A program made the translations under genes and the position numbers. 64,000 nucleotides of DNA, from positions 2,525-66,524 of the forward strand of contig JAILOD010000104.1 in the NCBI GenBank assembly GCA_024691015.1, written 5' to 3'. Source of the DNA: Lachnospiraceae bacterium. Lineage in GTDB: Bacteria; Bacillota; Clostridia; Lachnospirales; Lachnospiraceae. Under the pieces are notes generated by a model, which was not told the origin of the DNA, ran no database searches, and saw only the letters and a program-made list of their open reading frames with translations. This document shows positions 1 through 64,000 of this stretch, in pieces (position 1 is the first letter of the stretch; the number at the start of each line of letters is the position of its first letter).

Positions 1-948
1 GATATAGAGCTTATAGGAAAAATCTATAATGATTTTTATGAGAAGCTTGAAGGGATATTAAAGGAGTACGGATATATCGCATTGAATGCAGGCTGTCAGC
101 CTGTAAGCAATGTAAACGATCTGGAGCTTATTCCCAAAAGACGATACAGGCTTATGGATGCACATTTTCTTGAAAGCGGTACCGGCGGAAGAGAAATGAT
201 GCGGGGCAGTGCTTCAACCCAGGTATCGATAGACTATCTCTCGGAAGAGGATTTCAGACGAAAGATAAGAGCCGCATATTATTACGGGCCGTTTTTCAGA
301 CTGCTCCTTGATAATTCAACAAGCTTTCAGGGTGAGCGAGTTACCACCCATTTAAAAAGGACGGATATATGGCGGCGTGTGGACAATGATCGTTGCGGCA
401 TCCTGCCCGGAGTTTTTGATGAATCCTATGGTTTTTCGGATTACGCGGATTTTATCGGAAATATGAAGCCGATATTTTTAAAGAGAGGCCACGAGGTCAT
501 TCCCACCGGTGAGCAGACTGTTAAGGAAATCTTTAATGGGAAGAGTCTTGATGAGGTCGATCTGAATCATATTCTTTCGATGGCCTTTCCGGATGTAAGG
601 CTTAAGCATTTTCTGGAGATACGTTTTGCAGATTCCGTACAAGCAGAGTTTATTAAGGCCTATTGCGCACTCGTAAAAGGCCTGATATGCTCGGAGGAAG
701 GAATAGAATCTGCCGGAGAATGCATCAGAAAAGAAGGTGTAACAGAACAATCCCTGATAAAAGCAGAGGATGAGCTTATGAGAAATGGATGGGACGCTGT
801 TGTATACGGTAAGAATGTCAGGGAAAAGATTGAAGAGCTGATGGATTTAGCCCGCAGAAACCTCTCGGATAAAGACGGTTTATATCTTACTGCCTTTAAT
901 AACGTTATCCGCTATGGAGGCATTACAAATATGATCGCAGGGATTTGA
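1..948 (+). CDS. Glutamate--cysteine ligase family protein, 5' end outside window
   Basis: The frame is open from base 1, with no stop upstream of the tracked Met at 82. 'FPDVRLKHFLEIRFADS' resembles the xLExRxAD motif of gamma-glutamylcysteine ligases. An ATP-grasp ligase gene follows. Confidence 0.55.
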   Translation, partial: DIELIGKIYNDFYEKLEGILKEYGYIALNAGCQPVSNVNDLELIPKRRYRLMDAHFLESGTGGREMMRGSASTQVSIDYLSEEDFRRKIRAAYYYGPFFRLLLDNSTSFQGERVTTHLKRTDIWRRVDNDRCGILPGVFDESYGFSDYADFIGNMKPIFLKRGHEVIPTGEQTVKEIFNGKSLDEVDLNHILSMAFPDVRLKHFLEIRFADSVQAEFIKAYCALVKGLICSEEGIESAGECIRKEGVTEQSLIKAEDELMRNGWDAVVYGKNVREKIEELMDLARRNLSDKDGLYLTAFNNVIRYGGITNMIAGI

Positions 949-1072
949 ATATGGAATATGTCAGCTGAAGCTGATGCAAATCCCGCGTAAAGTCCCGCAA
1001 GCGAGACTTGAATTCGGAGTGAGCTTTAGGTAACCCGCAGAAATGCATTATATATCAGGAACGGAGAATAAT

Positions 1073-2416
1073 ATGAGACTGCAGGAAGAAGTATTTGAAA
1101 CCTACAAGGAACAGGTAAATGCTCACATGGAGGAAAACCGTGAGGGCGCACTGAAGGCGAAGGAGGCTCTGGAGAATTCGCCGCTTAATTTTAAGGGCGT
1201 AATGGACAAAACCATTCACATTCCCAAGGTATTTGACAGCGAAACAATTGATCATTTTAAAAAGATCGCATCTTTTACACATGGCATCTTTTCAAAGGTA
1301 ATAAAGGAGTACAGGGAAAACGCGGATTTCAGAAAGCTCTTTCCGTTCAGCAAAGAGCTGGAGGAGCTTATTCTTCTGCCGATCCCGTATGATGCATTGC
1401 TTCCCATAATGAGAATGGATCTTTTTTATCACGAGGATACCGGAGAGTTTAAATTCTGTGAGATAAATACTGACGGAACGGCTGCAATGATAAGGGATCT
1501 GGAAATGAGAAAGGTCCTTAATTACAACCCGGCTCATAATTATGTAAGCGAGAGATATGAGCTTGAGCCCTTCGAGCTTTTTGACTCCTGGGTAAAGACC
1601 TTTATGTCGCTTTATGAAACCTACCCGAAAAAGCGTGAAAACCCGAATGTTGCACTCGTGGATTTCCTTGAGAATGCGACTTACACGGAATTTGAAGAAT
1701 TTGAACGGCATTTTAAAGCAGCCGGCATCAATTGCGAGATCTGCGAGATACGTTCATTAAAGTATGAAGACGGAGTGCTGTATTCCGAAAAAGGAAACCG
1801 CATAGATGCCATATACAGAAGGGTTGTTACGGCGGATATAATGGATCATTATGACGAAGTCGGCGCACTGCTTGACGCAGTAAGAGATGACAGTGTCTTT
1901 ATTGCAGGCTCGTTTGCAACACAGGTCATCCATACAAAATGGCTTTTCTATGTGCTCCATCATGAGATGACGGAAAAATTTCTTACAGAGGAGGAGCTTG
2001 CTTTTGTAAAGAAGCATATACCTTTAACTCTGGAGTTCTCCTCGGAATATATTTCAATGGAAGAGGTTATATCAAATAAGGATAAATATATCCTGAAGCC
2101 CATGGATGCCTATGCTTCCAAGGGAATATACGCAGCGGGCAGAGAGCACGGGACGGCAGAGTGGGAAAAGATCGCAAAAGACCTGTACGGGAAGGGCTAT
2201 ATCTGCCAGGAATACTGCGAGCAGTATATGAAGGACAATATCGATTTCGGCTGGGGTGACGGAAAGTGGCACAAGTTTATAAATATGCCGGGACTTTACA
2301 CCTATAACGGTGAGTTTAAGGGAATTCTTATGAGAACGACCTGCGAGGAAAACATAATTACCGCTCACGATAACGAACGGACAATGCCGGTATTTCTGGT
2401 CAAAGGAAAAAAATAA
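1073..2416 (+). CDS. ATP-grasp ligase, glutathione / glutathionylspermidine synthetase-like
   Basis: GGAG at 1063-1066 lies 6 nt before ATG 1073, so this start is preferred over the tracked 1043. ATP-grasp-like segments include 'FCEINTDGTAAM' and 'ILKPMDAYASKGIY'. The gene is adjacent to the glutamate-cysteine ligase gene. Confidence 0.45.
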   Translation: MRLQEEVFETYKEQVNAHMEENREGALKAKEALENSPLNFKGVMDKTIHIPKVFDSETIDHFKKIASFTHGIFSKVIKEYRENADFRKLFPFSKELEELILLPIPYDALLPIMRMDLFYHEDTGEFKFCEINTDGTAAMIRDLEMRKVLNYNPAHNYVSERYELEPFELFDSWVKTFMSLYETYPKKRENPNVALVDFLENATYTEFEEFERHFKAAGINCEICEIRSLKYEDGVLYSEKGNRIDAIYRRVVTADIMDHYDEVGALLDAVRDDSVFIAGSFATQVIHTKWLFYVLHHEMTEKFLTEEELAFVKKHIPLTLEFSSEYISMEEVISNKDKYILKPMDAYASKGIYAAGREHGTAEWEKIAKDLYGKGYICQEYCEQYMKDNIDFGWGDGKWHKFINMPGLYTYNGEFKGILMRTTCEENIITAHDNERTMPVFLVKGKK

Positions 2417-2425
2417 TATAAGATC

Positions 2426-2459
2426 AAAAAGCTTCCGCACCTACTGCGGAAGCTTTTTT
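2426..2459. terminator. Bidirectional rho-independent terminator between convergent genes
   Basis: A-run, 9-bp stem GCTTCCGCA / TGCGGAAGC with a 5-nt loop, then a T-run. The stem overlaps the stop of the minus-strand gene. Confidence 0.75.
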
Positions 2460-3061
2460 ACGAAGCCGATCTCTTCTTTTACAAAGCCCATCTGTTTCAT
2501 ATATTCTTCGTGTCCCACGGATCTGCTGGAAAAGATCAGGGTGTTTATTCCGTAGTCGGGAAGATGTTTGTACAGGAATTTTCCAACGGAGGTATCCCTG
2601 TAGGCAGGTGTGGCATAGTCTATTAAAAGCATGATCACACCGTCGTCTATCTCGTTTCCCAGGAGGATACCCGCGGGAGTTGTATCACAGGTGACTACGT
2701 AGGCCTGGTCGCAGTCTACAGCCAGATCGATCGCCAGCTCGGGGAAAAATTTACTTATATCGCTGTAATAGTGATCGAGCAGATATCCCATCATTCCTTC
2801 ACCCGCTTTAACCTTAACAAGCTGGAAGTGCCTTTCTTTCTGGGAAAGACGGATAAGCTGTCTGATATTTATGATCACTATGCATAAATTCATAAGTGCC
2901 GTGGGATAGGAGTGGATTATAAGCGCATATACGGTGAAGATAATACTGCCGACGCTGTTTACCACACGGAGCTTTTTTACCGAGGTCATAAGCATTGATA
3001 CAACTACCAGTGCCGAACCCATATATCCCACCAGCTCAACTATTATCTTAGGATCTGTCAT
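2441..3061 (-). CDS. Membrane protein (YgjV-like N-terminal TM region) with C-terminal acetyltransferase-like domain
   Basis: Three hydrophobic helices fill the first ~75 aa. The soluble C-terminal half has a GNAT-like look. The assignment rests on pattern only. Confidence 0.35.
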   Translation of the reverse strand: MTDPKIIVELVGYMGSALVVVSMLMTSVKKLRVVNSVGSIIFTVYALIIHSYPTALMNLCIVIINIRQLIRLSQKERHFQLVKVKAGEGMMGYLLDHYYSDISKFFPELAIDLAVDCDQAYVVTCDTTPAGILLGNEIDDGVIMLLIDYATPAYRDTSVGKFLYKHLPDYGINTLIFSSRSVGHEEYMKQMGFVKEEIGFVKKLPQ

Positions 3062-3258
3062 AGTATTCCTTTCAATCAGAAAATCAGATAGAGGATCAGA
3101 AGTATTTTAACCGATTTAAATATATTTTAACACAAAGACGGTCAAGGGTTAATCCGGTTTTTGAGGCGGTAACCGGCTGTTTTTTTAATGTGTGGATATA
3201 TGCTATAATAAACCGGTAACCTTGTCAGACAGGACTTTCCTTTATAATTCAGAATTAT

Positions 3259-3900
3259 ATGATAGAAATAACAGATATAAAAAAATCATACGGCAAAAAA
3301 GAAATCCTTAAAGGGATAAATCTCCGGGTGCCTCCGGGAGAGATCTGCGCGATAACAGGCGGAAACGGAAGCGGAAAAACCACGCTTCTTCAGATCATGA
3401 GCGGGATAATAAAGCCTGACGAAGGAAGTGTAAAATACTTCGGACATGATATCAAAAAGGAAAAGGATACAGTCAGCAGGTTCTGCGGTTATCTTCCTCA
3501 GGAAAACCCTCTTATCGAGGAGCTTACCGTTCAGGATAATATAAGTCTGTGGAGCGGAAAACGGGGCAGACCTGAGCAGAAGATCATCGATTTCTTCAAC
3601 CTGGAGGACATCCTGAAAATGAAGGTGGGAAAGCTGTCCGGGGGTATGAAGCGGCGCGTTGCCATAGCCTGTACGGTGACGGACTGGCCGAGTGTCCTTT
3701 TGCTTGATGAACCCACCAATGCTCTTGATATTTATTATAAAAGAGAAGTAAGAAAGGTTATGAAGGATTACCTTTCACCCGGAGGAATACTGGTAATCGT
3801 AACTCATGATGAGGAAGAAGTGAAAATGAGCAATTCCGTCTATGAAATGAAAGACGGAAAGCTGTTTTGCAGGAAGAGAATTGATGAAAAGCATCTGTGA
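3259..3900 (+). CDS. ABC transporter ATP-binding protein
   Basis: Walker A 'GGNGSGKTT', signature 'LSGGMKRR' and Walker B 'LLLDEPT' are present. Confidence 0.9.
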   Translation: MIEITDIKKSYGKKEILKGINLRVPPGEICAITGGNGSGKTTLLQIMSGIIKPDEGSVKYFGHDIKKEKDTVSRFCGYLPQENPLIEELTVQDNISLWSGKRGRPEQKIIDFFNLEDILKMKVGKLSGGMKRRVAIACTVTDWPSVLLLDEPTNALDIYYKREVRKVMKDYLSPGGILVIVTHDEEEVKMSNSVYEMKDGKLFCRKRIDEKHL

Positions 3901-5129
3901 TCAGACAATGGTGGTTTGGTATGTTCAGTCGACTAATGCAATTACTGAGAATTGAATATAAGAGAACCGCCATTTCCTTTTTTCATATATTGCTGAGCCT
4001 TCTTCTTATGATGGTGGCGATTGGGGCCGTAACAATCGGTTCCGCATATCTTTACTACAGAAGTCAGAAGAACAAGCCGATCCAGATAGGTATAGCCGTA
4101 GAAGACGAAAGCGAGGAAATGGAACTGGCTCTGAAGCTTGTCACCTCGATGGGAGTGGTGAGAAACCTGTGTACCTTTATTGAAACCGATGAAGAAGGTA
4201 TATATGAAGGTGTTATCTCCGGTAAGCTGAGCGGCGGGATCATTCTGTCAAACAGCTTTCATATGGATATGAAAAACGGATTAAACACTCCGGCACGTAT
4301 CGTCCTTCCTGAGGAGGAAACACCGGGCACCGGTATTCTGGCGGGTGCCCTTTCTGCCGGAGTTTCAATGGTAGACACCGTAGGGGGCGGTATCCACGCG
4401 ATGAAGGATGCAGCCGCGGCATATGATGTGACATTGTCCGGAAACGGGCTGGAAGATATTATAATGGGGATCTATCAGGACTCTGTTTTAAAGCGAGGAG
4501 AGTTTTTTGATACCAGGGTTTTAAGTCCTCTGGGAGAATTCAGTATTTATGATTATTACACCTCCAGCGCGATAGTGATCGTAATAATGCTCTCGGGAAT
4601 ATATTTCGGCTTCCTTTTTACGGCACAGAACAGGGCCGTAGAAGACAAGCTGACCATTTACGGCATAAACGCCTTTTATACAGGGCTTATAAGGGTCGTG
4701 GTAATGACGGGCTTTGTATTCTTGACGGCACTTGTCCTGAGACTTGCCGCTTATATTGGTTTCAGCGCATTTAAAATAAATATAGACAGGTTAAGACCTT
4801 CGGACATATTGTGCCTTGTACCGGTAAGTATTTCGGTTGCCGCTTTATTCTATTTTATTTTCACCGTCGGAGAAGAAACGTACAGGTCGAGAATACTGCT
4901 ATTGTTGATCATAGTCATTATGCTGTTGTCAGGTGGCTTTTTTATACCTATTGAATATCTTCCGGAGTGGGGGAGGAAAATTTCATACATTCTTCCTGCA
5001 GCCCTGTACAGGAGCTTTTTACTTGAGGCCCAAAAGGGGGCTCTCAGGGCATCCACTTCTGCCGGAATTGTTTTCTATACGCTGCTTTTCTTTGCGGCGG
5101 GAATCGGGGTAAGATGGAAAAGGCACTGA
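3897..5129 (+). CDS. ABC-2-type transporter permease
   Basis: The GTG start overlaps the ATPase stop (GTGA). There is one N-terminal TM, a large extracytoplasmic loop and a C-terminal multi-TM bundle. Confidence 0.6.
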   Translation: MIRQWWFGMFSRLMQLLRIEYKRTAISFFHILLSLLLMMVAIGAVTIGSAYLYYRSQKNKPIQIGIAVEDESEEMELALKLVTSMGVVRNLCTFIETDEEGIYEGVISGKLSGGIILSNSFHMDMKNGLNTPARIVLPEEETPGTGILAGALSAGVSMVDTVGGGIHAMKDAAAAYDVTLSGNGLEDIIMGIYQDSVLKRGEFFDTRVLSPLGEFSIYDYYTSSAIVIVIMLSGIYFGFLFTAQNRAVEDKLTIYGINAFYTGLIRVVVMTGFVFLTALVLRLAAYIGFSAFKINIDRLRPSDILCLVPVSISVAALFYFIFTVGEETYRSRILLLLIIVIMLLSGGFFIPIEYLPEWGRKISYILPAALYRSFLLEAQKGALRASTSAGIVFYTLLFFAAGIGVRWKRH

Positions 5130-6166
5130 ACAGATATCTGCTTTTTTTAAAGGCAGCTATGAAAAAAAAGACGACATATTTAATGATCGCGGTTCTAACG
5201 GTCCTGTCGGTTATGCTCGTAAGTCTTGAAAAGCCCGATAAAAACAATGTGAGGGTTTTACTCTGCGGAAATGATGAGATGTCTGATATCATAATAGACG
5301 ATCTTGTAAGATCCTCCCCGGTTTTTAAATTCGAAAGAGCTGCAGATAAGGATACAGTATATAATGAGGTTAAGGAAAATAAAGCCGATTGCGGATTTGT
5401 TTTTTGTGAGGATTTCGGGAAAAAGCTTCAGAATGGCGAGGATACGGGAGTCATTGAAAATGTTATGACCCCTTACAGTGTAAAGGATGTGGTTGCGAGA
5501 GAACAGGTATATGCGGCCGTACTGAGGCACTATTCGGATGAGCTTCTTGATAACGGAACGGGGAATATCCTTACCGATGGCAGACTTTCTCCGGGTAATG
5601 AAAATGAGAATACCAAGGGCGTTAATGCAGAAGCTGACGGGATCTTTGATGTAGACTACGAATACGTAAAGACCGATAAAAAGTATAAGGAAATAAACGG
5701 CAAGGGCTTTATGAAGAAAGGAAAAGCACTTCCGGTACACGGAGTTCTGTCCTTAATGGTTGTCCTGATGATCCTGTTTTCGGATATGGAAAGCAAATTT
5801 AAAAAAGAATCTTTTTTCAGGATCAACAAGAAGATGAGAAGGTTACATAATCTTGCGTATGTTACACCGGTGGCATTGGCAGGCTTTGTAATGATCAGGA
5901 TTTTTGAAAATGTCACTCCTATATGGGTTGACATAATTGCGATAATTCTTCTGGTCAGACTGGCCATGACTTTTTCGATGATCTTCAGTTTTCCGTTTAA
6001 AAGAGAAGAAAGCATGATTTCAGCCATTCTTCTTTTTGTTATAATATCTTTAACTATCACACCGGTGCTTTATAATGTCGGTGATATTTTACCGGCAGCC
6101 ATGTACATCAGTGCTATAATGCCGAACGGTGCATATCTGGTCTGCATGGAGCTGGTTCTGTCATAG
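5114..6166 (+). CDS. Second permease-like membrane protein of the ABC-2 system
   Basis: Overlaps the upstream permease gene and shares its topology (N-terminal TM, loop, C-terminal TM bundle). Confidence 0.5.
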   Translation: MEKALNRYLLFLKAAMKKKTTYLMIAVLTVLSVMLVSLEKPDKNNVRVLLCGNDEMSDIIIDDLVRSSPVFKFERAADKDTVYNEVKENKADCGFVFCEDFGKKLQNGEDTGVIENVMTPYSVKDVVAREQVYAAVLRHYSDELLDNGTGNILTDGRLSPGNENENTKGVNAEADGIFDVDYEYVKTDKKYKEINGKGFMKKGKALPVHGVLSLMVVLMILFSDMESKFKKESFFRINKKMRRLHNLAYVTPVALAGFVMIRIFENVTPIWVDIIAIILLVRLAMTFSMIFSFPFKREESMISAILLFVIISLTITPVLYNVGDILPAAMYISAIMPNGAYLVCMELVLS

Positions 6167-6223
6167 AAGAGGGCGGATCGCAAGGGTTTTTCGTGACACA
6201 AACAGATTTTACGGAGAAATATA

Positions 6224-6559
6224 ATGGGAATGAAATTTTTTCCCGAACTCTATATGGGCGAAGGCCTTGAAGGGAAGGGTAAAAAATTGAAAAAGCGTCT
6301 TATGCATGGGCTTCTGACACCGGGAGTCTATCTTCTGACTTTGCCTCGTTACGGCTTCGGGATTCTGGAAATATACAGGGCAAAGGAGCTTAAGAAGGAT
6401 TTTTATCAGAAATATCCCCCTCTGATTATAGGCATGGCTTCCGATGAAACCGAGGCCTGGGAGCTTTCGGGGAAGATCGTTATGGAGGCATACGAGAAAA
6501 CAGGGAGCTTTAACGTAAGAGATTATCTTGCAGAAAAAATGAAAAAGGAGGAAGGGTGA
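6224..6559 (+). CDS. Hypothetical small protein
   Basis: Its stop overlaps the next gene's start (ATGA-type coupling), so it is preferred over the antisense ORF at 6209-6568. Confidence 0.4.
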   Translation: MGMKFFPELYMGEGLEGKGKKLKKRLMHGLLTPGVYLLTLPRYGFGILEIYRAKELKKDFYQKYPPLIIGMASDETEAWELSGKIVMEAYEKTGSFNVRDYLAEKMKKEEG

Positions 6560-7560
6560 TGGCGACATTTCTCTTAATCCTTAAGATAATCGGAATAGTA
6601 CTTCTGAGTATTCTGGGGCTTGTACTTTTGATTTTGTGCATGATACTCTTTCTTCCGTTTCACTATCGGATAGATGCACTCTTTGACAGCGAGCAGGAAA
6701 AGTACGAGGGGACGGCAAAGGTAACATATCTGTTTCATACTTTGAATGCAAGAGCAGAGGCCTCAAAGGAAAACGGGGTTTCGTATTTTGTGAAGGTTCT
6801 TGGCAGAACCATAATGAGCAGTGAGGATGAAGAAGATGAAGACGATGAGGAGTGGGATGAGGAACCAAAGCCCGCAGCCGGGGACAGGAAAAAAACAAAG
6901 ACCACACCGCCTGAAAACGATGCCTCCCTTGATGAATTCCTGAAGGAGGAAATGGAGAAACCAGAGATAAAATGGGAGGAGCCCGGATACGCCGGGGAAT
7001 ATAAGGAATTATGGGAAGAAGAGGATAAGGCCGATCTTATCCCGACACCCGAAGAGAAAAAGCAGACTCTTGGCGATAAGATCCGCTCGCTCACAGAAGC
7101 GGTAAAGAGAACATTCAATAAGGTCATAACCTCGTTTAAAAATATTGGCTACACAATTAAAGATGTGTGTGATAAAATCAAAAGAGCATTTAATCGGATC
7201 GACTATTACAGGGCACTGTTATCGCTGGAAAGCTCAAAAAAAGCGATCGAGGTTATCTTAAGAGAGGTTAAACGTCTCTTGTGGGCGATAAGGGCCAGAA
7301 AGCTTAAATGCTATTTAAACATTGGGCGGCCGGATCCGGCGGATACCGGAGAGCTTATCGGAAAGCTTTACGCCTTAAGTCCCATTATCGGCAAATATCT
7401 GGTTCTGGAACCGGATTTTGACAGGGAGGTTATGAACGGAACCTTTTTAATGAAGGGATATTTACAGCTTTATATAGTTCTTATATGTATCTGCAAGCTC
7501 TATTTCAATAAAAAGGTTATGCGTTTTTACAGAAGATTAAAACATGGTACCGACAAATAA
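6556..7560 (+). CDS. DUF2953 / YtfI-like sporulation-associated membrane protein
   Basis: It has an N-terminal TM and an acidic low-complexity linker. It sits immediately upstream of a YtfJ/GerW homologue, as in the ytfI-ytfJ pair of spore formers. Confidence 0.5.
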   Translation: MMATFLLILKIIGIVLLSILGLVLLILCMILFLPFHYRIDALFDSEQEKYEGTAKVTYLFHTLNARAEASKENGVSYFVKVLGRTIMSSEDEEDEDDEEWDEEPKPAAGDRKKTKTTPPENDASLDEFLKEEMEKPEIKWEEPGYAGEYKELWEEEDKADLIPTPEEKKQTLGDKIRSLTEAVKRTFNKVITSFKNIGYTIKDVCDKIKRAFNRIDYYRALLSLESSKKAIEVILREVKRLLWAIRARKLKCYLNIGRPDPADTGELIGKLYALSPIIGKYLVLEPDFDREVMNGTFLMKGYLQLYIVLICICKLYFNKKVMRFYRRLKHGTDK

Positions 7561-7575
7561 TTTCGGAGGTTTGAA

Positions 7576-7977
7576 ATGGCAGACATAAAAATGGATGAGT
7601 TTCTTGACAAAATGATGAAGGGAATGGGGTCCTTCCTTTCCACAAAGACGGTTGTGGGAGATCCCATACAGTTTGGAGAGACCATAATTCTTCCGCTGGT
7701 TGACGTGTCTTTCGGAATGGGAGCCGGAACAGGCGTAGACGACAAGAGCAACAAAGGCGGCGGCGGTATCGGCGGTAAGATGACTCCTTCAGCCGTGCTG
7801 GTTATCTCAAAGGGCGGAACAAAGCTGGTAAACGTTAAGAATCAGGATTCCGTTACAAAGATCCTTGATATGGTACCGGATTTAATAAACCGCTTCACAG
7901 AGCCGAAAGAAGGTGCTCCGGAGGTTACGGATTCCCAGGCTTTGGATATAGCTTTTGACAGAACGGAAAATAAATAA
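7576..7977 (+). CDS. ytfJ: GerW/YtfJ family sporulation protein
   Basis: 'VVGDPIQFGETIILPLVDVSFGMGAGTG...GGGGIGGKMTPSAVLVISKGG' matches the characteristic YtfJ/GerW pattern. Confidence 0.8.
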   Translation: MADIKMDEFLDKMMKGMGSFLSTKTVVGDPIQFGETIILPLVDVSFGMGAGTGVDDKSNKGGGGIGGKMTPSAVLVISKGGTKLVNVKNQDSVTKILDMVPDLINRFTEPKEGAPEVTDSQALDIAFDRTENK

Positions 7978-7986
7978 ATATTTTTC

Positions 7987-8015
7987 TTGCAATAATAAAG
8001 TCTTTCTGTTAAAAT
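7987..8015 (+). promoter_or_regulatory. Sigma-A-type promoter for rpmB
   Basis: TTGCAA, 17-nt spacer, TAAAAT, about 55 nt upstream of the rpmB start. Confidence 0.5.
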
Positions 8016-8070
8016 AGCTTCTGTTGCAGGTCTTTTGACCTGAGGAGTTTTGTTCAAGGAGGTGTTAATC

Positions 8071-8256
8071 GTGGCAAAATGTGCAATTTGTGGCAAGTCG
8101 GTTTTATTCAGAAACAACGTCAGCCATTCTCATAGAAGATCAAACCGCATTCTTAAGTCTAACATCAGACACGTAAGATGCAAAGTAAACGGCGTACCTA
8201 AGAAGTTATATGTTTGCAGCCGTTGCCTTCGTTCAGGCGCAGTTGAGCGTGCATAA
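8071..8256 (+). CDS. rpmB: 50S ribosomal protein L28
   Basis: AAGGAGG lies 8 nt before GTG 8071. 'AKCAICGKSVLFRNNVSHSHRRSNR' is the L28 N-terminal signature. Confidence 0.9.
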   Translation: MAKCAICGKSVLFRNNVSHSHRRSNRILKSNIRHVRCKVNGVPKKLYVCSRCLRSGAVERA

Positions 8257-8275
8257 TTTAATTATGGATCATTGT

Positions 8276-8304
8276 GGGCGGGTTTTTACCCGCTCATTTT
8301 TTTT
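8276..8304 (+). terminator. Rho-independent terminator after rpmB
   Basis: 7-bp stem GGGCGGG / CCCGCTC (one G-U pair), loop TTTTTA, then a T8 run. Confidence 0.65.
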
Positions 8305-8392
8305 ATTTAAGAAAGAGATGCCGCTGAATAAGCTGAATAACAATTATATTGATTAATGTGATATAATATCTACACTGACTTAAGAAAGGCAG

Positions 8393-8758
8393 GTGGTATT
8401 TGTGAAGGGAACAGTCAATACTGAACTGGGAAGCATTATTGTAGATAATGACGCAATAGCCCAGTATGCGGCTACGGAGGCTATGGAATGCTTCGGTATA
8501 GTAGGAATGGCAGCTGTATCGGTCAAGGACGGCCTTGTAAAGCTTCTGAAAAAAGAAAGTCTTACACGCGGCATAAATGTATCGGTTAATAACAACAGGA
8601 TATCAATAGATTTTCATGTGATAGTAGCCTATGGGGTCAGCATTAAGACTGTGGCGGCCAATCTTATGGAATCTGTTAAATATAAGCTGGAAACATATAC
8701 CGGCTTTGAAGTCGAAAAGATAAATATTTATGTGGAAGGGGTCCGGGTAATAGACTGA
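8393..8758 (+). CDS. Asp23/Gls24 family alkaline-shock protein
   Basis: 'GSIIVDNDAIAQYAATEAMECFGIVGM' is typical of the Asp23 N-terminus. It sits in the conserved rpmB-asp23-yloV-recG position. GTG 8402 is an alternative start. Confidence 0.8.
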   Translation: MVFVKGTVNTELGSIIVDNDAIAQYAATEAMECFGIVGMAAVSVKDGLVKLLKKESLTRGINVSVNNNRISIDFHVIVAYGVSIKTVAANLMESVKYKLETYTGFEVEKINIYVEGVRVID

Positions 8759-8783
8759 TCCGGATTATAAACGGTGATCAAAG

Positions 8784-10484
8784 TTGGTAATAAAGGAAAT
8801 AGATGCCAATGTTTTGGCACAATGCTTTATGGCAGGGGCCGGAAGCCTTATTTCAAAAAAAGACCTGATTAACGAATTAAATGTTTTTCCGGTGCCTGAC
8901 GGAGATACGGGAACAAATATGTCAATGACCATTACCGGTGCGGCCAAAGAGGTTGCCGCCTTAGGTGATGATTATAAGATGAAGGATGTCTGTAAGGCAA
9001 TATCCAACGGCTCGTTAAAAGGAGCCAGAGGAAATTCGGGAGTTATATTGTCACAGCTTCTCCGCGGTTTCACAAGAAAGGTTCAGGACTGTAAAACCAT
9101 AGATCTCATAACTCTTTCGGAGGCTATGACACAGGGCGTGGATACGGCATACAAGGCCGTAATGAAGCCGAAGGAGGGAACCATTTTAACCGTTGCCAGA
9201 GCTGCGGCAGATAAGGCTGAAGAACTGATAAAGGAAGATCCCGAAATGGAGCTTTCAGCCTTCTGCGAACAGGTTTTTGAATATACCCGGCAGGCTCTTG
9301 CAAATACACCCGAGCTGCTTCCGGTTCTGAAAGAGGCGGGAGTGGTGGACTCCGGCGGACAGGGGCTTCTTGAGGTATTCAGGGGTGCATTAAATGTTAT
9401 TCAGGGTAAAGAAGTCAGCTATGATTTCGAGCTTAAGGATATAAAAAGCTCCTCAGGTGCTCACGTTAATAAAGAGGCAATAGCAAACGCTGACATTAAA
9501 TTCGGATATTGCACCGAATTTATCATAAAGCTTGATAAAGAATTCAATGAAGGGACGGAACGCTCCTTTAAGGCATATCTTGAATCAATCGGAGATTCCA
9601 TTGTCTGTGTTTCCATGGACGATATCGTGAAAGTTCATGTTCATACGGATCATCCGGGGCAGGCTTTCGAAAAGGCTTTAAATTACGGCCAGCTCACAAA
9701 CATGAAGGTAGACAATATGCGTGAAGAGCATAACGAAAGGCTCTTTAACATGGGTGGAAGCAGGCCTGTTGAGATAAAGCTCGAGGAAGAAAAAAAGGAT
9801 AAAAACAGTAAAACAGACGAGAAAAAGGAATACGGTTTTGTCAGCGTTTCGGTAGGTGACGGCCTTAAAGAGATATTCGAAGCTCTCGGTTGTGACTGCA
9901 TCATAGAAGGCGGACAGACTATGAATCCGTCTACGGATGATATCCTTTCCGCTGTTGATAAGGTTAATGCAGATACCGTATTCATACTTCCAAACAATTC
10001 AAACATAATTCTGTCGGCCAATCAGGCGGCTGCTCTTTCCGATGGGAAACAGGTGATCGTTCTTCCGACAAAGAGTATTCCCGAAGGGATATGTGCTCTT
10101 ATAAACTTTATTCCGGAGCACGATACGGATGATAATATAAAAGAGATCATGCAGGCGGTAGGCCAGATAAAAACAGGGCAGGTTACCTATTCCGTAAGAG
10201 ACACCACGATAGACGGACAGAAGATAAAAGCCGGTGATTATATGGGCCTGGGTAATCATACGGTTATGAGTGTTGATGAAGACATGGAAAAGGCTGCTGA
10301 GGATCTTATCGGAGCCTTGATAGATCAGGACAGCGAGCTGGTTACGGTTTACTGCGGTAATGAGGTTTCCGATGAACAGGCCGATGCCTTAAAAGCAGAG
10401 CTTGAAGACAGATGGGGTGAGGTGGAATTTGAATTCCACAACGGAGGCCAGCCGGTTTATTACTATATAATTTCAGTTGAGTAA
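8784..10484 (+). CDS. yloV: DAK2 domain fusion protein (YloV family)
   Basis: The DAK2 motif 'VPDGDTGTNM' is present, with a C-terminal DhaL/DegV-like extension. Synteny with asp23 and recG supports the call. Confidence 0.85.
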   Translation: MVIKEIDANVLAQCFMAGAGSLISKKDLINELNVFPVPDGDTGTNMSMTITGAAKEVAALGDDYKMKDVCKAISNGSLKGARGNSGVILSQLLRGFTRKVQDCKTIDLITLSEAMTQGVDTAYKAVMKPKEGTILTVARAAADKAEELIKEDPEMELSAFCEQVFEYTRQALANTPELLPVLKEAGVVDSGGQGLLEVFRGALNVIQGKEVSYDFELKDIKSSSGAHVNKEAIANADIKFGYCTEFIIKLDKEFNEGTERSFKAYLESIGDSIVCVSMDDIVKVHVHTDHPGQAFEKALNYGQLTNMKVDNMREEHNERLFNMGGSRPVEIKLEEEKKDKNSKTDEKKEYGFVSVSVGDGLKEIFEALGCDCIIEGGQTMNPSTDDILSAVDKVNADTVFILPNNSNIILSANQAAALSDGKQVIVLPTKSIPEGICALINFIPEHDTDDNIKEIMQAVGQIKTGQVTYSVRDTTIDGQKIKAGDYMGLGNHTVMSVDEDMEKAAEDLIGALIDQDSELVTVYCGNEVSDEQADALKAELEDRWGEVEFEFHNGGQPVYYYIISVE

Positions 10485-10495
10485 AATTACGTAAA

Positions 10496-12526
10496 ATGAA
10501 AGAACAAGACCAGATAACGGCATTAAAGGGAATAGGAGATAAGACTGCCGCCTTATATAACAAGGCGGGGGTCTTTTCTTTATGGGATCTTTTAATGTAT
10601 CTGCCGAGGGACTATATGCATTATCCTCCTGTGGCCGAAGTACGCGAGCTTATTCCCGGAAAAAAGGCGGCAATTGAGATAACCATAGCTTCAAATCCTG
10701 CGGTTTTTCATTTCAGGGGAAAGTCTGTTTTAAATGCGGTAGGTAAAGATGACAGCGGCTCCATAAAGCTTGTCTGGTACAATGCCGCATATCTGAAAAA
10801 CAACATACATGTGGGGCTTAAAAAGGTGTTTTTCGGGCGGACAGGTGTGAAGGGTGATACGCTCACAATGGAGCATCCGAAGATGTATTCCCTTGAAGAA
10901 TACAAGGCTCTGCAGGGGAAGCCGGAGAGCATTTATCCGCTTGTAAAAGGGCTTACCAACGCAAATGTTAATAAGGCCGTAAAAAGTGTTTTCAAAGAAC
11001 TGGGTGTTATAGAGGATCATCTTTTACCCGAAGAGCTGGACAGGCTTGGCCTTATGGAGCTTGACAGGGCAATAAGGCTTATCCACGAACCGGACAATAC
11101 AAACGAGCTTATAGCCGGCCGGAAACGGCTGGTTTTCGACGAATTCCTGCGCTTTATTCTTGCTATCAGAAGCCTGAAGGAAAAGAACACAAGCTATATT
11201 AACGAGCTTGTTATGGAGCGAACGGACGGAAGCAAAAAGCTCACAGAGTCGCTTCCCTACAGTCTCACCAAAAGCCAGGAGAAGGCTTTTGAAGAGGTTT
11301 TAAAAGACTTTAAGGGTGAGAAACCCATGAACCGTCTCATAGAAGGAGATGTCGGATCGGGAAAGACCATAGTTGCACTTCTTGCATTGGTGACCTGTGT
11401 TGAGAATTCCCATCAGGGGGCTCTTATGGCACCCACAGAAGTTCTGGCAGTTCAGCACTTCAACAATATAACCTCCCTTGTGGAAAAGGCAGGCCTGGAT
11501 ATAACGCCGCTTCTTCTTACCGGCTCAATGACCGCAAAACAGAAGAGAGAGGCAAGAGAAAAAATAGTCTCGGGTGAGGCTGATATCATAATAGGAACAC
11601 ATGCACTGATCCAGCAGGGCGTGGAGTTTAAGGATCTGGCCCTCGTTATTACGGATGAACAGCACCGCTTCGGAGTAAACCAGAGAAGCACGCTTTCGGA
11701 AAAGGCGGAGGTTCATCCTCATGTTCTGGTAATGAGTGCGACTCCCATCCCGAGAACGCTTGCGATCATTCTGTATGGAGACCTGGATATTTCGGTGATG
11801 GATGAGAAGCCGGCAAAAAGACTTCCGATCAAGAATGCCTTGGTTGACATAAGATACAGAAAGAAAGCTTATGAATTCTTTGAAAAAGAGGTTGGAGAGG
11901 GACATCAGGGTTACATAATATGTTCGCAGATCGAGCCCAGTGAGGTTTCGGGGACCGAGAATGTGGAAGAATATTTTGAGAAGCTTAAGTTTATTTTCGG
12001 TGACAGAATAAGGCTTGCAAAGCTTCACGGAAAGATGAAGCAGGATGAGAAGAATGATATTATGACGAGGTTTGCATCTCATGAGATCGATGTGCTGTTG
12101 TCGACTACCGTTGTGGAGGTTGGTGTCGATGTACCGAATGCCACGGTTATGATGATAGAGGATGCCCAGCGGTTCGGTCTGGCACAGCTTCATCAGCTGA
12201 GAGGACGTATAGGTCGCGGAGATGCTCAAAGCTACTGCATATTTGTGGATACCTCGGGAGAAAAGGAAAACAAGAGATTGGAGATCCTGAAAAAAACCAA
12301 TGACGGCTTTGAGATAGCATCTGAGGATCTGAAGCTGAGGGGCCCCGGAGATATGTTCGGGGTCAGACAGTCGGGAGAGATGAATTTTAAGATAGCGGAT
12401 ATATACAACGATGCGGATATGCTGAAGGCTGCATCTGAATTTGCGGAAACCTTATCGGATGAGCGAAAGGGCGCACTTCTTGCAAGATACGAGGAAAGAT
12501 TTGTGGGTGAGGATGTGGTGCTCTGA
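10496..12526 (+). CDS. recG: ATP-dependent DNA helicase RecG
   Basis: Walker A 'GDVGSGKT', 'DEQHRFG', 'SATPIPRT' and 'QLHQLRGRIGRG' are present. Confidence 0.95.
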   Translation: MKEQDQITALKGIGDKTAALYNKAGVFSLWDLLMYLPRDYMHYPPVAEVRELIPGKKAAIEITIASNPAVFHFRGKSVLNAVGKDDSGSIKLVWYNAAYLKNNIHVGLKKVFFGRTGVKGDTLTMEHPKMYSLEEYKALQGKPESIYPLVKGLTNANVNKAVKSVFKELGVIEDHLLPEELDRLGLMELDRAIRLIHEPDNTNELIAGRKRLVFDEFLRFILAIRSLKEKNTSYINELVMERTDGSKKLTESLPYSLTKSQEKAFEEVLKDFKGEKPMNRLIEGDVGSGKTIVALLALVTCVENSHQGALMAPTEVLAVQHFNNITSLVEKAGLDITPLLLTGSMTAKQKREAREKIVSGEADIIIGTHALIQQGVEFKDLALVITDEQHRFGVNQRSTLSEKAEVHPHVLVMSATPIPRTLAIILYGDLDISVMDEKPAKRLPIKNALVDIRYRKKAYEFFEKEVGEGHQGYIICSQIEPSEVSGTENVEEYFEKLKFIFGDRIRLAKLHGKMKQDEKNDIMTRFASHEIDVLLSTTVVEVGVDVPNATVMMIEDAQRFGLAQLHQLRGRIGRGDAQSYCIFVDTSGEKENKRLEILKKTNDGFEIASEDLKLRGPGDMFGVRQSGEMNFKIADIYNDADMLKAASEFAETLSDERKGALLARYEERFVGEDVVL

Positions 12527-12623
12527 CACAAGATTTTCATTTCGAAAACTATTCTCCTACATCTTGTGGTAGAAGAAATAGAAAAAGTTTTATATAATTA
12601 TAATCTGTATCGGAGGTATAGAC

Positions 12624-12950
12624 ATGCATACTGAAATAGTTAAACACTGTGAGGGCGGAATAGGCGAGGTTAAGATGGAGCATCTCCTGGAGCCTATGGA
12701 AATGCACGGAAAGATCAGGCTTTACGCCCGTGTTACCATCGAACCCGGAAACTCGCTGGGCTATCATGAGCACCATCATGAGAGCGAAAGCTATTTCATT
12801 CTTTCGGGAACCGGTGTTTATTCCGATAACGGGATGAAGCGTACCGTTAAAAGCGGAGAGATAACATATACTCCGAACGGCTTCGGCCATGGTATGGAAA
12901 ACGTGGGGAGCGAACCACTGGTGTTTATGGCGCTGGTAGTTCTGGATTAA
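12624..12950 (+). CDS. Cupin domain protein
   Basis: Carries the cupin metal motifs 'GYHEHHHESE' and 'PNGFGHGMEN'. Confidence 0.7.
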   Translation: MHTEIVKHCEGGIGEVKMEHLLEPMEMHGKIRLYARVTIEPGNSLGYHEHHHESESYFILSGTGVYSDNGMKRTVKSGEITYTPNGFGHGMENVGSEPLVFMALVVLD

Positions 12951-12999
12951 TAGATAACGCTTTAGGGTATTAAAACAGTATATTCGGGAGGTATTTATT

Positions 13000-14790
13000 T
13001 TGGAAACTGCACAGAAACTTGAGGCTCTAAGAAAGGCAATGGAAGAAGCGGGAGTTACTGCTTATTATATAAATACGGCGGATTTTCATAATTCGGAATA
13101 TGTGAATGATTATTTCAAGGTTCGTGAGTTTTTCACGGGCTTTACCGGTTCGGCAGGAGAGCTTCTGGTATTTAAGGACAGTGCTTATCTGTGGACCGAC
13201 GGAAGATATTTTGAGCAGGCTGAAAAAGAGATAGCCGGCAGCGGGATAGAGCTTTTAAAATCCGGGCAGAAGGGTGTTGAAACGGTCTGGCAGCTGGTTG
13301 AAAGAAGGCTCGGGTCAGGTGATGTTTTCGGTTTTGACGGTCGCACCATGAATACCGCTCACGGCAGAAGGTTCAGAAATCTGTCCAAGAAAAAGGGCTT
13401 TACCATAAATTACAGGCTGGACCTTTCGGACGGTATTTTTGAAAGACCTGCTTTCCCGGTAAGTACCGTAGAGATCATTCCCGATACTCTGGCCGGTGAA
13501 AGTGTTGCTGAAAAGCTTGAAAAAGTACGTCAGGAAATGAAAAAGATGTATGTAAACGCTCTTTTCATCACCAGACTGGATGATATAATGTGGCTTTTCA
13601 ATATAAGGGGAAATGATATAGAATATAACCCTATGCTTTTGAGCTTTGCGTTTATCACAAACGGCAGTGCCTGGATATTCCTGCAGAGAAAGGCAGTAAA
13701 CAAGGAATATGAGAAAAAAGCGTCTAAGGACGGTGTTACGATAGGGGATTATGACGATATTAGGAGCTATCTTAAGCGCAGTCCCTATGTTTGCGGAAAT
13801 GTTCTGATAGATGAAAAGGAAGTAAGCTATACTCTTTATCGTCTGATCAAGAAAAGAGTGGATAAGGTTATTTTTGATATCAATCCCACACAGAGGCTTA
13901 AGGCTGTAAAGAATCCCGTAGAGATTGAAAATATGAAACGTCTTTACATTCAGGATTCGCTTGCGGTTACCAGGTTTATCCGGGAAATGGTGACCAATCC
14001 GGAGAAGAAGACCTATACCGAGATTTCGGCTCAAAAGTATCTGAACGAGTTAAGAAAAGCCATACCGGAGTACAGAGACCTGTCTTTTGCTACCATCTGT
14101 GCATACGGACCAAATGCGGCAATGATGCATTATGAGGCTTCTGAGGATAACAGGGTTGAGATAGAGAATAAAGGACTGCTTTTAGTGGATTCGGGAGCAC
14201 AGTATAACGGAGCAACTACGGATATTACCAGAACCATCTGTATGGGTGAGCTGACGAAGGAAGAGAAGGAGGCATACACCTTAACCGCGATCGGTATGTT
14301 AAAGCTGCACAATGCGATCTTTCTTATGGGATGTACCGGCAGAAACCTTGATATCCTTGCGCGCGAGAGAATGTGGGAGCGTGGAATGGATTACAAGAGC
14401 GGAACGGGACACGGCGTGGGCTACATTTTAAGCGTACATGAGGGGCCTCATGCGATCCGCTGGAGAGCAGGCGGTAAGGAAGAAGCTTTGAAGCCGGGAA
14501 TGGTTGTTACCAATGAGCCGGGTGTTTACAGGGCCGGAAAGTTCGGAGTCAGGATTGAGAACGTTATGCTTGTTGCCCAACACGAGGAAACCGCGGATGG
14601 CGATTTTCTTAAGTTTGAGCCGCTTACCTTTGCCCCTATAGATGATAAGGGTGTAGACCGGTCTATGATGAGTACCGGAGAATTGAATCAATATCTTTCA
14701 TACCAGAAGAGCGTTTATGATACGCTTGCACCTTTTCTTGATCAGGATGAAAAGGACTGGCTTTTACAGTATGCCGGCATTGAGGCATAA
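13000..14790 (+). CDS. Xaa-Pro aminopeptidase (M24B family)
   Basis: Creatinase-like N-terminal domains precede an M24 catalytic core with 'DSGAQYNGATTDITRT', 'GHGVG' and 'TNEPG'. The start is TTG. Confidence 0.85.
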   Translation: METAQKLEALRKAMEEAGVTAYYINTADFHNSEYVNDYFKVREFFTGFTGSAGELLVFKDSAYLWTDGRYFEQAEKEIAGSGIELLKSGQKGVETVWQLVERRLGSGDVFGFDGRTMNTAHGRRFRNLSKKKGFTINYRLDLSDGIFERPAFPVSTVEIIPDTLAGESVAEKLEKVRQEMKKMYVNALFITRLDDIMWLFNIRGNDIEYNPMLLSFAFITNGSAWIFLQRKAVNKEYEKKASKDGVTIGDYDDIRSYLKRSPYVCGNVLIDEKEVSYTLYRLIKKRVDKVIFDINPTQRLKAVKNPVEIENMKRLYIQDSLAVTRFIREMVTNPEKKTYTEISAQKYLNELRKAIPEYRDLSFATICAYGPNAAMMHYEASEDNRVEIENKGLLLVDSGAQYNGATTDITRTICMGELTKEEKEAYTLTAIGMLKLHNAIFLMGCTGRNLDILARERMWERGMDYKSGTGHGVGYILSVHEGPHAIRWRAGGKEEALKPGMVVTNEPGVYRAGKFGVRIENVMLVAQHEETADGDFLKFEPLTFAPIDDKGVDRSMMSTGELNQYLSYQKSVYDTLAPFLDQDEKDWLLQYAGIEA

Positions 14791-14803
14791 CGGAGAATTA
14801 TAA

Positions 14804-15469
14804 GTGGAAAATTGGGAATTAGATCTGAGAAAGGAAATCTTTTCCGAGTATCTTAAAGATAGAAGTTTTGAGGCCATTGAGAAAATGAATGACCTTATAA
14901 TCCGCAAAAACGGCGGTAAGATATACAGATACAGGCCTCTTAAAAAGGAGGAAGTGGAGCTTATAAGAAACAGTAATCTCTATTTTTGCCGGGCCGTGCG
15001 TTTTGAGGGGAATGGTGACAGATATGTGCTTTTAAAGAGTTATCTGTCCTGTTTTACCGATGATGTTAAGAGCGTACCGATGTGGTTTGATTATGCGGAC
15101 CAGGACCGGGGTATCTGTCTGGAATACAATTACGAGGATATAAAGCAGTTTGCCAATGCGAATAAGCTTGTGCTGCTTCCGGTCATATATGATGATGAGG
15201 AGGTTTCCTTTGAGGGGAAGCTCGGAAGCATCATGGCACTTATGACAAAGGGGACGGAAAAGTCCTGGGAGTATGAATGGAGACTGTGGAAGATGGATAT
15301 GAAGTCACCGGATATAGGAAAGCTTATGTCCTCCATTGATCCGGTCCGTATTCATATCGGTGAAAAGGTTAATAAGAGCAGCAGGGTTTTTGCAGAGCTT
15401 TTGGGTGTTTCGGAAGAGAAGAGCATTGAACTGGTTTATAATGATGAAGCAGTTGTGGTGGACATCTGA
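14804..15469 (+). CDS. Hypothetical protein, DUF2971-like
   Basis: 'YRYRPLKKEEVELIRNSNLYFCRAVRF' resembles the DUF2971 N-terminal motif. The start is GTG. Confidence 0.35.
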   Translation: MENWELDLRKEIFSEYLKDRSFEAIEKMNDLIIRKNGGKIYRYRPLKKEEVELIRNSNLYFCRAVRFEGNGDRYVLLKSYLSCFTDDVKSVPMWFDYADQDRGICLEYNYEDIKQFANANKLVLLPVIYDDEEVSFEGKLGSIMALMTKGTEKSWEYEWRLWKMDMKSPDIGKLMSSIDPVRIHIGEKVNKSSRVFAELLGVSEEKSIELVYNDEAVVVDI

Positions 15470-15472
15470 GTT

Positions 15473-16045
15473 TCAGATGTCCATCTTTTTTATCCCTTCA
15501 AGCGCATTCTGTACAATGAATTCCGGGTCGTTTTCCATAAGGTCTAAGCCGACCGCACGTATGCACTGACAGTCCTTTATGCCGTACATATATAAGGCGA
15601 GGGCTTTTATGTAATCGTAGCCGAAGTTCAGTTTTCCGATCTCGCCGCCTGCTGTTGTGATATAGTACAGCTTTTCTGCCTTGCAAAGCCCTTTGAAACT
15701 GCCGTCACTTTGAAAGCTGAAGGTCAGGTTATTTATGGTTATGTTTTCGATGTAGATCTTCAGGTTTGACGGGAACGACAGGTCGTAGTAGGGGGCTCCT
15801 ATTACAATGATATCGCTTTCGGCAAAGGCTTTGGCTGCATCAAAGTATGCGTTGTCAAATATCCCGGACTCACTTGCGGCCGTTCTCATTTTCATTTCTT
15901 CTTCGGTCAGCGGATGGTAGTTGTTTTCTCTGAGCTTCACTTCAGTTATCTCATCTCCGTTAAAATGAGCCAGAACCGCTTCAGCGAGCCTGTTTGTTCG
16001 TGAATCCTCTCTTATGGTGCAGTTTATGTATAAGACCTTTTTCAT
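15473..16045 (-). CDS. Flavodoxin-like fold NAD(P)H-dependent oxidoreductase
   Basis: 'MKKVLYINCTIREDSRTNRLA' and 'IIVIGAPYYDLSFPSNLK' are typical of the FMN-dependent NAD(P)H dehydrogenase / azoreductase-like fold. Confidence 0.7.
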   Translation of the reverse strand: MKKVLYINCTIREDSRTNRLAEAVLAHFNGDEITEVKLRENNYHPLTEEEMKMRTAASESGIFDNAYFDAAKAFAESDIIVIGAPYYDLSFPSNLKIYIENITINNLTFSFQSDGSFKGLCKAEKLYYITTAGGEIGKLNFGYDYIKALALYMYGIKDCQCIRAVGLDLMENDPEFIVQNALEGIKKMDI

Positions 16046-16104
16046 ATATTTGATCCTCCGGAGGGTTTTTGTTTTACATTATCATAAAAAAGAGGGAGTG
16101 GGGA

Positions 16105-16336
16105 AATAAAAAAAGACATTAAAAGGCCCGGAGCACTTTAGCGGCATCTGTCGATCTGACTCCTAGCAACGCTAGGTGGGTGCCCTCAGCTTATACGCAA
16201 TCTTCCACTGCTACGCGATCAAGGATCGTGTCCCGCGGATGCGGGCGGAGGCCTGACATTGTTTTCGCAATTATTGGAATCCCGTTTAAAGTAAATGTAG
16301 GTTCAAATAAAACAGAGTGCCGTGCTTACCGGGCAA
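16105..16336 (-). ncRNA. Unclassified ~210-nt rod-like structured RNA (6S-like topology; identity not established)
   Basis: On the minus strand the 5' end GCCCGG..GCAC..GGCA pairs with the 3' end TGCC..GTGC.CCGGGC. Internal helices include TTCCA/TGGAA, GCGA/TCGC and an apical CCCGC-ATCC-GCGGG hairpin. The segment is locally GC-rich within AT-rich intergenic DNA. It has its own promoter upstream and a U-run (CUUUUAAUGUCUUUUUUU) downstream. Confidence 0.45.
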
Positions 16337-16340
16337 TATT

Positions 16341-16370
16341 ATTATACTTAAAAATAATATGAATTGTCCA
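16341..16370 (-). promoter_or_regulatory. Sigma-A-type promoter for the structured RNA
   Basis: Minus strand reads TGGACA, 18-nt spacer, TATAAT. The first G of the closing stem lies ~7 nt downstream of the -10. Confidence 0.45.
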
Positions 16371-16439
16371 TATTTTGTGATATAATTCATTTGTTTTTTA
16401 GAAATTTACGGAAAGTTCAGATTTTGGAGATCTCATAAA

Positions 16440-16907
16440 ATGAACATATTGCTCGAACTGCTGTCCAACAGGATACTGATCACGGGTATCTGCGGATGGC
16501 TTGTGGCGCAGGTATTAAAAACCATTATATATACGGTGGTAAACAAAAGCTTCAGGCTTGAAAGAATGGTAGGCGATGGAGGAATGCCAAGCGCACACTC
16601 GGCAACCGTAACATCGGTTGCAGTATCCATAGGTCTGTTTGGTTCGTTTTCATCTCCGGAATTTGCCGTAGCCGCGATCATAGCCATAGTTGTTATGCAC
16701 GACGCAATGGGAGTCAGACTGGAAACGGGAAAGCAGGCGATAGTAATAAACGATATCATCGAAATGCTAAATCAGCTTGGAGATGAAACCATTGAACCGG
16801 ACGTAAGACTTAAGGAATTTGTCGGACACACACCTATGCAGGTCGCAGCAGGGTTTTTGCTCGGTATATTAGTTGCGGTTGTATCCTTCTATTTTTCCGG
16901 TAAATAG
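16440..16907 (+). CDS. Divergent PAP2 family membrane protein (DUF212)
   Basis: 'GGMPSAHSATV' and 'HDAMGVR' motifs are present, with 4-5 TM segments. Confidence 0.75.
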   Translation: MNILLELLSNRILITGICGWLVAQVLKTIIYTVVNKSFRLERMVGDGGMPSAHSATVTSVAVSIGLFGSFSSPEFAVAAIIAIVVMHDAMGVRLETGKQAIVINDIIEMLNQLGDETIEPDVRLKEFVGHTPMQVAAGFLLGILVAVVSFYFSGK

Positions 16908-16930
16908 TCTGTAAGGGAAAGAATCATCAA

Positions 16931-17695
16931 ATGAGTTGCAATTACAAGCTTGCTATAAGCTATGACGGGACAAGATATTATGGCTGGGAACACCAGCCCA
17001 ATACCGACATGACCATACAGGGGAAGATCGAAACGGTATTTACAAGGATGCTTCAGGGAGAAAAAGATGATGAAACCGTAGAAACGGTAAAGATCATCGC
17101 AGCCGGAAGAACCGATGCCGGAGTACATGCAAGGGCAATGATCGCAAACGTTGTCTTAGACACGGTCAAATCTCCCGAAGAAATAATGGAATATGCAAAC
17201 ACATATCTGCCCGAAGACATAAGCATAAATTCGGTAAGCATAGCGTCGGACAGGTTTCACGCCAGATACAAGGCGTTGGGGAAAACCTACAGATATACAC
17301 TGTGGACAGGAAAAGCAAAACCGGTATTCGACCGGAAATATGTAACGGTAATAGAAAAGCCGCTGGACATAAAAGCGATGGAAGAGGCGGCAAAGCATCT
17401 CATCGGAACTCATGATTTTAAAAGCTTCTGCGGAAACAGCAAAATGAAAAAATCCACGGTAAGATGTCTTGATACGATAAATATAGAAGAGAGCGGTTCA
17501 TATGTGAGGATCTATTATCACGGAAATTCGTTCCTGCAGAATATGGTTCGTATTCTGACGGGTACGCTCCTTCAGGTTGGAGAAGGAGAGCGCTCACCTG
17601 ATGAAATTAAAGAGGTACTTGAGAGTAAAGACAGAAATATGGCAGGTCCGACGGCACCGCCCGGAGGGCTTACACTGATGAAAGTAGACTACTGA
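16931..17695 (+). CDS. truA: tRNA pseudouridine(38-40) synthase TruA
   Basis: 'ISYDGTRYYGWEHQP', the catalytic 'GRTDAGVHA' and 'FLQNMVRILTG' are present. Confidence 0.9.
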   Translation: MSCNYKLAISYDGTRYYGWEHQPNTDMTIQGKIETVFTRMLQGEKDDETVETVKIIAAGRTDAGVHARAMIANVVLDTVKSPEEIMEYANTYLPEDISINSVSIASDRFHARYKALGKTYRYTLWTGKAKPVFDRKYVTVIEKPLDIKAMEEAAKHLIGTHDFKSFCGNSKMKKSTVRCLDTINIEESGSYVRIYYHGNSFLQNMVRILTGTLLQVGEGERSPDEIKEVLESKDRNMAGPTAPPGGLTLMKVDY

Positions 17696-17727
17696 CCTTA
17701 ACGGGTTTGGAATAAACGGAGGTAAAA

Positions 17728-18750
17728 ATGATAAAAGAAACTCTTGAAAAGATCAAATCGGAAGCACAGGCGCGTATAAAGGACAGCGCAAATCTTGAGG
17801 ATTTAAATGACGTAAGAGTCAAATTCCTCGGAAAAAAGGGTGAACTCACGGCAGTCCTTAAAGGAATGAAGGATGTAGCTGCAGAGGAGAGACCGAAGGT
17901 TGGAGCTGTTGTAAACGAGGCGAGAGAAGAAATAGAAGAAGCACTTAACAATGCACGTCTTGCACTCGAGAAATCCGTAATGGAAAACAAACTGAAAAAT
18001 GAAAAGATAGATGTTACTCTGCCGGCGAAAAAACCGATACTCGGCCACCGTCATCCCAATCAGATAGCTCTTGAGGAGATCGAGCGTATCTTTATCGGTC
18101 TGGGATATGAGGTTGTAGAAGGCCCTGAGGTAGAGCGTGATTACTATAATTTTGAAGCACTGAATATACCGGCTGATCATCCCGCGAAGGACGAACAGGA
18201 TACATTTTATATTACCGATGATATCCTGCTCAGAACCCAGACCTCGGGAACCCAGGTTCATGAAATGGAAAAGGGCAGGCTTCCAATAAGGATGATAAGC
18301 CCCGGAAGAGTATTCCGTTCGGATGAAGTGGATGCCACACATTCGCCCTCCTTCCACCAGGTAGAAGGCTTACTCATCGATAAGGAAGTATCCTTCTCGG
18401 ATCTTAAGGGAACACTTGCGGAATTTGCGAAAGAGCTTTTCGGTGCGGATACAAAGGTAAAATTCAGGCCGCATCACTTCCCGTTTACGGAGCCCTCAGC
18501 TGAAATGGATGTATCCTGCTTCAAATGCGGAGGCAAGGGCTGCAGATTCTGTAAGGGTGAAGGCTGGATCGAAATATTGGGCTGCGGAATGGTACATCCC
18601 CACGTACTTGAAATGAGTAAAATAGATCCGCTCCAGTACAAGGGCTTTGCCTTCGGAGTAGGTCTTGAGCGTATTGCCCTGCTTAAATACGAAATTGACG
18701 ACATGAGACTGCTTTATGAAAATGATGAGAGATTTTTAAAGCAGTTCTGA
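17728..18750 (+). CDS. pheS: Phenylalanine--tRNA ligase alpha subunit
   Basis: Class II aaRS motifs are present, including 'RMISPGRVFRSDEVDATHSPSFHQVEG' and 'FAFGVGLERIA'. Confidence 0.95.
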   Translation: MIKETLEKIKSEAQARIKDSANLEDLNDVRVKFLGKKGELTAVLKGMKDVAAEERPKVGAVVNEAREEIEEALNNARLALEKSVMENKLKNEKIDVTLPAKKPILGHRHPNQIALEEIERIFIGLGYEVVEGPEVERDYYNFEALNIPADHPAKDEQDTFYITDDILLRTQTSGTQVHEMEKGRLPIRMISPGRVFRSDEVDATHSPSFHQVEGLLIDKEVSFSDLKGTLAEFAKELFGADTKVKFRPHHFPFTEPSAEMDVSCFKCGGKGCRFCKGEGWIEILGCGMVHPHVLEMSKIDPLQYKGFAFGVGLERIALLKYEIDDMRLLYENDERFLKQF

Positions 18751-18824
18751 TACAATGGTTTACATAAAACCAAACAACGATATATATTAAAGCGAAGAAA
18801 AAACCGATCACAGGAGATAATAAA

Positions 18825-21251
18825 ATGAACACATCATTAGAATGGATAAAGGCATACGTACCGGATCTTGAATGTACGGACCAGGAATACATGGATGCCA
18901 TGACATTAAGCGGCACGAAGGTAGAGGGATACAATAAGCTTGATAAAAACCTCGATAAGATCGTAGTCGGACAGATAAAGGAAATCACAAAGCACCCCGA
19001 TGCGGACAAGCTCGTTGTTTGTCAGGTGGACATAGGAGATCAGGTCATTCAGATAGTAACGGGAGCTCCTAACGTTGAAGTCGGACAGAAGGTACCTGTG
19101 GTACTTGCCGGAGGAAAGGTAGCGGGAGGCCACGACGGCGGCCCTCTTCCCGAGGATGGAATAGAGATAAAGGACGGAAAATTAAGAGGCGTTGAATCTC
19201 ACGGAATGATGTGCTCCGTAGAGGAGCTGGGCTCTTCAAGAGAGGTATTTCCCGAGGCACCCGAAAACGGTATATATATCTTCCCTGAAGATACAAAGGT
19301 TGGAGCTGATGCCATCGAGGTATTTGGTTTCCATGACACCGTCTTTGAATACGAGATCACCTCGAACAGGGTGGACTGCTATTCGGTGCTGGGTATCGCA
19401 CGTGAAGCAGCAGCAACCTTTAATAAGAAATTCGTTGCTCCCGAGGTTAAGGAAACCGGGGCGGGAGAGAGCGAAAAGACAAGCGACGTGATCAGCATAG
19501 AGATAAAGGACAAGGACCTCTGCAGCAGATATGTGGGCCGTGTCGTAAAGGATATAAAGATCGGTGAATCACCCGACTGGATGAAGAAGAGACTTCGCAG
19601 TGCGGGCATAAGACCTATAAACAATATGGTTGACATAACTAATTATGTAATGCTTGAATACGGTCAGCCGATGCACGCTTTTGATCTTTCAACCATAGCC
19701 GGAAACAAGATCATTGTCAGAAGGGCAAAGGACGGCGATGTGTTCACAACGCTTGACGGACAGGAAAGAAAGCTGGATTCGGAAGTACTTATGATCTGTG
19801 ACGGAGAAAAAGAGATCGGTATCGCCGGTATCATGGGAGGAGAAAACTCCAAGATCACGGATAACGTTACCGAGATGCTTTTCGAAGCGGCTACTTTCAA
19901 CGGAACAAATATCAGAAAGAGCGCAAAGAGAATAGGTCTTCGTACAGATGCTTCGGGAATATTCGAAAAAGGTCTGGATCCCCACAATGCACTTGATGCA
20001 ATGAACCGTGCCTGTGCGCTTGTTGAAGAGCTTGGATGCGGAAGAGTATTAAACGGAGCGGTTGACGTTCATGATGAATTACCCGAAAAGAAGAGGATAA
20101 AATTCGAACCGGAGAGGATAAACGAGTATCTCGGAACGGATATCTCCGCTGATCAGATGCTGGAATATTTCAGCAGGCTTGAGGTTGAATATGATAAGAA
20201 CAGCGGTGATCTGGTGATCCCTACCTTCAGGCAGGATCTTATCGGTTTTGCCGACAGCTCGGAGGAGGTTGCCCGGTTCTACGGCTATGACAAGATCCCC
20301 ACAACTCTGCCTTCATCATCGGCAGAAGGAGGAAAGCTTTCATTCAAGATGAGGGTTGAAGCTGTTGCAAGAGAGATCGCGGAATTTGCAGGCTTCTCGC
20401 AGGCTATGACCTACTCCTTCGAAAGTCCTAAGGTTTTCGATAAGCTGCTTCTTGATGAGAATGCTCCCGAAAGGGCAGCGATAAAGATATCAAATCCTCT
20501 CGGAGAGGACTTCTCCATTATGAGAACTCTTCCTCTTAACGGAATGCTGACATCGCTTGCGACAAACTATAACAGAAGAAATAAAGAGGTTCGTCTCTAC
20601 GAGCTTGCAACTATATATATTCCCGAGAGCCTGCCGCTTAAAGAGCTTCCGGATGAGCGTGTACAGCTTACCCTCGGCTTTTACGGCAAGGGAGATTTCT
20701 TCAGTCTCAAGGGCTGCGTGGAAGTCTTTATCTCAAAGATAGGTATGAAGGGAAGGCTTGAATACGAAGCAGGAGACAGGCCCTATCTGCATCCCGGGCG
20801 TCAGGCTGAGATCATCTGTAACGGTGAAAAGCTTGGCTATATGGGTGAGGTTCATCCTCTTGTATGTAAGAATTACGATATGGAAGGCACAAGAGTTTAC
20901 ATTGCTGTTATCGATATGCCCAAGGTGGTAGAGAAGACAACCTTCAACAGAAAATTCGAGGGTATAGCAAAATTCCCTGCAGTAAGCAGGGACATCTCAA
21001 TGGTGGTTCCCAAGGAGATAAGTGCAGGTCAGATCGATGCTGTCATCCTTCAGAGAGGCGGAAAGCTTCTTGAAGACTTTAAGCTCTTCGACCTTTACGA
21101 AGGAGAGCAGATAAAGGAAGGCTTTAAGTCTGTTGCATATACGGTATCCTTCAGAGATAAGACAAAGACACTTTCGGATGACGATGTAAATGCCGTAATG
21201 AAAAAGATACTTAACGGTCTTAAGGACCTTGGAATAGAACTGAGGTCATAA
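18825..21251 (+). CDS. pheT: Phenylalanine--tRNA ligase beta subunit
   Basis: 'SLEWIKAYV', a tRNA-binding OB domain, B3/4 and B5 domains and a C-terminal FDX-ACB domain are recognisable. Confidence 0.95.
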
Positions 21252-22318
21252 TGCCGGAAGAAAATCAGATAAATACTGCGAAAAAAACTCTGTTAAAAAA
21301 GGATTTTTACTATGATCTTCCCGAGGAGCTGATAGCTCAGGATCCGCTGGATAAACGTGATGATTCCAGGCTTATGCTTCTGGATAAAAATACGGGTCAG
21401 ATACAGCACAGGATATTCCACGATATCATAGATTACTTAAATCCCGGGGATTGTCTTGTTATAAACAACACAAAGGTGATCCCTGCCCGTCTTCTCGGTG
21501 TGAAGGAGGATACGGGAGCGGGAGTTGAGATACTTCTGTTAAAAAGACGTGAAAAGGATATTTTTGAATGTCTTGTCCGTCCGGGAAAGAAGCTGAAGGT
21601 CGGAGCCAGGGTTGTTTTCGGAGACGGGATTTTAAAAGCCGAGATAATGAAAGTTGTGGAAGAAGGAAACAGGCTTGTTCGTTTTGAATATGACGGTATC
21701 TTCGAGGAGGTTCTGGACAGGCTTGGAGAAATGCCCCTTCCTCCTTACATTACACATAAGCTTAAGGACAGAAACAGGTATCAGACCGTTTATGCAAAGT
21801 ACGACGGGTCTGCGGCAGCACCTACAGCGGGGCTGCATTTTACAACAGAGCTTTTAGATGCTATAAGAAAAAAAGGAGTAAATATAGCAGGTGTGACTCT
21901 TCACGTGGGACTGGGAACGTTCAGGCCGGTTAAGGAGGATAATGTTCTTGATCATCATATGCACTCCGAATATTATATGATCAGTGAGGAAGCTGCAGAA
22001 ATCATAAACAAGACGAAGGAAAGCGGCAGCGGGAGAATTATCTGCGTGGGTACCACGAGTCTGAGAACCCTGGAGTCCGCAGCGGGAGAAGACGGCCGTA
22101 TACAGCCAGGAGACGGCAATACACAGATATTTATCTATCCCGGATACAGCTTTAAAATAACTGACTGCCTGATCACAAATTTCCATCTTCCGGAGTCGAC
22201 ACTTATAATGCTTGTAAGTGCCCTTGCGGGAAGAGAACATGTATTAAATGCTTATGAAGAAGCAATAAAGGAGAGATACAGATTTTTCTCTTTCGGGGAT
22301 GCCATGTTCATAAGCTGA
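21251..22318 (+). CDS. queA: S-adenosylmethionine:tRNA ribosyltransferase-isomerase
   Basis: '[15 protein letters not shown]', 'PPYI' and '[10 protein letters not shown]' match QueA. The start overlaps the pheT stop. Confidence 0.95.
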
Positions 22319-22411
22319 CAGTTCAAGAAAAGTCCGTTTAAACGATAAGGGCTTATTAACTGCGGGTAAACAGAAATCTGACAAATGCATAAACAGGAGT
22401 CAGGTGGTTTT

Positions 22412-24145
22412 ATGAAGAATAATAATCCGAAAATAATCTATTTGTTTATAATGGTAGGGGTTACACTTACATTTATTGTAATCTATCTCATTTTGGGATT
22501 CTTGGGATTGAATTATGAAGGACAGTATGAGCCTCTTTATCCTACTATGCGCTTAGAGCGCGTCTATGATAACGGAAAAGTTGAACCTTTAAAGGACGGC
22601 GACAACACCATTTTTCTGGATAAAGGTGAAAAGGTCGTCCTCAGGGGAGATTTTCCGGTATTTCCAAGACTTTCAACAGGAAGATGCCTGTCATTCGTAT
22701 CTTATACAACTGCATATCGGTTTGAATGTGCGGATAAGATCGTGGCCGAAAAGGATATGGATAAGGCAGAAAACGGAATATATTTTCCGAGAAAAGTGAA
22801 TTTTTTATCCATTCCGGGAAATATCCGCGGTAAGAAAATGACCATGACCTTCGTCGGAGGGAAAAACGGAGCAAAGATCAAGCTGGATACATTTTATTTC
22901 GGTGATGCCTATGCCTTATATAAACTGTTCCTTGTTCAGCGTAATTTTGCCCTGCTGCTTTCAATCGCGCTGGCCACATTCGGGATAATCCTTATAGTAT
23001 TGAATGTTATTCTGGGAATATATTTAAGAGGCAAGCTCGGAAATATATTTCTGGGAATTGTACTTATTGTTCTGGGAGCATATCTGGCAAGTTATAATAA
23101 CCTGGCCTTTGTTTTTGGTATCAGCTTTGAGCATTCGGGGATAACAGAGTATTTTACGCTGATGTCGCTCCCTGTGATAATACTTATAAATGTTATCATA
23201 ACCAACAAAAAATACCTGCATCCCTCCAATCTGATAATATCTCAGGCCGGTGTTATTGCGGTAGTGATAGCCTTCGTCCTGCATATCCTAAAGCTCAGGA
23301 ACATAAATGAAATGGTTGTCTTTATTTATGTATTCAGCGGACTTAATGCAATATATCTCCTTTTATGGATCCATTATATAAAAAAGAAGGAAAGAAACAG
23401 TATAGGATCCGAGCTGTACGGAAATATCGCAAAGGCCGCGATCAATGAAGGCTATGTAATTTTAATAGTGTTTGCGCTTCTGGATATTGTCATACATGGA
23501 TTGAATTTTAACGGCTTTATCCCGTTAAACGAGAACGTCAGGGGAACCTTTTTAATGCTGGGATCATCTATGTTTGCGGCAAGTATTTTTGTGAGCTATT
23601 TTTATCATACTATTGCCTCTCTTGAGCAGGATGATATAGAAAAAGAACTGGAATGGGCAGCATATACGGATAAGTTGACATCACTGGCGAACAGGGCATA
23701 TTGTGATTCCATAATAGCGGATTATTCAAAAGAGAAGCGGCCGTGTACGGTATTCAGCTTTGATCTGGACAGACTCAAGATCGTAAATGATGCGCTCGGA
23801 CACCAGAAGGGTGATCGTTATATTTCCGGCTTTGCACATGTTCTGAAGGAGAACTTTGAACAGGCAGCCCTTATCGGGCGAATGGGAGGCGATGAGTTCA
23901 TTGTTATAATAAACGGTGAAGACATGGGTGTTGCCAGAGAATATTTGAATCAGCTTGCCAACAGGGTATCAAATCTTAACTTCAGCGAAGCCGATACGGA
24001 ATATGAATATTCCTACGGTTGTGCAAATACATCGGAAACGGAGAATCATACGGCCCGTGAATGCTATCTTATTTCGGATCAGAGAATGTATGAGATGAAG
24101 AAGATCCATCATGGAGATGTAACCGGTAAGGAGGTGCGGATATGA
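22412..24145 (+). CDS. Membrane diguanylate cyclase (extracytoplasmic domain + multi-TM + GGDEF)
   Basis: 'RMGGDEFIVI' and 'YTDKLTSLANR' are present, with 7-8 TM helices. ATG 22412 has a nearby GGTGG and is preferred over the tracked 22385. Confidence 0.85.
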   Translation: MKNNNPKIIYLFIMVGVTLTFIVIYLILGFLGLNYEGQYEPLYPTMRLERVYDNGKVEPLKDGDNTIFLDKGEKVVLRGDFPVFPRLSTGRCLSFVSYTTAYRFECADKIVAEKDMDKAENGIYFPRKVNFLSIPGNIRGKKMTMTFVGGKNGAKIKLDTFYFGDAYALYKLFLVQRNFALLLSIALATFGIILIVLNVILGIYLRGKLGNIFLGIVLIVLGAYLASYNNLAFVFGISFEHSGITEYFTLMSLPVIILINVIITNKKYLHPSNLIISQAGVIAVVIAFVLHILKLRNINEMVVFIYVFSGLNAIYLLLWIHYIKKKERNSIGSELYGNIAKAAINEGYVILIVFALLDIVIHGLNFNGFIPLNENVRGTFLMLGSSMFAASIFVSYFYHTIASLEQDDIEKELEWAAYTDKLTSLANRAYCDSIIADYSKEKRPCTVFSFDLDRLKIVNDALGHQKGDRYISGFAHVLKENFEQAALIGRMGGDEFIVIINGEDMGVAREYLNQLANRVSNLNFSEADTEYEYSYGCANTSETENHTARECYLISDQRMYEMKKIHHGDVTGKEVRI

Positions 24146-25830
24146 GAAGAAAGCATTTTCTGGCACTGATACTGGTTGCCATCATAATGGTACTTATGAT
24201 GAATGCAATAGTGATGATCCGGATAAGCGATCGTTTTCGGGTTGTAAATCTGGAGAAGAAATGGGACTTATATGTGAACGGTCTGTATCTGGGGAACACC
24301 TCCTATGACAACGCTTTCTCTAAGGAACGATCCGTGGTCGATAAGGGAGATATACTCGAATTAAAGACGGTTATCCCGGAAGACCTGAAATGTGAGTTCC
24401 CGTCCCTGTTCATCGGTGTTTTCGGTGCATCCTATGATGTGATGATCGATGATAAGGTTTACAGATCGGTAAATACGGAAAAAACAGAGCACGACGCCTT
24501 TATCGGCTGGGATTATTCTGCCGTTTCCCTTCCCGATCATATCGGAGGCAGAAAGCTGACATTAAGGCTGTATCCCGCACAGGATAAGCTGGCAAAACCT
24601 CTTATGATGTCCCTGTTCGGAGAACTTTCCGATCTTGAACAATGGTTTCTGCATAAGAATATCGTGCCCTTTATTACTGGCTCGCTTCTTCTTATAAGCG
24701 GAGGGTTCCTTATGATAATCTCTCTTGTGTTTACCGTAAAGAATCCGGATTTTGCAAGTCATATAGTGGCGGCTCTTTTGACGATAACACTGGGGATAAC
24801 CATGTTTTCTTACTACGGTCTTGCTTCGCTTATGCTGGGAAGTAAACATGAGACGTTGCTGTATTATATTGCAATTCATATGGTTGTGTTGCTTTGTGCG
24901 CTCTGGTGCGGAAGGATAAGGAACAGTCTTTACAGGCGTTTGTATTTCATATTTATATTCGCATATTCCGCTTATATAGGAGTACGTGTTTTTCTGCATA
25001 TCAGCGGGAAAATTTTCATAAACATTTTCTTTCCGCTTATATTTCTGTTTATGGTATGTTTTGTCGTATTAAGTATCCTGGATATTTTTTATGACAGGGG
25101 ACACACTCTTACGGAGGAACTGGATTTCCAGTATGCGGGTGTGTTTGTCGGAGCCGCTTTTATGACCTTGTCATGGGTTTTGACATACCTTAAATCTTTA
25201 AGGATCATAAATTATGATTCTCTTATAATAAATGCTTCGGCAGCCGTTCTTGCTATCGGTATGCTTGTCTTTCCGATGTGTCATATTGCCGGGTATCTGT
25301 TTTTTGCTGCAAAGAGCTACAACAAAAATATTGAATACACCACTCTTACACAGACTGCGTACAGGGATGTGCTTACTTCGCTTCCAAACAGGGCCCATAT
25401 CGATCATATAATGGATGAGTTCGAAAAAGAAAATGCATCCTATGCGGTTATAAGCTTTGATCTTAACGACCTTAAGAAAACAAACGATACCTACGGACAC
25501 GAAAGCGGAGATGTTCTGCTCAGGAATTTTGCCTATGAGCTGGATAATGTCTTCGGAAGGGAAGGGGTATGCGGAAGGATCGGTGGAGATGAGTTTGTAG
25601 TTCTGGCAAAAAATGTCAGGGAGGATAAGCTCAGAGAGATGCTGAACAAGCTGGAAAACAGATTGAAACAGTTAAACGACAATAAAATAGATCCCTGGGA
25701 ATATCATACGGCATACGGATATGCCTACAGAAGAGAAGCTTCGGGTGCAGCTCAGACCATAAAGCTTGCGGACAGCAGGATGTATGAAAAGAAGCAGTCT
25801 ATGAAAAATATGAAAAATATGTTTCAGTAG
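24142..25830 (+). CDS. Membrane diguanylate cyclase, paralogous architecture
   Basis: ATGA overlap with the upstream gene. 'RIGGDEFVVL' and 'YRDVLTSLPNR' are present, with the same extracytoplasmic-domain / multi-TM / GGDEF layout. Confidence 0.85.
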   Translation: MRRKHFLALILVAIIMVLMMNAIVMIRISDRFRVVNLEKKWDLYVNGLYLGNTSYDNAFSKERSVVDKGDILELKTVIPEDLKCEFPSLFIGVFGASYDVMIDDKVYRSVNTEKTEHDAFIGWDYSAVSLPDHIGGRKLTLRLYPAQDKLAKPLMMSLFGELSDLEQWFLHKNIVPFITGSLLLISGGFLMIISLVFTVKNPDFASHIVAALLTITLGITMFSYYGLASLMLGSKHETLLYYIAIHMVVLLCALWCGRIRNSLYRRLYFIFIFAYSAYIGVRVFLHISGKIFINIFFPLIFLFMVCFVVLSILDIFYDRGHTLTEELDFQYAGVFVGAAFMTLSWVLTYLKSLRIINYDSLIINASAAVLAIGMLVFPMCHIAGYLFFAAKSYNKNIEYTTLTQTAYRDVLTSLPNRAHIDHIMDEFEKENASYAVISFDLNDLKKTNDTYGHESGDVLLRNFAYELDNVFGREGVCGRIGGDEFVVLAKNVREDKLREMLNKLENRLKQLNDNKIDPWEYHTAYGYAYRREASGAAQTIKLADSRMYEKKQSMKNMKNMFQ

Positions 25831-25949
25831 TTAGATCCGAATATTTGCAAAGTAGTCAATATATATGTATAATATGAATGTTTTAGTCTTATACGGAACA
25901 GCTTAAGACAGTGGGTTTCGTATATAGTTTTCTGAAATTGGAGGACACC

Positions 25950-26318
25950 ATGTCGGAAGAGAGAAGAAGAGAAAAAAGAATGGATATAGATGTAAGTATC
26001 ACCATAAGGAGATTGGGTGAAAATGCATCTGATAAGGGTGTTCAGGTAAAGGTGCTGGATCTGTCCAAGGGAGGCATCGGGTTTTCATGTGCCGAAAAGC
26101 TCGAAAGCGGTGCTGCGTATGCCGCAGATATAAAGATATGGACCGGAGATATCATCCACTCCATCATAAATGTTGTCCGTGTAAGTAAGGGAGAGAATGA
26201 GAGCATATACGGAGGCGTGTTTATCGGAATGCCTGAAAGTGAATGGTGTCGTATACAGGTTTATGAGACTTATCAGGATTATGATGAGTTCGGTAAAAAG
26301 GATCAGGGAAATATTTAA
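25950..26318 (+). CDS. PilZ domain protein
   Basis: GGAGG lies 5 nt before ATG 25950. The PilZ motifs 'RRREKR' (RxxxR) and 'DLSKGGIGF' (DxSxxG) are present. Confidence 0.8.
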   Translation: MSEERRREKRMDIDVSITIRRLGENASDKGVQVKVLDLSKGGIGFSCAEKLESGAAYAADIKIWTGDIIHSIINVVRVSKGENESIYGGVFIGMPESEWCRIQVYETYQDYDEFGKKDQGNI

Positions 26319-26375
26319 ACATACTCGTGTTTCAGAGAAATACGTTTTATAAATCAGGGGGAAATACCGGGTACA

Positions 26376-26705
26376 ATGCAGGAAAGACGAAGAGATCCCA
26401 GACTTACAACGCCGTATACAGCGCTGTATTGTTCGTACAACGGGGTTCGTGCCGTAAAGATAAAGGATTTGTCCAGATCGGGTGCGGCCATAGTATTTCA
26501 AAATGACATAATGGTGAATATCGGCGATAAGGTAGTCATTCATTTTTACAGCAGAGAGACGAAAACGCTGGTTTCCAAAATGCTTTGCACCGTAGTCCGT
26601 GCTTTTAATTCCGACGGAGATTTTGCGATAGGTGTGGAATTCTGTGACCAGAGCTCCGGGGTTGACACTATTTTGGATTTCCTTTCAACAAGCGACGTAG
26701 AATGA
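26376..26705 (+). CDS. PilZ domain protein
   Basis: The 'RRRDPR' and 'DLSRSGAAI' motifs are present. Confidence 0.8.
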   Translation: MQERRRDPRLTTPYTALYCSYNGVRAVKIKDLSRSGAAIVFQNDIMVNIGDKVVIHFYSRETKTLVSKMLCTVVRAFNSDGDFAIGVEFCDQSSGVDTILDFLSTSDVE

Positions 26706-26758
26706 AAAATAAAATGACGTCCATGCAGAAGGACGGGATAGTTCATAAAGTTAAAAAA

Positions 26759-26792
26759 GGTGACCGTTTCTATGAAGCCGGTCACCTTTTTT
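26759..26792 (+). terminator. Rho-independent terminator after the PilZ genes
   Basis: 8-bp stem GGTGACCG / CGGTCACC followed by a T6 run, with an A-run on the 5' side. Confidence 0.75.
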
Positions 26793-26953
26793 GATAGCAG
26801 AGCCACTGGGAGGAATTTGTCGGCCGAAGCATACCGGAGGTTCGCTTAACGAGTGGGGGCGATCACATCTTCCATACTCGATTAGCGGAATAAAACGGTT
26901 TAAATATTTTTGACAAGGGTAAAAGGCGCCCGGGAAAGGAAGAGGTGAGTGAA

Positions 26954-27316
26954 ATGAGGGTATTTGTATATGAGCTTAAATTCGATCAGATGAGTGCTGT
27001 CTCAAAGGCTGCAAAGGCAGTCGGAGCCGAGATTGTAAATATAAAGGATGAAGATATTCATGCATCCATAGGAAGTCTTGTTGATGAGAAAAACGACAGA
27101 AAAGCCGGAATGGATGTTGATAAACAGGCAGGAGAACTCATGATATTCGAAGGCTTTTCAGGAAACGATCTGGATGAGTTCTTATCTGTTTATAACTCCA
27201 CCGGCTTTACCCGTGTCAAATGCAAAGCGATGATCACTGTGTTTAATCTTTTGTGGTCGCCGGCATATTTATATGAGCATCTGCTTGAAGAGGCAGAAAA
27301 CTTCAGGAAAAAATAA
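26954..27316 (+). CDS. DUF3783-like small protein
   Basis: A purine-rich RBS (AGGAAGAGG) precedes ATG 26954; the tracked GTG is at 26945. 'LDEFLSVYNSTGFTRVKCKAMITVFNLLWSPAYLYEHLLEE' resembles DUF3783, from memory. Confidence 0.4.
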   Translation: MRVFVYELKFDQMSAVSKAAKAVGAEIVNIKDEDIHASIGSLVDEKNDRKAGMDVDKQAGELMIFEGFSGNDLDEFLSVYNSTGFTRVKCKAMITVFNLLWSPAYLYEHLLEEAENFRKK

Positions 27317-27360
27317 CAGACGCAGATTAAATGCAGCAGTGATCAGGGCGTTCGTTTTAT

Positions 27361-28698
27361 TTATCTTTTCGGATAATCCACATCCAGCATATCCAGGTCA
27401 CGGAAGAAATCCGGATAGGATATTGAAACACAGGAGGTGTCATCTATGGCCAGAGGCTTCACGTCATCCATTATAAGAGAGGCGATCGCGAAGCTCATAG
27501 CGATGCGGTGATCACTTCCGGTTTTGATAAAGGCCGAATGAAGAGGAGTGGGACCGTTGATCATCATGCCATCTTCAGTAGGAGTTATATCCGCACCCAT
27601 TGCGCGAAGACCGTTACACATGTATTCTATGCGGTCGGATTCCTTAACTCTGAGCTCGGAGGCGTCTTTTATTATGGTCTGTCCCTCGGCCTGGGTGGCT
27701 ATAACAGCGAGAAGGGGGAGCTCGTCTATGAGAAGAGGAATGATATTTCCGCTGATTTCCGTGGCTTTCAGGGCACTGGTTTTAACCGTGATATCGGCTA
27801 CAGCTTCTCCGCTTTCATCGTGCAGGTTATCAAGTGATATTGAAGCATTCATGTTTTTAAGAACGGTCAGAATGCCGGCTCTTGTGGGGTTTATCCCCAC
27901 ATTTTTTATGGTGATCTCGGAATCCGGAACGATGAGACCGGCACCGATGAAATATGCTGCAGATGAAATATCTCCCGGAACGGTAATGTAGCGGCCGTGT
28001 AAGACAGGCGCCGGATGAACGATCGTTGTGGGATTTTCAAAGGTTCCGGGCGTGATATCCGCACCGAAGGCTTTTAACATAAGCTCCGTGTGATTTCTTG
28101 AAAGAGACGGCTCATGGATTGTTAGAGCAGAGTTTGCGTAAAGCCCGGCAAAAATAAGAGCTGATTTTACCTGTGCAGAAGAAACATCTGTTGAGATCTC
28201 ACCGCCCGATATTTCAGAAGGGGATATTACCAACGGGAGGGTTTCCTTTGCGTTGTAGCTTGTGATCTTTGCACCGAGTTTTGAAAGAGGATCGATGATC
28301 CTTCTCATGGGGCGCTTTGAAAGTGAGGAATCTCCTTTAAGGGTAGAAGAGAACTCCTGAGCGCAGAGAATACCCGAGATTATTCTGGCAGTGGTGCCGG
28401 AGTTTCCGCAATCCAGAGGGGAATCCGGAGCCTTAAGACCATCTAAGCCGACGCCGCGAATGGTTATGTTGCCGTCATCGTTTTCGGTGATGGATACGCC
28501 CATTTTTCTGAAACAGTTTATTGTGGACATGCAATCATCGCTTTTCAGAAAGCCCAGGACCTTTGTGTCGTTTTCCGACAGGGCACCTACCATGATGCTT
28601 CTGTGGGATATGGACTTGTCTCCCGGGACCTTGATTGTGCCGGACAGGGCACGTACTTTTGAAAGTTTCATTTTTACCTCCGGATCATTTAGAATCAT
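27361..28698 (-). CDS. aroA: 3-phosphoshikimate 1-carboxyvinyltransferase (EPSP synthase)
   Basis: 'VPGDKSISHR', 'LDCGNSGTTARI' and 'VKESDRI' are present. Confidence 0.95.
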   Translation of the reverse strand: MILNDPEVKMKLSKVRALSGTIKVPGDKSISHRSIMVGALSENDTKVLGFLKSDDCMSTINCFRKMGVSITENDDGNITIRGVGLDGLKAPDSPLDCGNSGTTARIISGILCAQEFSSTLKGDSSLSKRPMRRIIDPLSKLGAKITSYNAKETLPLVISPSEISGGEISTDVSSAQVKSALIFAGLYANSALTIHEPSLSRNHTELMLKAFGADITPGTFENPTTIVHPAPVLHGRYITVPGDISSAAYFIGAGLIVPDSEITIKNVGINPTRAGILTVLKNMNASISLDNLHDESGEAVADITVKTSALKATEISGNIIPLLIDELPLLAVIATQAEGQTIIKDASELRVKESDRIEYMCNGLRAMGADITPTEDGMMINGPTPLHSAFIKTGSDHRIAMSFAIASLIMDDVKPLAIDDTSCVSISYPDFFRDLDMLDVDYPKR

Positions 28699-29788
28699 AA
28701 ATTTTATAATTATGACGTTTCAGGATATCGCAGGCCCTGCTGCAGGATTCCTCGTCATAGAATGCAATATGGAGCGCACCTTCTTCAAAGGTACGGTTGT
28801 GAACGATACCTATATTTTTTATGGAGATATCGGATGTTGATAAAATAGTGGCGATGGTAGCTATGGCACCGGCCTCATCGATTATATCACAATAAAGGTC
28901 GAATTGCTTTTTTATCGGCCCTTTGGGCTGTGTTGAGAAGGAGGAGCGATATTCTTTTATATCCCTGAAGACCGAGTAAAGGGCTTTGGAGTCCCTGTTT
29001 TCAACAAGAGACTTAAGCTCCTTTAAAGTGTCAATGTAAAGATCGGTGATAGAGAGGATATTATCCCTGTTTTCGAGGCAGATCTGTTCCCACATTGTAG
29101 GGTCGGATCCGGCGATCCTGGTGATATCCTTGAAGCCGCCGGCTGCGATCATTTTCATGTGTTCATCCTCACCGTCGGCATCCTTAACCATTTTTACAAG
29201 AGAGTAGGCTATGAGGTGGGGAACATGGCTTATTGCGCCCGTGATATAGTCGTGCTCTTCGGGAGACAGTATCATAGGGATAGCACCGAGTGAGCTTACA
29301 AAATCGGAATAAAACTTAATCTGTTTATCCTTAGCGTTCGGACCCGGAGTAAGTATGTAGTAAGCGTTCTCCATAAGATGATCACTTGAATTGGCATAGC
29401 CGGATTTTTCGCTGCCGGCCATGGGGTGCCCACCTATAAAGGGGGCGTCGGGAAGAAGCCTTGAGACTGCATCATGGATCTCACCTTTAACACTTCCGGC
29501 ATCGGTAAGAATGGTGTCGGGGGTGAGATATTCTGAAAGAAGCGGAAGAAAGCGGGTGTTGGTTTCAACCGGGGTACAAAGAAAAATTATGTCGCAGTCT
29601 TTGAAATTATCGTCAATTTCATGTGTGCCTGCGTTTATAACACCATCGGACAATGCTTCTTCAAGCGGAGCGCTGCTTCTGTTTAATGCTATAATATTAG
29701 CCGACGGATGTGTTTTTCGAATGGTTTTTGCGATTGATCCGCCTATTAGGCCCAGGCCGATAAAGGCAACTTTGATATTATTATTCAT
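28685..29788 (-). CDS. tyrA: Prephenate dehydrogenase with C-terminal ACT-like domain
   Basis: The Rossmann motif 'FIGLGLIGGS' and 'GGHPMAGSE' are present. It overlaps aroA within an aromatic amino-acid operon. Confidence 0.85.
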   Translation of the reverse strand: MNNNIKVAFIGLGLIGGSIAKTIRKTHPSANIIALNRSSAPLEEALSDGVINAGTHEIDDNFKDCDIIFLCTPVETNTRFLPLLSEYLTPDTILTDAGSVKGEIHDAVSRLLPDAPFIGGHPMAGSEKSGYANSSDHLMENAYYILTPGPNAKDKQIKFYSDFVSSLGAIPMILSPEEHDYITGAISHVPHLIAYSLVKMVKDADGEDEHMKMIAAGGFKDITRIAGSDPTMWEQICLENRDNILSITDLYIDTLKELKSLVENRDSKALYSVFRDIKEYRSSFSTQPKGPIKKQFDLYCDIIDEAGAIATIATILSTSDISIKNIGIVHNRTFEEGALHIAFYDEESCSRACDILKRHNYKIYDSK

Positions 29789-30011
29789 GCTTTTATTCCT
29801 TTCGATCCTAAATGATTATACCATAACTTAAGGATAAGGATTTAAAGAATTGGGATGGGTACAGTAATTAGAAGGATTTATGGCTTGCTTACTATATATT
29901 GTGGTTAACATTTTTCGGAAATTTATGTAAATTTAAATTGGCTAAAAAAAGATAAATCGCATAAACAGGGAATATTTTGAAAAAAATATTATAAAAAAAT
30001 GATAAAAATGA

Positions 30012-30040
30012 TTAACATAATTTTAATTATGTTTTATAAT
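30012..30040 (+). promoter_or_regulatory. Near-consensus sigma-A-type promoter at the head of the 30-kb co-directional block
   Basis: TTAACA, 17-nt spacer, TATAAT. It lies in a ~300-nt very AT-rich divergent intergenic region, ~55 nt upstream of ATG 30096. Confidence 0.5.
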
Positions 30041-30095
30041 GCAAAAGTTGATATAAACAAATATTGGGTCAATATCTATTATCAGGAGCACAAAT

Positions 30096-31955
30096 ATGAG
30101 TAACAACCAACTTTATCCATTTGAAAGAAATCGTTATTACCCCGGGAAGATGCTGACCAGCGCTGATTTTCAGGCTGAACAGAACTACTTCATCAACAAG
30201 TCCAGATTTATGAACAGTCTGATGTACGGAAGCGGAATTGTCTGCGGTTGCGGTGTATTCAGTCTGGACGACCTTTCGATCCTCATTGAGAGCGGAGTTG
30301 CCATCGACGGTATCGGACGTGAGATCGTCATAGACTCTTCAATTGTTAAAAAGCTGTCGGCAATAGATGGCTTTGACAGAATTGAAAGCTCGAATGTCAG
30401 TCTGTGCGTCAGGTTCAAGGAACAGGATGTTCACAGTGTTTATTCGGTGAATCATAAAGAGACCGACAAGGAATATGAATTCAACCGTATAAGTGAAGGG
30501 TATGAGCTCTTCCTCGTGGATTCGGAGACAATGGATGAGGTATTCGATATGGATTCCGAATTCATTTCAAAAGAGAACCTCTTCTCCGGAAATGATTACA
30601 CGGGAGATATAGTTTTCCCGACAACGGCCTGCAAGGGCAGAAATGTTAAAATGGTTCTCGAGATCAGAAAATTAACCAGTGCGGATACCCGTCTTTCGTG
30701 CTCCGCAGTTATTGAAACACCTTCATTTCTGAACGCTAAAGGAGAGAAGGAGATCTACATAGATGTCGAGGATATCTCTCTTGCAGAAGGAGAAGTTTAC
30801 AAGAAGGATTTCTGGCTTTATACCGAAGATACTGGCTCAATCGAGACAGATATAATATTGAGAAGCGGAAGCGCGACAGCCTTTGAAAGCGATGTGGCTG
30901 TGGGATGCGCATCCAGCTTCAGCATGAAGATCCGCCTTACCGATATATCTCCCCTGGAATTGGTCAATCGTGAAACCGGCCGTATGAATCTGGAGATGAG
31001 AAACATCGGAGAGGTGGATTATATTAAGCTTGCAGATATAAGGCTTGTACGTACCGAGGGCGCTTATGTCATAGAAGATATAACGGAAACCGGAGTAAAG
31101 CAGTACATTTCATCTCCCTCACAGGAGCTTAAGAAAAATGATTTCCTTGAGTTTTTCAATAAGGATGTAGATATACGTAAGGAAAACAGGAAGGTACAGA
31201 AGGAAGAAAAGCAGGAAAAGACCACTGTTGTGGAAAGCTTTGATAACAAGAATTATGCCACAGGTGTACTGGAGATACCTCTTGGGAAAGATGCTCACGC
31301 AGGTGACATCCGCTTCTCGGGTGAGATCGCACATGGCCTTGGAAAGGGCAATGTATATGTGTCTGTAGGCTATGAGGTCGTGGCTGATGACAAATCCCTT
31401 GGCATGAGCGCGAAGAGCACGATCTACGGAAATCCGGAACTTTTCTCGGCTGTTAACAATCAGCTTCTCGATGCTGAAACCGCTGTGAAGATCTTAAATG
31501 ACAAGGGCAGCTTCGTGGTTGCGGCAAGGCTTTTAAGAGATGTTGAATATCTTGTTCTTTCATACAGATGGGTTGCCATAAGATTCCCTGCCGGTGAAGA
31601 GATGGAGACCTTGGATTACATGGATAAATCGATCACGGCAGAAACTCCTACTGTTATTATGGGACCGAGAGAAAGTCACTTCTTCGGGGTTCGTTTCAAT
31701 AACATGAAGAATTGCAGCATTACGTACGAGCTGACCGCACCCGCCAGCGGAGAGATCACTCCCGACGGAATATATACATCTCCCGCAAAAGAGGGCGTAT
31801 ATGAGGTACGTATCTATTGTACCGATATGCCGGTTATATGTACTTATGTATATGCAATAGTAAAGAAGACTGCCGAAGAAGAAGGTATCAGTATGGGTGA
31901 AGAGCAGCAGCCGGAAGGGCCGAAGATTGAGCTACCCAACCTTAAATTAAAATAA
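30096..31955 (+). CDS. Hypothetical cytoplasmic protein with C-terminal Ig-like domain (candidate CIS-associated adaptor or fibre)
   Basis: AGGAG RBS; no signal peptide or TM. The N-terminal 'NRYYPGKMLTSADFQAEQNY...GSGIVCGCGV...GVAIDGIGREIV' looks like a conserved globular domain that I cannot name. The C-terminal 'ITYELTAPASGEITPDGIYTSPAKEGVYEVRIY' resembles bacterial Ig-like domains. Confidence 0.45.
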   Translation: MSNNQLYPFERNRYYPGKMLTSADFQAEQNYFINKSRFMNSLMYGSGIVCGCGVFSLDDLSILIESGVAIDGIGREIVIDSSIVKKLSAIDGFDRIESSNVSLCVRFKEQDVHSVYSVNHKETDKEYEFNRISEGYELFLVDSETMDEVFDMDSEFISKENLFSGNDYTGDIVFPTTACKGRNVKMVLEIRKLTSADTRLSCSAVIETPSFLNAKGEKEIYIDVEDISLAEGEVYKKDFWLYTEDTGSIETDIILRSGSATAFESDVAVGCASSFSMKIRLTDISPLELVNRETGRMNLEMRNIGEVDYIKLADIRLVRTEGAYVIEDITETGVKQYISSPSQELKKNDFLEFFNKDVDIRKENRKVQKEEKQEKTTVVESFDNKNYATGVLEIPLGKDAHAGDIRFSGEIAHGLGKGNVYVSVGYEVVADDKSLGMSAKSTIYGNPELFSAVNNQLLDAETAVKILNDKGSFVVAARLLRDVEYLVLSYRWVAIRFPAGEEMETLDYMDKSITAETPTVIMGPRESHFFGVRFNNMKNCSITYELTAPASGEITPDGIYTSPAKEGVYEVRIYCTDMPVICTYVYAIVKKTAEEEGISMGEEQQPEGPKIELPNLKLK

Positions 31956-31958
31956 AGG

Positions 31959-32816
31959 ATGAGCCGGATGATTTTTGAATCACAAAAAATGCGGCTTTCG
32001 ACTGTAGTAACAAAATTCTGCAACGAGAACAATGACTGTTATGTCTGCAGAGATTTAAACTCCTCAAACGGAAGCCTGTATACGGTTATAATCGTACATC
32101 AGCATGATATAGTGAAAAACATCCTGGAAGTATTCAGGGTGGCAGACAAGGAAGCGAAGAACGAATGCCTCATAGACAGCTTTACGGTCTTCGGTGGACA
32201 TTGTCTTGTTTTTCCGTACAGAAAAGAACGCCCCCTGTCGGATTTTTACGCCGGGGATGCGTATAAGCTTTCTGTGTGTGAAGATATCTGTATAAGCACT
32301 ATCTTATCCTGCATCTCGTCAAAAATCCCATATCCGCTGCTTTACCTCATACTCTCGCAGGGAGAACTGAATCTTACCAGCGAGAATACCGTGTATTTAA
32401 GCTACGCTGTTGATATGAGTGAGCTTGATGCCGCAAGAGGAGAGAAGGAATGTACGGTAGAGTGTGCAAAGATCTTATTAAAGCTTCTTGAGTCAAAGGC
32501 TGATCAAAAGGCGATAAGCTATCAGCTTCTTGAGAAGAAGGTCGGGAATAAGAGCTACGACAGATTTACGGATCTTTACAGAGATATAACCATTGCAGCC
32601 GTGGGCGGCAGAAAAAGCAGTATTTTTACCAAGATCAAGGCATGGTTCAGAAACAACAGTGACAGGATTTTCGGAGTGTTGTTCTGGATATGTCTGATGT
32701 TGGGCATTTTTGCGTTGAGTATACTACTGTCAAGGCTGATACTCGGAAACGGCTCCTGGCTCAGGCTTTTGTTTAATAATTTCAAGATAATCGGAACAGA
32801 AAATCTGGCAAAATAA
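31959..32816 (+). CDS. Hypothetical tail-anchored membrane protein
   Basis: A ~235-aa soluble N-terminal domain is followed by a single C-terminal TM, 'IFGVLFWICLMLGIFALSILL'. ATG 31968 is an alternative start. Confidence 0.45.
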   Translation: MSRMIFESQKMRLSTVVTKFCNENNDCYVCRDLNSSNGSLYTVIIVHQHDIVKNILEVFRVADKEAKNECLIDSFTVFGGHCLVFPYRKERPLSDFYAGDAYKLSVCEDICISTILSCISSKIPYPLLYLILSQGELNLTSENTVYLSYAVDMSELDAARGEKECTVECAKILLKLLESKADQKAISYQLLEKKVGNKSYDRFTDLYRDITIAAVGGRKSSIFTKIKAWFRNNSDRIFGVLFWICLMLGIFALSILLSRLILGNGSWLRLLFNNFKIIGTENLAK

Positions 32817-32907
32817 TTATTATTCAGTGGCCCGGAGGACGACTGAACAGTAACGCAGAATAAACTTTTTATGACCGGGATAGTCCCGACGGAATGAGGA
32901 AATAAGG

Positions 32908-35433
32908 ATGACTAACAGAAGACGTGTTTACGCCATAATCTTCATAGTGAGCATTATTGTATCGGCTTTAATCTTTGCCCGTGTCATGAGCGAGATGATC
33001 CACAGTACGGAATATACGGCATATACCGACAGCATGGTTACAAGCGAGGGTGTTTTCTTCTCGGAGAACCTTAAAGGAGAAGGCCTGATATACAGGTTTA
33101 ATACCGATGGCAGAGTGAAGAACATTTTCAACACACAGTCAATGGATTGCGAAAAGGTTTACCGTCTCGGTGTATATGAAGGAAACCTGATGGCGATATT
33201 ATCAAAACAGGTTGAAGTTGTGGTTGAAGAGAACGGTTCGGCGATCAAGAAGCTCAAGGAAGAATACAGGATCGTTACTCTGGCAAACAAGCTTTCCGTT
33301 ATAAAGGAAACCTCCGGTTTTTATCTGGAAGAAGGCGAGATCGTAAAAGATATATCCTCCGAAAACGGAGATATCTTCATTACTGTTATAACATCGGACG
33401 GAAGTACCATAAAGATCTACAGTCTGAATGAATCGGAGCTTCTGGATCCGAAGGAGATAGAAAAGAAAGAGAATAAAAAGGAAAAAGAGAAAGAGGAAGG
33501 TTCTCAGAAAAACGCCAAGAAGTCTGAAAAGGAATCAAAGGGCTTTGTTGACACGGTAAGAATAAAGGGAAGCACCGAGGGGCGCTTCTATGTTGATGCA
33601 AAATATGCTGACGGAGAACTGACATACAGAACAGATGCCGATAAGCCGACCGGGGCTTTTGCCGAGGATGCCCGTGTTACGGATGTTATCTCAAAAATGA
33701 AGCTTTCCCCGCTTAAGGGCTTTGTTGTTTACGGACGCTATTTCCTTGTTTGGATCGCAGCTCTTGCGGTATGGCTCATTGCAGTTACTCTTATTGCAAG
33801 AAATCTCTTTAACAGAAACAGGTCCGTTTATGCGTTCACTATTTCAGAGGTGATCCTTGTGATCATAATGATCATATTCGTAAATTATCTTTCATACGAT
33901 CACGGAAAGACTTTGACGGAGCAGAACAATAAATATGCCGTTCTGTCACTTCAATCCTTAAGAAGTGACATAAGAGGCTTTGAGTCGCTCGACTATAAAG
34001 ACAAGGAATTTTACGATTCTTTTGATTATTACGTACTTCAGCAATTGCTTTCCGAATTTGTTACAAAGTCCGGTAATTCAAGCGTGTTCAAGGATGTTCT
34101 TATCGTACACATTCCGGATAATTATGCCTATGTTTCGGCAAGCGGCAGAAATATGGAGGATGTCGGATACACATACGGCAGTGAAGCCGGAAATGCAACA
34201 CTTTCCCTTCAAAACAATATTTCCAATTATGCCTGGGAGAACTTCTATATTAATGGAAATCCCTGTGTTGCCATTGGCGTAGCCGGTAACAGCTTTATGA
34301 GTGATTATGTTCTGATGGGTGTAATATCCGATGCCGGAGAGAACGAGAGACTTAAGTTCCTGACGACAAGTCCCCGTCTGATGCTTGTTTTCGTAATACT
34401 CTTTATTATAGGAACACTTCTTCTCTTCCTGATATACAGAGTCATAAATCTGGATCTCGCAGAGCTTCGAAACGGGTTAAACGATCTTGCTCTGGGACGT
34501 GCGATCAACCGGAACAGAAGAACCTATGGAAACGACATGGTTCATATGTGGAATTCCATTTCGGAAATAGAAAAGAGAGTTGAAGAGATCAATTATTCCA
34601 AGTATAAGATACTGGAGGCATATTTCAAATATGCACCCAAGAATATTGAACGTGTTCTGGCAAAGGATTCGATACTTGAGGTGAAGGAAGGTGAGAAGCT
34701 TGACAGAAAAGGCTCTCTTGTATTCATTTCCACGGGTCAGACCGAGTTGTCCTCGCATGACGGAGCTTCGGGGCTTAAGGATGTCATATCCGATATAGAG
34801 AGCTGTCAGGAAAATGAGAATTCCACACTTATAAGTTCGGATTCGTCGCTTTCAATGCTTGAAATGTTCTTCCTTGATGAGGAAAGAGGAGTAACCGAAT
34901 TCGGAACCAACCTTATTACGGATAATATGAAGCACAGAGGATATAAGCGGCTTTCGGCATTTATCTATTACGGAGGCTTCACCTACGGAACAGTGGGTAC
35001 GGAAGGCCAGCTTCTTACATACCTTGTAGGAGACAAGATGGATGAGATGCGTTCTTACGCAAAATTCTTCCGCGACCTGAATCTGCCGCTGGTAATCACC
35101 GAATATATTAAGAGAAGAGAAAATATCACATTACCCTTAAGACACATCGGTTATATACAGCCCGGTGAAGATACGGATAAGATCCAGCTTTACGAGGTAT
35201 TGGATGCTGTGGGCAGAGATGAACGTATAAACCGTATGAAGAGCGCTGAAAGATTTGAAGCAACACTTAATCTTTTCTATAAGAAGGATTTTTATTTTGC
35301 AAGAAACCAGTTCTCTGAATTGCTCAAGGAATATCCTACGGACGAACTTATAAGATGGTATCTCTTTGAGAGTGAGAAATATCTCAATGAGGAAGTTGAA
35401 AACGCAGACTTTGGTGAACTTCATTACAAGTAA
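32908..35433 (+). CDS. Polytopic membrane signalling protein: extracytoplasmic domains + HAMP-like linker + degenerate class III cyclase-homology domain + TPR-like tail
   Basis: Four TM helices bound two extracytoplasmic segments. 'LDLAELRNGLNDLALG' after the last TM is HAMP-like. 'GSLVFISTGQTEL ... AFIYYGGFTYGTVGTEGQLLTYLVGDKMDEMRSYA' aligns by eye with the cyclase core, but Asp in 'FxDixGFT' is replaced by Ser. Confidence 0.45.
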   Translation: MTNRRRVYAIIFIVSIIVSALIFARVMSEMIHSTEYTAYTDSMVTSEGVFFSENLKGEGLIYRFNTDGRVKNIFNTQSMDCEKVYRLGVYEGNLMAILSKQVEVVVEENGSAIKKLKEEYRIVTLANKLSVIKETSGFYLEEGEIVKDISSENGDIFITVITSDGSTIKIYSLNESELLDPKEIEKKENKKEKEKEEGSQKNAKKSEKESKGFVDTVRIKGSTEGRFYVDAKYADGELTYRTDADKPTGAFAEDARVTDVISKMKLSPLKGFVVYGRYFLVWIAALAVWLIAVTLIARNLFNRNRSVYAFTISEVILVIIMIIFVNYLSYDHGKTLTEQNNKYAVLSLQSLRSDIRGFESLDYKDKEFYDSFDYYVLQQLLSEFVTKSGNSSVFKDVLIVHIPDNYAYVSASGRNMEDVGYTYGSEAGNATLSLQNNISNYAWENFYINGNPCVAIGVAGNSFMSDYVLMGVISDAGENERLKFLTTSPRLMLVFVILFIIGTLLLFLIYRVINLDLAELRNGLNDLALGRAINRNRRTYGNDMVHMWNSISEIEKRVEEINYSKYKILEAYFKYAPKNIERVLAKDSILEVKEGEKLDRKGSLVFISTGQTELSSHDGASGLKDVISDIESCQENENSTLISSDSSLSMLEMFFLDEERGVTEFGTNLITDNMKHRGYKRLSAFIYYGGFTYGTVGTEGQLLTYLVGDKMDEMRSYAKFFRDLNLPLVITEYIKRRENITLPLRHIGYIQPGEDTDKIQLYEVLDAVGRDERINRMKSAERFEATLNLFYKKDFYFARNQFSELLKEYPTDELIRWYLFESEKYLNEEVENADFGELHYK

Positions 35434-35435
35434 GA

Positions 35436-35471
35436 TAAGTTATATAAGTTATATAAGTTATATAAGTTATA
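35436..35471. repeat. Tandem repeat, 4 perfect copies of 9-bp TAAGTTATA with degenerate flanking copies
   Basis: The sequence reads TAAGA (TAAGTTATA)x4 TAAGTAAGA TAAGTCAGG. It starts right after the stop codon at 35431-35433 and lies ~35 nt upstream of ATG 35507. Confidence 0.9.
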
Positions 35472-35506
35472 TAAGTAAGATAAGTCAGGTTTAAAAGGAA
35501 AAATAA

Positions 35507-36742
35507 ATGGGTGGAAGCGGAAATATCTTAAGTATTTTGCTGGAAACGATCAAATCCAGATTTGCGAGTATCGTTTCCAATCTAAAACTCTATACCAGCT
35601 GGGCATTCATAAAAGCCAGAATAATCATCAAGATAAGAGACTTCTTCTACAGTCTCCTGGATGTAAGACCTAAGAACAAAAATGATTATTTTCCGGTATT
35701 CGGATGGCTTGTAAGTAAGCGTCTGGCATATATGCTCGTGGTAGTTGTGGGAGTTATAAGTCTGTTTTATATTACTTCCGAAACCAAGCTTTTCTCAAGA
35801 TTCGGAACAAACGGCGGTATCAGAACCTACAAGTACGATTCTTTCAGGCTTCGTCTGGCAAATGAAAAGGTGCAGATCACCGGAAAAAGCGGGTATTTAG
35901 CTTACGAGGGAAATGTTAGCAAGGGCGCCGTACAGGGGGCCGGAACACTTTACAATCTCTCAGGAAATGTTGTTTATACAGGGAACTTTGAGAACAGTAA
36001 ATACGAGGGAGTCGGTACCTTAAACTATGGTAATGGAAATTTAAGATATAACGGTTCCTTCCATGAAAATCTTTTCAGCGGTACCGGAAATCTCTTCAGG
36101 GATGACGGGACTACGGAATATGTCGGAGAATTCTCGCAGGGACAGAAGAACGGCACCGGTGTATTGTATGACGGTGGTGGAAACGAGCTCTTCAACGGGA
36201 AATTTGCTTCTGATGAGATAGTATATGGAGAGCTTCTGGGCAAAACGGCCCCGGAAGTTGTTGCAATGTATAAAGGAAAAGAAGTCTTCTATACATACGA
36301 AGACAGCAATATCGTATATATGCCCGGGATAAATGCCATCTATGAAGCTGTCGGAGACGGCGAGGCAGTCGATGATTCCGCAAAGGTTCAGGCTGTATAT
36401 GTACTTCAGAATTCACTTCCCTACGGCAATAACCGTCTAAGAAAAATATCCGATATAGCATCGGTTATGGGAAATCCCATATACGAAGGAAATTCTAAGG
36501 TTGTTTTGCCTGAGGTTATAGCAATAAATACGTTAAACGAAACCGGAAATACTGAAAACTCACGTATAGAGATGGATGTCGAACCGATGTTTTCGGATGC
36601 GTTTACGGTAAACGGTTTTGATAACGAATATTCCGTATATATATACTCCTTCAAAAGAGGAGAGCAGATTTACAGCTTTGTCTGCAACGGACAGAGCGAC
36701 AACTTTGACTGTTATTACATTACAAAAGCCGGAGAAGCCTGA
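35507..36742 (+). CDS. MORN-repeat membrane protein
   Basis: One TM ('LAYMLVVVVGVISLFYI') is followed by 4-5 MORN-type repeats: 'YEGNVSKGAVQGAGTLY', 'YTGNFENSKYEGVGTLNY', 'YNGSFHENLFSGTGNLF' and 'YVGEFSQGQKNGTGVLY'. Confidence 0.7.
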   Translation: MGGSGNILSILLETIKSRFASIVSNLKLYTSWAFIKARIIIKIRDFFYSLLDVRPKNKNDYFPVFGWLVSKRLAYMLVVVVGVISLFYITSETKLFSRFGTNGGIRTYKYDSFRLRLANEKVQITGKSGYLAYEGNVSKGAVQGAGTLYNLSGNVVYTGNFENSKYEGVGTLNYGNGNLRYNGSFHENLFSGTGNLFRDDGTTEYVGEFSQGQKNGTGVLYDGGGNELFNGKFASDEIVYGELLGKTAPEVVAMYKGKEVFYTYEDSNIVYMPGINAIYEAVGDGEAVDDSAKVQAVYVLQNSLPYGNNRLRKISDIASVMGNPIYEGNSKVVLPEVIAINTLNETGNTENSRIEMDVEPMFSDAFTVNGFDNEYSVYIYSFKRGEQIYSFVCNGQSDNFDCYYITKAGEA

Positions 36743-36825
36743 TTGGCTTTTTGTAAAATGTATTCGTATATAAGTTATGACAGAATAGTGTATCAGTATT
36801 TGTGGAAACGGGAATACCTTAAATT

Positions 36826-38871
36826 ATGATAAAACACGGACTTGCAAAAAAGTTAATAATATGCGGTTTATCGTTTATCTGTATGATTTCCGGGTTTTCA
36901 ACTGTTCCGGTGACGGTTTATGCAAGAAATCAAAAGCTGGATATTAAGACCGCAAGACAGGTGGCTTTAGTTAACAGCGATAAATATGATGCGGCTGTTG
37001 ACAAGATAGATGCAAAGCAGGCGGCATACAACAGTAAGGTGAAATCGCTTTCCCTTAAGAAAACGAACCTTACCACTTTCCGTTGGTCACCTCTCTTAAG
37101 CTTTACATTTCCACAGCAGTTAAATGAGGCCCAGTCGGCGGAATTTGATTTTACGCCGGTATCACTTCAATACGATATTTCGGTAGCCGAGCACAAGGCA
37201 AAGGACACTATATTAACAGTCTATCAGGATGTAAACAATGTTTTTGTGGACATTGTAGCAGGGCAGAAAAAGATAGCCTTCAATGAAAGACGCCTTGAAT
37301 CGGTAGAGAGCAACCTTAAGAGAAATAAGGTAAAGCTTGCGGCAGGTACCGCAAACCAGGCCGACATCGATAAAATGGAAGCCAAGCAGAAATCACTTAC
37401 ATCAACCATTGCGGCGGACAGACGAACCCTGGAGGCCAATCTGAAAAAGCTCTCCAAGCTTATGGGAAAGGATATAAGCACCGGTTACGATTTCGCACCG
37501 CCCTATATCGACACAAAGCTCACCAGAGATCAGCTGGATCCGCTTATCCAGTATGCGATGGACAGAGATGAAACGGTATACGAAGCACGTATTGCAGAAG
37601 CTTCTAAGAAAATAGAGTTAAAGACCAATTACGATCTTTTCCAGAGAAAATACAGCGGTGATATAAATATTATTTCTTCTTATGTACAGGCAGCCTTAAA
37701 CGGCGGAGAAGTAGATAAGAAGGCATTCAAAAAAGCATATAAGGACTTTCTCAATAAGATAGACAGCTACTGGGAAGGAAAAAAGAGGATCCTCTTCTTT
37801 AAATTCCCCAGGCTTTGGTTTAAAGGGTCATTAGACGGTACCCGTTATATAGAAGATGATTCCGGAGTTGTACAGACACTTGTAAATGATATGGTAACGG
37901 CAATGAATGACAGAGAAGCGGCAGAGGACGATCTCACCACCGCGGTTACTGACGGCTTTAACAATTATGTTTCAGTCAAGAATTCATATCAGCAGTTTAA
38001 GACCGATCTGGACAAAGCAGAACAGAATCTGGATAAGTCATATATCAAGAACCAGCTCGGAGAAATGACCTTTGAGGAATATGACAGCGAGCTTCAGTCG
38101 TACGAGGATCTTCAGAACCAGTACCTGGATTCAATGAAGCTTTATACCAAGACTCTTCACGAGCTTGACAGAACCACCTGCGGAGGTGTCAGTGCTATTC
38201 TGGACGGAACCGATGCTGATATGCAAACCGCAAAAGAAGGTGAAAGCTATGTTGAAAAGAGCAAGACAAAGCTTCACTATACATTAAAGCCCATAATAGA
38301 GAAGTTTGAGTTTGAACTGACACTCAGTAAGCCTGAAGACTTCCCTATAGAGGTTACGGATTACGAGCTCTGGGCCGACAAGACACAGATAGGAGAGCGG
38401 ATGCCCTTCGATAAGTCATTGAGGCATCTGATGCTTACAACAACCGAAGCCGACAGGTTTTTCGTAAGACTTTACGACGGAGATAAATTCATAGACGACT
38501 GTGATTTTGATCCGGAAGTCGAGTCTGGGGATCTCGAGGTTATCAGCGATCTGGCCATAAAGAAGAATGAAGGCGAAGTAGTCGGAACTTATGAGATAGT
38601 ATCCAACGAAGAGACCGGATTTATGGATATAACACTCAAGCTTGACGATGAAAAGGTTAAGAAGTACCAGTTCACCGATGAGAATGGCAACAAGGTCGGA
38701 GCAAGTGCTCCTCTTGAGATAGAAAAGCCTCTCAGACACTTGGGTCTTGTGGAGACCGATCTCGGAACATTAACGGTTGAGTTCTTCGATGAAGGCGGAA
38801 CATCACTGTATAAGGCACGTCTGGATACGCAAAACGTCAAGGTAAAGAAACTTGTCGATGAAGAAGAGTAA
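36826..38871 (+). CDS. Secreted TolC/OEP-like coiled-coil protein with duplicated C-terminal beta-rich module
   Basis: It has a signal-peptide-like N-terminus ending 'VTVYA'. The N-terminal two-thirds has OEP-like helical repeats, for example 'SNLKRNKVKLAAGTANQADIDKMEAKQ'. The C-terminus has two ~95-aa units sharing 'K(S/P)LRHL'. Confidence 0.4.
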   Translation: MIKHGLAKKLIICGLSFICMISGFSTVPVTVYARNQKLDIKTARQVALVNSDKYDAAVDKIDAKQAAYNSKVKSLSLKKTNLTTFRWSPLLSFTFPQQLNEAQSAEFDFTPVSLQYDISVAEHKAKDTILTVYQDVNNVFVDIVAGQKKIAFNERRLESVESNLKRNKVKLAAGTANQADIDKMEAKQKSLTSTIAADRRTLEANLKKLSKLMGKDISTGYDFAPPYIDTKLTRDQLDPLIQYAMDRDETVYEARIAEASKKIELKTNYDLFQRKYSGDINIISSYVQAALNGGEVDKKAFKKAYKDFLNKIDSYWEGKKRILFFKFPRLWFKGSLDGTRYIEDDSGVVQTLVNDMVTAMNDREAAEDDLTTAVTDGFNNYVSVKNSYQQFKTDLDKAEQNLDKSYIKNQLGEMTFEEYDSELQSYEDLQNQYLDSMKLYTKTLHELDRTTCGGVSAILDGTDADMQTAKEGESYVEKSKTKLHYTLKPIIEKFEFELTLSKPEDFPIEVTDYELWADKTQIGERMPFDKSLRHLMLTTTEADRFFVRLYDGDKFIDDCDFDPEVESGDLEVISDLAIKKNEGEVVGTYEIVSNEETGFMDITLKLDDEKVKKYQFTDENGNKVGASAPLEIEKPLRHLGLVETDLGTLTVEFFDEGGTSLYKARLDTQNVKVKKLVDEEE

Positions 38872-38877
38872 GAGCTT

Positions 38878-41568
38878 ATGAAAAAAGAATCGATCATCAA
38901 AAACTTAATAAAAAGGGCGGGGGCTTTAGTCCTCGCCGCAACCCTTACGGCAGTCTCAATTCCGGCTGCAAATATTCATGCTCTGTTCAATCCTGATAAG
39001 GCTATTACCTACAGGGAGTTTAAGTCAAAATATACGGTCGAGACCAGCAGCATCTTCCTCGGAACCTATATCGTCCAGAAGGATGCCTTAACGGATGACA
39101 TATACAAAAAGGCCGTAAAGAGCGGAAGCAAAACGGGACAGCAGAACACCTATTACAAATCCGAGCTTTCGGATGACAGCTGGGTTTTAGTAGACGACAT
39201 TGATAACGGTATTAAAGGTCTGTCTTCGGAGAGCGTTCCTGTAGCGGAATCAGTTCTGGATCCCCTGTACGTACAGTATTTTATGGGGGCCGACGGAATC
39301 TTAATGGATGCTCTTACAGGTCTTCCGGTAAATCCCTTCGATATACCCGATCCCTATGATCTTACCGAAATGGAAGAGCTTCAGCCGCTCTGGATGCAAT
39401 ATACAATGAGCGATACCAAAGCGGATATATCTCAGGAGGATTTCCTTAAGAACAGGAATTCCGAGGGTTCCGGACATTTAAGAAGTGATGTTTACTACTA
39501 TCAGTTGTTAAATACCTTCTTCTCTCTGGACTTAAGGGATGACGAGACAAACGATCTGGACAAGAAGCTGTCAAAGCTCAACGTCCTGTACAATAACTTA
39601 AAGAAGGCCGGAAATAACGATGAAGCGCAGGTTGTATACGGTCTTATGAAGAAGGTTGACGCATCGAGACGTGCCATAATAATGGCAAAGCTTTCACAGG
39701 ATGATGTAAGTGCTCTGAATACCCTTCTTACATTGGGAAGCGGAGATTATTATACTTCTGAGGGTAACTTCAAGGATTCCTCCGATGATGAAAACACCTC
39801 CGGAGACGAGAAATACATTACGGAGCTGAAGGATTCGTTAAAGCATGACTTTACAAAGTCATCCAAAAGCTCACTTGCCTGGCTTAATAAATGGCTTTCA
39901 AAGTTAGGTATCACGAAGGATTCTGATGGTTGGTGGACGGTTCTTGAGCAGGCACAGAGCAGAAAGAGCTCGAGCATTTCTTCATCCGCAAAAGCGGCAG
40001 AAGAGGAAAGCGATGATGATGTTAAGATCGCAACTGTTTTAAGCGAAGAAAACTTTAATATCGATAATAATATAATAAGTGCGATATCCGAGTCCATGGG
40101 CAACTGTGACGAAAGCTACAATACTCATATAGCCGAATCCTTAAAGGATGTCGATAAGGTTTTGGGACATGCTGAATATCAATATTCGGTATCCGTTATA
40201 GAAGACTCCACCACAGAAGAGCTCGGCGGACCGATCACCTACTTAAAGCATGTATTAAATATCAGGGATAACAATATAATAGATGCATCCGGAGAGCTGT
40301 CTCTTCTTAAGAGTTCGCTGCTTTCACTGGTGTGCAATAAATATACCAATTCGGTAAGCGCGGGTGTGAATGATGAATATAATGAAGCATCCACGGAGAA
40401 TTCAAAGCAGGCGGCGCTGAACAGTGAAAAGGCGGCAACCGAAGACATACGTATGGAGGTTCAGTACCTTATAAGAGCTGCAAGCGACAGAGATTCCGCA
40501 GCTGAGGCATTAGCTTATGTTCAGGGAAGGATCACCTGGGCCGAAGGGTTATTTGATCAGGTTAAGAATGATGCCTACAAGACAAATGCAAATGCTTCGA
40601 TAAATGCCCTTATTCTTTGGCTCAAGGAAGAAGCACAGAGAATAATCGATTCGGACGCAAGCCTTAAATCGGAGCTGGATAAGCTTAAGGATAAAAAGGC
40701 AGATCTTCAGGAGCAGCGCGATGCAGCACTCGATGATAACGATCTTGCCGGAGCAAAGCTTTTAGATGCCAAGATCGCTGCTGTTGATCAGGATATAGCC
40801 GATGCGGGCGGAGATGACGGATCCGATATAGTTGATAAGGCCAAAAAGGCTCTTGCAGAGGATCCCAATGCAGATGTGTCCGGTATGGCTGATGCCCTTG
40901 CAGGATTAGGCGATGAGGATGGCTTAAATGATCTTCTTGATGCAGCAAAGGACATGGGAGCGGATACAGGAGATATCAAGGATGCTCTTGATAATGTAGA
41001 TAAGAAGGATGGAGCACTTTCAGAGGATGATCTCTTAAATGCACTTCTTGATTTCTTCGGAAAAGGCATAGACGAGATGAGTGCAAAGGAGCTGGCGATC
41101 GCAACCACCGGTCTTTCAAGGTACGGTCGAAGCGGTGTGGAACCTGCAAACAAGCTTGCAAGAGAGCTGGCACAGCGTGGCAGAAGCTTGAGAAACCCTT
41201 ATTTCTTCAATCAGTATACAAAGGATAAGACGATCGAGGGTATCAGCTTAAAGACCGTAGGAGATGTGACGGAATACAGATATTTCTATGATGATTCCAA
41301 GAGAACCTCAACGATGACCTACGGAGCAAAGATATATGTTTTCAAAAACGGCAGTGCTTCTTATTCCATCGGAAAGGATTCCGATAAAACCGAAAACCTG
41401 ACCGAAAAGATAGTTTTCTCAACGGTACCTTACATTGCAGAGGCTGATGCGACAAATATCTTTAAGTGCGATACGGAATATGTAAGCGGTTCGCAGACGG
41501 CAGTTATAGTAACAAGCTCTATGCAGAGCCCGGTCGAAAATTTAATTTCGGCCCTCGAAGAACTTTAA
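38878..41568 (+). CDS. Large secreted protein of unknown function, acidic and coiled-coil-rich
   Basis: The signal peptide is 'ALVLAATLTAVSIPAANIHA'. Long D/E/A/L-rich segments are present. I recognised no domain. Confidence 0.4.
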   Translation: MKKESIIKNLIKRAGALVLAATLTAVSIPAANIHALFNPDKAITYREFKSKYTVETSSIFLGTYIVQKDALTDDIYKKAVKSGSKTGQQNTYYKSELSDDSWVLVDDIDNGIKGLSSESVPVAESVLDPLYVQYFMGADGILMDALTGLPVNPFDIPDPYDLTEMEELQPLWMQYTMSDTKADISQEDFLKNRNSEGSGHLRSDVYYYQLLNTFFSLDLRDDETNDLDKKLSKLNVLYNNLKKAGNNDEAQVVYGLMKKVDASRRAIIMAKLSQDDVSALNTLLTLGSGDYYTSEGNFKDSSDDENTSGDEKYITELKDSLKHDFTKSSKSSLAWLNKWLSKLGITKDSDGWWTVLEQAQSRKSSSISSSAKAAEEESDDDVKIATVLSEENFNIDNNIISAISESMGNCDESYNTHIAESLKDVDKVLGHAEYQYSVSVIEDSTTEELGGPITYLKHVLNIRDNNIIDASGELSLLKSSLLSLVCNKYTNSVSAGVNDEYNEASTENSKQAALNSEKAATEDIRMEVQYLIRAASDRDSAAEALAYVQGRITWAEGLFDQVKNDAYKTNANASINALILWLKEEAQRIIDSDASLKSELDKLKDKKADLQEQRDAALDDNDLAGAKLLDAKIAAVDQDIADAGGDDGSDIVDKAKKALAEDPNADVSGMADALAGLGDEDGLNDLLDAAKDMGADTGDIKDALDNVDKKDGALSEDDLLNALLDFFGKGIDEMSAKELAIATTGLSRYGRSGVEPANKLARELAQRGRSLRNPYFFNQYTKDKTIEGISLKTVGDVTEYRYFYDDSKRTSTMTYGAKIYVFKNGSASYSIGKDSDKTENLTEKIVFSTVPYIAEADATNIFKCDTEYVSGSQTAVIVTSSMQSPVENLISALEEL

Positions 41569-41619
41569 TCGTATATATTATCAGCGGCGGGCAAAACCGT
41601 CATAAGGAAAGGCAGAAAA

Positions 41620-42210
41620 ATGGCAGATTATCCCATAATCGCAGATGTAAGTGCATATATAGTGAGGACATTGAGGGAAAAGATGTGTCCTGAACCCATC
41701 CCCTCACCGAACAATATAGAGATTTCATCCCCTGCGGCACAGGACGTTGACTATATCGTCGGGCTTTACCTGTACGACATAAAAGAAGATGTAATGCTGT
41801 CGACTCCAAACACCGTACAGAGGGGAAGAGCGCTTTTATCAAAGCCGCCAAGACCATATTCTTTATATTATATGGTTTTTATAAACGGTTCCTCCCAGAT
41901 GGGACTAAAGGCACCGGATATACAAAAGATCATTGGTCGAGTAGCCCAGATAGTTAATGATAAACCATCTGTAAGACCAAATGAACTGCAGTCGTGGTTG
42001 GACACGCAGGAACCTCCGATAGTACTGTCTCAGGCGAAGATAAGTCTGGAGGAAAAGGTAAGGGTGTGGCAGGCTATTAACAAACCATATCAGATAAGCC
42101 TGTTTTATAAGGCGGCACCCGTATTCCTGTCCAGCGGAGAGGTTATTTCCACACCTCGTGTTACAGATGCCAGCTTCAGTCTGCATGTTACTGGAGAAGA
42201 AAGGAGGTAA
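41620..42210 (+). CDS. DUF4255 (Pvc16/Afp16 N-terminal domain) CIS tail-cap-like protein
   Basis: 'LYLYDIKED', 'PPRPYSLYYMV' and 'LSLEEKVRVWQAINKPYQISLFYKAAPVFL' match the DUF4255 pattern. Confidence 0.8.
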   Translation: MADYPIIADVSAYIVRTLREKMCPEPIPSPNNIEISSPAAQDVDYIVGLYLYDIKEDVMLSTPNTVQRGRALLSKPPRPYSLYYMVFINGSSQMGLKAPDIQKIIGRVAQIVNDKPSVRPNELQSWLDTQEPPIVLSQAKISLEEKVRVWQAINKPYQISLFYKAAPVFLSSGEVISTPRVTDASFSLHVTGEERR

Positions 42211-42219
42211 TATTAAAAG

Positions 42220-43074
42220 GTGGACGCTTCTGTTATTCGTGCAAGATTAGACCTTGTTATTAATCTCATCGATACCACAACGGGAGCTGCAGTAAACGAA
42301 ATGAATGTCAGATTTATGAAGGACGGCTGCCCCGTTCGTCCGGAACCGAGAGGCGACGGAAACTTCATCTTCATAAACAGTGGCAGAGAAAACTGTCTCA
42401 TGCACATAGAAGTTTATGGATATGAAAGCACGGACCTTGAGATCAATTATGAAACAATGGACGAACAGATCCCGACCTCGTATGTTTTCCTGATGCCGTC
42501 AGAGAAAACAGCTACAGGAGAGTCAGTCTTTGGTATTTCCGGCAAACTTACTTCTCTTGAATCCATCGAAGGCATTTACCTGAGAAAACCGGTCGCATCA
42601 TACAGCGAATACAATCTCAAGAAAAACATAATGAGCTTGTTTGGCTTTGTACCCGGCATGGAAGTGCGGTTAGATCAGATATTCTACGGAATTCTGAATG
42701 ACGATGGAAATGGTTACGAAATTTTTGAAGTAGTCGGTTCACCCGGACCGCAAAAGGTCAACGTAAGAGATCCAATCCCGGAGAGTGTTAAGGCAAATCA
42801 GAAGATCTACAGAAGGATCTTCGGAAAAGCCGATAAGGAAGGAAACTTCAAATTTCTCATAAGGGACGATGCCACGGTTTTGGAATATGTTCTGAGATTT
42901 GTGGTAGACGGACAGGTGTATTTCAGAAAAATTGATTTCAGAAACACCTACGGAGAGATCGATCTTATGGATGGGGCCGTTAGAGCTGTAGAAGAGCCCG
43001 GACCGGAAGAATCGGAAGATAAGGATCCGAAAGCGGATCAAAAGGCCAAAGAGCCCGGAAAGGATAAAAATTGA
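42220..43074 (+). CDS. Hypothetical protein, beta-sandwich-like N-terminus and K/E/P-rich disordered C-terminus
   Basis: The N-terminal ~90 aa resemble a carboxypeptidase-regulatory-like fold. The tail is 'EEPGPEESEDKDPKADQKAKEPGKDKN'. The GTG start is uncertain. Confidence 0.35.
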   Translation: MDASVIRARLDLVINLIDTTTGAAVNEMNVRFMKDGCPVRPEPRGDGNFIFINSGRENCLMHIEVYGYESTDLEINYETMDEQIPTSYVFLMPSEKTATGESVFGISGKLTSLESIEGIYLRKPVASYSEYNLKKNIMSLFGFVPGMEVRLDQIFYGILNDDGNGYEIFEVVGSPGPQKVNVRDPIPESVKANQKIYRRIFGKADKEGNFKFLIRDDATVLEYVLRFVVDGQVYFRKIDFRNTYGEIDLMDGAVRAVEEPGPEESEDKDPKADQKAKEPGKDKN

Positions 43075-43457
43075 GTCAGGTAGCCACTGTGGGCGCAACT
43101 TGTATGTGCTCATTCGGAACAGCACCGTCACCCTTAAGAGTGACATCACAACAGAAGATCATGTGCGACGGCAAGCCGGCGGGGACCATCCAGGATGCAA
43201 CCCCGGCAAATATGGGACCATTCGGAATGTGTACCACTCCGACAAATCCGGCAGTTGCTGCAGCTACTGCCGCGGCACTTGGAGTTTTAACTCCGCAGCC
43301 CTGTACGGTTACACCGGCAGGAACGTGGATACCCACAAAACCGAAGATCTTAGTCGACGGAAAACCCGTTTTGACACAGGATTGTAAATGTATGTGTGCA
43401 TTCGGCGGTTCAATCTCAATAGTGAATCCGGGACAGGTAAAAACTACAGCGAATTAA
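43071..43457 (+). CDS. DUF4280 PAAR-like spike-tip protein
   Basis: 'CMCSFGTAPSPLRV', 'GPFGMCTTPTNP', 'PCTVTPAGTW' and 'CKCMCAFGGSISIVNPGQ' are present. The TTG start overlaps the upstream stop (TTGA). Confidence 0.75.
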   Translation: MSQVATVGATCMCSFGTAPSPLRVTSQQKIMCDGKPAGTIQDATPANMGPFGMCTTPTNPAVAAATAAALGVLTPQPCTVTPAGTWIPTKPKILVDGKPVLTQDCKCMCAFGGSISIVNPGQVKTTAN

Positions 43458-43482
43458 AATCTAACTAATTTGGAGGTAAGAT

Positions 43483-45195
43483 ATGGCTGAATATTTTTCA
43501 CCAGGTGTATATGTGGAAGAATATGACAATTCTCCCCGTAGCATAGAAGGCGTTGGAACAAGTACAGCGGGCTTTATAGGCTTCGCCGAAAAAGGACCCG
43601 TAGAGGGAGCTCCTCTTCTTGTAACAAATATGAAGAGCTTCAGACAACAGTTTGGCGGCTTTCTTTCAGAGTTTGCTTTTGGCGAATATCGCTTTCTTGC
43701 AAACAGTGTAGAACAGTTCTTCGACAATGGCGGAACCCGTTGTTATGTAATGCGTGTAGCTCCCAAGGATGCTGTAAGCGCAAAGGCAGATAAGGGTATC
43801 CTCACCGTTGAAGCAGCAAATCCCGGTAAGTGGGGTAACAAGATCCAGGTTATAATGGCTCTTGGAAAGAAGCATAAGCTTCAGCTTACAAAGAAAACAG
43901 ATACAGGCTTTATCGCAAAGAATCTCGACGGATTCCGTGAGGGCGATCTCGTGGAATTCCAGGGTACATACAACAAGATCAAGACAATCTTCGATAATGA
44001 GGTAACCTTCGAAGAAAAGCTTCCCGATTCTGCAGTTGATGCAGGTATAGTTCCCAAGAATCTTCTCTATTTAGTAACGGTAGACATATCAGTGAAATAT
44101 GGAGATGATGTAGAGAACTACTCGGAGCTTTCATTCAATATGGCTTCACCCCGTTACATCGATGCAAAGCTTGCAACAAGCAATCTTGTAAAGGTTCAGG
44201 TTAAGCCTGTGGAAAAAGCAGGAAATCCTGTCGAAAGTATTTTCGGTAAGGGCAACACAAGCGGAATGTTCGTTCTTGAAGGTGGTTCAGACGGCTCAAT
44301 GGCAAAGGTTAATTCAGGAACCTTTATCGGAGAGGACAACGGCCCCGGAAAGAGAACAGGTATTCAGGCATTCCTTGAGAACAATACAGTCAGCATGATG
44401 GCAATACCCGGTATCACAACTCCCGAGATCATCGTAGCACTCGTAGCACATTGTGAGAACCTTCGTTCACGCTTTGCAGTTATCGATATGCCCGGCGAGA
44501 TGACAAAGACCGCAGATCTGATCCAGTACAGACAGATCATCGATTCGACCTATGCTGCTATGTATCATCCCTGGATCCAGGTTTATGATCGTTCTTCCAA
44601 CAAGCTTGATTACATCCCTCCTTCAGGAGCTGTAATGGGTATCTATTCAAGAACCGATGTAAACCGTGGTGTACACAAGGCTCCCGCAAACGAAGTTATC
44701 TTCTGTACGGGACTTAAGGTTAACTACACAAAGGATGAGCAGGATGTACTTAATCCCGAAGGGATCAACCTTATCCGTGCACTGCCCGGACAGGGGATCA
44801 GAGTATGGGGTGCCCGTACAGCTTCCAGCAATTCCAACTTCAAATATGTCAACGTCAGACGTCTCTTCATCTTTGTCGAAGAGTCGATCAAGGCAAATAC
44901 CAACTGGGTTGTATTCGAACCCAACGATGCATCACTCTGGCAGAGAGTTTCACTTACGATATCCAATTTCCTGGATAATCTTTGGAGAAACGGAATGCTT
45001 GCCGGTGATTCGGTTTCAGACAGCTACTTCGTAGAGATCGGTGCTTCTACAATGAGCAGAGACGATATCATGAACGGAAGGCTTATCTGTAACATCGGTA
45101 TTGCTCCTTCGAGACCTGCTGAATTCGTTATCTTCCGCGTAACCCAGCATACAGCTGAGGCCGGCGGTGGCGGCGGAGAAGGCGAAGAAGGTTGA
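43483..45195 (+). CDS. Contractile tail sheath protein
   Basis: GGAGG RBS. The N-terminus 'YFSPGVYVEEYDNSPRSIEGVGTSTAGFIGFAEKGP' and the C-terminal 'GINLIRALPGQGIRVWGARTAS...NVRRLFIFVEESI' are sheath signatures. An unusual G/E tail 'AGGGGGEGEEG' ends the protein. Confidence 0.9.
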   Translation: MAEYFSPGVYVEEYDNSPRSIEGVGTSTAGFIGFAEKGPVEGAPLLVTNMKSFRQQFGGFLSEFAFGEYRFLANSVEQFFDNGGTRCYVMRVAPKDAVSAKADKGILTVEAANPGKWGNKIQVIMALGKKHKLQLTKKTDTGFIAKNLDGFREGDLVEFQGTYNKIKTIFDNEVTFEEKLPDSAVDAGIVPKNLLYLVTVDISVKYGDDVENYSELSFNMASPRYIDAKLATSNLVKVQVKPVEKAGNPVESIFGKGNTSGMFVLEGGSDGSMAKVNSGTFIGEDNGPGKRTGIQAFLENNTVSMMAIPGITTPEIIVALVAHCENLRSRFAVIDMPGEMTKTADLIQYRQIIDSTYAAMYHPWIQVYDRSSNKLDYIPPSGAVMGIYSRTDVNRGVHKAPANEVIFCTGLKVNYTKDEQDVLNPEGINLIRALPGQGIRVWGARTASSNSNFKYVNVRRLFIFVEESIKANTNWVVFEPNDASLWQRVSLTISNFLDNLWRNGMLAGDSVSDSYFVEIGASTMSRDDIMNGRLICNIGIAPSRPAEFVIFRVTQHTAEAGGGGGEGEEG

Positions 45196-45236
45196 TCGGC
45201 GGCGTAAACATTAAATGAGAAAGGAAGATTTAAACT

Positions 45237-45734
45237 ATGGCTGATGCATATAAAAATGACAAAGGTTCAGATTATCCGTTAACCAAAATGAACTTCCTTG
45301 TCACTGTATCCACTATAGCAGGAACGGCTGCTTTCAGTGAAGTGACAGGGGTTGAAGGAACAGTCGATGTTATCGAATTCAGACAGGGTAATTCGGGTTC
45401 ACTTGCACCCGTAAAGATTCCGGGACTTGTTAAGCACGGAAATGTAACCCTGAAGATGGGATACATCATCAACAGCCCGTTCAAGACCTGGATACAGGAA
45501 TGTGTATCCGAAGTAAGAGGTCAGATACCGAGACAGGAGGTTACGATCGAGCTTATCGATATTAACCCCGGTGCTCCCGCACAGCTGGTAACCTCAGCAA
45601 CAGGTACCAGACAGTGGACATTAAAGAATGCATGGGTAACCAAATATTCGGCTCCCGATCTTGATGCGAAGACAAGCGATGTCGCAATCGAGAGTGTGGA
45701 GATCGCTTACGAGGAACTGGTTATTCCCAACTAA
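45237..45734 (+). CDS. Tail tube protein (T4 gp19-type / Afp1-like)
   Basis: 'MNFLVTVSTIAGTAAFSEVTGVEGTVDVIEFRQGNS...GNVTLKMGYI...FKTWIQ' matches the conserved phage-tail-region tube pattern. Confidence 0.85.
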   Translation: MADAYKNDKGSDYPLTKMNFLVTVSTIAGTAAFSEVTGVEGTVDVIEFRQGNSGSLAPVKIPGLVKHGNVTLKMGYIINSPFKTWIQECVSEVRGQIPRQEVTIELIDINPGAPAQLVTSATGTRQWTLKNAWVTKYSAPDLDAKTSDVAIESVEIAYEELVIPN

Positions 45735-45745
45735 AGTGTACTTTA

Positions 45746-45939
45746 TTACAATTCAGTGGCCTTTCAGACCACTGAATTGTAACGCACTTTGCCAATGAAA
45801 AATCGCCTTCGGCGATGGGCAAAGTGCCACCTTCCTACTGTAAAGCCCCGTAGCCACGCAGCTTGTGCATGGCTCGGGTCTGAACAGTAACTGTACTTTA
45901 CATTAATGCTTATGTTTCCGGAGGGGACGCCCTCCGGAA
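45746..45939 (+). promoter_or_regulatory. Array of four strong RNA hairpins after the tube gene (candidate attenuator or mRNA-stability element)
   Basis: H1 is a 14-bp perfect stem (45746-45759 / 45769-45782). H2 is a 10-bp stem (45784-45793 / 45818-45827) enclosing a 6-bp hairpin. H3 is a ~9-bp stem (45847-45856 / 45870-45878). H4 is a 10-bp perfect stem (45916-45925 / 45930-45939). None is followed directly by a clean U-run. Confidence 0.55.
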
Positions 45940-45975
45940 GACGTAAGCTTTTAGTGCTTATTTAGAAAGATTTTT

Positions 45976-46004
45976 TATATACGTGCTTTTATTCCTGATA
46001 TAAT
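45976..46004 (+). promoter_or_regulatory. Candidate internal promoter with extended -10
   Basis: TGaTATAAT at 45996-46004 with a weak -35 (TATATA), ~50 nt upstream of ATG 46053. Confidence 0.3.
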
Positions 46005-46052
46005 AAATAAAAACCCTTATATAAAAGATCTTTAAAAAGGAGAGTTTAATAA

Positions 46053-46415
46053 ATGGAAACGATCTATGATTTTACATTACCCAAGGGCTATATCGACGGC
46101 TCGGGAGAGCTTCACAAGAGAGGAAAGATGAGGCTTGCGACCGCCGGTGATGAGATTTCGGCAACCAGAGACCCGAGAGTTCTTTCAAACCCTTCGTATC
46201 TGACCATTGTTATATTAAGCAAGGTGGTTACAGAGCTGGAGGGAATGGATGCCATAACGGCAACTACCATAGAACGTCTCTTTACGGCAGATCTGGCCTT
46301 TCTGCAGGACATGTATCAGAGGATCAACGATATCGAGGCTCCCGTGATGCATTGTGTATGTCCCGATTGCGGCAAGGAGTTTGATATGCCCATAAATTTT
46401 ACACAGGAGGGTTAA
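46053..46415 (+). CDS. Conserved small CIS protein, putative tail-assembly chaperone
   Basis: GGAG RBS. 'FTLPKGYIDGSGELHKRGKMRLATAGDEISATRDPRV...ERLFTADLAFLQDMYQRIN' resembles the small protein that I recall following tube genes in eCIS loci. The C-terminus carries 'HCVCPDCGKEF'. Confidence 0.55.
   Translation: METIYDFTLPKGYIDGSGELHKRGKMRLATAGDEISATRDPRVLSNPSYLTIVILSKVVTELEGMDAITATTIERLFTADLAFLQDMYQRINDIEAPVMHCVCPDCGKEFDMPINFTQEG
46394..46400 (+). other. Candidate -1 programmed frameshift heptamer A_AAT_TTT
   Basis: It has X_XXY_YYZ geometry in the zero frame of ORF 46053-46415, 13 nt before its stop. The -1 frame is open from 46385 and runs into the downstream conserved small ORF. Confidence 0.3.
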
Positions 46416-46447
46416 GGCTTTATCCCAAAGACGATCTCTACAGGGAA

Positions 46448-46612
46448 ATGTCCTTTATTTCCTACTATTTTCACTGGAGCGAGGAAGAGGTATCGAAGCT
46501 CGACCACGTAAGCAGAAGAAGGTGGTGTAAAGAGATCTCAGAGATAAACAAGAACCTGAATCCCTCAAAGGAAAAGAAGGAAAAGAGTATTTTTGATCTT
46601 AAACCGGGTTAA
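46448..46612 (+). CDS. Small conserved CIS-associated protein ('YYFHWS...RRRW' family; DUF6760-like from memory)
   Basis: It is not in the ORF track because it has only 54 codons from ATG 46448. The product is 'MSFISYYFHWSEEEVSKLDHVSRRRWCKEISEINKN...'. The same frame is open for 21 more codons upstream ('...LYPKDDLYRE') without any ATG, GTG or TTG. Confidence 0.55.
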   Translation: MSFISYYFHWSEEEVSKLDHVSRRRWCKEISEINKNLNPSKEKKEKSIFDLKPG

Positions 46613-46662
46613 AGCCCGGGGAGGATCTCATTCGTATAAAACATACAGGATGGTGATTTATT

Positions 46663-48060
46663 ATGGGTTTAGGCGCAGCATTAGATTATATAACCGATAA
46701 CGACAGGGCAGGGTATGAACCGCTTCCCAGTTATAACTTTGTAATGCAGGTAGAAGGTTTGTTTTACATACCCTTAAAGAGCGTAAGAGCATTTACGAAG
46801 GAAAATGAATACGAATACATACAGGAAGGCGGAGTTAACGATTATGTTCATATGATCAGAAAGTCCATCTCAAAGCCGTTTACCTTCCAGGTTGAAAAAT
46901 ATGTAGGTCAGAGAAATATCGATCAGTTTGATCCCATTGCGAACGGTACAGAGCTTATGCTTCCCATATTTCTCTGGGTATACAGAAGCACGGCCAAGAG
47001 AGGCTTTTCCGATAAAGACAGTGCACCTGAATATTTTGGAAGGCTCTACACCTTTACCGGCTGCAGTGTTACCAATAAGGAATACGGAGAACTGAATGCC
47101 GAAAAGAGCGGACTCTTAACCGAGGTTACTACCATTGCCTACAGAGAGCTGGTAGTTATCACAAATATCTTTGAGAGCACATCAGTCGGTGAAGTGTTTG
47201 ATTTCAAGAAGGCAGCCGAGGCAGCGGCATCCGGAAAGCTTGTATTGCCTGATAATCCGAGGATCGATCCCAAAGTTAAGAATGATAAGGATCTTTACAT
47301 TAACGATAAGCTGATGATGGCTTATAACTGGAACAATCCCGGCAAGATTCCCACTGATCCGAAGACCGGAAAGCCGGTACGTAATTCCGAAAACCTCTGG
47401 GAGATGAACAATAATGGCGTAGCACAGCTTGAGCCCAAGAATGAATATGTTTTAAATGAATTTGATAAAAATAAGATGGATCTTGTTTTGGATAAGAGGA
47501 AAATGAAGGCTTACGCAGACAAGGACAGTAAGGATAAATGGGACATGAAGGCTGAGACCGGAGGAGTTGCAAGACCGGCCAAACAAATGAAAACAAAGCC
47601 GGATCTCATTCCAATGTCACCCTATGACGGAATGAAGCAGAAGCTGAATTATTCCAGCGGCAGCGCCGAAGATGACAGGCAATGGGGATTCCCGGAAAGT
47701 CAGTATGACCTCTCAATGTCCGCCAAGGACAGGGCCACTGTTGCAAAGGGCAAAGGCAAGCAGAGTGCGGCACAGCCCAAGAACGCCGGAACTTATGCGG
47801 AAACGGTTGGCTGGCCCAAGGATTCAAGGCGTCAGATGCCCGATAAGGAAAACACAAATCCCCCTGCAGAACCGAGGATATGGGGCATGCCTGAATCGCA
47901 GTACGATCTTCATACACCTACGGCGGAAATGTATAATACCGCACAGGGCACGGGCAGAAGAAGTGCTATCGTACCGGCAAATGCCGGAGAAATGGCCGAA
48001 ACGGTAATGTGGCCGCCCACAAGAAGAGCTCTTATGGCAGATGCACTTGATAATAAATGA
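46663..48060 (+). CDS. Second tube-family protein (Afp5-like) with ~280-aa C-terminal extension containing a two-unit repeat
   Basis: The N-terminus 'YNFVMQVEGLFYIPLKSVRAFTKENEYEYIQEGGVNDYVHMIRKSISKPFTFQVEKYVG' is gp19-type. The C-terminus repeats 'WG(F/M)PESQYDL...NAG..AETV.WP' with a 198-nt period, starting at 47683 and 47881. Confidence 0.7.
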   Translation: MGLGAALDYITDNDRAGYEPLPSYNFVMQVEGLFYIPLKSVRAFTKENEYEYIQEGGVNDYVHMIRKSISKPFTFQVEKYVGQRNIDQFDPIANGTELMLPIFLWVYRSTAKRGFSDKDSAPEYFGRLYTFTGCSVTNKEYGELNAEKSGLLTEVTTIAYRELVVITNIFESTSVGEVFDFKKAAEAAASGKLVLPDNPRIDPKVKNDKDLYINDKLMMAYNWNNPGKIPTDPKTGKPVRNSENLWEMNNNGVAQLEPKNEYVLNEFDKNKMDLVLDKRKMKAYADKDSKDKWDMKAETGGVARPAKQMKTKPDLIPMSPYDGMKQKLNYSSGSAEDDRQWGFPESQYDLSMSAKDRATVAKGKGKQSAAQPKNAGTYAETVGWPKDSRRQMPDKENTNPPAEPRIWGMPESQYDLHTPTAEMYNTAQGTGRRSAIVPANAGEMAETVMWPPTRRALMADALDNK

Positions 48061-48076
48061 TCACAGGGTTTAACAG

Positions 48077-49960
48077 ATGCTTAAGATAAAGGCTCCGATC
48101 GAGCTAAAGGTAAAAACTTCATATGTTTCGAGCAGTGAGGATTTTTATCATCGCATTACCGGCAATTATGAGCTTTTAACGGCCGGTATTACAAGCGAGG
48201 ATCTTTTGCATGTCGTTAATACACCTCCGGAGATCTACATAGCCGAAGGCGAGGGAATGACCAGCATCATAAATTCCAACCGTTCCACCGAGCTGAATTA
48301 CCAGAAGGTTGATATATTAAACAACGTACTGAACAGGGTAATGGTAAGCGCAAAAGGCGAGCTCACCTATCAGGACAGGGTTTTTATCACGGATGCCCTG
48401 TACAAGCTGGGGATCAGGGATGACAGAAGGTTTATGGAACAGGTTTATGAAATAATGAACGAGACCAGAAACCTCAATAAGATCGTGGATGTATTCGTTC
48501 AGAATTTCGGAGATGTCAGGAATTTCAGGGAAGAGATAAACGAGATCGCCAATACCTTAAACAGAAACGAATACGAAGCCGTAAGGGAAGAAAACGACAA
48601 CAGGCTCTATGAGAGCATCTTAAACCGCTTAAATACAGGGGCCGTTTATCAGATAGTTTCAAATTTTAACACAAGTGTTGACGAAAATACCTTTGAGTCA
48701 AACGAATATGCTCTTTCCGAGCAGACTTATATGGCTCTGAACATGCTCTCCGACAGGATAATAGGCATGGCACGCGGGGAAAGAGTACCGCTGGTATATA
48801 ATAACGAGAATGTCTATGAAGAAGACATTGAAAACAATCTGATAGAAGAGAGTACGGAAACAAACATGGTCACAAGTGCCGTGCTTCTTGACATGATAAG
48901 AAATATTTACAATACCGGTTTTGCAAGGTTCAACAATACCACCAATCAGTATTACAGCTTTGCAAATACCCTGTACCGTTCATCGGATAACACTCTGCAG
49001 AGGCTTAAGATAGAGACCGCAAATGCGATAAATTATTACAACGAATTAAACGAAGTTCAGAATATAATAGAAAACGAGATAACCGAGATGGAACCGGCGC
49101 CACTCCCTCCTTCCCGCGAAGAGGAAGAGATAGCTCTCGGAGAAGAGATAAACCGGATCAATATCAGAAATGAGGAAAACAGAAAGAGATATCAGGAATA
49201 TGTAAGAAATATAGAGAGAAGATTCCAAAGAAGCCGGCCGAGAAAGAGCCCCAAGGACACCATGAGGGATGCGGCCAGGGCATTGGAGAATCCGGAAGAG
49301 GTTGTTCAACAGCTTAAGGAAGAAGAGGGTCTTCAGGATGAGATACGTAAGGAGATCTACAGGGAGACTATGAAATTCTTCCCCGAAAATACCAGAAAGA
49401 TCTTCGAGATCGTTGAGCAGTATTATGCCGGAGATAACACCAATATCATAAACGGGAATTTAAGCGTGAACAATATAAGCCAGCTTATCTACGATATTGA
49501 GCGGGTAGAAGAGGACAACAGGCGGATAGAAGAGTTAAACAATATCAAAAACGAATCCACCACTCAGATAGAAAATGTAAGAAAGCTTATCGATACTAAA
49601 GCACCGTCCGTTCCGGGTGAAGCACCTTCGGCTGATATGTATTCTTCACCGGCCTCTACGGTTCACAGAGTAAATGAATCGGTTTCAAGCGAAGAGGTTC
49701 TGGAGGCTATGGAAAACTATCAGAGAAACATCCGCCGTCAGATGAAGGAAGAAATAAAGGATGAGATAGTAACCGAAAACAGAACGGCAACAAACAGGGT
49801 TGTAAATGAGATAAACACAGTTCAGAATTACGATACAAACCTGGATATACAGGGCCTTATCGCAGACGGAGTAAGAAGAGAGATAGGCAGTATTTCCGAT
49901 CAGGTATATAACAGGATAGAGAGACAGATGATGAATGAGAAGAGCAGACGAGGGTTTTAA
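48077..49960 (+). CDS. Putative tape-measure / length-determining protein
   Basis: It occupies the slot between the tube/chaperone genes and the tube-initiator genes. It is a 627-aa E/N/R/I-rich, predicted helical protein with no TM and no enzymatic motif. The call rests on position and composition only. Confidence 0.35.
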   Translation: MLKIKAPIELKVKTSYVSSSEDFYHRITGNYELLTAGITSEDLLHVVNTPPEIYIAEGEGMTSIINSNRSTELNYQKVDILNNVLNRVMVSAKGELTYQDRVFITDALYKLGIRDDRRFMEQVYEIMNETRNLNKIVDVFVQNFGDVRNFREEINEIANTLNRNEYEAVREENDNRLYESILNRLNTGAVYQIVSNFNTSVDENTFESNEYALSEQTYMALNMLSDRIIGMARGERVPLVYNNENVYEEDIENNLIEESTETNMVTSAVLLDMIRNIYNTGFARFNNTTNQYYSFANTLYRSSDNTLQRLKIETANAINYYNELNEVQNIIENEITEMEPAPLPPSREEEEIALGEEINRINIRNEENRKRYQEYVRNIERRFQRSRPRKSPKDTMRDAARALENPEEVVQQLKEEEGLQDEIRKEIYRETMKFFPENTRKIFEIVEQYYAGDNTNIINGNLSVNNISQLIYDIERVEEDNRRIEELNNIKNESTTQIENVRKLIDTKAPSVPGEAPSADMYSSPASTVHRVNESVSSEEVLEAMENYQRNIRRQMKEEIKDEIVTENRTATNRVVNEINTVQNYDTNLDIQGLIADGVRREIGSISDQVYNRIERQMMNEKSRRGF

Positions 49961-49962
49961 TC

Positions 49963-50823
49963 ATGGTAGTTGATAAGGCGCTTTTATGTATAGTGGATGT
50001 AGACAAGGTAAATGACGAGACGCCAATAAAGAATATTGTTGATGATGCAAACATGCTTTCTTCATTGTTGCGTGGCTATGGAACGGCACATCACAAGATG
50101 TCTACCGCAAAATTTCTTGAGGACGTTAAGGGAACGCTTACATCCGCCTTGAATCCCAAAACCATGGATGGTGCAAGGGGAGATGTAGGTTCGTTTGATC
50201 CCAACTGGTACAAGGAAGCATTTGCAACTGTTTCGTATTTTAAGGCTTTTGAGGTACAGTACAATCCGTCGAGTATTCACTTTGATACAGCTGCCGGTAA
50301 ACAGGAAAACTTAAGAAAACAGCAGGGAAATTCATTTGAAGATATGATCTACTCGCAGAACTTCTCCGGTATCACAAATATGAGCCTCCAGCTCGTGTTT
50401 GACGATACCACGGTAAGTGATGCTTTTATGCTGCAGAATACACAGCCGAACCTAAGCAACACAAAATCAATGGTTCAGTCCCTTGTGGGGGGAGAGCATT
50501 CGGTAAGACAGAAGGTGGACGCTCTTGTAGGTCTTCTTACGGATCCGCTTTACAGGCAGGTAGTCTTCTTCTGGGGAGACATGAATTTCAGAGGTGAGCT
50601 TGCCCGTGTTAATGCAAGGTATTCAATGTTCAATACGCAGGGAAACCCGGTAAGAGCTACTGTAGACCTTTTCATCTCACAGGATTCGGATAAAAAGGAT
50701 TACGAATATGATGAGCTGCAGTGGATGAAAGCATTCGGGAAGGTATTTAACGAAAAAACCGGAATCGGAGGCTTCGGCGGAAGCAGCGTGTTAAACGGAA
50801 ATCTTTTGAATATAAAGCTTTAA
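49963..50823 (+). CDS. CIS tube-initiator family protein (Afp7/Pvc7 N-domain-like), paralog 1
   Basis: 'FEVQYNPSSIHF' and 'VVFFWGDMNFRGELARVNARYSMFNTQGNPVRATVDLFI' match the FNPe...WG...G.P.RA pattern of CIS_tube proteins. Confidence 0.65.
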   Translation: MVVDKALLCIVDVDKVNDETPIKNIVDDANMLSSLLRGYGTAHHKMSTAKFLEDVKGTLTSALNPKTMDGARGDVGSFDPNWYKEAFATVSYFKAFEVQYNPSSIHFDTAAGKQENLRKQQGNSFEDMIYSQNFSGITNMSLQLVFDDTTVSDAFMLQNTQPNLSNTKSMVQSLVGGEHSVRQKVDALVGLLTDPLYRQVVFFWGDMNFRGELARVNARYSMFNTQGNPVRATVDLFISQDSDKKDYEYDELQWMKAFGKVFNEKTGIGGFGGSSVLNGNLLNIKL

Positions 50824-50836
50824 GGAGGGATCGGTT

Positions 50837-51658
50837 ATGGACTTTGGAAGTAATGTGGCCAATATGGCCAAATCAATGGTCGGCTTAACCGCAAAGGCCG
50901 TGATAGAGATAACGGATCTCAGAGGCAGACCTAAAAAAGAAGAAGAGATAGCAAAACTTAAGGAAAATAAGGGAGCGGGCTTTTCTGCCGCCGACCTTGC
51001 TTCATCCTTCAATCCCGGATTTGCGAAGAGCTATATCAATAACGTTCTTTTGAATGGAACGGATATCGGATATGCCGGCTTTAAGAATTCAAAAAAGAAA
51101 GTATTTACGGTTCAGTTCAATCCTTCGGAAATAAGGATTGGCGGCTACGCCGGAGGTCGTGTGTCAAAGCTGAGCTTCCAGAACATCGGAAATTCCAAAA
51201 CAGGTGCAGCGGATGCCCGTGTTACCTTTTCGGCAAGGCTTATTTTTGATAAGACAGATACACTGGGGGCATTTCCTTACGATAAATTCAACATGTCTCC
51301 TTCTTCGATCGCAACAGGAGTTGCAAAGCTTGCGAAAAAGGGGGTGGCCGACAGATCGGTGCAGCCTGAGGTTGAAGCCTTTACGGCAGCCTTAAGAGAC
51401 CCGGATTTAAGACTTATATCCTTTATCTGGGGTGATATGAGATACGAGGGAATCTTAAATACCGTGGCAAGCCAATATGCAATGTTCAACACAAACGGCG
51501 AGCCTTGTCGTGCTTTTGTGGATATTACCATAGTCTGTGTTGACGAAGCAGAGCACATCGAATCTGCGGATATCTTCAGAAGACAGGTTAAGGAATTCTT
51601 CGGAAACGGCCTGGATTCCAAGAAGGTTGTTGCCAATATGGGAAAATCATTGCTCTGA
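50837..51658 (+). CDS. CIS tube-initiator family protein, paralog 2
   Basis: 'FTVQFNPSEIRI' and 'ISFIWGDMRYEGILNTVASQYAMFNTNGEPCRAFVDITI' are collinear with the upstream paralog. Confidence 0.65.
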   Translation: MDFGSNVANMAKSMVGLTAKAVIEITDLRGRPKKEEEIAKLKENKGAGFSAADLASSFNPGFAKSYINNVLLNGTDIGYAGFKNSKKKVFTVQFNPSEIRIGGYAGGRVSKLSFQNIGNSKTGAADARVTFSARLIFDKTDTLGAFPYDKFNMSPSSIATGVAKLAKKGVADRSVQPEVEAFTAALRDPDLRLISFIWGDMRYEGILNTVASQYAMFNTNGEPCRAFVDITIVCVDEAEHIESADIFRRQVKEFFGNGLDSKKVVANMGKSLL

Positions 51659-51700
51659 TATTTTTGATCATAAAGGCCATAAAGGAGAAAGCAGCTATAA

Positions 51701-52849
51701 ATGGCTACATATAATTTTGAAGAACTGAAAAAGAAATACGAGAAGTTTTACAAGCCCATTTATTCAGTAAAGGTTGGGGGGAATGAGCTGTTCGGTGGAA
51801 AGCTTCATTACGACCTTGAGAGGATATCGATAGATCTGACCAGTGATTACAAGGCCAGTATCGCAACCATCTGTATTAACGGTGTATATGATAGCAACAA
51901 GGGAGAATTCAATACTCCGAAGATCAAGAAGATGATCCTTTTGGGAAGCGATATCCTGGTAAGCTTAGGCTACGGTGTCACGATCAAGGAGGTTTTCAGA
52001 GGCTTTATCTCAAAGGTTGATTTTGTCTATGACCTGGCCTTCTATGAAGAGCCTGTGGTTATAATCACTGCTATGGATATAAAGGGCATAATGATGGCAA
52101 ATAATTCTTCCAAAAGGCTTACGGCCAGCTATTATTCGGATGCCGTCAAGGAGATATTCGACCAGCCCGTTTACAGCAATCTGAAAAACAGCGGTATTGT
52201 GGGAAGTTTTGATATCACAAATACTCCCGATAAGCCGCAGGCACAGTCGGGGCAGCCAAAGGATGTCCGTATAGAGATGGTCGGAGAGAGTGATTACGAT
52301 TTTGTGGTAAAGGTTGCAAAACGCTTTAATTACGAATTCTTCTCACAGGGAAAATATGTTTACTTCAGGAAGGCCAAAAGCAGCTCCGAGATGCTGATGG
52401 ATATATCCCCGAATCCCTATGTTTACAGCTATGACGTTTCCTATGACATATCAGGTCTTGTGGGCAAGGTGGATGTCAGGGGAGTGGATATCACAAAGGG
52501 AAAGACCATTACTGCCTCGGCAAAGAATTCAAATAAATTATCAAGCGGAAATAAGGCGAAGGCTCTTATATCCAAACAGACCAAGGTTTATGTGGATGCA
52601 GCGGTTGAAACAAAGGATGACGCACAGTTTCTGGCAACATCGCTTCTTGATGATATGGCCTACCGTTTAGGCTCCTTAAGACTTAATATGATAGGGCTTC
52701 CCGAGGCTCTTCCGGGGTCGTTCATCAACTTTACGCAGATAGGAACCGGAGTTTCCAATAAGTTTTATATCACGGATGTAAATCACAGTATCAGTAAAAA
52801 CGGAGTATACACCGTTACCCTGCAGGGAAAGAGTGCAGGGGTTATTTAA
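51701..52849 (+). CDS. Late-control gpD-like baseplate hub protein
   Basis: At 382 aa it has a size typical of gpD. It sits directly upstream of the gpV-like spike. The C-terminal 'FYITDVNHSISKNGVYTVTLQG' looks gpD-like. Confidence 0.55.
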   Translation: MATYNFEELKKKYEKFYKPIYSVKVGGNELFGGKLHYDLERISIDLTSDYKASIATICINGVYDSNKGEFNTPKIKKMILLGSDILVSLGYGVTIKEVFRGFISKVDFVYDLAFYEEPVVIITAMDIKGIMMANNSSKRLTASYYSDAVKEIFDQPVYSNLKNSGIVGSFDITNTPDKPQAQSGQPKDVRIEMVGESDYDFVVKVAKRFNYEFFSQGKYVYFRKAKSSSEMLMDISPNPYVYSYDVSYDISGLVGKVDVRGVDITKGKTITASAKNSNKLSSGNKAKALISKQTKVYVDAAVETKDDAQFLATSLLDDMAYRLGSLRLNMIGLPEALPGSFINFTQIGTGVSNKFYITDVNHSISKNGVYTVTLQGKSAGVI

Positions 52850-52860
52850 GGAGAAAATTT

Positions 52861-53673
52861 ATGCCTTTTTTCGATATTATGGACGAGGTGGTAAAACACC
52901 AGGTTGAAAAAAACGAGACAGGAGAGAACAGGATATTCGGAGCGGTCATCGGTCAGGTTACAAAGAATTACGATAAGGAACGCGCAGGTTATATCCAGAT
53001 CTCGATAAACGCCCGTGATTACACCGAGAGCAAGCAGGTGTGGGCGAGGATGGCTTTTCCTTACTCGGGTTCCAAATGGGGAGAATATTTCATCCCCGAA
53101 ATAGGAGACCAGGTAATAGTGGTCTTTGAGCATGGAAACATAGCCCGGCCCTTTGTTGTAGGCTGTATCCCGAAGGACAACGACCAGTTTCTCACCAAGT
53201 CCGTGGATGAAAAGAACAAATTTAAAAAGATAACCACAAAGAACGGAAATACAATAACCTTTGAAGATAATCCCGAAGGCGACGGCGAAAAGGATAAGAT
53301 ATTTATAAACACCTCAAAGGAAGCCAATAAGATACATCTTGATAATGAAAAGAAGATCATTCTTATCTCTGATAAGGAAGGCGAGAACAAGATCGAGATG
53401 AAGAATGAGCAGGGGCAGATGGAGATCATCGCCAAGCAGAAGCTCACAATAAAGGTTGGCGACAATATCAAGATCATTATGAACGGAAGCAACGGCACCA
53501 TTGATATCCAGTCCACTAAGATAAAAGCCGAGGCCTCCAATTCCGTGAATATATCTTCAAACACAAATATGAAGATGGAAGGCGGAAATGTTACCGTAAA
53601 CGGAAATTCGATATTAAAGCTGTCCAGCAGCGGGCCGGTAAGCGTAGAAGGAACACCGGTCAAGCTTGGTTAA
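52861..53673 (+). CDS. Baseplate spike protein (gpV / gp5 OB-fold + beta-helix)
   Basis: 'GAVIGQVTKNYDKERAGYIQISI...WARMAFPYSGSKWGEYFIPEIGDQVIVVFEHGNIARPFVVGCI' is followed by repetitive beta-helix segments. Confidence 0.8.
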   Translation: MPFFDIMDEVVKHQVEKNETGENRIFGAVIGQVTKNYDKERAGYIQISINARDYTESKQVWARMAFPYSGSKWGEYFIPEIGDQVIVVFEHGNIARPFVVGCIPKDNDQFLTKSVDEKNKFKKITTKNGNTITFEDNPEGDGEKDKIFINTSKEANKIHLDNEKKIILISDKEGENKIEMKNEQGQMEIIAKQKLTIKVGDNIKIIMNGSNGTIDIQSTKIKAEASNSVNISSNTNMKMEGGNVTVNGNSILKLSSSGPVSVEGTPVKLG

Positions 53674-53755
53674 ATATATCTCAGCGGGATGCCCCGCCTC
53701 TAAGAAAGGTGTAGGCAGGAAAAAGCGAGACTTGAATTGAATCAGGAGATGAAAA

Positions 53756-54235
53756 ATGGCAAATGAACTTGATTTTTTAGGGACGGGAATGAAGTTTCCG
53801 CCGGAAATAGATAAGGCAACGGGGCGGTTCGCAACCTCCTCCGGAGCAAAAAGTGTTAAGGAATCGGTATATCTTATCCTTATGACACAGCTAACAGAGC
53901 GTATAACAAGGCCGGATTTCGGTACGGATATCATGGGTTACACCTTTATGGATACGGGAAGCACTATCCTGGCTATGATGAGAAGGGATATAACGGAAAG
54001 TCTTATGAGACAGGAGCCGCGGATATCCGATGTCGAGATAAATACGGATCTTTCAGAAAAGTCCGGATATGTTATGATCTACATCGACTATACGCTGGCC
54101 GGGACCAACCAGAGGGACAATATGGTATTTCCGTTCTACTTAAATACCGATGTTCCCGAGGAAGAGGAAGAGGAAGAATTCTACGAACCGGAGGTTATTG
54201 ATGTGGATATGACCGAAGGGACAGAAAATACTTAA
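53756..54235 (+). CDS. GPW/gp25 family baseplate wedge protein
   Basis: 'FLGTGMKFPPEID...SVKESVYLILMTQLTERITRPDFGTDIMGYTF' matches the gp25 pattern. Confidence 0.85.
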   Translation: MANELDFLGTGMKFPPEIDKATGRFATSSGAKSVKESVYLILMTQLTERITRPDFGTDIMGYTFMDTGSTILAMMRRDITESLMRQEPRISDVEINTDLSEKSGYVMIYIDYTLAGTNQRDNMVFPFYLNTDVPEEEEEEEFYEPEVIDVDMTEGTENT

Positions 54236-54254
54236 AGTATAAGGATCTTAAAGA

Positions 54255-57200
54255 ATGAAAAACATTGATGAGCGTACTGCTGCCGATATAGAAAATCAAA
54301 TAGAGTATTTAAGAAAACAATACACACCCGAATGGCATTTTACGACCGAGAATCCTGATATAGGTTCCACGATAGCCAGGATATTTGCCAGACAGATGCA
54401 GGAAAATATCGGTGTTCTTAATAATATAATGGACCGCTATCACGCAGAATTCGTGAATATGCTGGATCTATCTCTTCGCCCTGCAACACCGGCGGGGAGC
54501 CTTGTGGTGTTTAATCTTGTTGAGAATTCCGTTGAAGGAACCAAGATCCCGAAGGGCACAAAGCTTATGACCAATTCGGATCTGGTTGACGGCTCCAACA
54601 TCATATTTGAAACGGACAGAAGCCTTTATGTAACATCCTCACATATCACGGATGTTTTCATGACCGATGGTGAAATGGGAACGATCGTGCCCTTAAAGGG
54701 CAGGTTTGAAAAGCCGGTCGTAGTTGAAGGCGAGTTCAAGAAAAAGAGCGACGAGGAGAGTGAAGAAGAGGCGATGGAGGAGGATATCACCGTATCTCCC
54801 GAGGAAGAGCCCTATAATCTGCTTCAGCCCTTTATTCTTTTCGGTGAGACAAATCACATCGGAAGAAGCGTTCTGGTGCTTTATCATGAAAGTCTCTTTG
54901 ATTCTACCGACGATCCTGTTTTCATCAGGCTTGAGGGGAATGAAGAGCTCGCTCACAGGATAGAAAAAGGCGAATTTGTATTCAAGTATTATTCAAACGA
55001 AGGCATGACGGAGTTTGATTCGGTTCAGCTGATCGACGATAAGGAAACCTTCGCACTCAAGAAATCGAAGGAGTTAAGAAAGGTCGGACCTTCCGAGGAT
55101 AAACAGTACGGTATCGTTATAATTGAGGCTAAGAATATCCTTACAGAAGCTATAAGGCTTAACGGCATCGGCATTTCATCCAGCGGTGATCTTGAAGAAC
55201 CCGATCTCATCACTGACGGCTCCAATGAGTATTCCAACAAGGGCTTTGATATATTTACCGATACCCTTTCAAATTATAATGAATGTTACATCTGCCATAA
55301 CCGGTATTTTTCCAAGGCGGGTGCAAAGGTTAAGATCACCTTCCATACGGTCTACAGAGAGCATGATCTGCTCCTTAGCCCTAAGGAAGAGATGAATGAA
55401 TTAAAGATAATAAAGAGAAAGCCCAAGGCTGTATGGGCCGAGAGGATGACAGATGTCTTCGCCGATGAGATTGCAGTGGAGTATTTTAACGGCATAGGCT
55501 GGAAAAAGCTTCCTCTTGACTTTGAGGTTACCGATATGTTTGCGCGTGAGAATCCCGGAGATTACACGATCAGCTTTACGGCACCCGATGACTGGGCAGA
55601 AAGCGAGGAAGGTGCATACAGCGGAAGAAGTGTAAGGATACAGCTTATCAAGGCAAATAACTGCTATATGAGGCCTACGCTTCATCATTATCCGAGGGTA
55701 TCCAATGTAAAGATCTCCTTCAGCTACGAGGGAAAATATATAGATCCCCAGAAGGTTGAAATGATCCACGGCACAAAGAAGGATGACATCACCCTTTTGT
55801 TAAAGGGAGAGGATGGCTTTACAGCTCTTACGGGAACCGACTACACGGAGGATTCGCTCTACATAGGGCTTGATAAGAAGATGGAGGACGGACCTGTTTC
55901 GTTATTCTTCCAGCTTAAGGACATCAACAATCAGAGCGAGCTGAAATGCCGTTTTGAATACAGTACCATTAACGGGTTCAAGCCCATGAGGGTGCTTGAC
56001 TTTACGGATGATTTTTCAAAGTCCGGTATCGTTGTATTTATGCCGCCGTCAGATATGCACGATCTTTATCTCGAGGGCAGAAAGAAATACTGGATAAGGA
56101 TAGTCAGGAAGAACCGTACCGGAGAGGATGACAGCAAGCTCTTCCTTCCGAAGATCGACAATATATATATGAATGCGACAACGGTTACCAATACATCTAC
56201 CGGAGATGAGGAGGACTTCTTTATAGACGAGAGCGTCCCTGACATGAAATTTACCTTAAATGCCAACAACATTCTGGACACAGAGGTATGGGTAAATGAA
56301 AAGGGTTATATCTCCAAGAGTGAGATGAACAACCTGATGGAGACGGATAATTCCAATGTACGTGTGGAATACGACTATATAGGCAATGTTTCGGCCTTCT
56401 ACGTTAAGTGGAATGAGGTCGCAAGCTTTACCGAGGCCGAGGACAGGCGGTCCTATATATTGGACAGGCTTACTAACGAGATAATCTTCTCGGACGGGCT
56501 TATCTGTGATATTCCCAAGGTTACGGATGATATCGCTTTCAAGATACGTGTCCGTTCTTCCGATGGATTTCAGGGAAATGTTCCTGCGGGTTCCATTGAT
56601 GATTTCAAGGGACAGGTTCTGTTTATCGACAGTATCTTCAATCCAATGAAGGCATACGGAGGGTCAAGCCTTGAGACCATTCCGCAGGCTTTGAGGAGAG
56701 GCGCGAACATCATGCATTCAAGACGCCGTCTCGTTTCGATGGATGACTATCTGAGGACGATAGAGGCCTTCTCGGACGGAATAGACAAGGTGGCCGGAAT
56801 AGTAGGAGAGACCATCGACGGAAAGGTTTCCCAGGCGGATATTTCGTTTGTTCTTCTTATGAAGGATTACGAGGACGGTGCATTCTCCTTCCACAGGATA
56901 CACAAGCAGCTTAAGCAGTATCTGGAGAAACAGTGTGAGCTTACCATTTCCGCAGACAGGATCCACATTGTAGAGCCGCTTTTCGTGGATTTCTCCATAA
57001 ATGTATGGACGGAGATCTCTGATATAGATGACAGCTTTGAAATACAGGCCGACATAAAGGAAAGTCTGGAAAACTACTTAAATCCCGTCAGTACGGATGC
57101 AAATGACGGATGGGAGATAGGAACTCTTCCCAAAAAGAGCCAGATCCTTATGTGCCTCAGCGCACTGAAGAAAAGGGCGATAGTTAAGAGAATATCCATC

Positions 57201-57323
57201 ATCACCCATTATTTTGATAAGGACGGCGAGCATGAGGTCGATCTGGATGACCTTGTAAAATCACCGTTTATGGTCTGCCGCAGCGGAGAACACCATGTTT
57301 ATGTAGGGCTTGGCGGCGAATAA
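54255..57323 (+). CDS. Baseplate J-like protein (Afp11 / gp6-like), 1022 aa
   Basis: 'YTPEWHFTTENPDIGSTIARIFARQMQENIGVLNNIMDRYHAEFVNMLDLSLRPATPAGSLVVF' is the baseplate-J N-terminal pattern. Confidence 0.8.
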   Translation: MKNIDERTAADIENQIEYLRKQYTPEWHFTTENPDIGSTIARIFARQMQENIGVLNNIMDRYHAEFVNMLDLSLRPATPAGSLVVFNLVENSVEGTKIPKGTKLMTNSDLVDGSNIIFETDRSLYVTSSHITDVFMTDGEMGTIVPLKGRFEKPVVVEGEFKKKSDEESEEEAMEEDITVSPEEEPYNLLQPFILFGETNHIGRSVLVLYHESLFDSTDDPVFIRLEGNEELAHRIEKGEFVFKYYSNEGMTEFDSVQLIDDKETFALKKSKELRKVGPSEDKQYGIVIIEAKNILTEAIRLNGIGISSSGDLEEPDLITDGSNEYSNKGFDIFTDTLSNYNECYICHNRYFSKAGAKVKITFHTVYREHDLLLSPKEEMNELKIIKRKPKAVWAERMTDVFADEIAVEYFNGIGWKKLPLDFEVTDMFARENPGDYTISFTAPDDWAESEEGAYSGRSVRIQLIKANNCYMRPTLHHYPRVSNVKISFSYEGKYIDPQKVEMIHGTKKDDITLLLKGEDGFTALTGTDYTEDSLYIGLDKKMEDGPVSLFFQLKDINNQSELKCRFEYSTINGFKPMRVLDFTDDFSKSGIVVFMPPSDMHDLYLEGRKKYWIRIVRKNRTGEDDSKLFLPKIDNIYMNATTVTNTSTGDEEDFFIDESVPDMKFTLNANNILDTEVWVNEKGYISKSEMNNLMETDNSNVRVEYDYIGNVSAFYVKWNEVASFTEAEDRRSYILDRLTNEIIFSDGLICDIPKVTDDIAFKIRVRSSDGFQGNVPAGSIDDFKGQVLFIDSIFNPMKAYGGSSLETIPQALRRGANIMHSRRRLVSMDDYLRTIEAFSDGIDKVAGIVGETIDGKVSQADISFVLLMKDYEDGAFSFHRIHKQLKQYLEKQCELTISADRIHIVEPLFVDFSINVWTEISDIDDSFEIQADIKESLENYLNPVSTDANDGWEIGTLPKKSQILMCLSALKKRAIVKRISIITHYFDKDGEHEVDLDDLVKSPFMVCRSGEHHVYVGLGGE

Positions 57324-57347
57324 GCAGGATTTCGGAGGATATAAGAG

Positions 57348-59444
57348 TTGTTAAAGGTTGAGGAATTAACAAACAGAACATATGAAGAGCGGATAGCGGA
57401 AGCTATAACAGAGCTGCCTCTGTTCTCGTCCGAGTGGACCAATTACAATGCGTCGGATCCGGGTATCACGATACTTGAGAACCTTACGGCTTTCGAGACG
57501 GTACAGGGTGAAGATATAACCGACTTAAGCTACAGGGCCAAGATGGCTATCCTAAAGCTGGTAGGCTTTACCACAAAAAAAGGTAAATGTGCGAGAGTAC
57601 TGCTTTCTCCCAGCACTGGCGGAAGACGGATACATATAAATTCCGGTGAGAAGTTCCATTTGGGAAGCCTGTGTTTTGAGACAAATAAGGCCGTGGACGT
57701 AGGGGATTGTGCTCTTACAGCGGTTTATTCAAAGACGGATGAAGGGTTCAAGGATATAAGCTATGTGATCGATCGTGAGCTTCGTCTTGCGGCAAAGCTT
57801 TTTTCGAAAAAGCCGAAGGAAGGGGAAGGCTTATATTTCATAGCAGATAATATCCCGGAGAACTTGACGGATACCTGTTTTTATATACAGCTTGAAGAGA
57901 CTGTTAACAGAAACCCCATAGAGGACAGGACAAGAAACGTTTTTTCGTCTCTTAAGTGGGAGGTTTATACCGATACCGGTTTTGAAGAGATAAAGGTTTG
58001 GGACTACACGGCTTCTCTTTTAACCAGCGGAGAGGTACGTCTTCGTTTTCCCGAAGGAAGGATGGCTGTATTTGAAGAAACACCCGTGCATGGCTATTGC
58101 ATAAGGGCAACGCTTACCAAGGCGGCCTTCGATATCAGGCCCCGCCTTATGGCTGTGGAGGGCTTTTTGTTTGAAGCCTGGCAGAAGGAAACCTTGTCTG
58201 TATGCCATACCATAGGCAAGACCGAGAATATAGCGGTCAGATCTCCTTTTAACGGAGAGGATTACCTTCTGATCTTCGGTAAGGAGGAGAAGGGGTCATC
58301 CTACAGAAGATATCTTCTGGGAGCACCCGGTCTTTCCGCGGGACGTTATTGTTCCTACGAGGAGCTGGACGATCATTATTATTCAATAAAATTTGATAAG
58401 GAAACCTATGGCTTTGAACCCATCCATACCAAGGACTGTGTGAGGGTTATCATGTACAGCGAAAGGATCATGAAGCAATACGAGCTGGGACAGGTAGTAG
58501 GCTATGATAATCAGGGAATAGACCTTCCTGTTGACCACATCGTGCCCGACAGCTTCTGCCTTATTGCCAGAAGAACGGATGAGAACGGCGAGTATTATTA
58601 TGATTTTGTACGCCCCGAAAAGAAGGGTGAGGACAACCTTTATTTTCATCTGCTGGAAAACGACGGGAAGATCATTATCGAGGATGCTGGAGCCTTTATA
58701 GGAGCCGATCTTTTCATGGGTTCGGTTGCAGTGTTTGACGGAGAGATGGGAAATATCATGGAATACAACACGCTTACTGCCGATCATTTAAGCGATGATA
58801 TTACCTTCTTTAATCCCGGTGCAGGTACGGGCGGTGCCTACAGAGAAAATATGAATAAGGTTAAAAAGCGCTTTATTACCGATATGCAAACACCTTATAC
58901 CCTGGTTACCGAAAAGGATTATGAGCAGATAGTGCTCTCTACTCCCGGGCTTTGCATAAGAAAGGCACATGCCGTTATGCATGAGGACGAAAATCTGGTC
59001 CGCGTGGCCGTTATGCCGGCAACCGATGAAGAGAACCCCACGCTTTCCGAGATATACAAGGATATTATTTCGGACCGGCTCGAGGAGAGAAGACTGATAA
59101 CCACCAGATTCCAGATCGTTCAGCCGGTTTATGCGAGAGTTTCGGTAAGAAGCACGGTTTATGTTAAAAGGCATTTTTCAAATTACCGGGAAGAAATAGA
59201 GAGAGTTTTAAAGCGTCACGTGGATTACATCGAGTCCAACAGGAATTTCGGCGAGGTCTTAAGATTTGAGGATGTTTTCCATGCCATAGAGGATCTGGAG
59301 TGTGTGGAATTTGTTTATGAGCTGTCGTTAAGAAGTGAAAATCCCAAGTATGCGATCCTTCGTGAAACCGATATCTATCCGATAGAAAACTGTCTGCTCA
59401 CAATGGGTGATGTTCAGCTTGAGATAGTTACCTACGATAAATAA
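57348..59444 (+). CDS. Second baseplate J-like wedge protein (Afp12 / gp7-like position)
   Basis: GGAGG lies 9 nt before TTG 57348. 'LTNRTYEERIAEAITELPLFSSEWTNYNASDPGITILENLTAFE' matches the 'DDRTYadLveea...P.W....sDPG..L.E' pattern. Confidence 0.7.
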   Translation: MLKVEELTNRTYEERIAEAITELPLFSSEWTNYNASDPGITILENLTAFETVQGEDITDLSYRAKMAILKLVGFTTKKGKCARVLLSPSTGGRRIHINSGEKFHLGSLCFETNKAVDVGDCALTAVYSKTDEGFKDISYVIDRELRLAAKLFSKKPKEGEGLYFIADNIPENLTDTCFYIQLEETVNRNPIEDRTRNVFSSLKWEVYTDTGFEEIKVWDYTASLLTSGEVRLRFPEGRMAVFEETPVHGYCIRATLTKAAFDIRPRLMAVEGFLFEAWQKETLSVCHTIGKTENIAVRSPFNGEDYLLIFGKEEKGSSYRRYLLGAPGLSAGRYCSYEELDDHYYSIKFDKETYGFEPIHTKDCVRVIMYSERIMKQYELGQVVGYDNQGIDLPVDHIVPDSFCLIARRTDENGEYYYDFVRPEKKGEDNLYFHLLENDGKIIIEDAGAFIGADLFMGSVAVFDGEMGNIMEYNTLTADHLSDDITFFNPGAGTGGAYRENMNKVKKRFITDMQTPYTLVTEKDYEQIVLSTPGLCIRKAHAVMHEDENLVRVAVMPATDEENPTLSEIYKDIISDRLEERRLITTRFQIVQPVYARVSVRSTVYVKRHFSNYREEIERVLKRHVDYIESNRNFGEVLRFEDVFHAIEDLECVEFVYELSLRSENPKYAILRETDIYPIENCLLTMGDVQLEIVTYDK

Positions 59445-59462
59445 GGGAGATAATAATATAAA

Positions 59463-60566
59463 ATGGCCGGTATTCAATATACGATCAGAAAAAACAGATA
59501 CAGAAGAAGCTATATAGAGGGCTTTAAGGTTACCGAAGACGATGTCCTTGTTTTTGATCAGGATTCGTTATATCACGGAATCTTCCTGGATCCTCTGGAT
59601 GGCATAGAGCGTGACCGTTACTGGGGACGCCTTGCAATGAAGCTTACCATGGATGAGGACATGGCCTGCTATGTCTATGTGCTTGCGATAAACGATCTTG
59701 TTATTGTGGATGATAATGATCAGATCTTTGATATAGAGGCATTTCTGAAGGATCCGGAGAACTCGATGATCCAAAAGGTTAATATGATTCAGAGACTGGG
59801 TGCAAAAAGGTTTGTAAACCGTGATGATATTCTTCTTTATGATCTGAGCGGTAAAAATCTCCTGATAGGCATAGAAATACTCGGGCAGGGTGACGCAAGG
59901 ATCGAAAATTTAAGGATCAATGCGGTCGGCGATAACTTTATGAATACCTTCCCCGAGGTTTACAGGGAGAGGAATTCCTTCTTCCACAGATACATGTCCA
60001 TTTTTTCCAGTATTTACAATGACTTTCAGGATGAGATAGATAATGTGCATGAGCTTCTGGATCTGGATACCTGTTCAACCGAGCTCTTAGAGCTTTACGG
60101 AAGCTGGATGGGAATAGATCTTCAGGGCGGATATCTTTCTGAGGACATTCTGCGTACTCTGGTCAAGGAAGGATATAACCTGAACAAGATGAAGGGTACC
60201 AGAAAGGTTATCGAGAGGATAATGGAGATCGTTCTGGGAGAAAAGGTTCTGGTCCTCGAGCACAATTCCATCCGCAGTTATTTAAAGAATGATGATTCAG
60301 AGATACCTCCGGGAATAAAGGAGGGTGGCATATATGATGTTTCGGTGCTTGTAAAGCAGCACATAAACGAAGAGCTGCAGCACAGGCTTGTATATCTTCT
60401 TAATCAGTTTAAGCCTCTTAGAACCCGAATTAATATAATAGAGATGGATAAGAACGCACAGGTTGATTCAAACAGCTATCTGGACCTTAATGCAACGATC
60501 CCCGAAGAAAAGAATGTGGTATTGGATGAAGAGTCTGTACTTGGTTCAGTATTGACGTTAGAGTAG
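59463..60566 (+). CDS. Phage tail protein I-like (gpI family) baseplate protein
   Basis: 'FPEVYRERNSFFHRYMSIFSSIYNDFQDEIDNVHELLDLDTCSTELLELYGSWMGIDL...MKGTRKVIERIMEIVLG' matches the conserved phage-tail gpI-type domain. Confidence 0.75.
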   Translation: MAGIQYTIRKNRYRRSYIEGFKVTEDDVLVFDQDSLYHGIFLDPLDGIERDRYWGRLAMKLTMDEDMACYVYVLAINDLVIVDDNDQIFDIEAFLKDPENSMIQKVNMIQRLGAKRFVNRDDILLYDLSGKNLLIGIEILGQGDARIENLRINAVGDNFMNTFPEVYRERNSFFHRYMSIFSSIYNDFQDEIDNVHELLDLDTCSTELLELYGSWMGIDLQGGYLSEDILRTLVKEGYNLNKMKGTRKVIERIMEIVLGEKVLVLEHNSIRSYLKNDDSEIPPGIKEGGIYDVSVLVKQHINEELQHRLVYLLNQFKPLRTRINIIEMDKNAQVDSNSYLDLNATIPEEKNVVLDEESVLGSVLTLE

Positions 60567-60609
60567 GTTTAATGTTATAAATAAATGATTATGCGTTGAT
60601 ACATTAATT

Positions 60610-60637
60610 CTCTGTATGTACAGAGAGCAGGTTTTTT
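60610..60637 (+). terminator. Weak terminator-like hairpin at the end of the CIS block
   Basis: 6-bp stem CTCTGT / ACAGAG with a 4-nt loop. The T6 run follows only after a 6-nt spacer. Confidence 0.35.
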
Positions 60638-60647
60638 GAGGATTTTT

Positions 60648-60947
60648 ATGACAATAGATGAGACCAGAGATGGTTCCAAGATACAACTTAATGTTCACGG
60701 AAAGATAGATGCGATCTCATCTAATGAGTTTCAGCTTGCCGTGTTAAAGGCGTTTCAAAAGGGAAATTCACTTATTATAGATTTTTCCGATGTTGCGTAC
60801 ATATCCAGTGCGGGATTGCGTGCGCTCACCCTGGGACAGAAGACAGCTAAATCAAAAGGGGGCAGCCTTGTGATCGTGCATGTTAATGATGCGGTTAACG
60901 AGGTTTTCAGGGTTACGGGTTTTAACAAGATCCTGACCATTCAGTGA
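60648..60947 (+). CDS. STAS domain protein (anti-sigma-factor antagonist-like)
   Basis: 'IDFSDVAYISSAGLRAL' and 'VNEVFRVTGFNKILTI' give a SpoIIAA-like pattern. ATG 60648 is preferred over the tracked TTG 60636, which lies inside the T-run. Confidence 0.75.
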   Translation: MTIDETRDGSKIQLNVHGKIDAISSNEFQLAVLKAFQKGNSLIIDFSDVAYISSAGLRALTLGQKTAKSKGGSLVIVHVNDAVNEVFRVTGFNKILTIQ

Positions 60948-61612
60948 TCATGATAAGTATTTCACATGTTGATGTTATTTACGATAATGCAGACGAAAAG
61001 GTGTTTGATGACTTTTCGCTGAATATAGAGAACGGGGATTTTTATCTCGTTTTTGGTAAGAGTGGAAGCGGAAAATCCACTCTTATTAAGCTTCTGCTAA
61101 AGGAAATTGATGCAAAAAGAGGTTCGGTATTTATTGACGGGCGCGATATTACAAAGCTGAGAAAGTCCGATATTCCTTTTTACAGAAGGGAGATCGGAGT
61201 TATCTTTCAGGATTTTAAGCTTTTTCAGGATATGAATATTTATGACAATCTGGCAACGTCTATAATGCTTACCGGCGGGAACGGGCGTGATGCGGAGCTT
61301 AAGATCACACACGTGCTCAATATGCTGGGGATCGATCGTTTTCACAAGAGATTTCCTAAAGAACTTTCGGGCGGAGAGCAGCAGAAGGTCTGCCTTGCAC
61401 GTGCCATCATAAATAATCCGAAGATTCTTCTGTGTGATGAGCCTACGGGCAATCTGGATCCAACTTCATCCAAAGAGCTCCTGCAGCTTCTGAAGCTGGT
61501 TCATAATCAGGGAACCACCATTATTATGGCAACACACGATATTCAGAATATAAAAGAGGTCTATGAGGATGGGCTTTATAAAAGCATCACACTCACAGAC
61601 CATGATCAATGA
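60944..61612 (+). CDS. FtsE-like ABC ATPase with no adjacent permease
   Basis: Walker A 'GKSGSGKST', 'FYRREIGVIFQDFKLF', 'LSGGEQQKV' and 'LLCDEPTGNLD' are present. The start overlaps the STAS stop (GTGA). No FtsX-like gene follows. Confidence 0.75.
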   Translation: MIMISISHVDVIYDNADEKVFDDFSLNIENGDFYLVFGKSGSGKSTLIKLLLKEIDAKRGSVFIDGRDITKLRKSDIPFYRREIGVIFQDFKLFQDMNIYDNLATSIMLTGGNGRDAELKITHVLNMLGIDRFHKRFPKELSGGEQQKVCLARAIINNPKILLCDEPTGNLDPTSSKELLQLLKLVHNQGTTIIMATHDIQNIKEVYEDGLYKSITLTDHDQ

Positions 61613-61636
61613 TCGATATGTAGTTTGTATAAAAGA

Positions 61637-61768
61637 TCATCTCAAAACCTTGGGTGAAAATCTTGCACCACCGTCAACTTCCTTTAAGTCCTTTTCATCG
61701 ATAGGCTTGGGCTGTTTGATGGTTTTCTTTTCTTCTTCGTTGTTTTTTTTGTTTTTATCCTCTGACAT
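61637..61768 (-). CDS. 43-aa double-glycine-leader peptide precursor (candidate pheromone or small bacteriocin)
   Basis: It is not in the ORF track because it is under 60 aa. GGAG lies 8 nt before the ATG. The product is 'MSEDKNKKNNEEEKKTIKQPKPIDEKDLKEVDGG|ARFSPKVLR'. Hydrophobic residues at -12, -7 and -4 plus GG fit the double-glycine leader consensus. Confidence 0.5.
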   Translation of the reverse strand: MSEDKNKKNNEEEKKTIKQPKPIDEKDLKEVDGGARFSPKVLR

Positions 61769-61874
61769 TTTTTTATCTCCTTTTTATTTATTATAGTGAA
61801 ATATGTTTTTCATAAATATTATACGACAGATATTTTTAAATGGCTAACTTTTTATGTTTATTTTTTTTTATTTA

Positions 61875-62069
61875 TTACATGATCTTCATTTCATTAAGAT
61901 CGTAATATGCTCCGTCCCTCTCATAGAAAAAATCCGCTGTAATAGGACACCAGAAATAATCGTATTTGTCGCCGTTGTATTTATGATAGCCTTTAAGCTT
62001 GATTATGTGCATTTCTTGTTTATTGTGGTACGGACAATACCTGTAAACATAGTTATCTATAGGCGGCAT
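61875..62069 (-). CDS. 64-aa Tyr/Cys-containing small protein, possibly the core of an interrupted double-glycine-leader precursor
   Basis: This is a tracked ORF. The 17 in-frame codons upstream of its ATG read 'RWVKKIPVDKLEQVSGG', preceded by a TAG stop. Confidence 0.4.
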   Translation of the reverse strand: MPPIDNYVYRYCPYHNKQEMHIIKLKGYHKYNGDKYDYFWCPITADFFYERDGAYYDLNEMKIM

Positions 62070-62355
62070 ATAACGTCCGCCGGATACCTGTTCAAGTTTA
62101 TCGACGGGGATTTTTTTAACCCACCTCTATGCGTTGGCGAGTCTTGACTGATAGATATCATTACGTCATATTATACGAAGAAAAAACAGTATTGGACAGA
62201 GAAATAATTACTTTAATTTTTTTTTAAATATAATTGTTTGTGGTAAAAGGTTGTGATAAAATACAAAATATGGTATTTGCCTATCAGGGGGGGTGAGGCA
62301 ATAAATCAGACTTGCCGGTTTATTCTATTTTCTATCCCGGCTGAACAGGAGTAAT

Positions 62356-63246
62356 ATGAAACTTAATCAGAAAATCTCACTTATCGTTTCTTGTGTTCTA
62401 TTTGTCGGGGTTGTATACGGTTTTTATAATCTGAATTTCTATCTGATCCTGATCTTGTTTGCTTTGTACAGTCTTTCGGTTGTGGCGTTTGCCTTCTTTT
62501 CCTTTACAAACAGAATGTCTAAACAAGAGGTAGAGGAATATACCCAGCAGATCGATGATATCCAAAACGAACATACAAGGAAAGAGGCTGAGCTCAACGA
62601 TTCCATCAATCAGAAAGAGAAGCTTATCGAACAGCGCAATGAGGATGTGGAGCGCGCCAGAAAGGAAATTTCAGAGCTTAGCGATAAGATCCGTGATCTC
62701 GAGAGAGAGACAGACGAATTAAAAGAGACAAAGACTGATGTTCAGGTTGTTGAGACCACGATCATGAATGCACTTCTTCCTCCCGAGGATGAGGACGGGG
62801 AAAAGAGATGCGATATTATTGCGGTTGCTAATGAAACGGTTGCCGAGCTTCGTGAAGATGCGATTAAAAACGGTCTTACGATTTCGGTTTCCTCCGCTGA
62901 TGATAAGCTTGTTGTAAAGGCTGACAGAAACAGGCTCAGGATAATGTTTCGGAATATCATAGATAATTCCATTAAATATATGCTTAAAACCGGTGCACTT
63001 GTAATTACCATCTCCACTGTTGAGGATGATGTTTTTATTGTTCTGAAGGATAGTGGTAACGGGCTTCCCGAGGATGAGACCGAGCATATCTTCGAGCTTA
63101 ATTACCAGGGGTCGAATCGTATCAGCGGTAACGGGCTTGGTCTTACGCAGGCTAAGGCTATCGTGGATAATTACGGCGGCACGATTTACGCTAAGAGCGG
63201 CAACGACAAGGGTATGGGAATTTACATCCGTATGCCGATAAAGTGA
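62356..63246 (+). CDS. Histidine-kinase-like ATPase protein (2 TM + coiled coil + HATPase_c), no canonical H-box seen
   Basis: N box 'NIIDNSIKY', G1 'DSGNGL' and G2 'GNGLGL' are present. The region between the TMs and the ATPase is a charged coiled coil without an 'SHE..TP'-type motif. Confidence 0.65.
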   Translation: MKLNQKISLIVSCVLFVGVVYGFYNLNFYLILILFALYSLSVVAFAFFSFTNRMSKQEVEEYTQQIDDIQNEHTRKEAELNDSINQKEKLIEQRNEDVERARKEISELSDKIRDLERETDELKETKTDVQVVETTIMNALLPPEDEDGEKRCDIIAVANETVAELREDAIKNGLTISVSSADDKLVVKADRNRLRIMFRNIIDNSIKYMLKTGALVITISTVEDDVFIVLKDSGNGLPEDETEHIFELNYQGSNRISGNGLGLTQAKAIVDNYGGTIYAKSGNDKGMGIYIRMPIK

Positions 63247-63258
63247 AGGTAGGCTAAG

Positions 63259-64000
63259 ATGCGTAAGGATATGAGATTTTTCATAATTATAGTGATTTTT
63301 CAGATGGTTGTTCTTCTGGGGTTTCTGATATTTATGAACCACAATCATTCGGTTCTGTTTCGTAAGACGGCTGCTTCGAAAGCCATTAATGAAGATGTGG
63401 TGAATGAGGCTACGCAGAATGATACGGTTATCGGAAATATGAATGATTATGTTGAGGAAGAGTTAGTGACGGCAGAGGAGCTTGAAGATGTTGAAGATAT
63501 CGAAGAGCCTGAGCCGGAAGAGACTAAACTTCTGGATGTTGAGTATGTGGATGAGCCGGTTTCCGATAATTCTGTTTCGGAGGATGCGGTGGTTTCGGAG
63601 AACGAGGCTCCTGAGGAGAATAATGAGCGCAAGTTCTATGCTCTTGTTACGCATACGGTTGAGCAGGACCTTCTGCTTCGGGCAGCGCCTTCTCTTTCCG
63701 CTAATGTTATAAACAGGATTTCGACCGGTACTGCGGGTTATGTTCTGGATTATGGCGATGAGTACTGTCGTATTGTTATTACAAAGAATCCCAAGCTTCA
63801 TGGTTATGCGGCTACGGAGTTCCTGGAGCTTACCGAGGTTGCGAGAGAGGAGATTCCCGAGGATCTTCAGGCTTTGATCGATGATCCGGATTCTGTTCCG
63901 AAGGAGATGGTTAAGTCTTCGAGTACGCCGGCTTTGACGGCGGAGCAGCAGGCAGCGCTTATTGCTTATGCAGCGCAGCAGCAACAGGCGGCGCAGGCGG
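63259..64000 (+). CDS. Membrane-anchored SH3b-like domain protein, 3' end outside window
   Basis: It is not in the ORF track because the frame stays open to the window edge. It has ATG 63259, an N-terminal TM 'FFIIIVIFQMVVLLGFLIF', an acidic linker, and 'LLLRAAPSLSANVINRISTGTAGYVLDYGDEYCRIVI', which resembles bacterial SH3 domains. Confidence 0.55.
   Translation, partial: MRKDMRFFIIIVIFQMVVLLGFLIFMNHNHSVLFRKTAASKAINEDVVNEATQNDTVIGNMNDYVEEELVTAEELEDVEDIEEPEPEETKLLDVEYVDEPVSDNSVSEDAVVSENEAPEENNERKFYALVTHTVEQDLLLRAAPSLSANVINRISTGTAGYVLDYGDEYCRIVITKNPKLHGYAATEFLELTEVAREEIPEDLQALIDDPDSVPKEMVKSSSTPALTAEQQAALIAYAAQQQQAAQA

Follow-up and report, generated by a model that had tools for sequence, protein, structure and literature searches.

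Characterised CIS of Streptomyces, haloarchaea and cyanobacteria are non-released and membrane-associated. In the thylakoid-anchored CIS of Anabaena, the N-terminus of Cis13 (All3316) binds the baseplate and its C-terminus anchors the CIS in the membrane (PMC8894136). In Streptomyces coelicolor, CisA is a conserved membrane protein, encoded with the CIS, that is needed for contraction and function; contact with the CIS is predicted for its cytoplasmic part. For the haloarchaeal T6SS, a putative anchor is Hbor_38620, a multi-pass membrane protein encoded upstream of the core and present in exactly one CIS clade. Loci from Butyrivibrio, Hungatella and other Clostridia have been catalogued as the eBAP3 type (PMC12923769, Nat Commun 2026). 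The eBAP3 type accompanies Tail_P2_I and reportedly resembles TssK/TssG, and the catalogue reads this class as rapidly evolving target-receptor binders of released extracellular CIS (PMC12923769).

Here we describe a locus from a Lachnospiraceae bacterium in which a CIS gene cluster is preceded by six genes, referred to below as genes 1 to 6. The analysed stretch, or window, comprises 64,000 nt (GCA_024691015.1, JAILOD010000104.1 positions 2,525–66,524, forward strand). The six genes lie on the same strand as the CIS genes, separated from each other by 3, 91, 73, 83 and 6 nt, and gene 6 ends 51 nt before the Pvc16_N/DUF4255 gene, an arrangement that the original prediction had described and that the ORF coordinates confirm. 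The features are collected in Table 1.

Table 1. Features of the six-gene block and the downstream CIS genes, in window positions.
Feature	Positions	Strand	Description
Promoter match TTAACA-N17-TATAAT	30012–30040	+	Sigma-70-like, 11/12
Gene 1	30096–31955	+	619 aa; soluble; Cis13-type N-terminal domain, variable middle, conserved beta-rich C-terminal region
Gene 2	31959–32816	+	285 aa; tail-anchored; ~235-aa cytoplasmic domain, TM helix 239–257
Gene 3	32908–35433	+	841 aa; 4-TM, receptor-like; helices 9–27, 279–297, 307–325, 491–509
Gene 4	35507–36742	+	411 aa; single-pass, N-in; ~5 extracytoplasmic MORN repeats (~130–240), C-terminal domain
Gene 5	36826–38871	+	681 aa; exported, TolC-fold
Gene 6	38878–41568	+	896 aa; exported, acidic, pI 4.5
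Pvc16_N/Cis16 cap-like gene	41620–42210	+	Pvc16_N, E 5e-29
Conserved 284-aa gene	42220–43074	+	Between the Pvc16_N and DUF4280 genes
DUF4280/PAAR-like gene	43071–43457	+	Third gene of the 41620–43457 set
Sheath	43483–45195	+	Phage_sheath_1/1C
Inner tube	45237–45734	+	Phage_T4_gp19
Remaining CIS core	46663–60566	+	Cis5-like tube adaptor fusion, 627-aa unknown, two CIS_tube, then spike/baseplate genes
Terminator-like hairpin and T-run	60608–60637	+	First on the + strand after gene 1; directly past the last baseplate gene

Profile matches place sheath, tube, GPW_gp25, Baseplate_J, spike and Pvc16_N cap genes in one array, the combination by which a CIS gene cluster is recognised. The two CIS_tube genes of the core are followed, in order, by genes for a VgrG-related/gpD-like protein, a Phage_base_V spike, gp25, two Baseplate_J proteins and Tail_P2_I. 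For the 41620–43457 set, orthologues in relatives are called PF14107 and share 54–71% identity. In the plasmid collection, the sheath is most similar to that of Streptomyces (43% identity), followed by those of Paenibacillus (39%) and the Halogeometricum borinquense CIS (38%), and cyanobacterial sheaths are more distant (~32%). No AAA domain indicative of a Cis15 ATPase was found among the scanned ORFs of the window; one relative (L093) carries two AAA genes divergent from the six-gene block. Domain profiles revealed no holin or endolysin in the cluster.

The original prediction held that the block stands under the only strong promoter seen. The site itself is real: it lies 56 nt upstream of the first ATG, in the 307-bp spacer (24% GC) between the divergent tyrA and gene 1, is the top-scoring site within 28–44 kb, and its score is reached in 2.4% of shuffled intergenic sequences. 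Window-wide, however, sites of this score do not exceed chance, with two found (the other at 16341–16370 on the − strand) against 1.9 expected. Its position is plausible, yet relatives do not conserve it. A sequence scan detected no terminator-like site on the + strand from 30.0 to 60.6 kb, including between the block and the CIS genes, and the hairpin past the last baseplate gene is likely to mark the end of a transcription unit of ~30.6 kb.

Residues 8–146 of gene 1 align with positions 3–140 of NCBIfam NF053767 (CIS13_fam) at E 5.2e-25, which overturns the earlier statement that none of the six products resembles the usual CIS accessories such as fibres. The match covers the first 140 of 392 profile positions, and the full-length score of 88.5 bits lies below the equivalog cut-off of 370. 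Residues 5–207 are 29% identical to the product of the gene that follows Tail_P2_I in a Paenibacillus CIS. In that locus (L095) the gene occupies the canonical place, following Cis12/Tail_P2_I at the cluster's 3′ end, whereas gene 1 lies at the 5′ end. Judged by sequence and position, gene 1 carries the baseplate-attachment domain of tail-fibre-like proteins, relocated from the 3′ end. The protein has no Pfam match, no PDB sequence match and no TM segment, and topology prediction gives a soluble product, in line with the cytoplasmic one originally proposed; the Ig-like tail also described there was not confirmed. Conservation among orthologues is 0.66 in the N-terminal, 0.36 in the middle and 0.64 in the C-terminal region; the C-terminus is therefore as conserved as the N-terminus, unlike the tip of a target-binding fibre. 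Neither Pfam nor NCBIfam places gene 1 in the TssK/VasE family, and the likeness to TssK is that published for eBAP3.

The three genes that follow encode membrane proteins. The tail-anchored nature proposed for the gene 2 product is borne out by a C-terminal TM helix within the last 60 aa in all 53 orthologues. Its cytoplasmic domain contains four invariant Cys, and the helix is followed by a highly conserved outer tail of 25 aa (GxxSWLRLLFNxFKxIGTESL). No family match was obtained in Pfam or NCBIfam, a kinase-like assignment was considered and rejected, and the protein is annotated as ‘hypothetical protein’ in Butyrivibrio isolates. Gene 4 was predicted to encode a MORN-repeat single-pass protein, and both elements hold: Pfam MORN scores 23.4 bits against a cut-off of 22.5, an orthologue profile matches PDB MORN proteins at E 1.4e-16, and one TM helix is present in 65/65 orthologues.

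The gene 3 product was originally described as a 4-TM protein with HAMP and cyclase homology. The topology stands, with four TM helices in 55 of 60 orthologues, but the homology is not recovered by HMM and is seen only as a fold match of a low-confidence model. The Guanylate_cyc profile matched neither the window protein nor 22 orthologues nor 10 distant relatives, and HAMP (PF00672) gave no match after the last TM helix of the window protein; one distant homologue shows HAMP at E 1.4e-4 (22.6 bits, below the cut-off of 25). Gene 3 likewise has no Pfam match and no PDB sequence match. The AF2 model (mean pLDDT 55.6) yields Foldseek matches to class III cyclases (E 1e-5) and to propellers. For the C-terminal domain, where pLDDT is 50–70, the top 40 matches are adenylyl/guanylyl cyclases (E 1e-5 to 4e-4). 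The modelled fold suggests two ectodomains, of which the first is beta-propeller-like, and a cytoplasmic part consisting of a helical linker, a cyclase-homology-like domain and a TPR-like end. Inspection of relatives shows LVFISTG, AILSVNN or GILSLAG at the first cyclase-like strand, and no Asp is invariant in residues 598–655. The domain, as modelled, is probably catalytically inactive, lacking the metal-binding Asp. The cytoplasmic parts are more conserved (0.30–0.45) than the fast-evolving ectodomains (0.21–0.22), and variants of gene 3 retain TM4 and the cytoplasmic domain with ectodomains swapped or lost. The family comprises 271 representatives at E ≤ 1e-30.

Genes 5 and 6 encode exported proteins, as proposed, with an N-terminal hydrophobic segment in 67 of 68 and 61 of 62 orthologues, respectively. 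The likeness of gene 5 to TolC/OEP proteins is supported by Pfam OEP (E 5e-10; 39.9 bits, cut-off 22) and by Foldseek matches to TolC/OprM/CusC (probability 1.0, E 7.5e-9, ~480 columns). Scores nevertheless fall far under the curated cut-offs of TIGR01844 (34.5 vs 225 bits) and TIGR01845 (24.7 vs 210 bits). There are 350 homologue clusters, and NCBI names the Butyrivibrio members ‘TolC family protein’. In the AF2 model (pLDDT 79), helical hairpins of ~100 Å are accompanied by two C-terminal beta-sandwich domains (474–676). At the positions of the TolC barrel, the monomer model has only strands of 3–4 residues (86–94, 221–223 and 319–328), so that the barrel, as modelled, is vestigial. The predicted fold is shared with TolC and other outer membrane factors, whereas the two extra beta-sandwich domains, the short strands and the missing pump partner are not; no MFP, ABC, RND or MFS partner was found in the block with Pfam and NCBIfam. 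Lachnospiraceae are monoderm and have no outer membrane. The lumen of a TolC trimer measures ~2–3.5 nm, far too narrow for a CIS tube, which makes a simple conduit role of gene 5 unlikely.

The earlier description of gene 6 as a secreted acidic protein is likewise upheld. Its N-terminal domain is conserved and its acidic middle variable, and the C-terminal beta domain carries a faint Cu_amine_oxidN1-like signal. Gene 6 is the most variable member of the block, with lengths from 575 to 1468 aa. It is missing from one inspected lineage (L072) and is therefore dispensable in at least one lineage; in another locus (L077), an extra ORF of 938 aa lies beside it. Across genes 2–6, Pfam and NCBIfam gave no peptidoglycan hydrolase, holin or spanin domain and no homology to any known CIS part, and neither collection matched TssJ, TssL or TssM in the block. 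We found no description of genes 2–6 in the literature.

Whether the six genes accompany the CIS core was the check proposed with the original prediction, and the answer is yes for all sampled gene 3 homologues with enough flanking DNA and for the inspected Pvc16 loci. Loci were retrieved by Pvc16 from Lachnospiraceae species genomes, and among the best 80 of the 213 Pvc16 loci, which were inspected, the block is present in identical order in every locus with enough upstream DNA, one of them lacking gene 6. A word-index search for gene 3 homologues led to four clusters, all of which lie in this block; three of their contigs extend to the CIS genes and the fourth breaks off within gene 4. A further five gene 3 variants, more divergent and 565–900 aa long, all occur in a gene 1–gene 6–Pvc16–DUF4280 block, and four of these contigs continue into the sheath gene, the remaining one (L094) stopping at DUF4280. 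A second, more distant subclade also has the block, which persists down to 71–79% Pvc16 identity and 25–50% module identity. Order is kept across the two subclades while the flanks vary, and the ORFs are intact, with lengths and topologies conserved among orthologues. The Paenibacillus CIS has no genes 2–6, and since more distant systems such as this one lack them, the module is lineage-specific. At least 213 species genomes of Lachnospiraceae, from rumen and from human and mouse gut, contain this CIS lineage. In relatives, regulatory genes often adjoin the block, namely an OmpR-type regulator with kinase as well as SpoIIE with STAS.

Co-occurrence and the Cis13-type first gene support the original proposal of a membrane-spanning module dedicated to the CIS, and from these, with gene order, domains and topologies, we infer protein contacts, anchoring and the direction of firing. 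We consider it reasonably probable, by analogy with the systems described above, that the module anchors or triggers the CIS and links the cytoplasmic machine to the monoderm envelope. Gene 1 would dock, like TssK, through its N-terminal domain on the periphery of the Tail_P2_I/Baseplate_J baseplate, and its C-terminal domain would grip not a target-cell receptor but the cytoplasmic domains of proteins 2–4. Gene 3 may sense an envelope or contact cue and relay it to the cytoplasmic side, where it would position or trigger the baseplate, the probably dead cyclase-like domain of gene 3 serving in dimerisation. The MORN ectodomain of gene 4, a tunnel or strut of ~10 nm formed by the TolC-fold protein of gene 5, and the large acidic protein 6 could make up the wall-spanning part, acting either as a mast for sensing or as an exit site prepared in advance.

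The same logic operates in T6SS, where TssK, a receptor-binding-protein-like baseplate protein, is repurposed to hold a co-encoded envelope complex, TssJ-TssL-TssM. The module may have a comparable role without homology: Pfam and NCBIfam reveal no sequence homology of the block to TssJ, TssL, TssM or TssK, its host is monoderm, and its parts are of other kinds, namely tail-anchored, MORN, TolC-fold and acidic wall proteins and a pseudo-cyclase receptor. With Anabaena, the locus has the N-terminal baseplate-binding family in common. Cis13 of Anabaena, however, carries its own C-terminal TM helix and is encoded after Cis12/Tail_P2_I, whereas gene 1 has no such helix, opens the cluster and is followed by separate membrane proteins. 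From its description, CisA is a single bitopic protein whose N-terminus is disordered and whose ectodomain resembles substrate-binding proteins, in contrast to the five proteins of other folds in the block; Hbor_38620, likewise from its description, has six TM helices and a cytoplasmic domain of ~150 aa, whereas gene 3 has four helices. A tblastn search with gene 3 against plasmids, including the Streptomyces and H. borinquense CIS replicons, gave no match. Relative to the eBAP3 fibres of the catalogue (PMC12923769), gene 1 differs in its conserved C-terminus and, in the inspected loci, in the five envelope genes that follow; no mention of genes 2–6 was found in the catalogue, though it was not screened specifically for them.

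Several other functions can be considered for the block. The possibility that its genes form an envelope or efflux system unrelated to the CIS, in the form of a TolC-like exporter plus sensor that is merely upstream and co-transcribed, draws on the OEP match and NCBI name of gene 5 and on the missing homology of genes 2–6 to CIS parts. Against this, all sampled homologues with enough flank are CIS-linked in an order conserved in two subclades with varying flanks, the block holds no membrane-fusion, ABC or RND partner, and a monoderm host offers TolC no outer membrane. Mere co-transcription is further weakened because the first gene is a Cis13-type baseplate-attachment protein, that is, a CIS structural gene. 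This reading, which we judge very improbable, is already largely refuted. Hardly any more credence is due to a self-protection (immunity) layer in which the envelope proteins shield the producer from the CIS of sister cells. It would suit the fast evolution of the exposed parts, namely the gene 3 ectodomains and the length-variable gene 6, but it does not account for a block that begins with a baseplate-attachment protein, nor for the conserved cytoplasmic domains; moreover, immunity genes are normally paired with effectors, and none was identified here.

Two readings retain the link to the CIS and differ in where the machine acts. Were the system extracellular, gene 1 would be a target-binding fibre and genes 2–6 a dedicated apparatus by which particles escape through the wall or by regulated lysis, in line with the cataloguing of such Butyrivibrio and Hungatella loci as eCIS with eBAP3 fibres (PMC12923769) and with a gene 1 product that has no TM segment. 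This is unlikely in our view: the gene 1 C-terminus is strongly conserved and not hypervariable, genes 2–6 bring no hydrolase, holin or spanin domain, and three of the five proteins have sizeable conserved cytoplasmic domains that a release pore would not obviously need. Release would call for another system, because the cluster shows no holin or endolysin. A rather unlikely option is intracellular cell death as in Streptomyces, whereby stress sensed by gene 3 leads genes 1–4 to recruit a cytoplasmic CIS to the cell's own membrane and firing kills the producer, genes 5 and 6 being accessories for stress sensing or wall coupling. The Streptomyces sheath is the top match in the plasmid collection, firing there requires the membrane protein CisA, gene 3 is sensor-like, and the regulators beside the block in relatives would fit. 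Two large exported proteins and extensive ectodomains are nevertheless conserved beyond what cytoplasmic recruitment needs, no likeness to CisA was detected, and Butyrivibrio is unicellular, which weakens the rationale for developmental cell death.

Returning to an anchoring or triggering module, its boldest form, which we put forward tentatively, is a Gram-positive machine resembling type VI secretion. A TssK-like Cis13 and a trans-envelope complex of five proteins would fix the CIS at right angles to the cytoplasmic membrane, the TolC-fold and acidic proteins might organise passage through the thin Butyrivibrio wall, and the pseudo-cyclase receptor could fire the machine when cells touch, so that effectors would enter neighbouring microbes of the rumen or gut.

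It is an acknowledged puzzle how a CIS can act from within a monoderm cell, and the block is a concrete candidate for the missing envelope interface. Such loci are present in cultured strains, including Butyrivibrio sp. Su6, AE2015, AE2032, AE3004, AE3009 and DSM 10294 and Lachnospiraceae bacterium AD3010 and XBB2008. As modelled, gene 5 would be a case of the TolC fold recruited for something other than efflux, in a host that lacks an outer membrane. Automated catalogues that list such loci as ‘extracellular’ CIS with ‘tail fibres’ may misread their mode of action.

Genes 1–6, on the plus strand upstream of the contractile injection system (CIS) core, run into the Pvc16_N (formerly DUF4255) gene much as the original prediction described, with gaps of 3, 91, 73, 83 and 6 nt between them and 51 nt thereafter. 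The complete CIS core follows on the same strand; divergent tyrA and aroA lie upstream of gene 1, with housekeeping genes beyond. In a simple pattern scan, no terminator-like site was detected on the plus strand from 30.0 to 60.6 kb, and one was detected immediately 3' of Tail_P2_I. This layout fits a single unit of ~30.6 kb comprising genes 1–6 and the CIS core, as predicted from the pattern scan only.

Features of the block, the CIS core and their surroundings in the window
Feature	Coordinates	Strand	Remark
Gene 1 (Cis13-type)	30096–31955	+	ORF
Gene 2 (tail-anchored)	31959–32816	+	ORF
Gene 3 (4-TM)	32908–35433	+	ORF
Gene 4 (MORN)	35507–36742	+	ORF
Gene 5 (TolC-fold)	36826–38871	+	ORF
Gene 6 (acidic)	38878–41568	+	ORF
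Pvc16_N gene	start 41620	+	51-nt gap after gene 6
CIS core, part 1		+	284-aa gene, DUF4280/PAAR-like gene, sheath, tube
CIS core, part 2		+	Cis5-like fusion, 627-aa unknown, two CIS_tube proteins, VgrG-related protein
CIS core, part 3	end 60566	+	Phage_base_V spike, gp25, two Baseplate_J proteins, Tail_P2_I
Promoter candidate before gene 1	30012–30040		TTAACA-N17-TATAAT
Other sigma-70-like match	16341–16370	−	TGGACA-18-TATAAT; upstream of ORF 15473–16045 (−)
Tandem repeat, gene 3–gene 4 spacer	35435–35485		9-bp unit, 5.7 copies, 95% matches
Terminator-like site	60608–60627	+	3' of Tail_P2_I
GGDEF diguanylate cyclase genes	22385–25830		586 and 562 aa
465-aa protein	46663–48060		Cis5-like N-terminus
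ABC transporter ATPase, histidine kinase	60944–63246		222 and 296 aa

The promoter proposed upstream of gene 1 is real as a match and is the best in 28–44 kb; its window-wide frequency is that of chance. Matches of 11/12 number two in the window against 1.9 expected from shuffles, and within the 24% GC spacer before gene 1 this score is attained by 2.4% of shuffles, so the site is a well-placed promoter candidate, not evidence. The sole other 11/12 sigma-70-like match within the window lies on the minus strand. No conserved promoter was found before gene 1 in relatives, where the window's site is absent, some loci have a different motif in its place, and other same-strand genes precede gene 1. 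An Rfam scan of the whole window returned no family, and thus neither a riboswitch nor a leader ahead of gene 1. Between genes 3 and 4, a tandem repeat of ATAAGTTAT takes up most of the 73-nt spacer; the corresponding spacer in relatives is ~13–30 nt and has no such array.

Whether genes 1–6 travel with the CIS core, the question attached to the original prediction, was tested from module genes toward the CIS and from the CIS (Pvc16) toward the module, and linkage was found in both directions. A word-index search with gene 3 returned four homologue clusters (33–39% identity). All four homologue contigs with flanking DNA carry ORFs of 617, 281, 805 and 411 (MORN) aa in this order; three go on with ~686 and ~915 aa, Pvc16_N, ~269 aa, DUF4280 and sheath, and the fourth (L004) stops within the MORN gene. 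In an exhaustive profile search the gene 3 family comprised 271 representatives at E ≤ 1e-30, rising to 3201 at E ≤ 1e-3, among them variants of 560–620 aa and 880–900 aa in which no more than the final TM helix and the cytoplasmic domain is retained. The five such variants examined all belong to a block of the same six genes, with Pvc16_N and DUF4280 next; four of these loci extend into the sheath gene, and the contig of the fifth (L094) stops at DUF4280. Their Pvc16 (71–79% identity to the window) and sheath (64–71%, not reached in L094) mark them as a second subclade.

In the other direction, a scan with a Pvc16 alignment across one genome per GTDB species matched 213 genomes, of which the best 80 (79–91% identity) were inspected. 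Nearly all of these 80 carry the label Lachnospiraceae or that of a member genus (Butyrivibrio, Acetatifactor, Hungatella, Eubacterium); the labels of a few are uninformative or probably mis-binned. The 80 come from rumen, human gut and mouse gut. Among the best 80, every locus with sufficient upstream DNA shows the end of gene 1 and then genes 2–6 in unchanged order; the sole exception, L072, lacks gene 6. The ORFs of genes 1–6 are intact in relatives, with conserved lengths and topologies. The genes preceding gene 1 vary among loci and share no similarity, making gene 1 the conserved 5' boundary of the block. Core proteins of close relatives are 75–95% identical and module proteins 25–76%; the module has thus diverged much more quickly than the machine.

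Farther from this CIS lineage the module is no longer present: a CIS of Paenibacillus cellulosilyticus (Pvc16 28% identity) has none of genes 2–6. A tblastn search with gene 3 against 72,556 plasmids, including Streptomyces and Halogeometricum CIS replicons, gave no match, and neither did a JGI metagenome scan with a distant gene 3 relative (P0241). An IMG/VR scan with the Pvc16 alignment was likewise empty, which means that the loci are not listed there as viral. Searches of genes 2–6 against PHROGs and NCBIfam returned noise or TolC matches only and thus point neither to phage nor to a known CIS family.

The view that none of the six genes resembles a usual CIS accessory does not hold for gene 1, whose residues 8–146 match NCBIfam CIS13_fam (E 5e-25), at domain level only, scoring 88 bits where the equivalog cut-off is 370. 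Gene 1 is accordingly assigned, on its sequence, as a part of the CIS, a baseplate-attachment protein. In Anabaena, Cis13 is a tail-fibre-like trimer that binds the baseplate through its N-terminus and, through its C-terminus, fixes the machine in the thylakoid membrane (PMC8894136). The Paenibacillus homologue of gene 1 (29% identity over residues 5–207) is encoded after Tail_P2_I, the canonical place, which indicates that the gene was relocated to the head of the envelope block in the Lachnospiraceae lineage. Butyrivibrio and Hungatella loci appear in a 2026 catalogue with ‘eBAP3’ fibre anchors; according to that work, baseplates of the eBAP3/Tail_P2_I kind are similar to TssK/TssG of type VI secretion (PMC12923769). 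We infer that gene 1 encodes the catalogue's eBAP3 protein. When nine full-length sequences are compared with the window protein, identity is 0.66 in the N-terminal domain, 0.36 in the middle and 0.64 in residues 386–592. This conserved C-terminus, unlike that of a binder of target receptors, suggests a conserved partner belonging to the cell itself. PDB sequence and profile searches gave no useful match for gene 1, and the ‘Ig-like tail’ once ascribed to it has Pfam support in none of nine homologues.

Genes 2–4 encode membrane proteins. Gene 2 is tail-anchored, as predicted, with a cytoplasmic domain of ~235 aa, a TM helix at 239–257 and a strikingly conserved 25-residue outer tail; no family match was found in Pfam, NCBIfam or PHROGs. 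Four cysteines of its cytoplasmic domain (107, 118, 165 and 169; Cx10C ... CxxxC) are invariant in 25 orthologues and may form a metal site. A pseudokinase assignment was considered from a single weak PDB profile match (E 0.35), to a member of the myosin light chain kinase family, and was rejected: hhalign against a PknB kinase domain gave a probability of 0.3%, and Pfam gave nothing. Like gene 2, gene 3 is labelled ‘hypothetical protein’ in isolates. It has the four predicted TM helices, and the positive-inside pattern places two ectodomains outside and residues 510–841 inside, the cytoplasmic parts being more conserved than the ectodomains. AF2 models cover genes 3 and 5 only, and that of gene 3 is poor (pLDDT 55.6) save for a beta-rich first ectodomain. 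The HAMP and cyclase homology first proposed for gene 3 survives only as a hint at fold level. In this low-confidence model, Foldseek matches are consistently class III adenylyl/guanylyl cyclases (E ~1e-5), plus five-bladed propellers. Pfam detected neither HAMP nor cyclase above threshold in gene 3, 22 orthologues or 10 distant relatives, one of which has a sub-threshold HAMP match; a PDB profile search gave nothing. The metal-binding Asp is absent from the first strand of the cyclase-like domain in all sequences inspected. With moderate confidence, therefore, the modelled domain is cyclase-like and probably inactive.

For genes 4–6 the predicted products stand. Gene 4 is a single-pass, N-in protein with approximately five MORN repeats outside. 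Gene 5 is predicted to be exported and has a TolC fold (Pfam OEP, E 5e-10; AF2 pLDDT 79; Foldseek matches to TolC, OprM and CusC, probability 1.0), and its relatives are named ‘TolC family protein’ by NCBI, although the hosts are monoderm. Its helices of 63–73 residues are ~10 nm long. In the monomer model only 3–4-residue strands occupy the position of the TolC barrel, and two extra beta-sandwich domains come after them. The dimensions of TolC and of the CIS tube do not match in size, and a role for gene 5 as a simple conduit is thus unlikely. A public-collection gene caller starts gene 5 nineteen codons later, at 36883 (662 aa); no clear ribosome-binding site precedes the ATG at 36826, and the longer form has a canonical signal peptide ending VYA|RNQ. 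Gene 6 is acidic (pI 4.5), predicted to be exported and variable in length (575–1468 aa), with a faint Cu_amine_oxidN1 signal in 3 of 28 orthologues and no useful match in PDB sequence and profile searches. Its position is plastic: L072 (8146–10001) passes directly from gene 5 to Pvc16, in L077 (3324–9766) an additional ORF of 938 aa separates gene 5 from a gene 6 of 1179 aa, and L050 and L063 share a similar ~6 kb gap there.

Next to gene 1 in the second subclade lie genes for an OmpR-type response regulator and a histidine kinase (L087 803–2418, with SpoIIE and STAS in addition; L089 5468–7121; L091 5684–7206; L093 5036–7064). The spacer ahead of gene 1 contains a direct repeat resembling CTTTAA-N5-CTTTAA and, after it, a TGnTAnnAT-like element. 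Together these suggest two-component control of the operon in that subclade; the window has neither the regulator genes nor the repeat arrangement. Upstream of gene 1, some relatives have giant same-strand ORFs (3297 aa and more than 2205 aa) and other unrelated genes, in regions (L001 1–7188, L004 1–7120, L006 1–1941) with no similarity to each other or to the window; all of these genes could be variable cargo, effectors or simply neighbours. No AAA+ ATPase (Cis15) was found among the window ORFs scanned (1–64000), and L093 has two divergent AAA genes (131–4999, minus strand; 704 and 773 aa) just upstream of the block. Within the core, the 465-aa protein joins a Cis5-like tube-adaptor N-terminus (NF053770, E 2e-4) to a long C-terminal extension with two ~45-aa repeats that start W-G-x-P-E-S-Q-Y-D-L and end A-E-T-V-x-W-P. 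Two adjacent, same-strand GGDEF genes lie ~4 kb upstream of the block, separated from it by the divergent aroA and tyrA; Rfam found no c-di-GMP riboswitch in the window. Directly past the terminator-like site is an ABC transporter ATPase; a histidine kinase whose N-terminus is a coiled coil lies beyond it.

Butyrivibrio and Hungatella CIS loci are already known from computational eCIS catalogues, where the class of gene 1 is catalogued as fibre. Our literature searches found no paper describing genes 2–6, no TolC-like protein with a CIS and no envelope module for Clostridia CIS. What is new is the pairing of a monoderm's CIS with an unrelated envelope module of several proteins.

The facts established are that linkage is strict, that the block begins with a baseplate-attachment protein, and that it encodes three membrane proteins whose cytoplasmic domains are conserved as well as two exported proteins. 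Function, throughout genes 1–6, is what we infer from them. Given the linkage, the identity of gene 1 and the membrane and exported proteins, the baseplate periphery would bind the N-terminal domain of gene 1, whose C-terminal domain would bind the cytoplasmic domains of genes 2–4, with the ectodomains of the latter linked to genes 5 and 6 in the wall. TssK and TssJLM follow the same logic with unrelated parts. The architecture of gene 3 suggests that it may pass a signal from outside to the baseplate.

The context favours a non-released mode for this CIS. Among its nearest sheath relatives in the plasmid collection are those of Streptomyces, whose CIS is cytoplasmic and CisA-dependent, and Halogeometricum, whose system is a membrane-anchored archaeal T6SS; cyanobacterial sheaths are more distant matches, and the system of Anabaena is anchored in the thylakoid. 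Such a machine may fire outward, as a T6SS does, or into the producer's own membrane, as in Streptomyces.

Follow-up and report, generated by a model that had tools for sequence, protein, structure and literature searches.

A stand-alone contractile injection system gene cluster and its co-inherited upstream module in a Lachnospiraceae chromosome

The closest solved sheath to the one presented here is that of the archaeal T6SS of Halogeometricum borinquense (eCIS clade IIa; PDB 9EZM), a contractile injection system (CIS) that is membrane-bound in situ and whose nearest relatives, according to its authors, are found in Bacillota (PMC11566945). In Streptomyces coelicolor the function of CIS-Sc (type IId; 8BKY/8BL4/9GTP) needs the membrane protein CisA, encoded in the cluster itself, the cytoplasmic N-terminus of which is predicted to contact the baseplate (PMC10066040, PMC12237407). 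The tCIS of Anabaena (7B5H) is intracellular and anchored to membranes by fibre-like baseplate proteins, the N-terminal domain of Cis13 being the baseplate-binding part of the anchoring protein (PMC8894136). CIS loci of Bacillota are already present in bioinformatic catalogues (PMC8213781, PMC12923769), and no experimentally characterised bacterial member of the clade that they form with the haloarchaeal systems was found in the literature searched. A preliminary description of the locus had called such a system poorly charted, which holds for its experimental side but not for the loci as such, since they have been catalogued and named as nearest to the haloarchaeal T6SS.

The window, i.e., the whole 64-kb stretch of Lachnospiraceae/Butyrivibrio chromosome that was analysed, carries 17 co-directional ORFs on the + strand that fill positions 41620–60566. 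As had been described, they are closely packed (-4 to 82 nt, with one exception, a 318-nt spacer 3' of the tube gene) and most of them are preceded by GGAG/AGGAG-type sites (Table 1). Pfam, NCBIfam and PHROG matches were obtained for 15 of the 17 products and bear out the parts list proposed beforehand (cap, PAAR-like tip, sheath, tube, gp25, Baseplate_J, hub and spike), with DUF4255 and DUF4280 both above their thresholds. The predicted second tube-family protein was recovered in the product of 46663, residues 13–165 of which align with the tube family (hhalign probability 94.8%, E 5e-8; the match to CIS5_fam is weak), and the two CIS_tube products are indeed paralogous (hhalign probability 100%). 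Among relatives the extension of the Cis5-like protein ranges from none to several hundred residues (proteins of about 153–945 aa), and most of the long forms have a C-terminal motif in common. The tape-measure candidate at 48077 keeps that assignment by its position and gave no family match; the product of 42220 matched no family or PDB entry. The hub shows a weak YQBQ-like/XkdQ-type similarity. The cluster has no recognisable toxin or immunity genes.

Table 1. Features of the unit and its borders (positions in the window; aa, amino acids; TM, transmembrane).
Position	Strand	Feature	Evidence or remark
30012..30040	+	Promoter-like site TTAACA-17-TATAAT, before first gene of unit	11/12, consensus match only
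30096..31955	+	Cis13/Cis19-like baseplate fibre or adaptor, 619 aa	CIS13_fam E 5e-25, residues 8-146, below family cut-off
31959..32816	+	Tail-anchored membrane pseudokinase, 285 aa	AF2 pLDDT 88.5, pTM 0.75
32908..35433	+	Four-TM sensor-like membrane protein, 841 aa	TM scan
35507..36742	+	Single-pass membrane protein with MORN repeats, 411 aa	Pfam MORN, phrog_7324; TM helix 68-93
36826..38871	+	Sec-exported TolC-fold protein, 681 aa	Pfam OEP E 5e-10; AF2 pLDDT 78
38878..41568	+	Sec-exported 896-aa protein, coiled-coil/acidic middle region	N-terminal hydrophobic signal-like segment
41620..42210	+	Cap / tail terminator, Cis16, Pvc16_N = DUF4255	Pfam E 5e-29
42220..43074	+	Conserved 284-aa protein between cap and PAAR-like genes	23-51% identity, 23 loci
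43071..43457	+	PAAR-like spike tip, Cis10, DUF4280, IglG-like	Pfam E 3e-30; NCBIfam T6SS_IglG E 6e-14
43483..45195	+	Contractile sheath Cis2, single copy	Phage_sheath_1 + Phage_sheath_1C; PDB 9EZM E 2.5e-112, 8BKY E 2.7e-94
45237..45734	+	Inner tube Cis1	Phage_T4_gp19 E 1.7e-28; TIGR02241 above cut-off
45735..46052	+	318-nt structured intergenic spacer, five hairpins, 3' of sheath-tube genes	MFE -125.9 kcal/mol, z -9.4; inverted repeats
46053..46415	+	Tail-assembly-chaperone-like protein, 120 aa, C-terminal CxxC..CxxC	phrog_508 E 1.3e-7
46394..46400	+	Slippery heptamer A_AAT_TTT in chaperone frame, putative programmed -1 frameshift site	
46448..46612	+	DUF6760 ORF, 'YYFHWS' mini-protein	-1 frame vs chaperone; open from 46385
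46663..48060	+	Cis5-like tube adaptor (residues 1-165) with 300-aa repeat-rich C-terminal extension	hhalign, CIS5_fam
48077..49960	+	Tape-measure candidate, Cis14-like, 627 aa	Position only: after chaperone pair and Cis5, before Cis7
49963..50823	+	CIS_tube paralog 1, Cis7-type tube initiator	Pfam E 6.8e-18
50837..51658	+	CIS_tube paralog 2	Pfam E 8.8e-13
51701..52849	+	Hub, gpD/gp27-like N-terminal half of split VgrG, Cis8a	phrog_52 E 1.8e-15; VgrG_rel positions 151-346
52861..53673	+	Spike, gpV/gp5-like C-terminal half of split VgrG, Cis8b	Phage_base_V E 4.8e-19; VgrG_rel positions 367-530
53756..54235	+	gp25 / TssE-like sheath initiator, Cis9	GPW_gp25 E 2.8e-16
54255..57323	+	Baseplate wedge Cis11a, 1022 aa, extra domains	TIGR02243 E 2e-22; Baseplate_J just under Pfam cut-off
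57348..59444	+	Baseplate wedge Cis11b, 698 aa	Baseplate_J E 4.6e-7; TIGR02243 E 8e-24
59463..60566	+	Tail_P2_I / Cis12-like wedge adaptor, last gene of unit	Pfam E 3.7e-8; CIS12_fam partial
60608..60636	+	Terminator-like hairpin and T-run	Closes unit

Contractile tail genes without a head, accompanied by a phage-style chaperone pair with a frameshift (see below) and by a hub with the similarity just mentioned, could be what is left of a myovirus prophage, or an R-type tailocin of the diffocin/PBSX kind, i.e., a bactericidal tail released by lysis. We consider this highly improbable, and in effect refuted by the distance of the sheath, the CIS markers and the missing phage genes. No phage record among 50,697 exceeds 36% identity to the sheath (the best one being Bacillus phage BCD7), IMG/VR contigs reach 47% at most, and the pyocin sheath is matched at E 7e-16 against 2.5e-112 for the CIS sheath 9EZM. 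Pvc16_N, DUF4280 and CIS_tube, the latter twice, are all above thresholds. Capsid, portal, terminase, integrase, holin and endolysin families were absent among the ORFs scanned over the 64 kb, as had been stated for a smaller region, neither a repressor nor an att-like feature was seen in the window, and the window flanks of the cluster are housekeeping genes. These data support a stand-alone, chromosomal, non-prophage CIS in a genome of the class Clostridia. That the host forms spores was not confirmed; it is hinted at only by a homolog of Spore_YtfJ (position 7576) and by a SpoIIAA-like STAS match below threshold.

Sheath relatives with 77–81% identity are found in Butyrivibrio/Lachnospiraceae. 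Among the PDB sheaths Halogeometricum 9EZM is followed by Streptomyces 8BKY/8BL4 (about 1e-92), then by PVC, tCIS and AFP (1e-43 to 1e-49 for Pvc2 and Afp2/3, 2.6e-47 for tCIS) and, at a great distance, by pyocin and T4. By this measure the lineage is one common to Bacillota and haloarchaea, related to the intracellular CISs of Streptomyces and Anabaena, and not the Afp/PVC type to which it had been ascribed. The locus does share with the Afp/PVC particles of Serratia and Photorhabdus (6RAO, 6J0B) the sheath, gp19-type tube, Pvc16_N cap, CIS_tube initiator, VgrG-type spike with PAAR-like tip, gp25 and Baseplate_J. However, it has one sheath instead of three paralogs and a Tail_P2_I adaptor that is not an Afp12 homolog, and the adenovirus-type fibres (eBAP1), the Afp15/Pvc15 ATPase and the downstream toxin genes are all absent from the window. 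The resemblance to the haloarchaeal systems extends to a sheath identity of 38% with Haloferax/Natrialba loci, two cis11 genes, a common Cis13 N-terminal domain (36% identity in locus L063), chaperone and DUF6760 genes that adjoin the sheath and tube genes in the same -1 frame relation, and a producer with a single-membrane envelope. In contrast, the Halogeometricum cluster is plasmid-borne, retains an AAA+ ATPase, carries toxin-immunity pairs, has a 6-TM protein as putative anchor and gave no tape measure, for which the window has a candidate; of the six proteins of the upstream module described below, only the Cis13 N-terminal domain was detected in the haloarchaeal loci. CIS-Sc has the second-closest sheath, also in single copy and in a Gram-positive host, and its Cis11 (9GTP) matches Cis11a at E 2e-9, but it has an ATPase and no fibre, whereas the window encodes a Cis13-like fibre or adaptor, three membrane and two secreted proteins. 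The tCIS has, like our locus, a Cis11 with extra domains, and its crown protein All3314 is weakly matched by the family profile of the Cis13-like protein (residues 18–86, E 0.083); yet Cis13 there has its own TM helix, whereas the fibre-like protein of the window has none and a separate tail-anchored protein is encoded 3 nt downstream. If it works as we propose, by attaching a contractile tail to the envelope from the cytoplasm, the locus resembles the canonical T6SS in its mode of action, and it also has an IglG-like tip and a TssE-like initiator, but TssJLM, TssA, the TssB/C-type sheath and ClpV genes are absent in the window, which has a cap, a tape-measure candidate, phage-type chaperones and membrane proteins unrelated to TssL/M.

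The 11.5 kb upstream of the 17 genes had been regarded as a neutral flank. Six genes located there (30096–41568) turned out to be syntenic with the CIS in all loci with a sheath at least 61% identical and enough upstream sequence (Lachnospiraceae, Dorea, Clostridium sp. CAG:632, Oscillibacter and Agathobaculum). Judging from this conserved gene order, the six are part of the CIS unit, which comprises 23 genes (30096–60566). An unrelated envelope operon that happens to lie beside a 17-gene CIS, in which case its neighbours would be uninformative and the original boundaries right, seems unlikely to us. It would fit with five of the six proteins having no direct similarity to known CIS parts, with gaps of 51–91 nt inside the run and with the absence of the TolC-fold and 896-aa genes from loci at about 52% sheath identity. 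But at that same distance, in Oscillospiraceae and Lachnoclostridium, a core of Cis13-like protein, pseudokinase, four-TM HAMP protein and MORN protein is kept, so that gene order is retained over family- and order-level distances, and the first gene has a CIS13-family N-terminal domain. The block begins with this gene in four of four genomes (the window, L162, L163 and L164), although their upstream flanks all differ. The module homologs examined (those in the loci, among the listed hits and in three look-ups) were never found apart from a CIS cluster, and the scan that gave the promoter-like site found no + strand terminator-like site between 30096 and 49000. A search space of 5.8 billion proteins yielded just 137 pseudokinase relatives (E up to 0.001) and, for the TolC-fold protein, 350 (E up to 1e-5).

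Three of the module proteins bear TM helices plus sizeable cytoplasmic domains. The pseudokinase has a single C-terminal TM helix (residues 239–257, TM scan), and its predicted layout is that of a cytoplasmic kinase-fold domain, then the helix and, outside the cell, a short tail with the conserved motif N.FK.IGTE.L. The best Foldseek matches of the model were S. aureus PknB/Stk1 (TM 0.57–0.60) and the kinase-homology domain of Rv3910, and the GxGxxG, beta3 Lys, catalytic-loop HRD and DFG motifs are all absent. By analogy we propose that it follows the logic of CisA; a kinase-fold membrane protein also recalls the PpkA pathway, which we mention as a lead. The four-TM protein has two extracytoplasmic loops and a cytoplasmic C-terminal domain of roughly 330 aa (TM scan), and its 890-aa homologs in the Oscillospiraceae/Lachnoclostridium loci (hmmsearch E 1e-44 to 1e-54) contain a HAMP domain above the Pfam cut-off. 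The MORN protein is conserved in 18 loci and, by the positive-inside rule, its repeats would lie outside the cell. The model of the TolC-fold protein, homologs of which are labelled by NCBI 'TolC family protein [Butyrivibrio]', had members of the TolC/OprM/CusC family as all of its top 44 Foldseek matches (E 9e-9, TMt 0.54–0.60), with predicted barrel strands that are only vestigial and a C-terminal beta-sandwich domain. The tunnel of TolC itself has an inner diameter of about 3.5 nm, too narrow for a CIS tube, which rules out the protein as a simple conduit. The 896-aa protein had no match in Pfam, NCBIfam, PHROG, PADLOC or the PDB.

Downstream of the tube gene there is a phage-like trait. 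Phage tail assembly chaperones made with a programmed -1 frameshift, such as lambda G/GT and P2 E/E+E', were reportedly described by Xu, Hendrix and Duda in 2004. As in those pairs, the chaperone-like gene and the DUF6760 ORF overlap and lie between the tube and tape-measure genes; the first contains an X_XXY_YYZ heptamer close to its end, and the second is read in the -1 frame and lacks a start codon of its own for its conserved N-terminal part. The -1 relation was found in 66 of 66 loci, the peptide encoded upstream of the DUF6760 ATG is conserved, and the Pfam match begins at profile position 15. From this pattern, DUF6760 is probably made as a chaperone-DUF6760 fusion by -1 frameshifting. 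The differences from the phage pairs are that the host system is a CIS and that the Cis5-like gene separates the pair from the tape-measure candidate. The chaperone-like protein is 48–83% identical across loci, out to haloarchaea and ANME-2; the pair went undetected in L076, the only actinobacterial locus examined, and neither DUF6760 nor a frameshifted chaperone is mentioned for a CIS in the literature searched. The spacer preceding the pair gave no Rfam match and has a counterpart of only about 60–100 nt in two Butyrivibrio relatives.

No AAA+ ORF was found in the 64 kb, and tblastn of the window with 16 Cis15-like queries gave nothing below E 0.3. Of the 35 loci that extend 8 kb or more upstream of the sheath and carry the module or an ATPase, 18 have only the module and 17 only the ATPase (both, 0/35). 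This exclusion is not phylogenetically independent because the 18 module loci represent only two or three sub-lineages, and the ATPase could be encoded elsewhere in the genome.

We lean, with modest confidence, towards reading the locus as a CIS that is built in the cytoplasm and docked to a membrane. What the analysis shows is the gene content, the family placement, the inheritance as a block, the predicted folds and the lack of the ATPase in the loci examined; that the particle docks, what the module proteins do and what is hit are what we infer. The chaperone and its -1 frameshift fusion would help the tape measure and the tube to assemble on a baseplate made of the split VgrG with the PAAR-like tip, two CIS_tube rings, gp25, the two Cis11 paralogs and the Tail_P2_I adaptor, after which the sheath would polymerise around the tube and the Pvc16_N cap would close the particle. 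Instead of being released, the particle would have its baseplate docked by the co-inherited module to the cytoplasmic membrane of the producing cell itself. There the Cis13-like protein would act as a TssK-like adaptor, binding the baseplate by its N-terminal domain, and the pseudokinase, the four-TM HAMP-family protein and the MORN protein might hold it at the membrane or trigger it from there; anchors of the eBAP3 type with Tail_P2_I adaptors have been found to resemble TssK/TssG (PMC12923769). In the Butyrivibrio clade two Sec-exported proteins of the wall zone, the barrel-less TolC-fold protein and the 896-aa protein, would be added. Contraction would drive tube and spike through the membrane and the thin wall. 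The blow may fall on a neighbouring cell, as with the relative in Halogeometricum, or be lethal to the producer itself, as happens in Streptomyces. Having no Cis15/ClpV-type ATPase, the device would probably be single-shot.

A serious alternative, though on the doubtful side, is a classical eCIS. Its particles would be built in the cytoplasm, get out when a subpopulation lyses and inject a bacterium, rumen protozoon or host cell to which the Cis13-like protein has bound as a tail fibre. On this reading the membrane and secreted proteins would be there for regulation, for release through the wall or to protect the producer itself. The parts list of the locus is that of the catalogued Bacillota 'eCIS' loci (PMC8213781, PMC12923769), and cap and tape-measure candidate are traits of fixed-length particles. 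The Cis13-like protein consists of an anchor N-terminus and about 470 residues without TM helix, possibly Ig-like when read by eye; proteins with related N-terminal anchors were interpreted as extracellular receptor-binding fibres in the 2026 fibre catalogue, and one of them, from Paenibacillus, directed PVC particles to human cells (PMC12923769). However, lysis genes are absent from the 64 kb, the Afp15/Pvc15-type ATPase carried by characterised eCISs is missing, and the closest studied sheath relatives are all intracellular or membrane-bound (PMC11566945, PMC10066040, PMC8894136). A membrane-anchored pseudokinase and a HAMP-family transducer, in one block with the gene of a baseplate adaptor, are also hard to motivate for a free particle.

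As a non-prophage CIS that has no usual ATPase and is co-inherited with six membrane or secreted proteins, this complete phage-tail-like machine of a rumen-type Lachnospiraceae can be put to the test as a candidate cell-anchored, "type VI-like" weapon of a Gram-positive bacterium.

Seventeen co-directional ORFs, proposed in the preliminary description as a stand-alone contractile injection system (CIS), were recovered by ORF calling, with GGAG-type ribosome-binding sites ahead of most of them and inter-ORF gaps of -4 to 82 nt, the single exception being a 318-nt spacer. Nearly all of the family assignments made from the bare sequence were confirmed by profile searches (Pfam, NCBIfam, PHROG). 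The cluster encodes a Pvc16_N/DUF4255 cap, a PAAR-type tip of the DUF4280 (IglG-like) family, one sheath, one gp19-type tube, a match to the PHROG family 'tail assembly chaperone', a DUF6760 mini-protein, two CIS_tube proteins, a hub matching the N-terminal half of the VgrG_rel model and a spike matching its C-terminal half, gp25, two Baseplate_J/TIGR02243 proteins and one Tail_P2_I/CIS12-like protein. The sheath, tube, gp25-like initiator, Baseplate_J wedge, VgrG-type spike and cap are thus found together, with no head or lysis genes, which places the locus within the CIS superfamily. The second tube-family protein, here called Cis5-like, also held up, its residues 13–165 aligning with the tube family in a profile-profile comparison (probability 94.8%). 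The candidate tape measure is so named by its position only. One 284-aa ORF had no match anywhere, and sequence searches of the PDB gave no usable match for it. The coordinates of all these features are collected in the table.

Features of the window discussed in the text (nucleotide positions; single starts are given where the end is not listed)
Feature	Start	End	Strand
Spore_YtfJ homolog	7576	7977	
Two tandem GGDEF genes	22385	25830	
aroA and tyrA	27361	29788	-
Promoter-like site ahead of the first gene of the unit	30012	30040	
Whole unit, 23 genes	30096	60566	+
Cis13-like gene	30096		+
285-aa protein gene	31959	32816	+
C-terminus of the 285-aa protein	32700	32816	+
841-aa protein gene	32908		+
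MORN protein gene	35507		+
681-aa protein gene	36826	38871	+
896-aa protein gene	38878		+
CIS cluster, 17 genes	41620	60566	+
284-aa ORF	42220		+
Spacer	45735	46052	
Chaperone-like gene	46053		+
Chaperone/DUF6760 pair	46053	46612	+
Opening of the -1 frame	46385		
A_AAT_TTT heptamer	46394	46400	
DUF6760 ORF	46448		+
Cis5-like gene	46663		+
C-terminal extension of the Cis5-like protein	47170	48060	+
Candidate tape-measure gene	48077		+
Terminator-like hairpin and T-run after the last gene	60608	60636	
STAS gene overlapping FtsE/MacB-type ABC ATPase gene	60636	61612	

The window is by appearance a bacterial chromosome, with about 43–46% G+C, a GC skew that is positive over the full length and housekeeping genes including fakA, recG, pheS/pheT and queA in the first 30 kb. 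All seven of the window proteins that were looked up were singletons at 90% identity among 15 billion proteins, and the source therefore appears to be a species without a close sequenced relative in that collection. Judging from a sheath identity of 77–81%, it may be called a Butyrivibrio-like Lachnospiraceae. For the spore-forming habit suggested earlier there is thin support, the Spore_YtfJ homolog (E 2e-23) being the sole sporulation-type gene seen. About 4 kb upstream of the cluster there are two tandem genes for GGDEF proteins (diguanylate cyclases) with long N-terminal regions.

The possibility of a prophage or an R-type tailocin was considered and rejected. Among the ORFs scanned across the 64 kb there was no match to head, packaging, lysis or integration families. 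The closest phage sheath was only 36% identical (Bacillus phage BCD7, among 50,697 phage records) and the closest sheath in a viral contig 47% (among 2.9 million IMG/VR contigs), versus 62–81% for relatives in Lachnospiraceae genomes. In the PDB the sheath matched those of R-pyocin and T4 with E values of 7e-16 and 2e-8, whereas the best CIS sheath reached 2.5e-112. It is the distance of the sheath from phage tails, together with the absence of an adjacent lysis cassette, that decides against both.

That best match was Cis2 of the haloarchaeon Halogeometricum borinquense (9EZM), followed by the sheaths of the Streptomyces cytoplasmic CIS (8BKY and 8BL4), while those of PVC, tCIS, AFP and AlgoCIS ranked lower (E 1e-43 to 1e-53). 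The Halogeometricum system has been described as an 'archaeal T6SS' bound to the cytoplasmic membrane in cryo-ET, and its nearest Cis11 relatives are found in Bacillota (PMC11566945). A genome scan with one genome per species returned 80 loci. Sheaths with 61–81% identity came from Lachnospiraceae, Dorea sp. D27, Clostridium sp. CAG:632, Oscillibacter and Agathobaculum, those at about 47–53% from many other Bacillota, including Faecalibacterium, Roseburia, Ruminococcus, Paenibacillus, Brevibacillus and Syntrophomonas, and those at 35–44% from haloarchaea, ANME-2, Chloroflexi, Acidobacteriota, Proteobacteria and Actinobacteria. Bacillota loci thus covered the range of 47–81%, with one locus at 50% in a MAG labelled Bacteroidales. 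Both the sheath ranking and the scan put the system closest to the Bacillota/haloarchaeal clade (the dbeCIS label 'IIa' is that of PMC11566945), and the hallmarks of this clade are present, i.e., a chaperone and DUF6760 pair beside the tube and sheath genes (66 loci) and two cis11 genes. The earlier designation as Afp/PVC-type had to be abandoned, the sheath being far nearer to 9EZM and 8BKY/8BL4. In Afp/PVC systems (clade I) the sheath is encoded by several paralogs (Afp2/3/4), and the cluster includes an Afp12 homolog and an AAA+ ATPase of the Afp15/Pvc15 type, whereas the locus described here has one sheath gene, a Tail_P2_I wedge adaptor and no ATPase, and for these reasons the designation does not fit. 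In addition, in place of an Afp13-type fibre the fibre-like gene matches the N-terminus of the CIS13 family and not the adenovirus-type fibre.

This fibre-like gene lies well upstream of the cap gene, in the 11.5 kb that had been taken as mere flank in the preliminary description, and here the boundaries of the unit had to be redrawn. The N-terminal part of its product matches the corresponding domain of the CIS13 family (E 5e-25, a score below the family cut-off), and in a PDB sequence search its family profile weakly and marginally matched the tCIS crown protein All3314. In tCIS the CIS13-type domain binds the baseplate and the C-terminus anchors the particle in the membrane (PMC8894136). 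Between the Cis13-like gene and the cap gene there are five further ORFs on the same strand. Every window protein was compared by tblastn with 81 loci to examine co-inheritance, and the six genes were found to travel with the CIS. Wherever the sheath was at least 61% identical and the locus reached far enough upstream, the order Cis13-like, 285-aa, 841-aa, MORN, TolC-like, 896-aa, cap, 284-aa, PAAR-like and sheath was kept. In five loci at about 52% (Oscillospiraceae, Lachnoclostridium) the Cis13-like, 285-aa and MORN genes were kept and the two secreted proteins were not; three of them (loci L038, L046 and L053) also encode a protein of ~890 aa with four TM helices, truly homologous to the 841-aa protein (E 1e-44 to 1e-54). 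Homologs of the 285-aa and TolC-like proteins led to three further genomes, in which the block again starts at the Cis13-like gene. The upstream flanks differ, being PolC, ArgS and a response regulator, or NUDIX and ThiF in these three genomes and aroA/tyrA in the window. No terminator-like site was found on the + strand between 30096 and 49000. Given the conserved order, the differing flanks and the promoter- and terminator-like sites at the two ends, we have taken the 23 genes as the unit. A defence-system reading of the upstream genes was dropped, PADLOC giving nothing meaningful for them.

Two further genes were seen at the edges of such units. In the L038 and L046 loci an extra gene (14–1084 and 17–862, respectively), absent from the window, precedes the Cis13-like gene. 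Both products have a C-terminal TM helix and that of L038 has two chitobiase/hexosaminidase C-terminal (CHB_HEX_C_1/Fn3_assoc) domains; the protein is surface-exposed and of carbohydrate-binding type. Directly downstream of the cluster in the window, a STAS (anti-sigma-antagonist-type) gene overlaps that of an FtsE/MacB-type ABC ATPase. STAS homologs with 30–36% identity were found 5–8 kb upstream of the sheath in four loci of the ATPase type (L029, L031, L054 and L061, from Paenibacillus, Faecalibacterium and others). A regulatory link between the STAS gene and the CIS is possible, but the gene sits past the terminator-like site and its homologs occupy inconsistent positions in the four loci.

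In the unit with these six genes, the membrane module, no counterpart was found of the AAA+ ATPase Cis15 known from related loci. No ORF with an AAA+-type Walker A motif was found in the window, and 16 Cis15-like queries from related loci gave no tblastn match there below E 0.3; neither of the unfoldases used for sheath recycling, ClpV of T6SSs or Cis15, was found in the window, though an ATPase gene may lie elsewhere in the genome. Among the loci with at least 8 kb of sequence upstream of the sheath, 18 had the module without the ATPase, 17 the ATPase without the module, 21 neither in range and none both, which should be read as a pattern and not as a statistic because the 18 module-bearing loci represent two or three sub-lineages only. 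The ATPase gene adjoins the cap or the sheath on the upstream side in most of the 17 loci.

Five of the module proteins have predicted TM helices or signal-like N-termini (TM helices were located by hydropathy scan and orientations derived from the positive-inside rule). The 285-aa protein has one C-terminal TM helix, and the AF2 model of its N-terminal domain (pLDDT 88.5) has a bilobal kinase fold. Its best structural matches in Foldseek were S. aureus PknB/Stk1 (TM 0.57–0.60) and the kinase-homology domain of Rv3910, and of 1230 matches with E < 1e-3 the best 50 were nearly all kinase or kinase-homology domains. However, none or almost none of 38 aligned homologs has the Gly-rich loop, the beta3 Lys, HRD or DFG, and the sole [HY]RD-type match in the family sits in a C-lobe helix. 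With a kinase fold, a C-terminal TM helix and no catalytic motifs, the protein is, as modelled, a tail-anchored pseudokinase. The ~25 residues past the TM helix, predicted to be outside, hold its best-conserved motif, N.FK.IGTE.L, a related form of which is kept in the Oscillospiraceae homologs, and this conserved tail suggests an extracellular partner. The 841-aa protein is predicted to cross the membrane four times, with two loops outside and some 330 C-terminal residues forming a cytoplasmic domain. More distant homologs pass the Pfam HAMP threshold, and its family profile detected no relative of the output domain in the PDB. A class III cyclase-like output was considered and dropped, since Pfam at E up to 5 and the profile search of the PDB gave HAMP-like matches only. 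The MORN protein is single-pass, with its repeats predicted outside the cell.

The 681-aa protein has a signal-like N-terminus and a Pfam OEP match (E 5e-10). The top 44 Foldseek matches of its AF2 model were all outer-membrane factors (probability 1.00, about 480 aligned columns), and the model has the TolC-type alpha-helical tunnel fold with its internal structural repeat, followed C-terminally by two beta-sandwich domains. TolC, however, contributes four long strands per protomer to a membrane-spanning 12-strand beta-barrel, while the corresponding strands here (residues 86–94 and 319–328) are modelled with just 3–4 residues each. The wall of Butyrivibrio is of the Gram-positive type, with no outer membrane, and such short predicted strands fit an organism of this kind. 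The protein was also considered as a conduit for the CIS tube and rejected on size, from the known dimensions of the TolC lumen. The 896-aa protein has a signal-like N-terminus, no recognisable domain and no usable PDB match; Pfam searches of six family members gave scattered single-member matches only.

Taken with the absence of the ATPase, how does such a particle act? Bacillota loci have been read in a 2026 fibre catalogue as released extracellular CIS (eCIS) with a receptor-binding fibre (PMC12923769), and the lack of a TM helix in the Cis13-like protein favours this reading. However, in the unit the ATPase and lysis genes are missing and the membrane proteins face the cytoplasm, so that we regard release as the less likely reading here, though a serious rival. 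We lean instead, with a slight preference, towards membrane docking, for which the co-inherited membrane module is indirect evidence. Under membrane docking, the particle would assemble in the cytoplasm, like other CISs. The Cis13-like proteins of related systems have been described as TssK-like and attached through a TssG-like Tail_P2_I adaptor (PMC12923769), and the one found here would connect the baseplate with the membrane proteins. Surfaces for docking or triggering on the cytoplasmic side, coupled to domains outside, may come from the pseudokinase and the HAMP-family protein, and firing would drive the tube, the split VgrG and the PAAR-like tip across the cell's own envelope. The target could be a neighbour cell, which is the case in Halogeometricum, or the producer, which is the case in Streptomyces, whose CIS requires CisA (PMC12237407). 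CisA is also bitopic and has a substrate-binding-like outer domain; the bitopic protein of the window differs in having a kinase-fold N-terminal domain. In contrast to canonical T6SSs, none of the 23 products belongs to the families TssJ/L/M, TssA or the TssB/C sheath (Pfam, NCBIfam).

A second peculiarity of the locus concerns the assembly of the tail. Relative to the chaperone gene the DUF6760 ORF is in the -1 frame, and the heptamer A_AAT_TTT is found in the chaperone frame 19 nt ahead of the chaperone stop. The stretch from the heptamer to the ATG has no start codon yet encodes a conserved peptide, KFYxGGxxLYPxxELYxE, and the Pfam match to DUF6760 starts at profile position 15. In all 66 related loci with both genes, from Butyrivibrio to haloarchaea and ANME-2, the -1 relation was kept, and 59 of the 66 had a canonical in-frame X_XXY_YYZ heptamer, mostly AAATTTT and otherwise TTTTTTN, CCCTTTT, TTTGGGG or GGGAAAY. 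This is the arrangement of lambda G/GT and P2 E/E+E', with an overlapping -1 ORF and an in-frame heptamer between the tube and tape-measure genes. DUF6760 is thus probably the frameshift extension of the CIS tail-assembly chaperone, made as a predicted fusion whose junction would read ...P-I-N-F|Y-T-G-G-L-R-L-Y-P.... We found no mention of DUF6760, nor of a frameshifted chaperone in CIS, in the literature searched. A conserved -1 frameshift would tie CIS assembly to a classic phage mechanism and explain an orphan family.

The pair is flanked by two further features. The Cis5-like protein has a hypervariable C-terminal extension, 300 aa long in the window, and its relatives (L011, L012, L015, L002, L010, L024 and L164, all related CIS loci) range from a total of 153–167 aa, i.e., no extension, to 790–945 aa. 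The extension consists of degenerate tryptophan-containing repeats that differ between strains, and a common terminal motif of the type WPPTRRAxMADALK closes the majority of the long forms. Cargo packed in the lumen is one possible role of the extension, and a ruler-like element is another. For the 318-nt spacer that follows the sheath and tube genes, folding gave five strong hairpins (MFE -125.9 kcal/mol, z -9.4), and the same gap is about 60–100 nt in Butyrivibrio sp. AE2015 and DSM 10294. No Rfam family reached its gathering score in the window, the spacer included. The spacer may serve to stabilise or attenuate the transcript, or it may be an inserted repeat.

The description of such systems as poorly charted holds in part. 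Bacillota CIS loci have been catalogued (PMC8213781, PMC12923769), but in the literature searched we found no description of the membrane module or its exclusivity with the ATPase, nor of a link between CIS and genes for the pseudokinase or the barrel-less TolC-fold protein. According to a rumen preprint, about 1% of rumen genomes carry eCIS, and an Acutalibacteraceae locus is assigned to subtype IIb. In a metagenome survey, CIS of the human gut were almost only found in Bacteroidota (PMC12210884), whereas in the present scan related loci turned up in genera and MAGs of the gut and rumen (Dorea, Faecalibacterium, Roseburia, Oscillibacter), and the clade looks under-counted.

Whether Gram-positive bacteria own a cell-anchored, T6SS-like contractile weapon is an open question. 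The sole studied Gram-positive CIS, that of Streptomyces, kills its own producer, and the sole single-membrane 'T6SS' is archaeal. Tentatively, and with more doubt than confidence, the unit might be the bacterial Gram-positive counterpart of the archaeal T6SS, a contact-dependent weapon or regulated self-destruct device widespread in rumen and gut Clostridia (Butyrivibrio, Dorea, Oscillibacter, Agathobaculum). It would be docked at the membrane by a new envelope complex replacing the Cis15 ATPase, made of the pseudokinase as anchor, the HAMP-family protein as transducer, the MORN protein and the barrel-less TolC-fold protein. Homologs are also carried by the Butyrivibrio strains AE2015, AE2032, AE3004 and AE3009. 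The cultured Butyrivibrio sp. DSM 10294 (GCA_028539135.1) has the cluster from the Cis13-like gene to the Cis5-like gene. A rumen cryo-ET survey (PMC10117717) included this strain in both its sequencing and its imaging, and tomograms able to show the particles may therefore already exist. The locus is a member of a bacterial sister group to the archaeal system with defined candidate anchor and trigger proteins, and with these candidates and cultured rumen strains, one of them imaged, the question of a Gram-positive weapon becomes directly testable.
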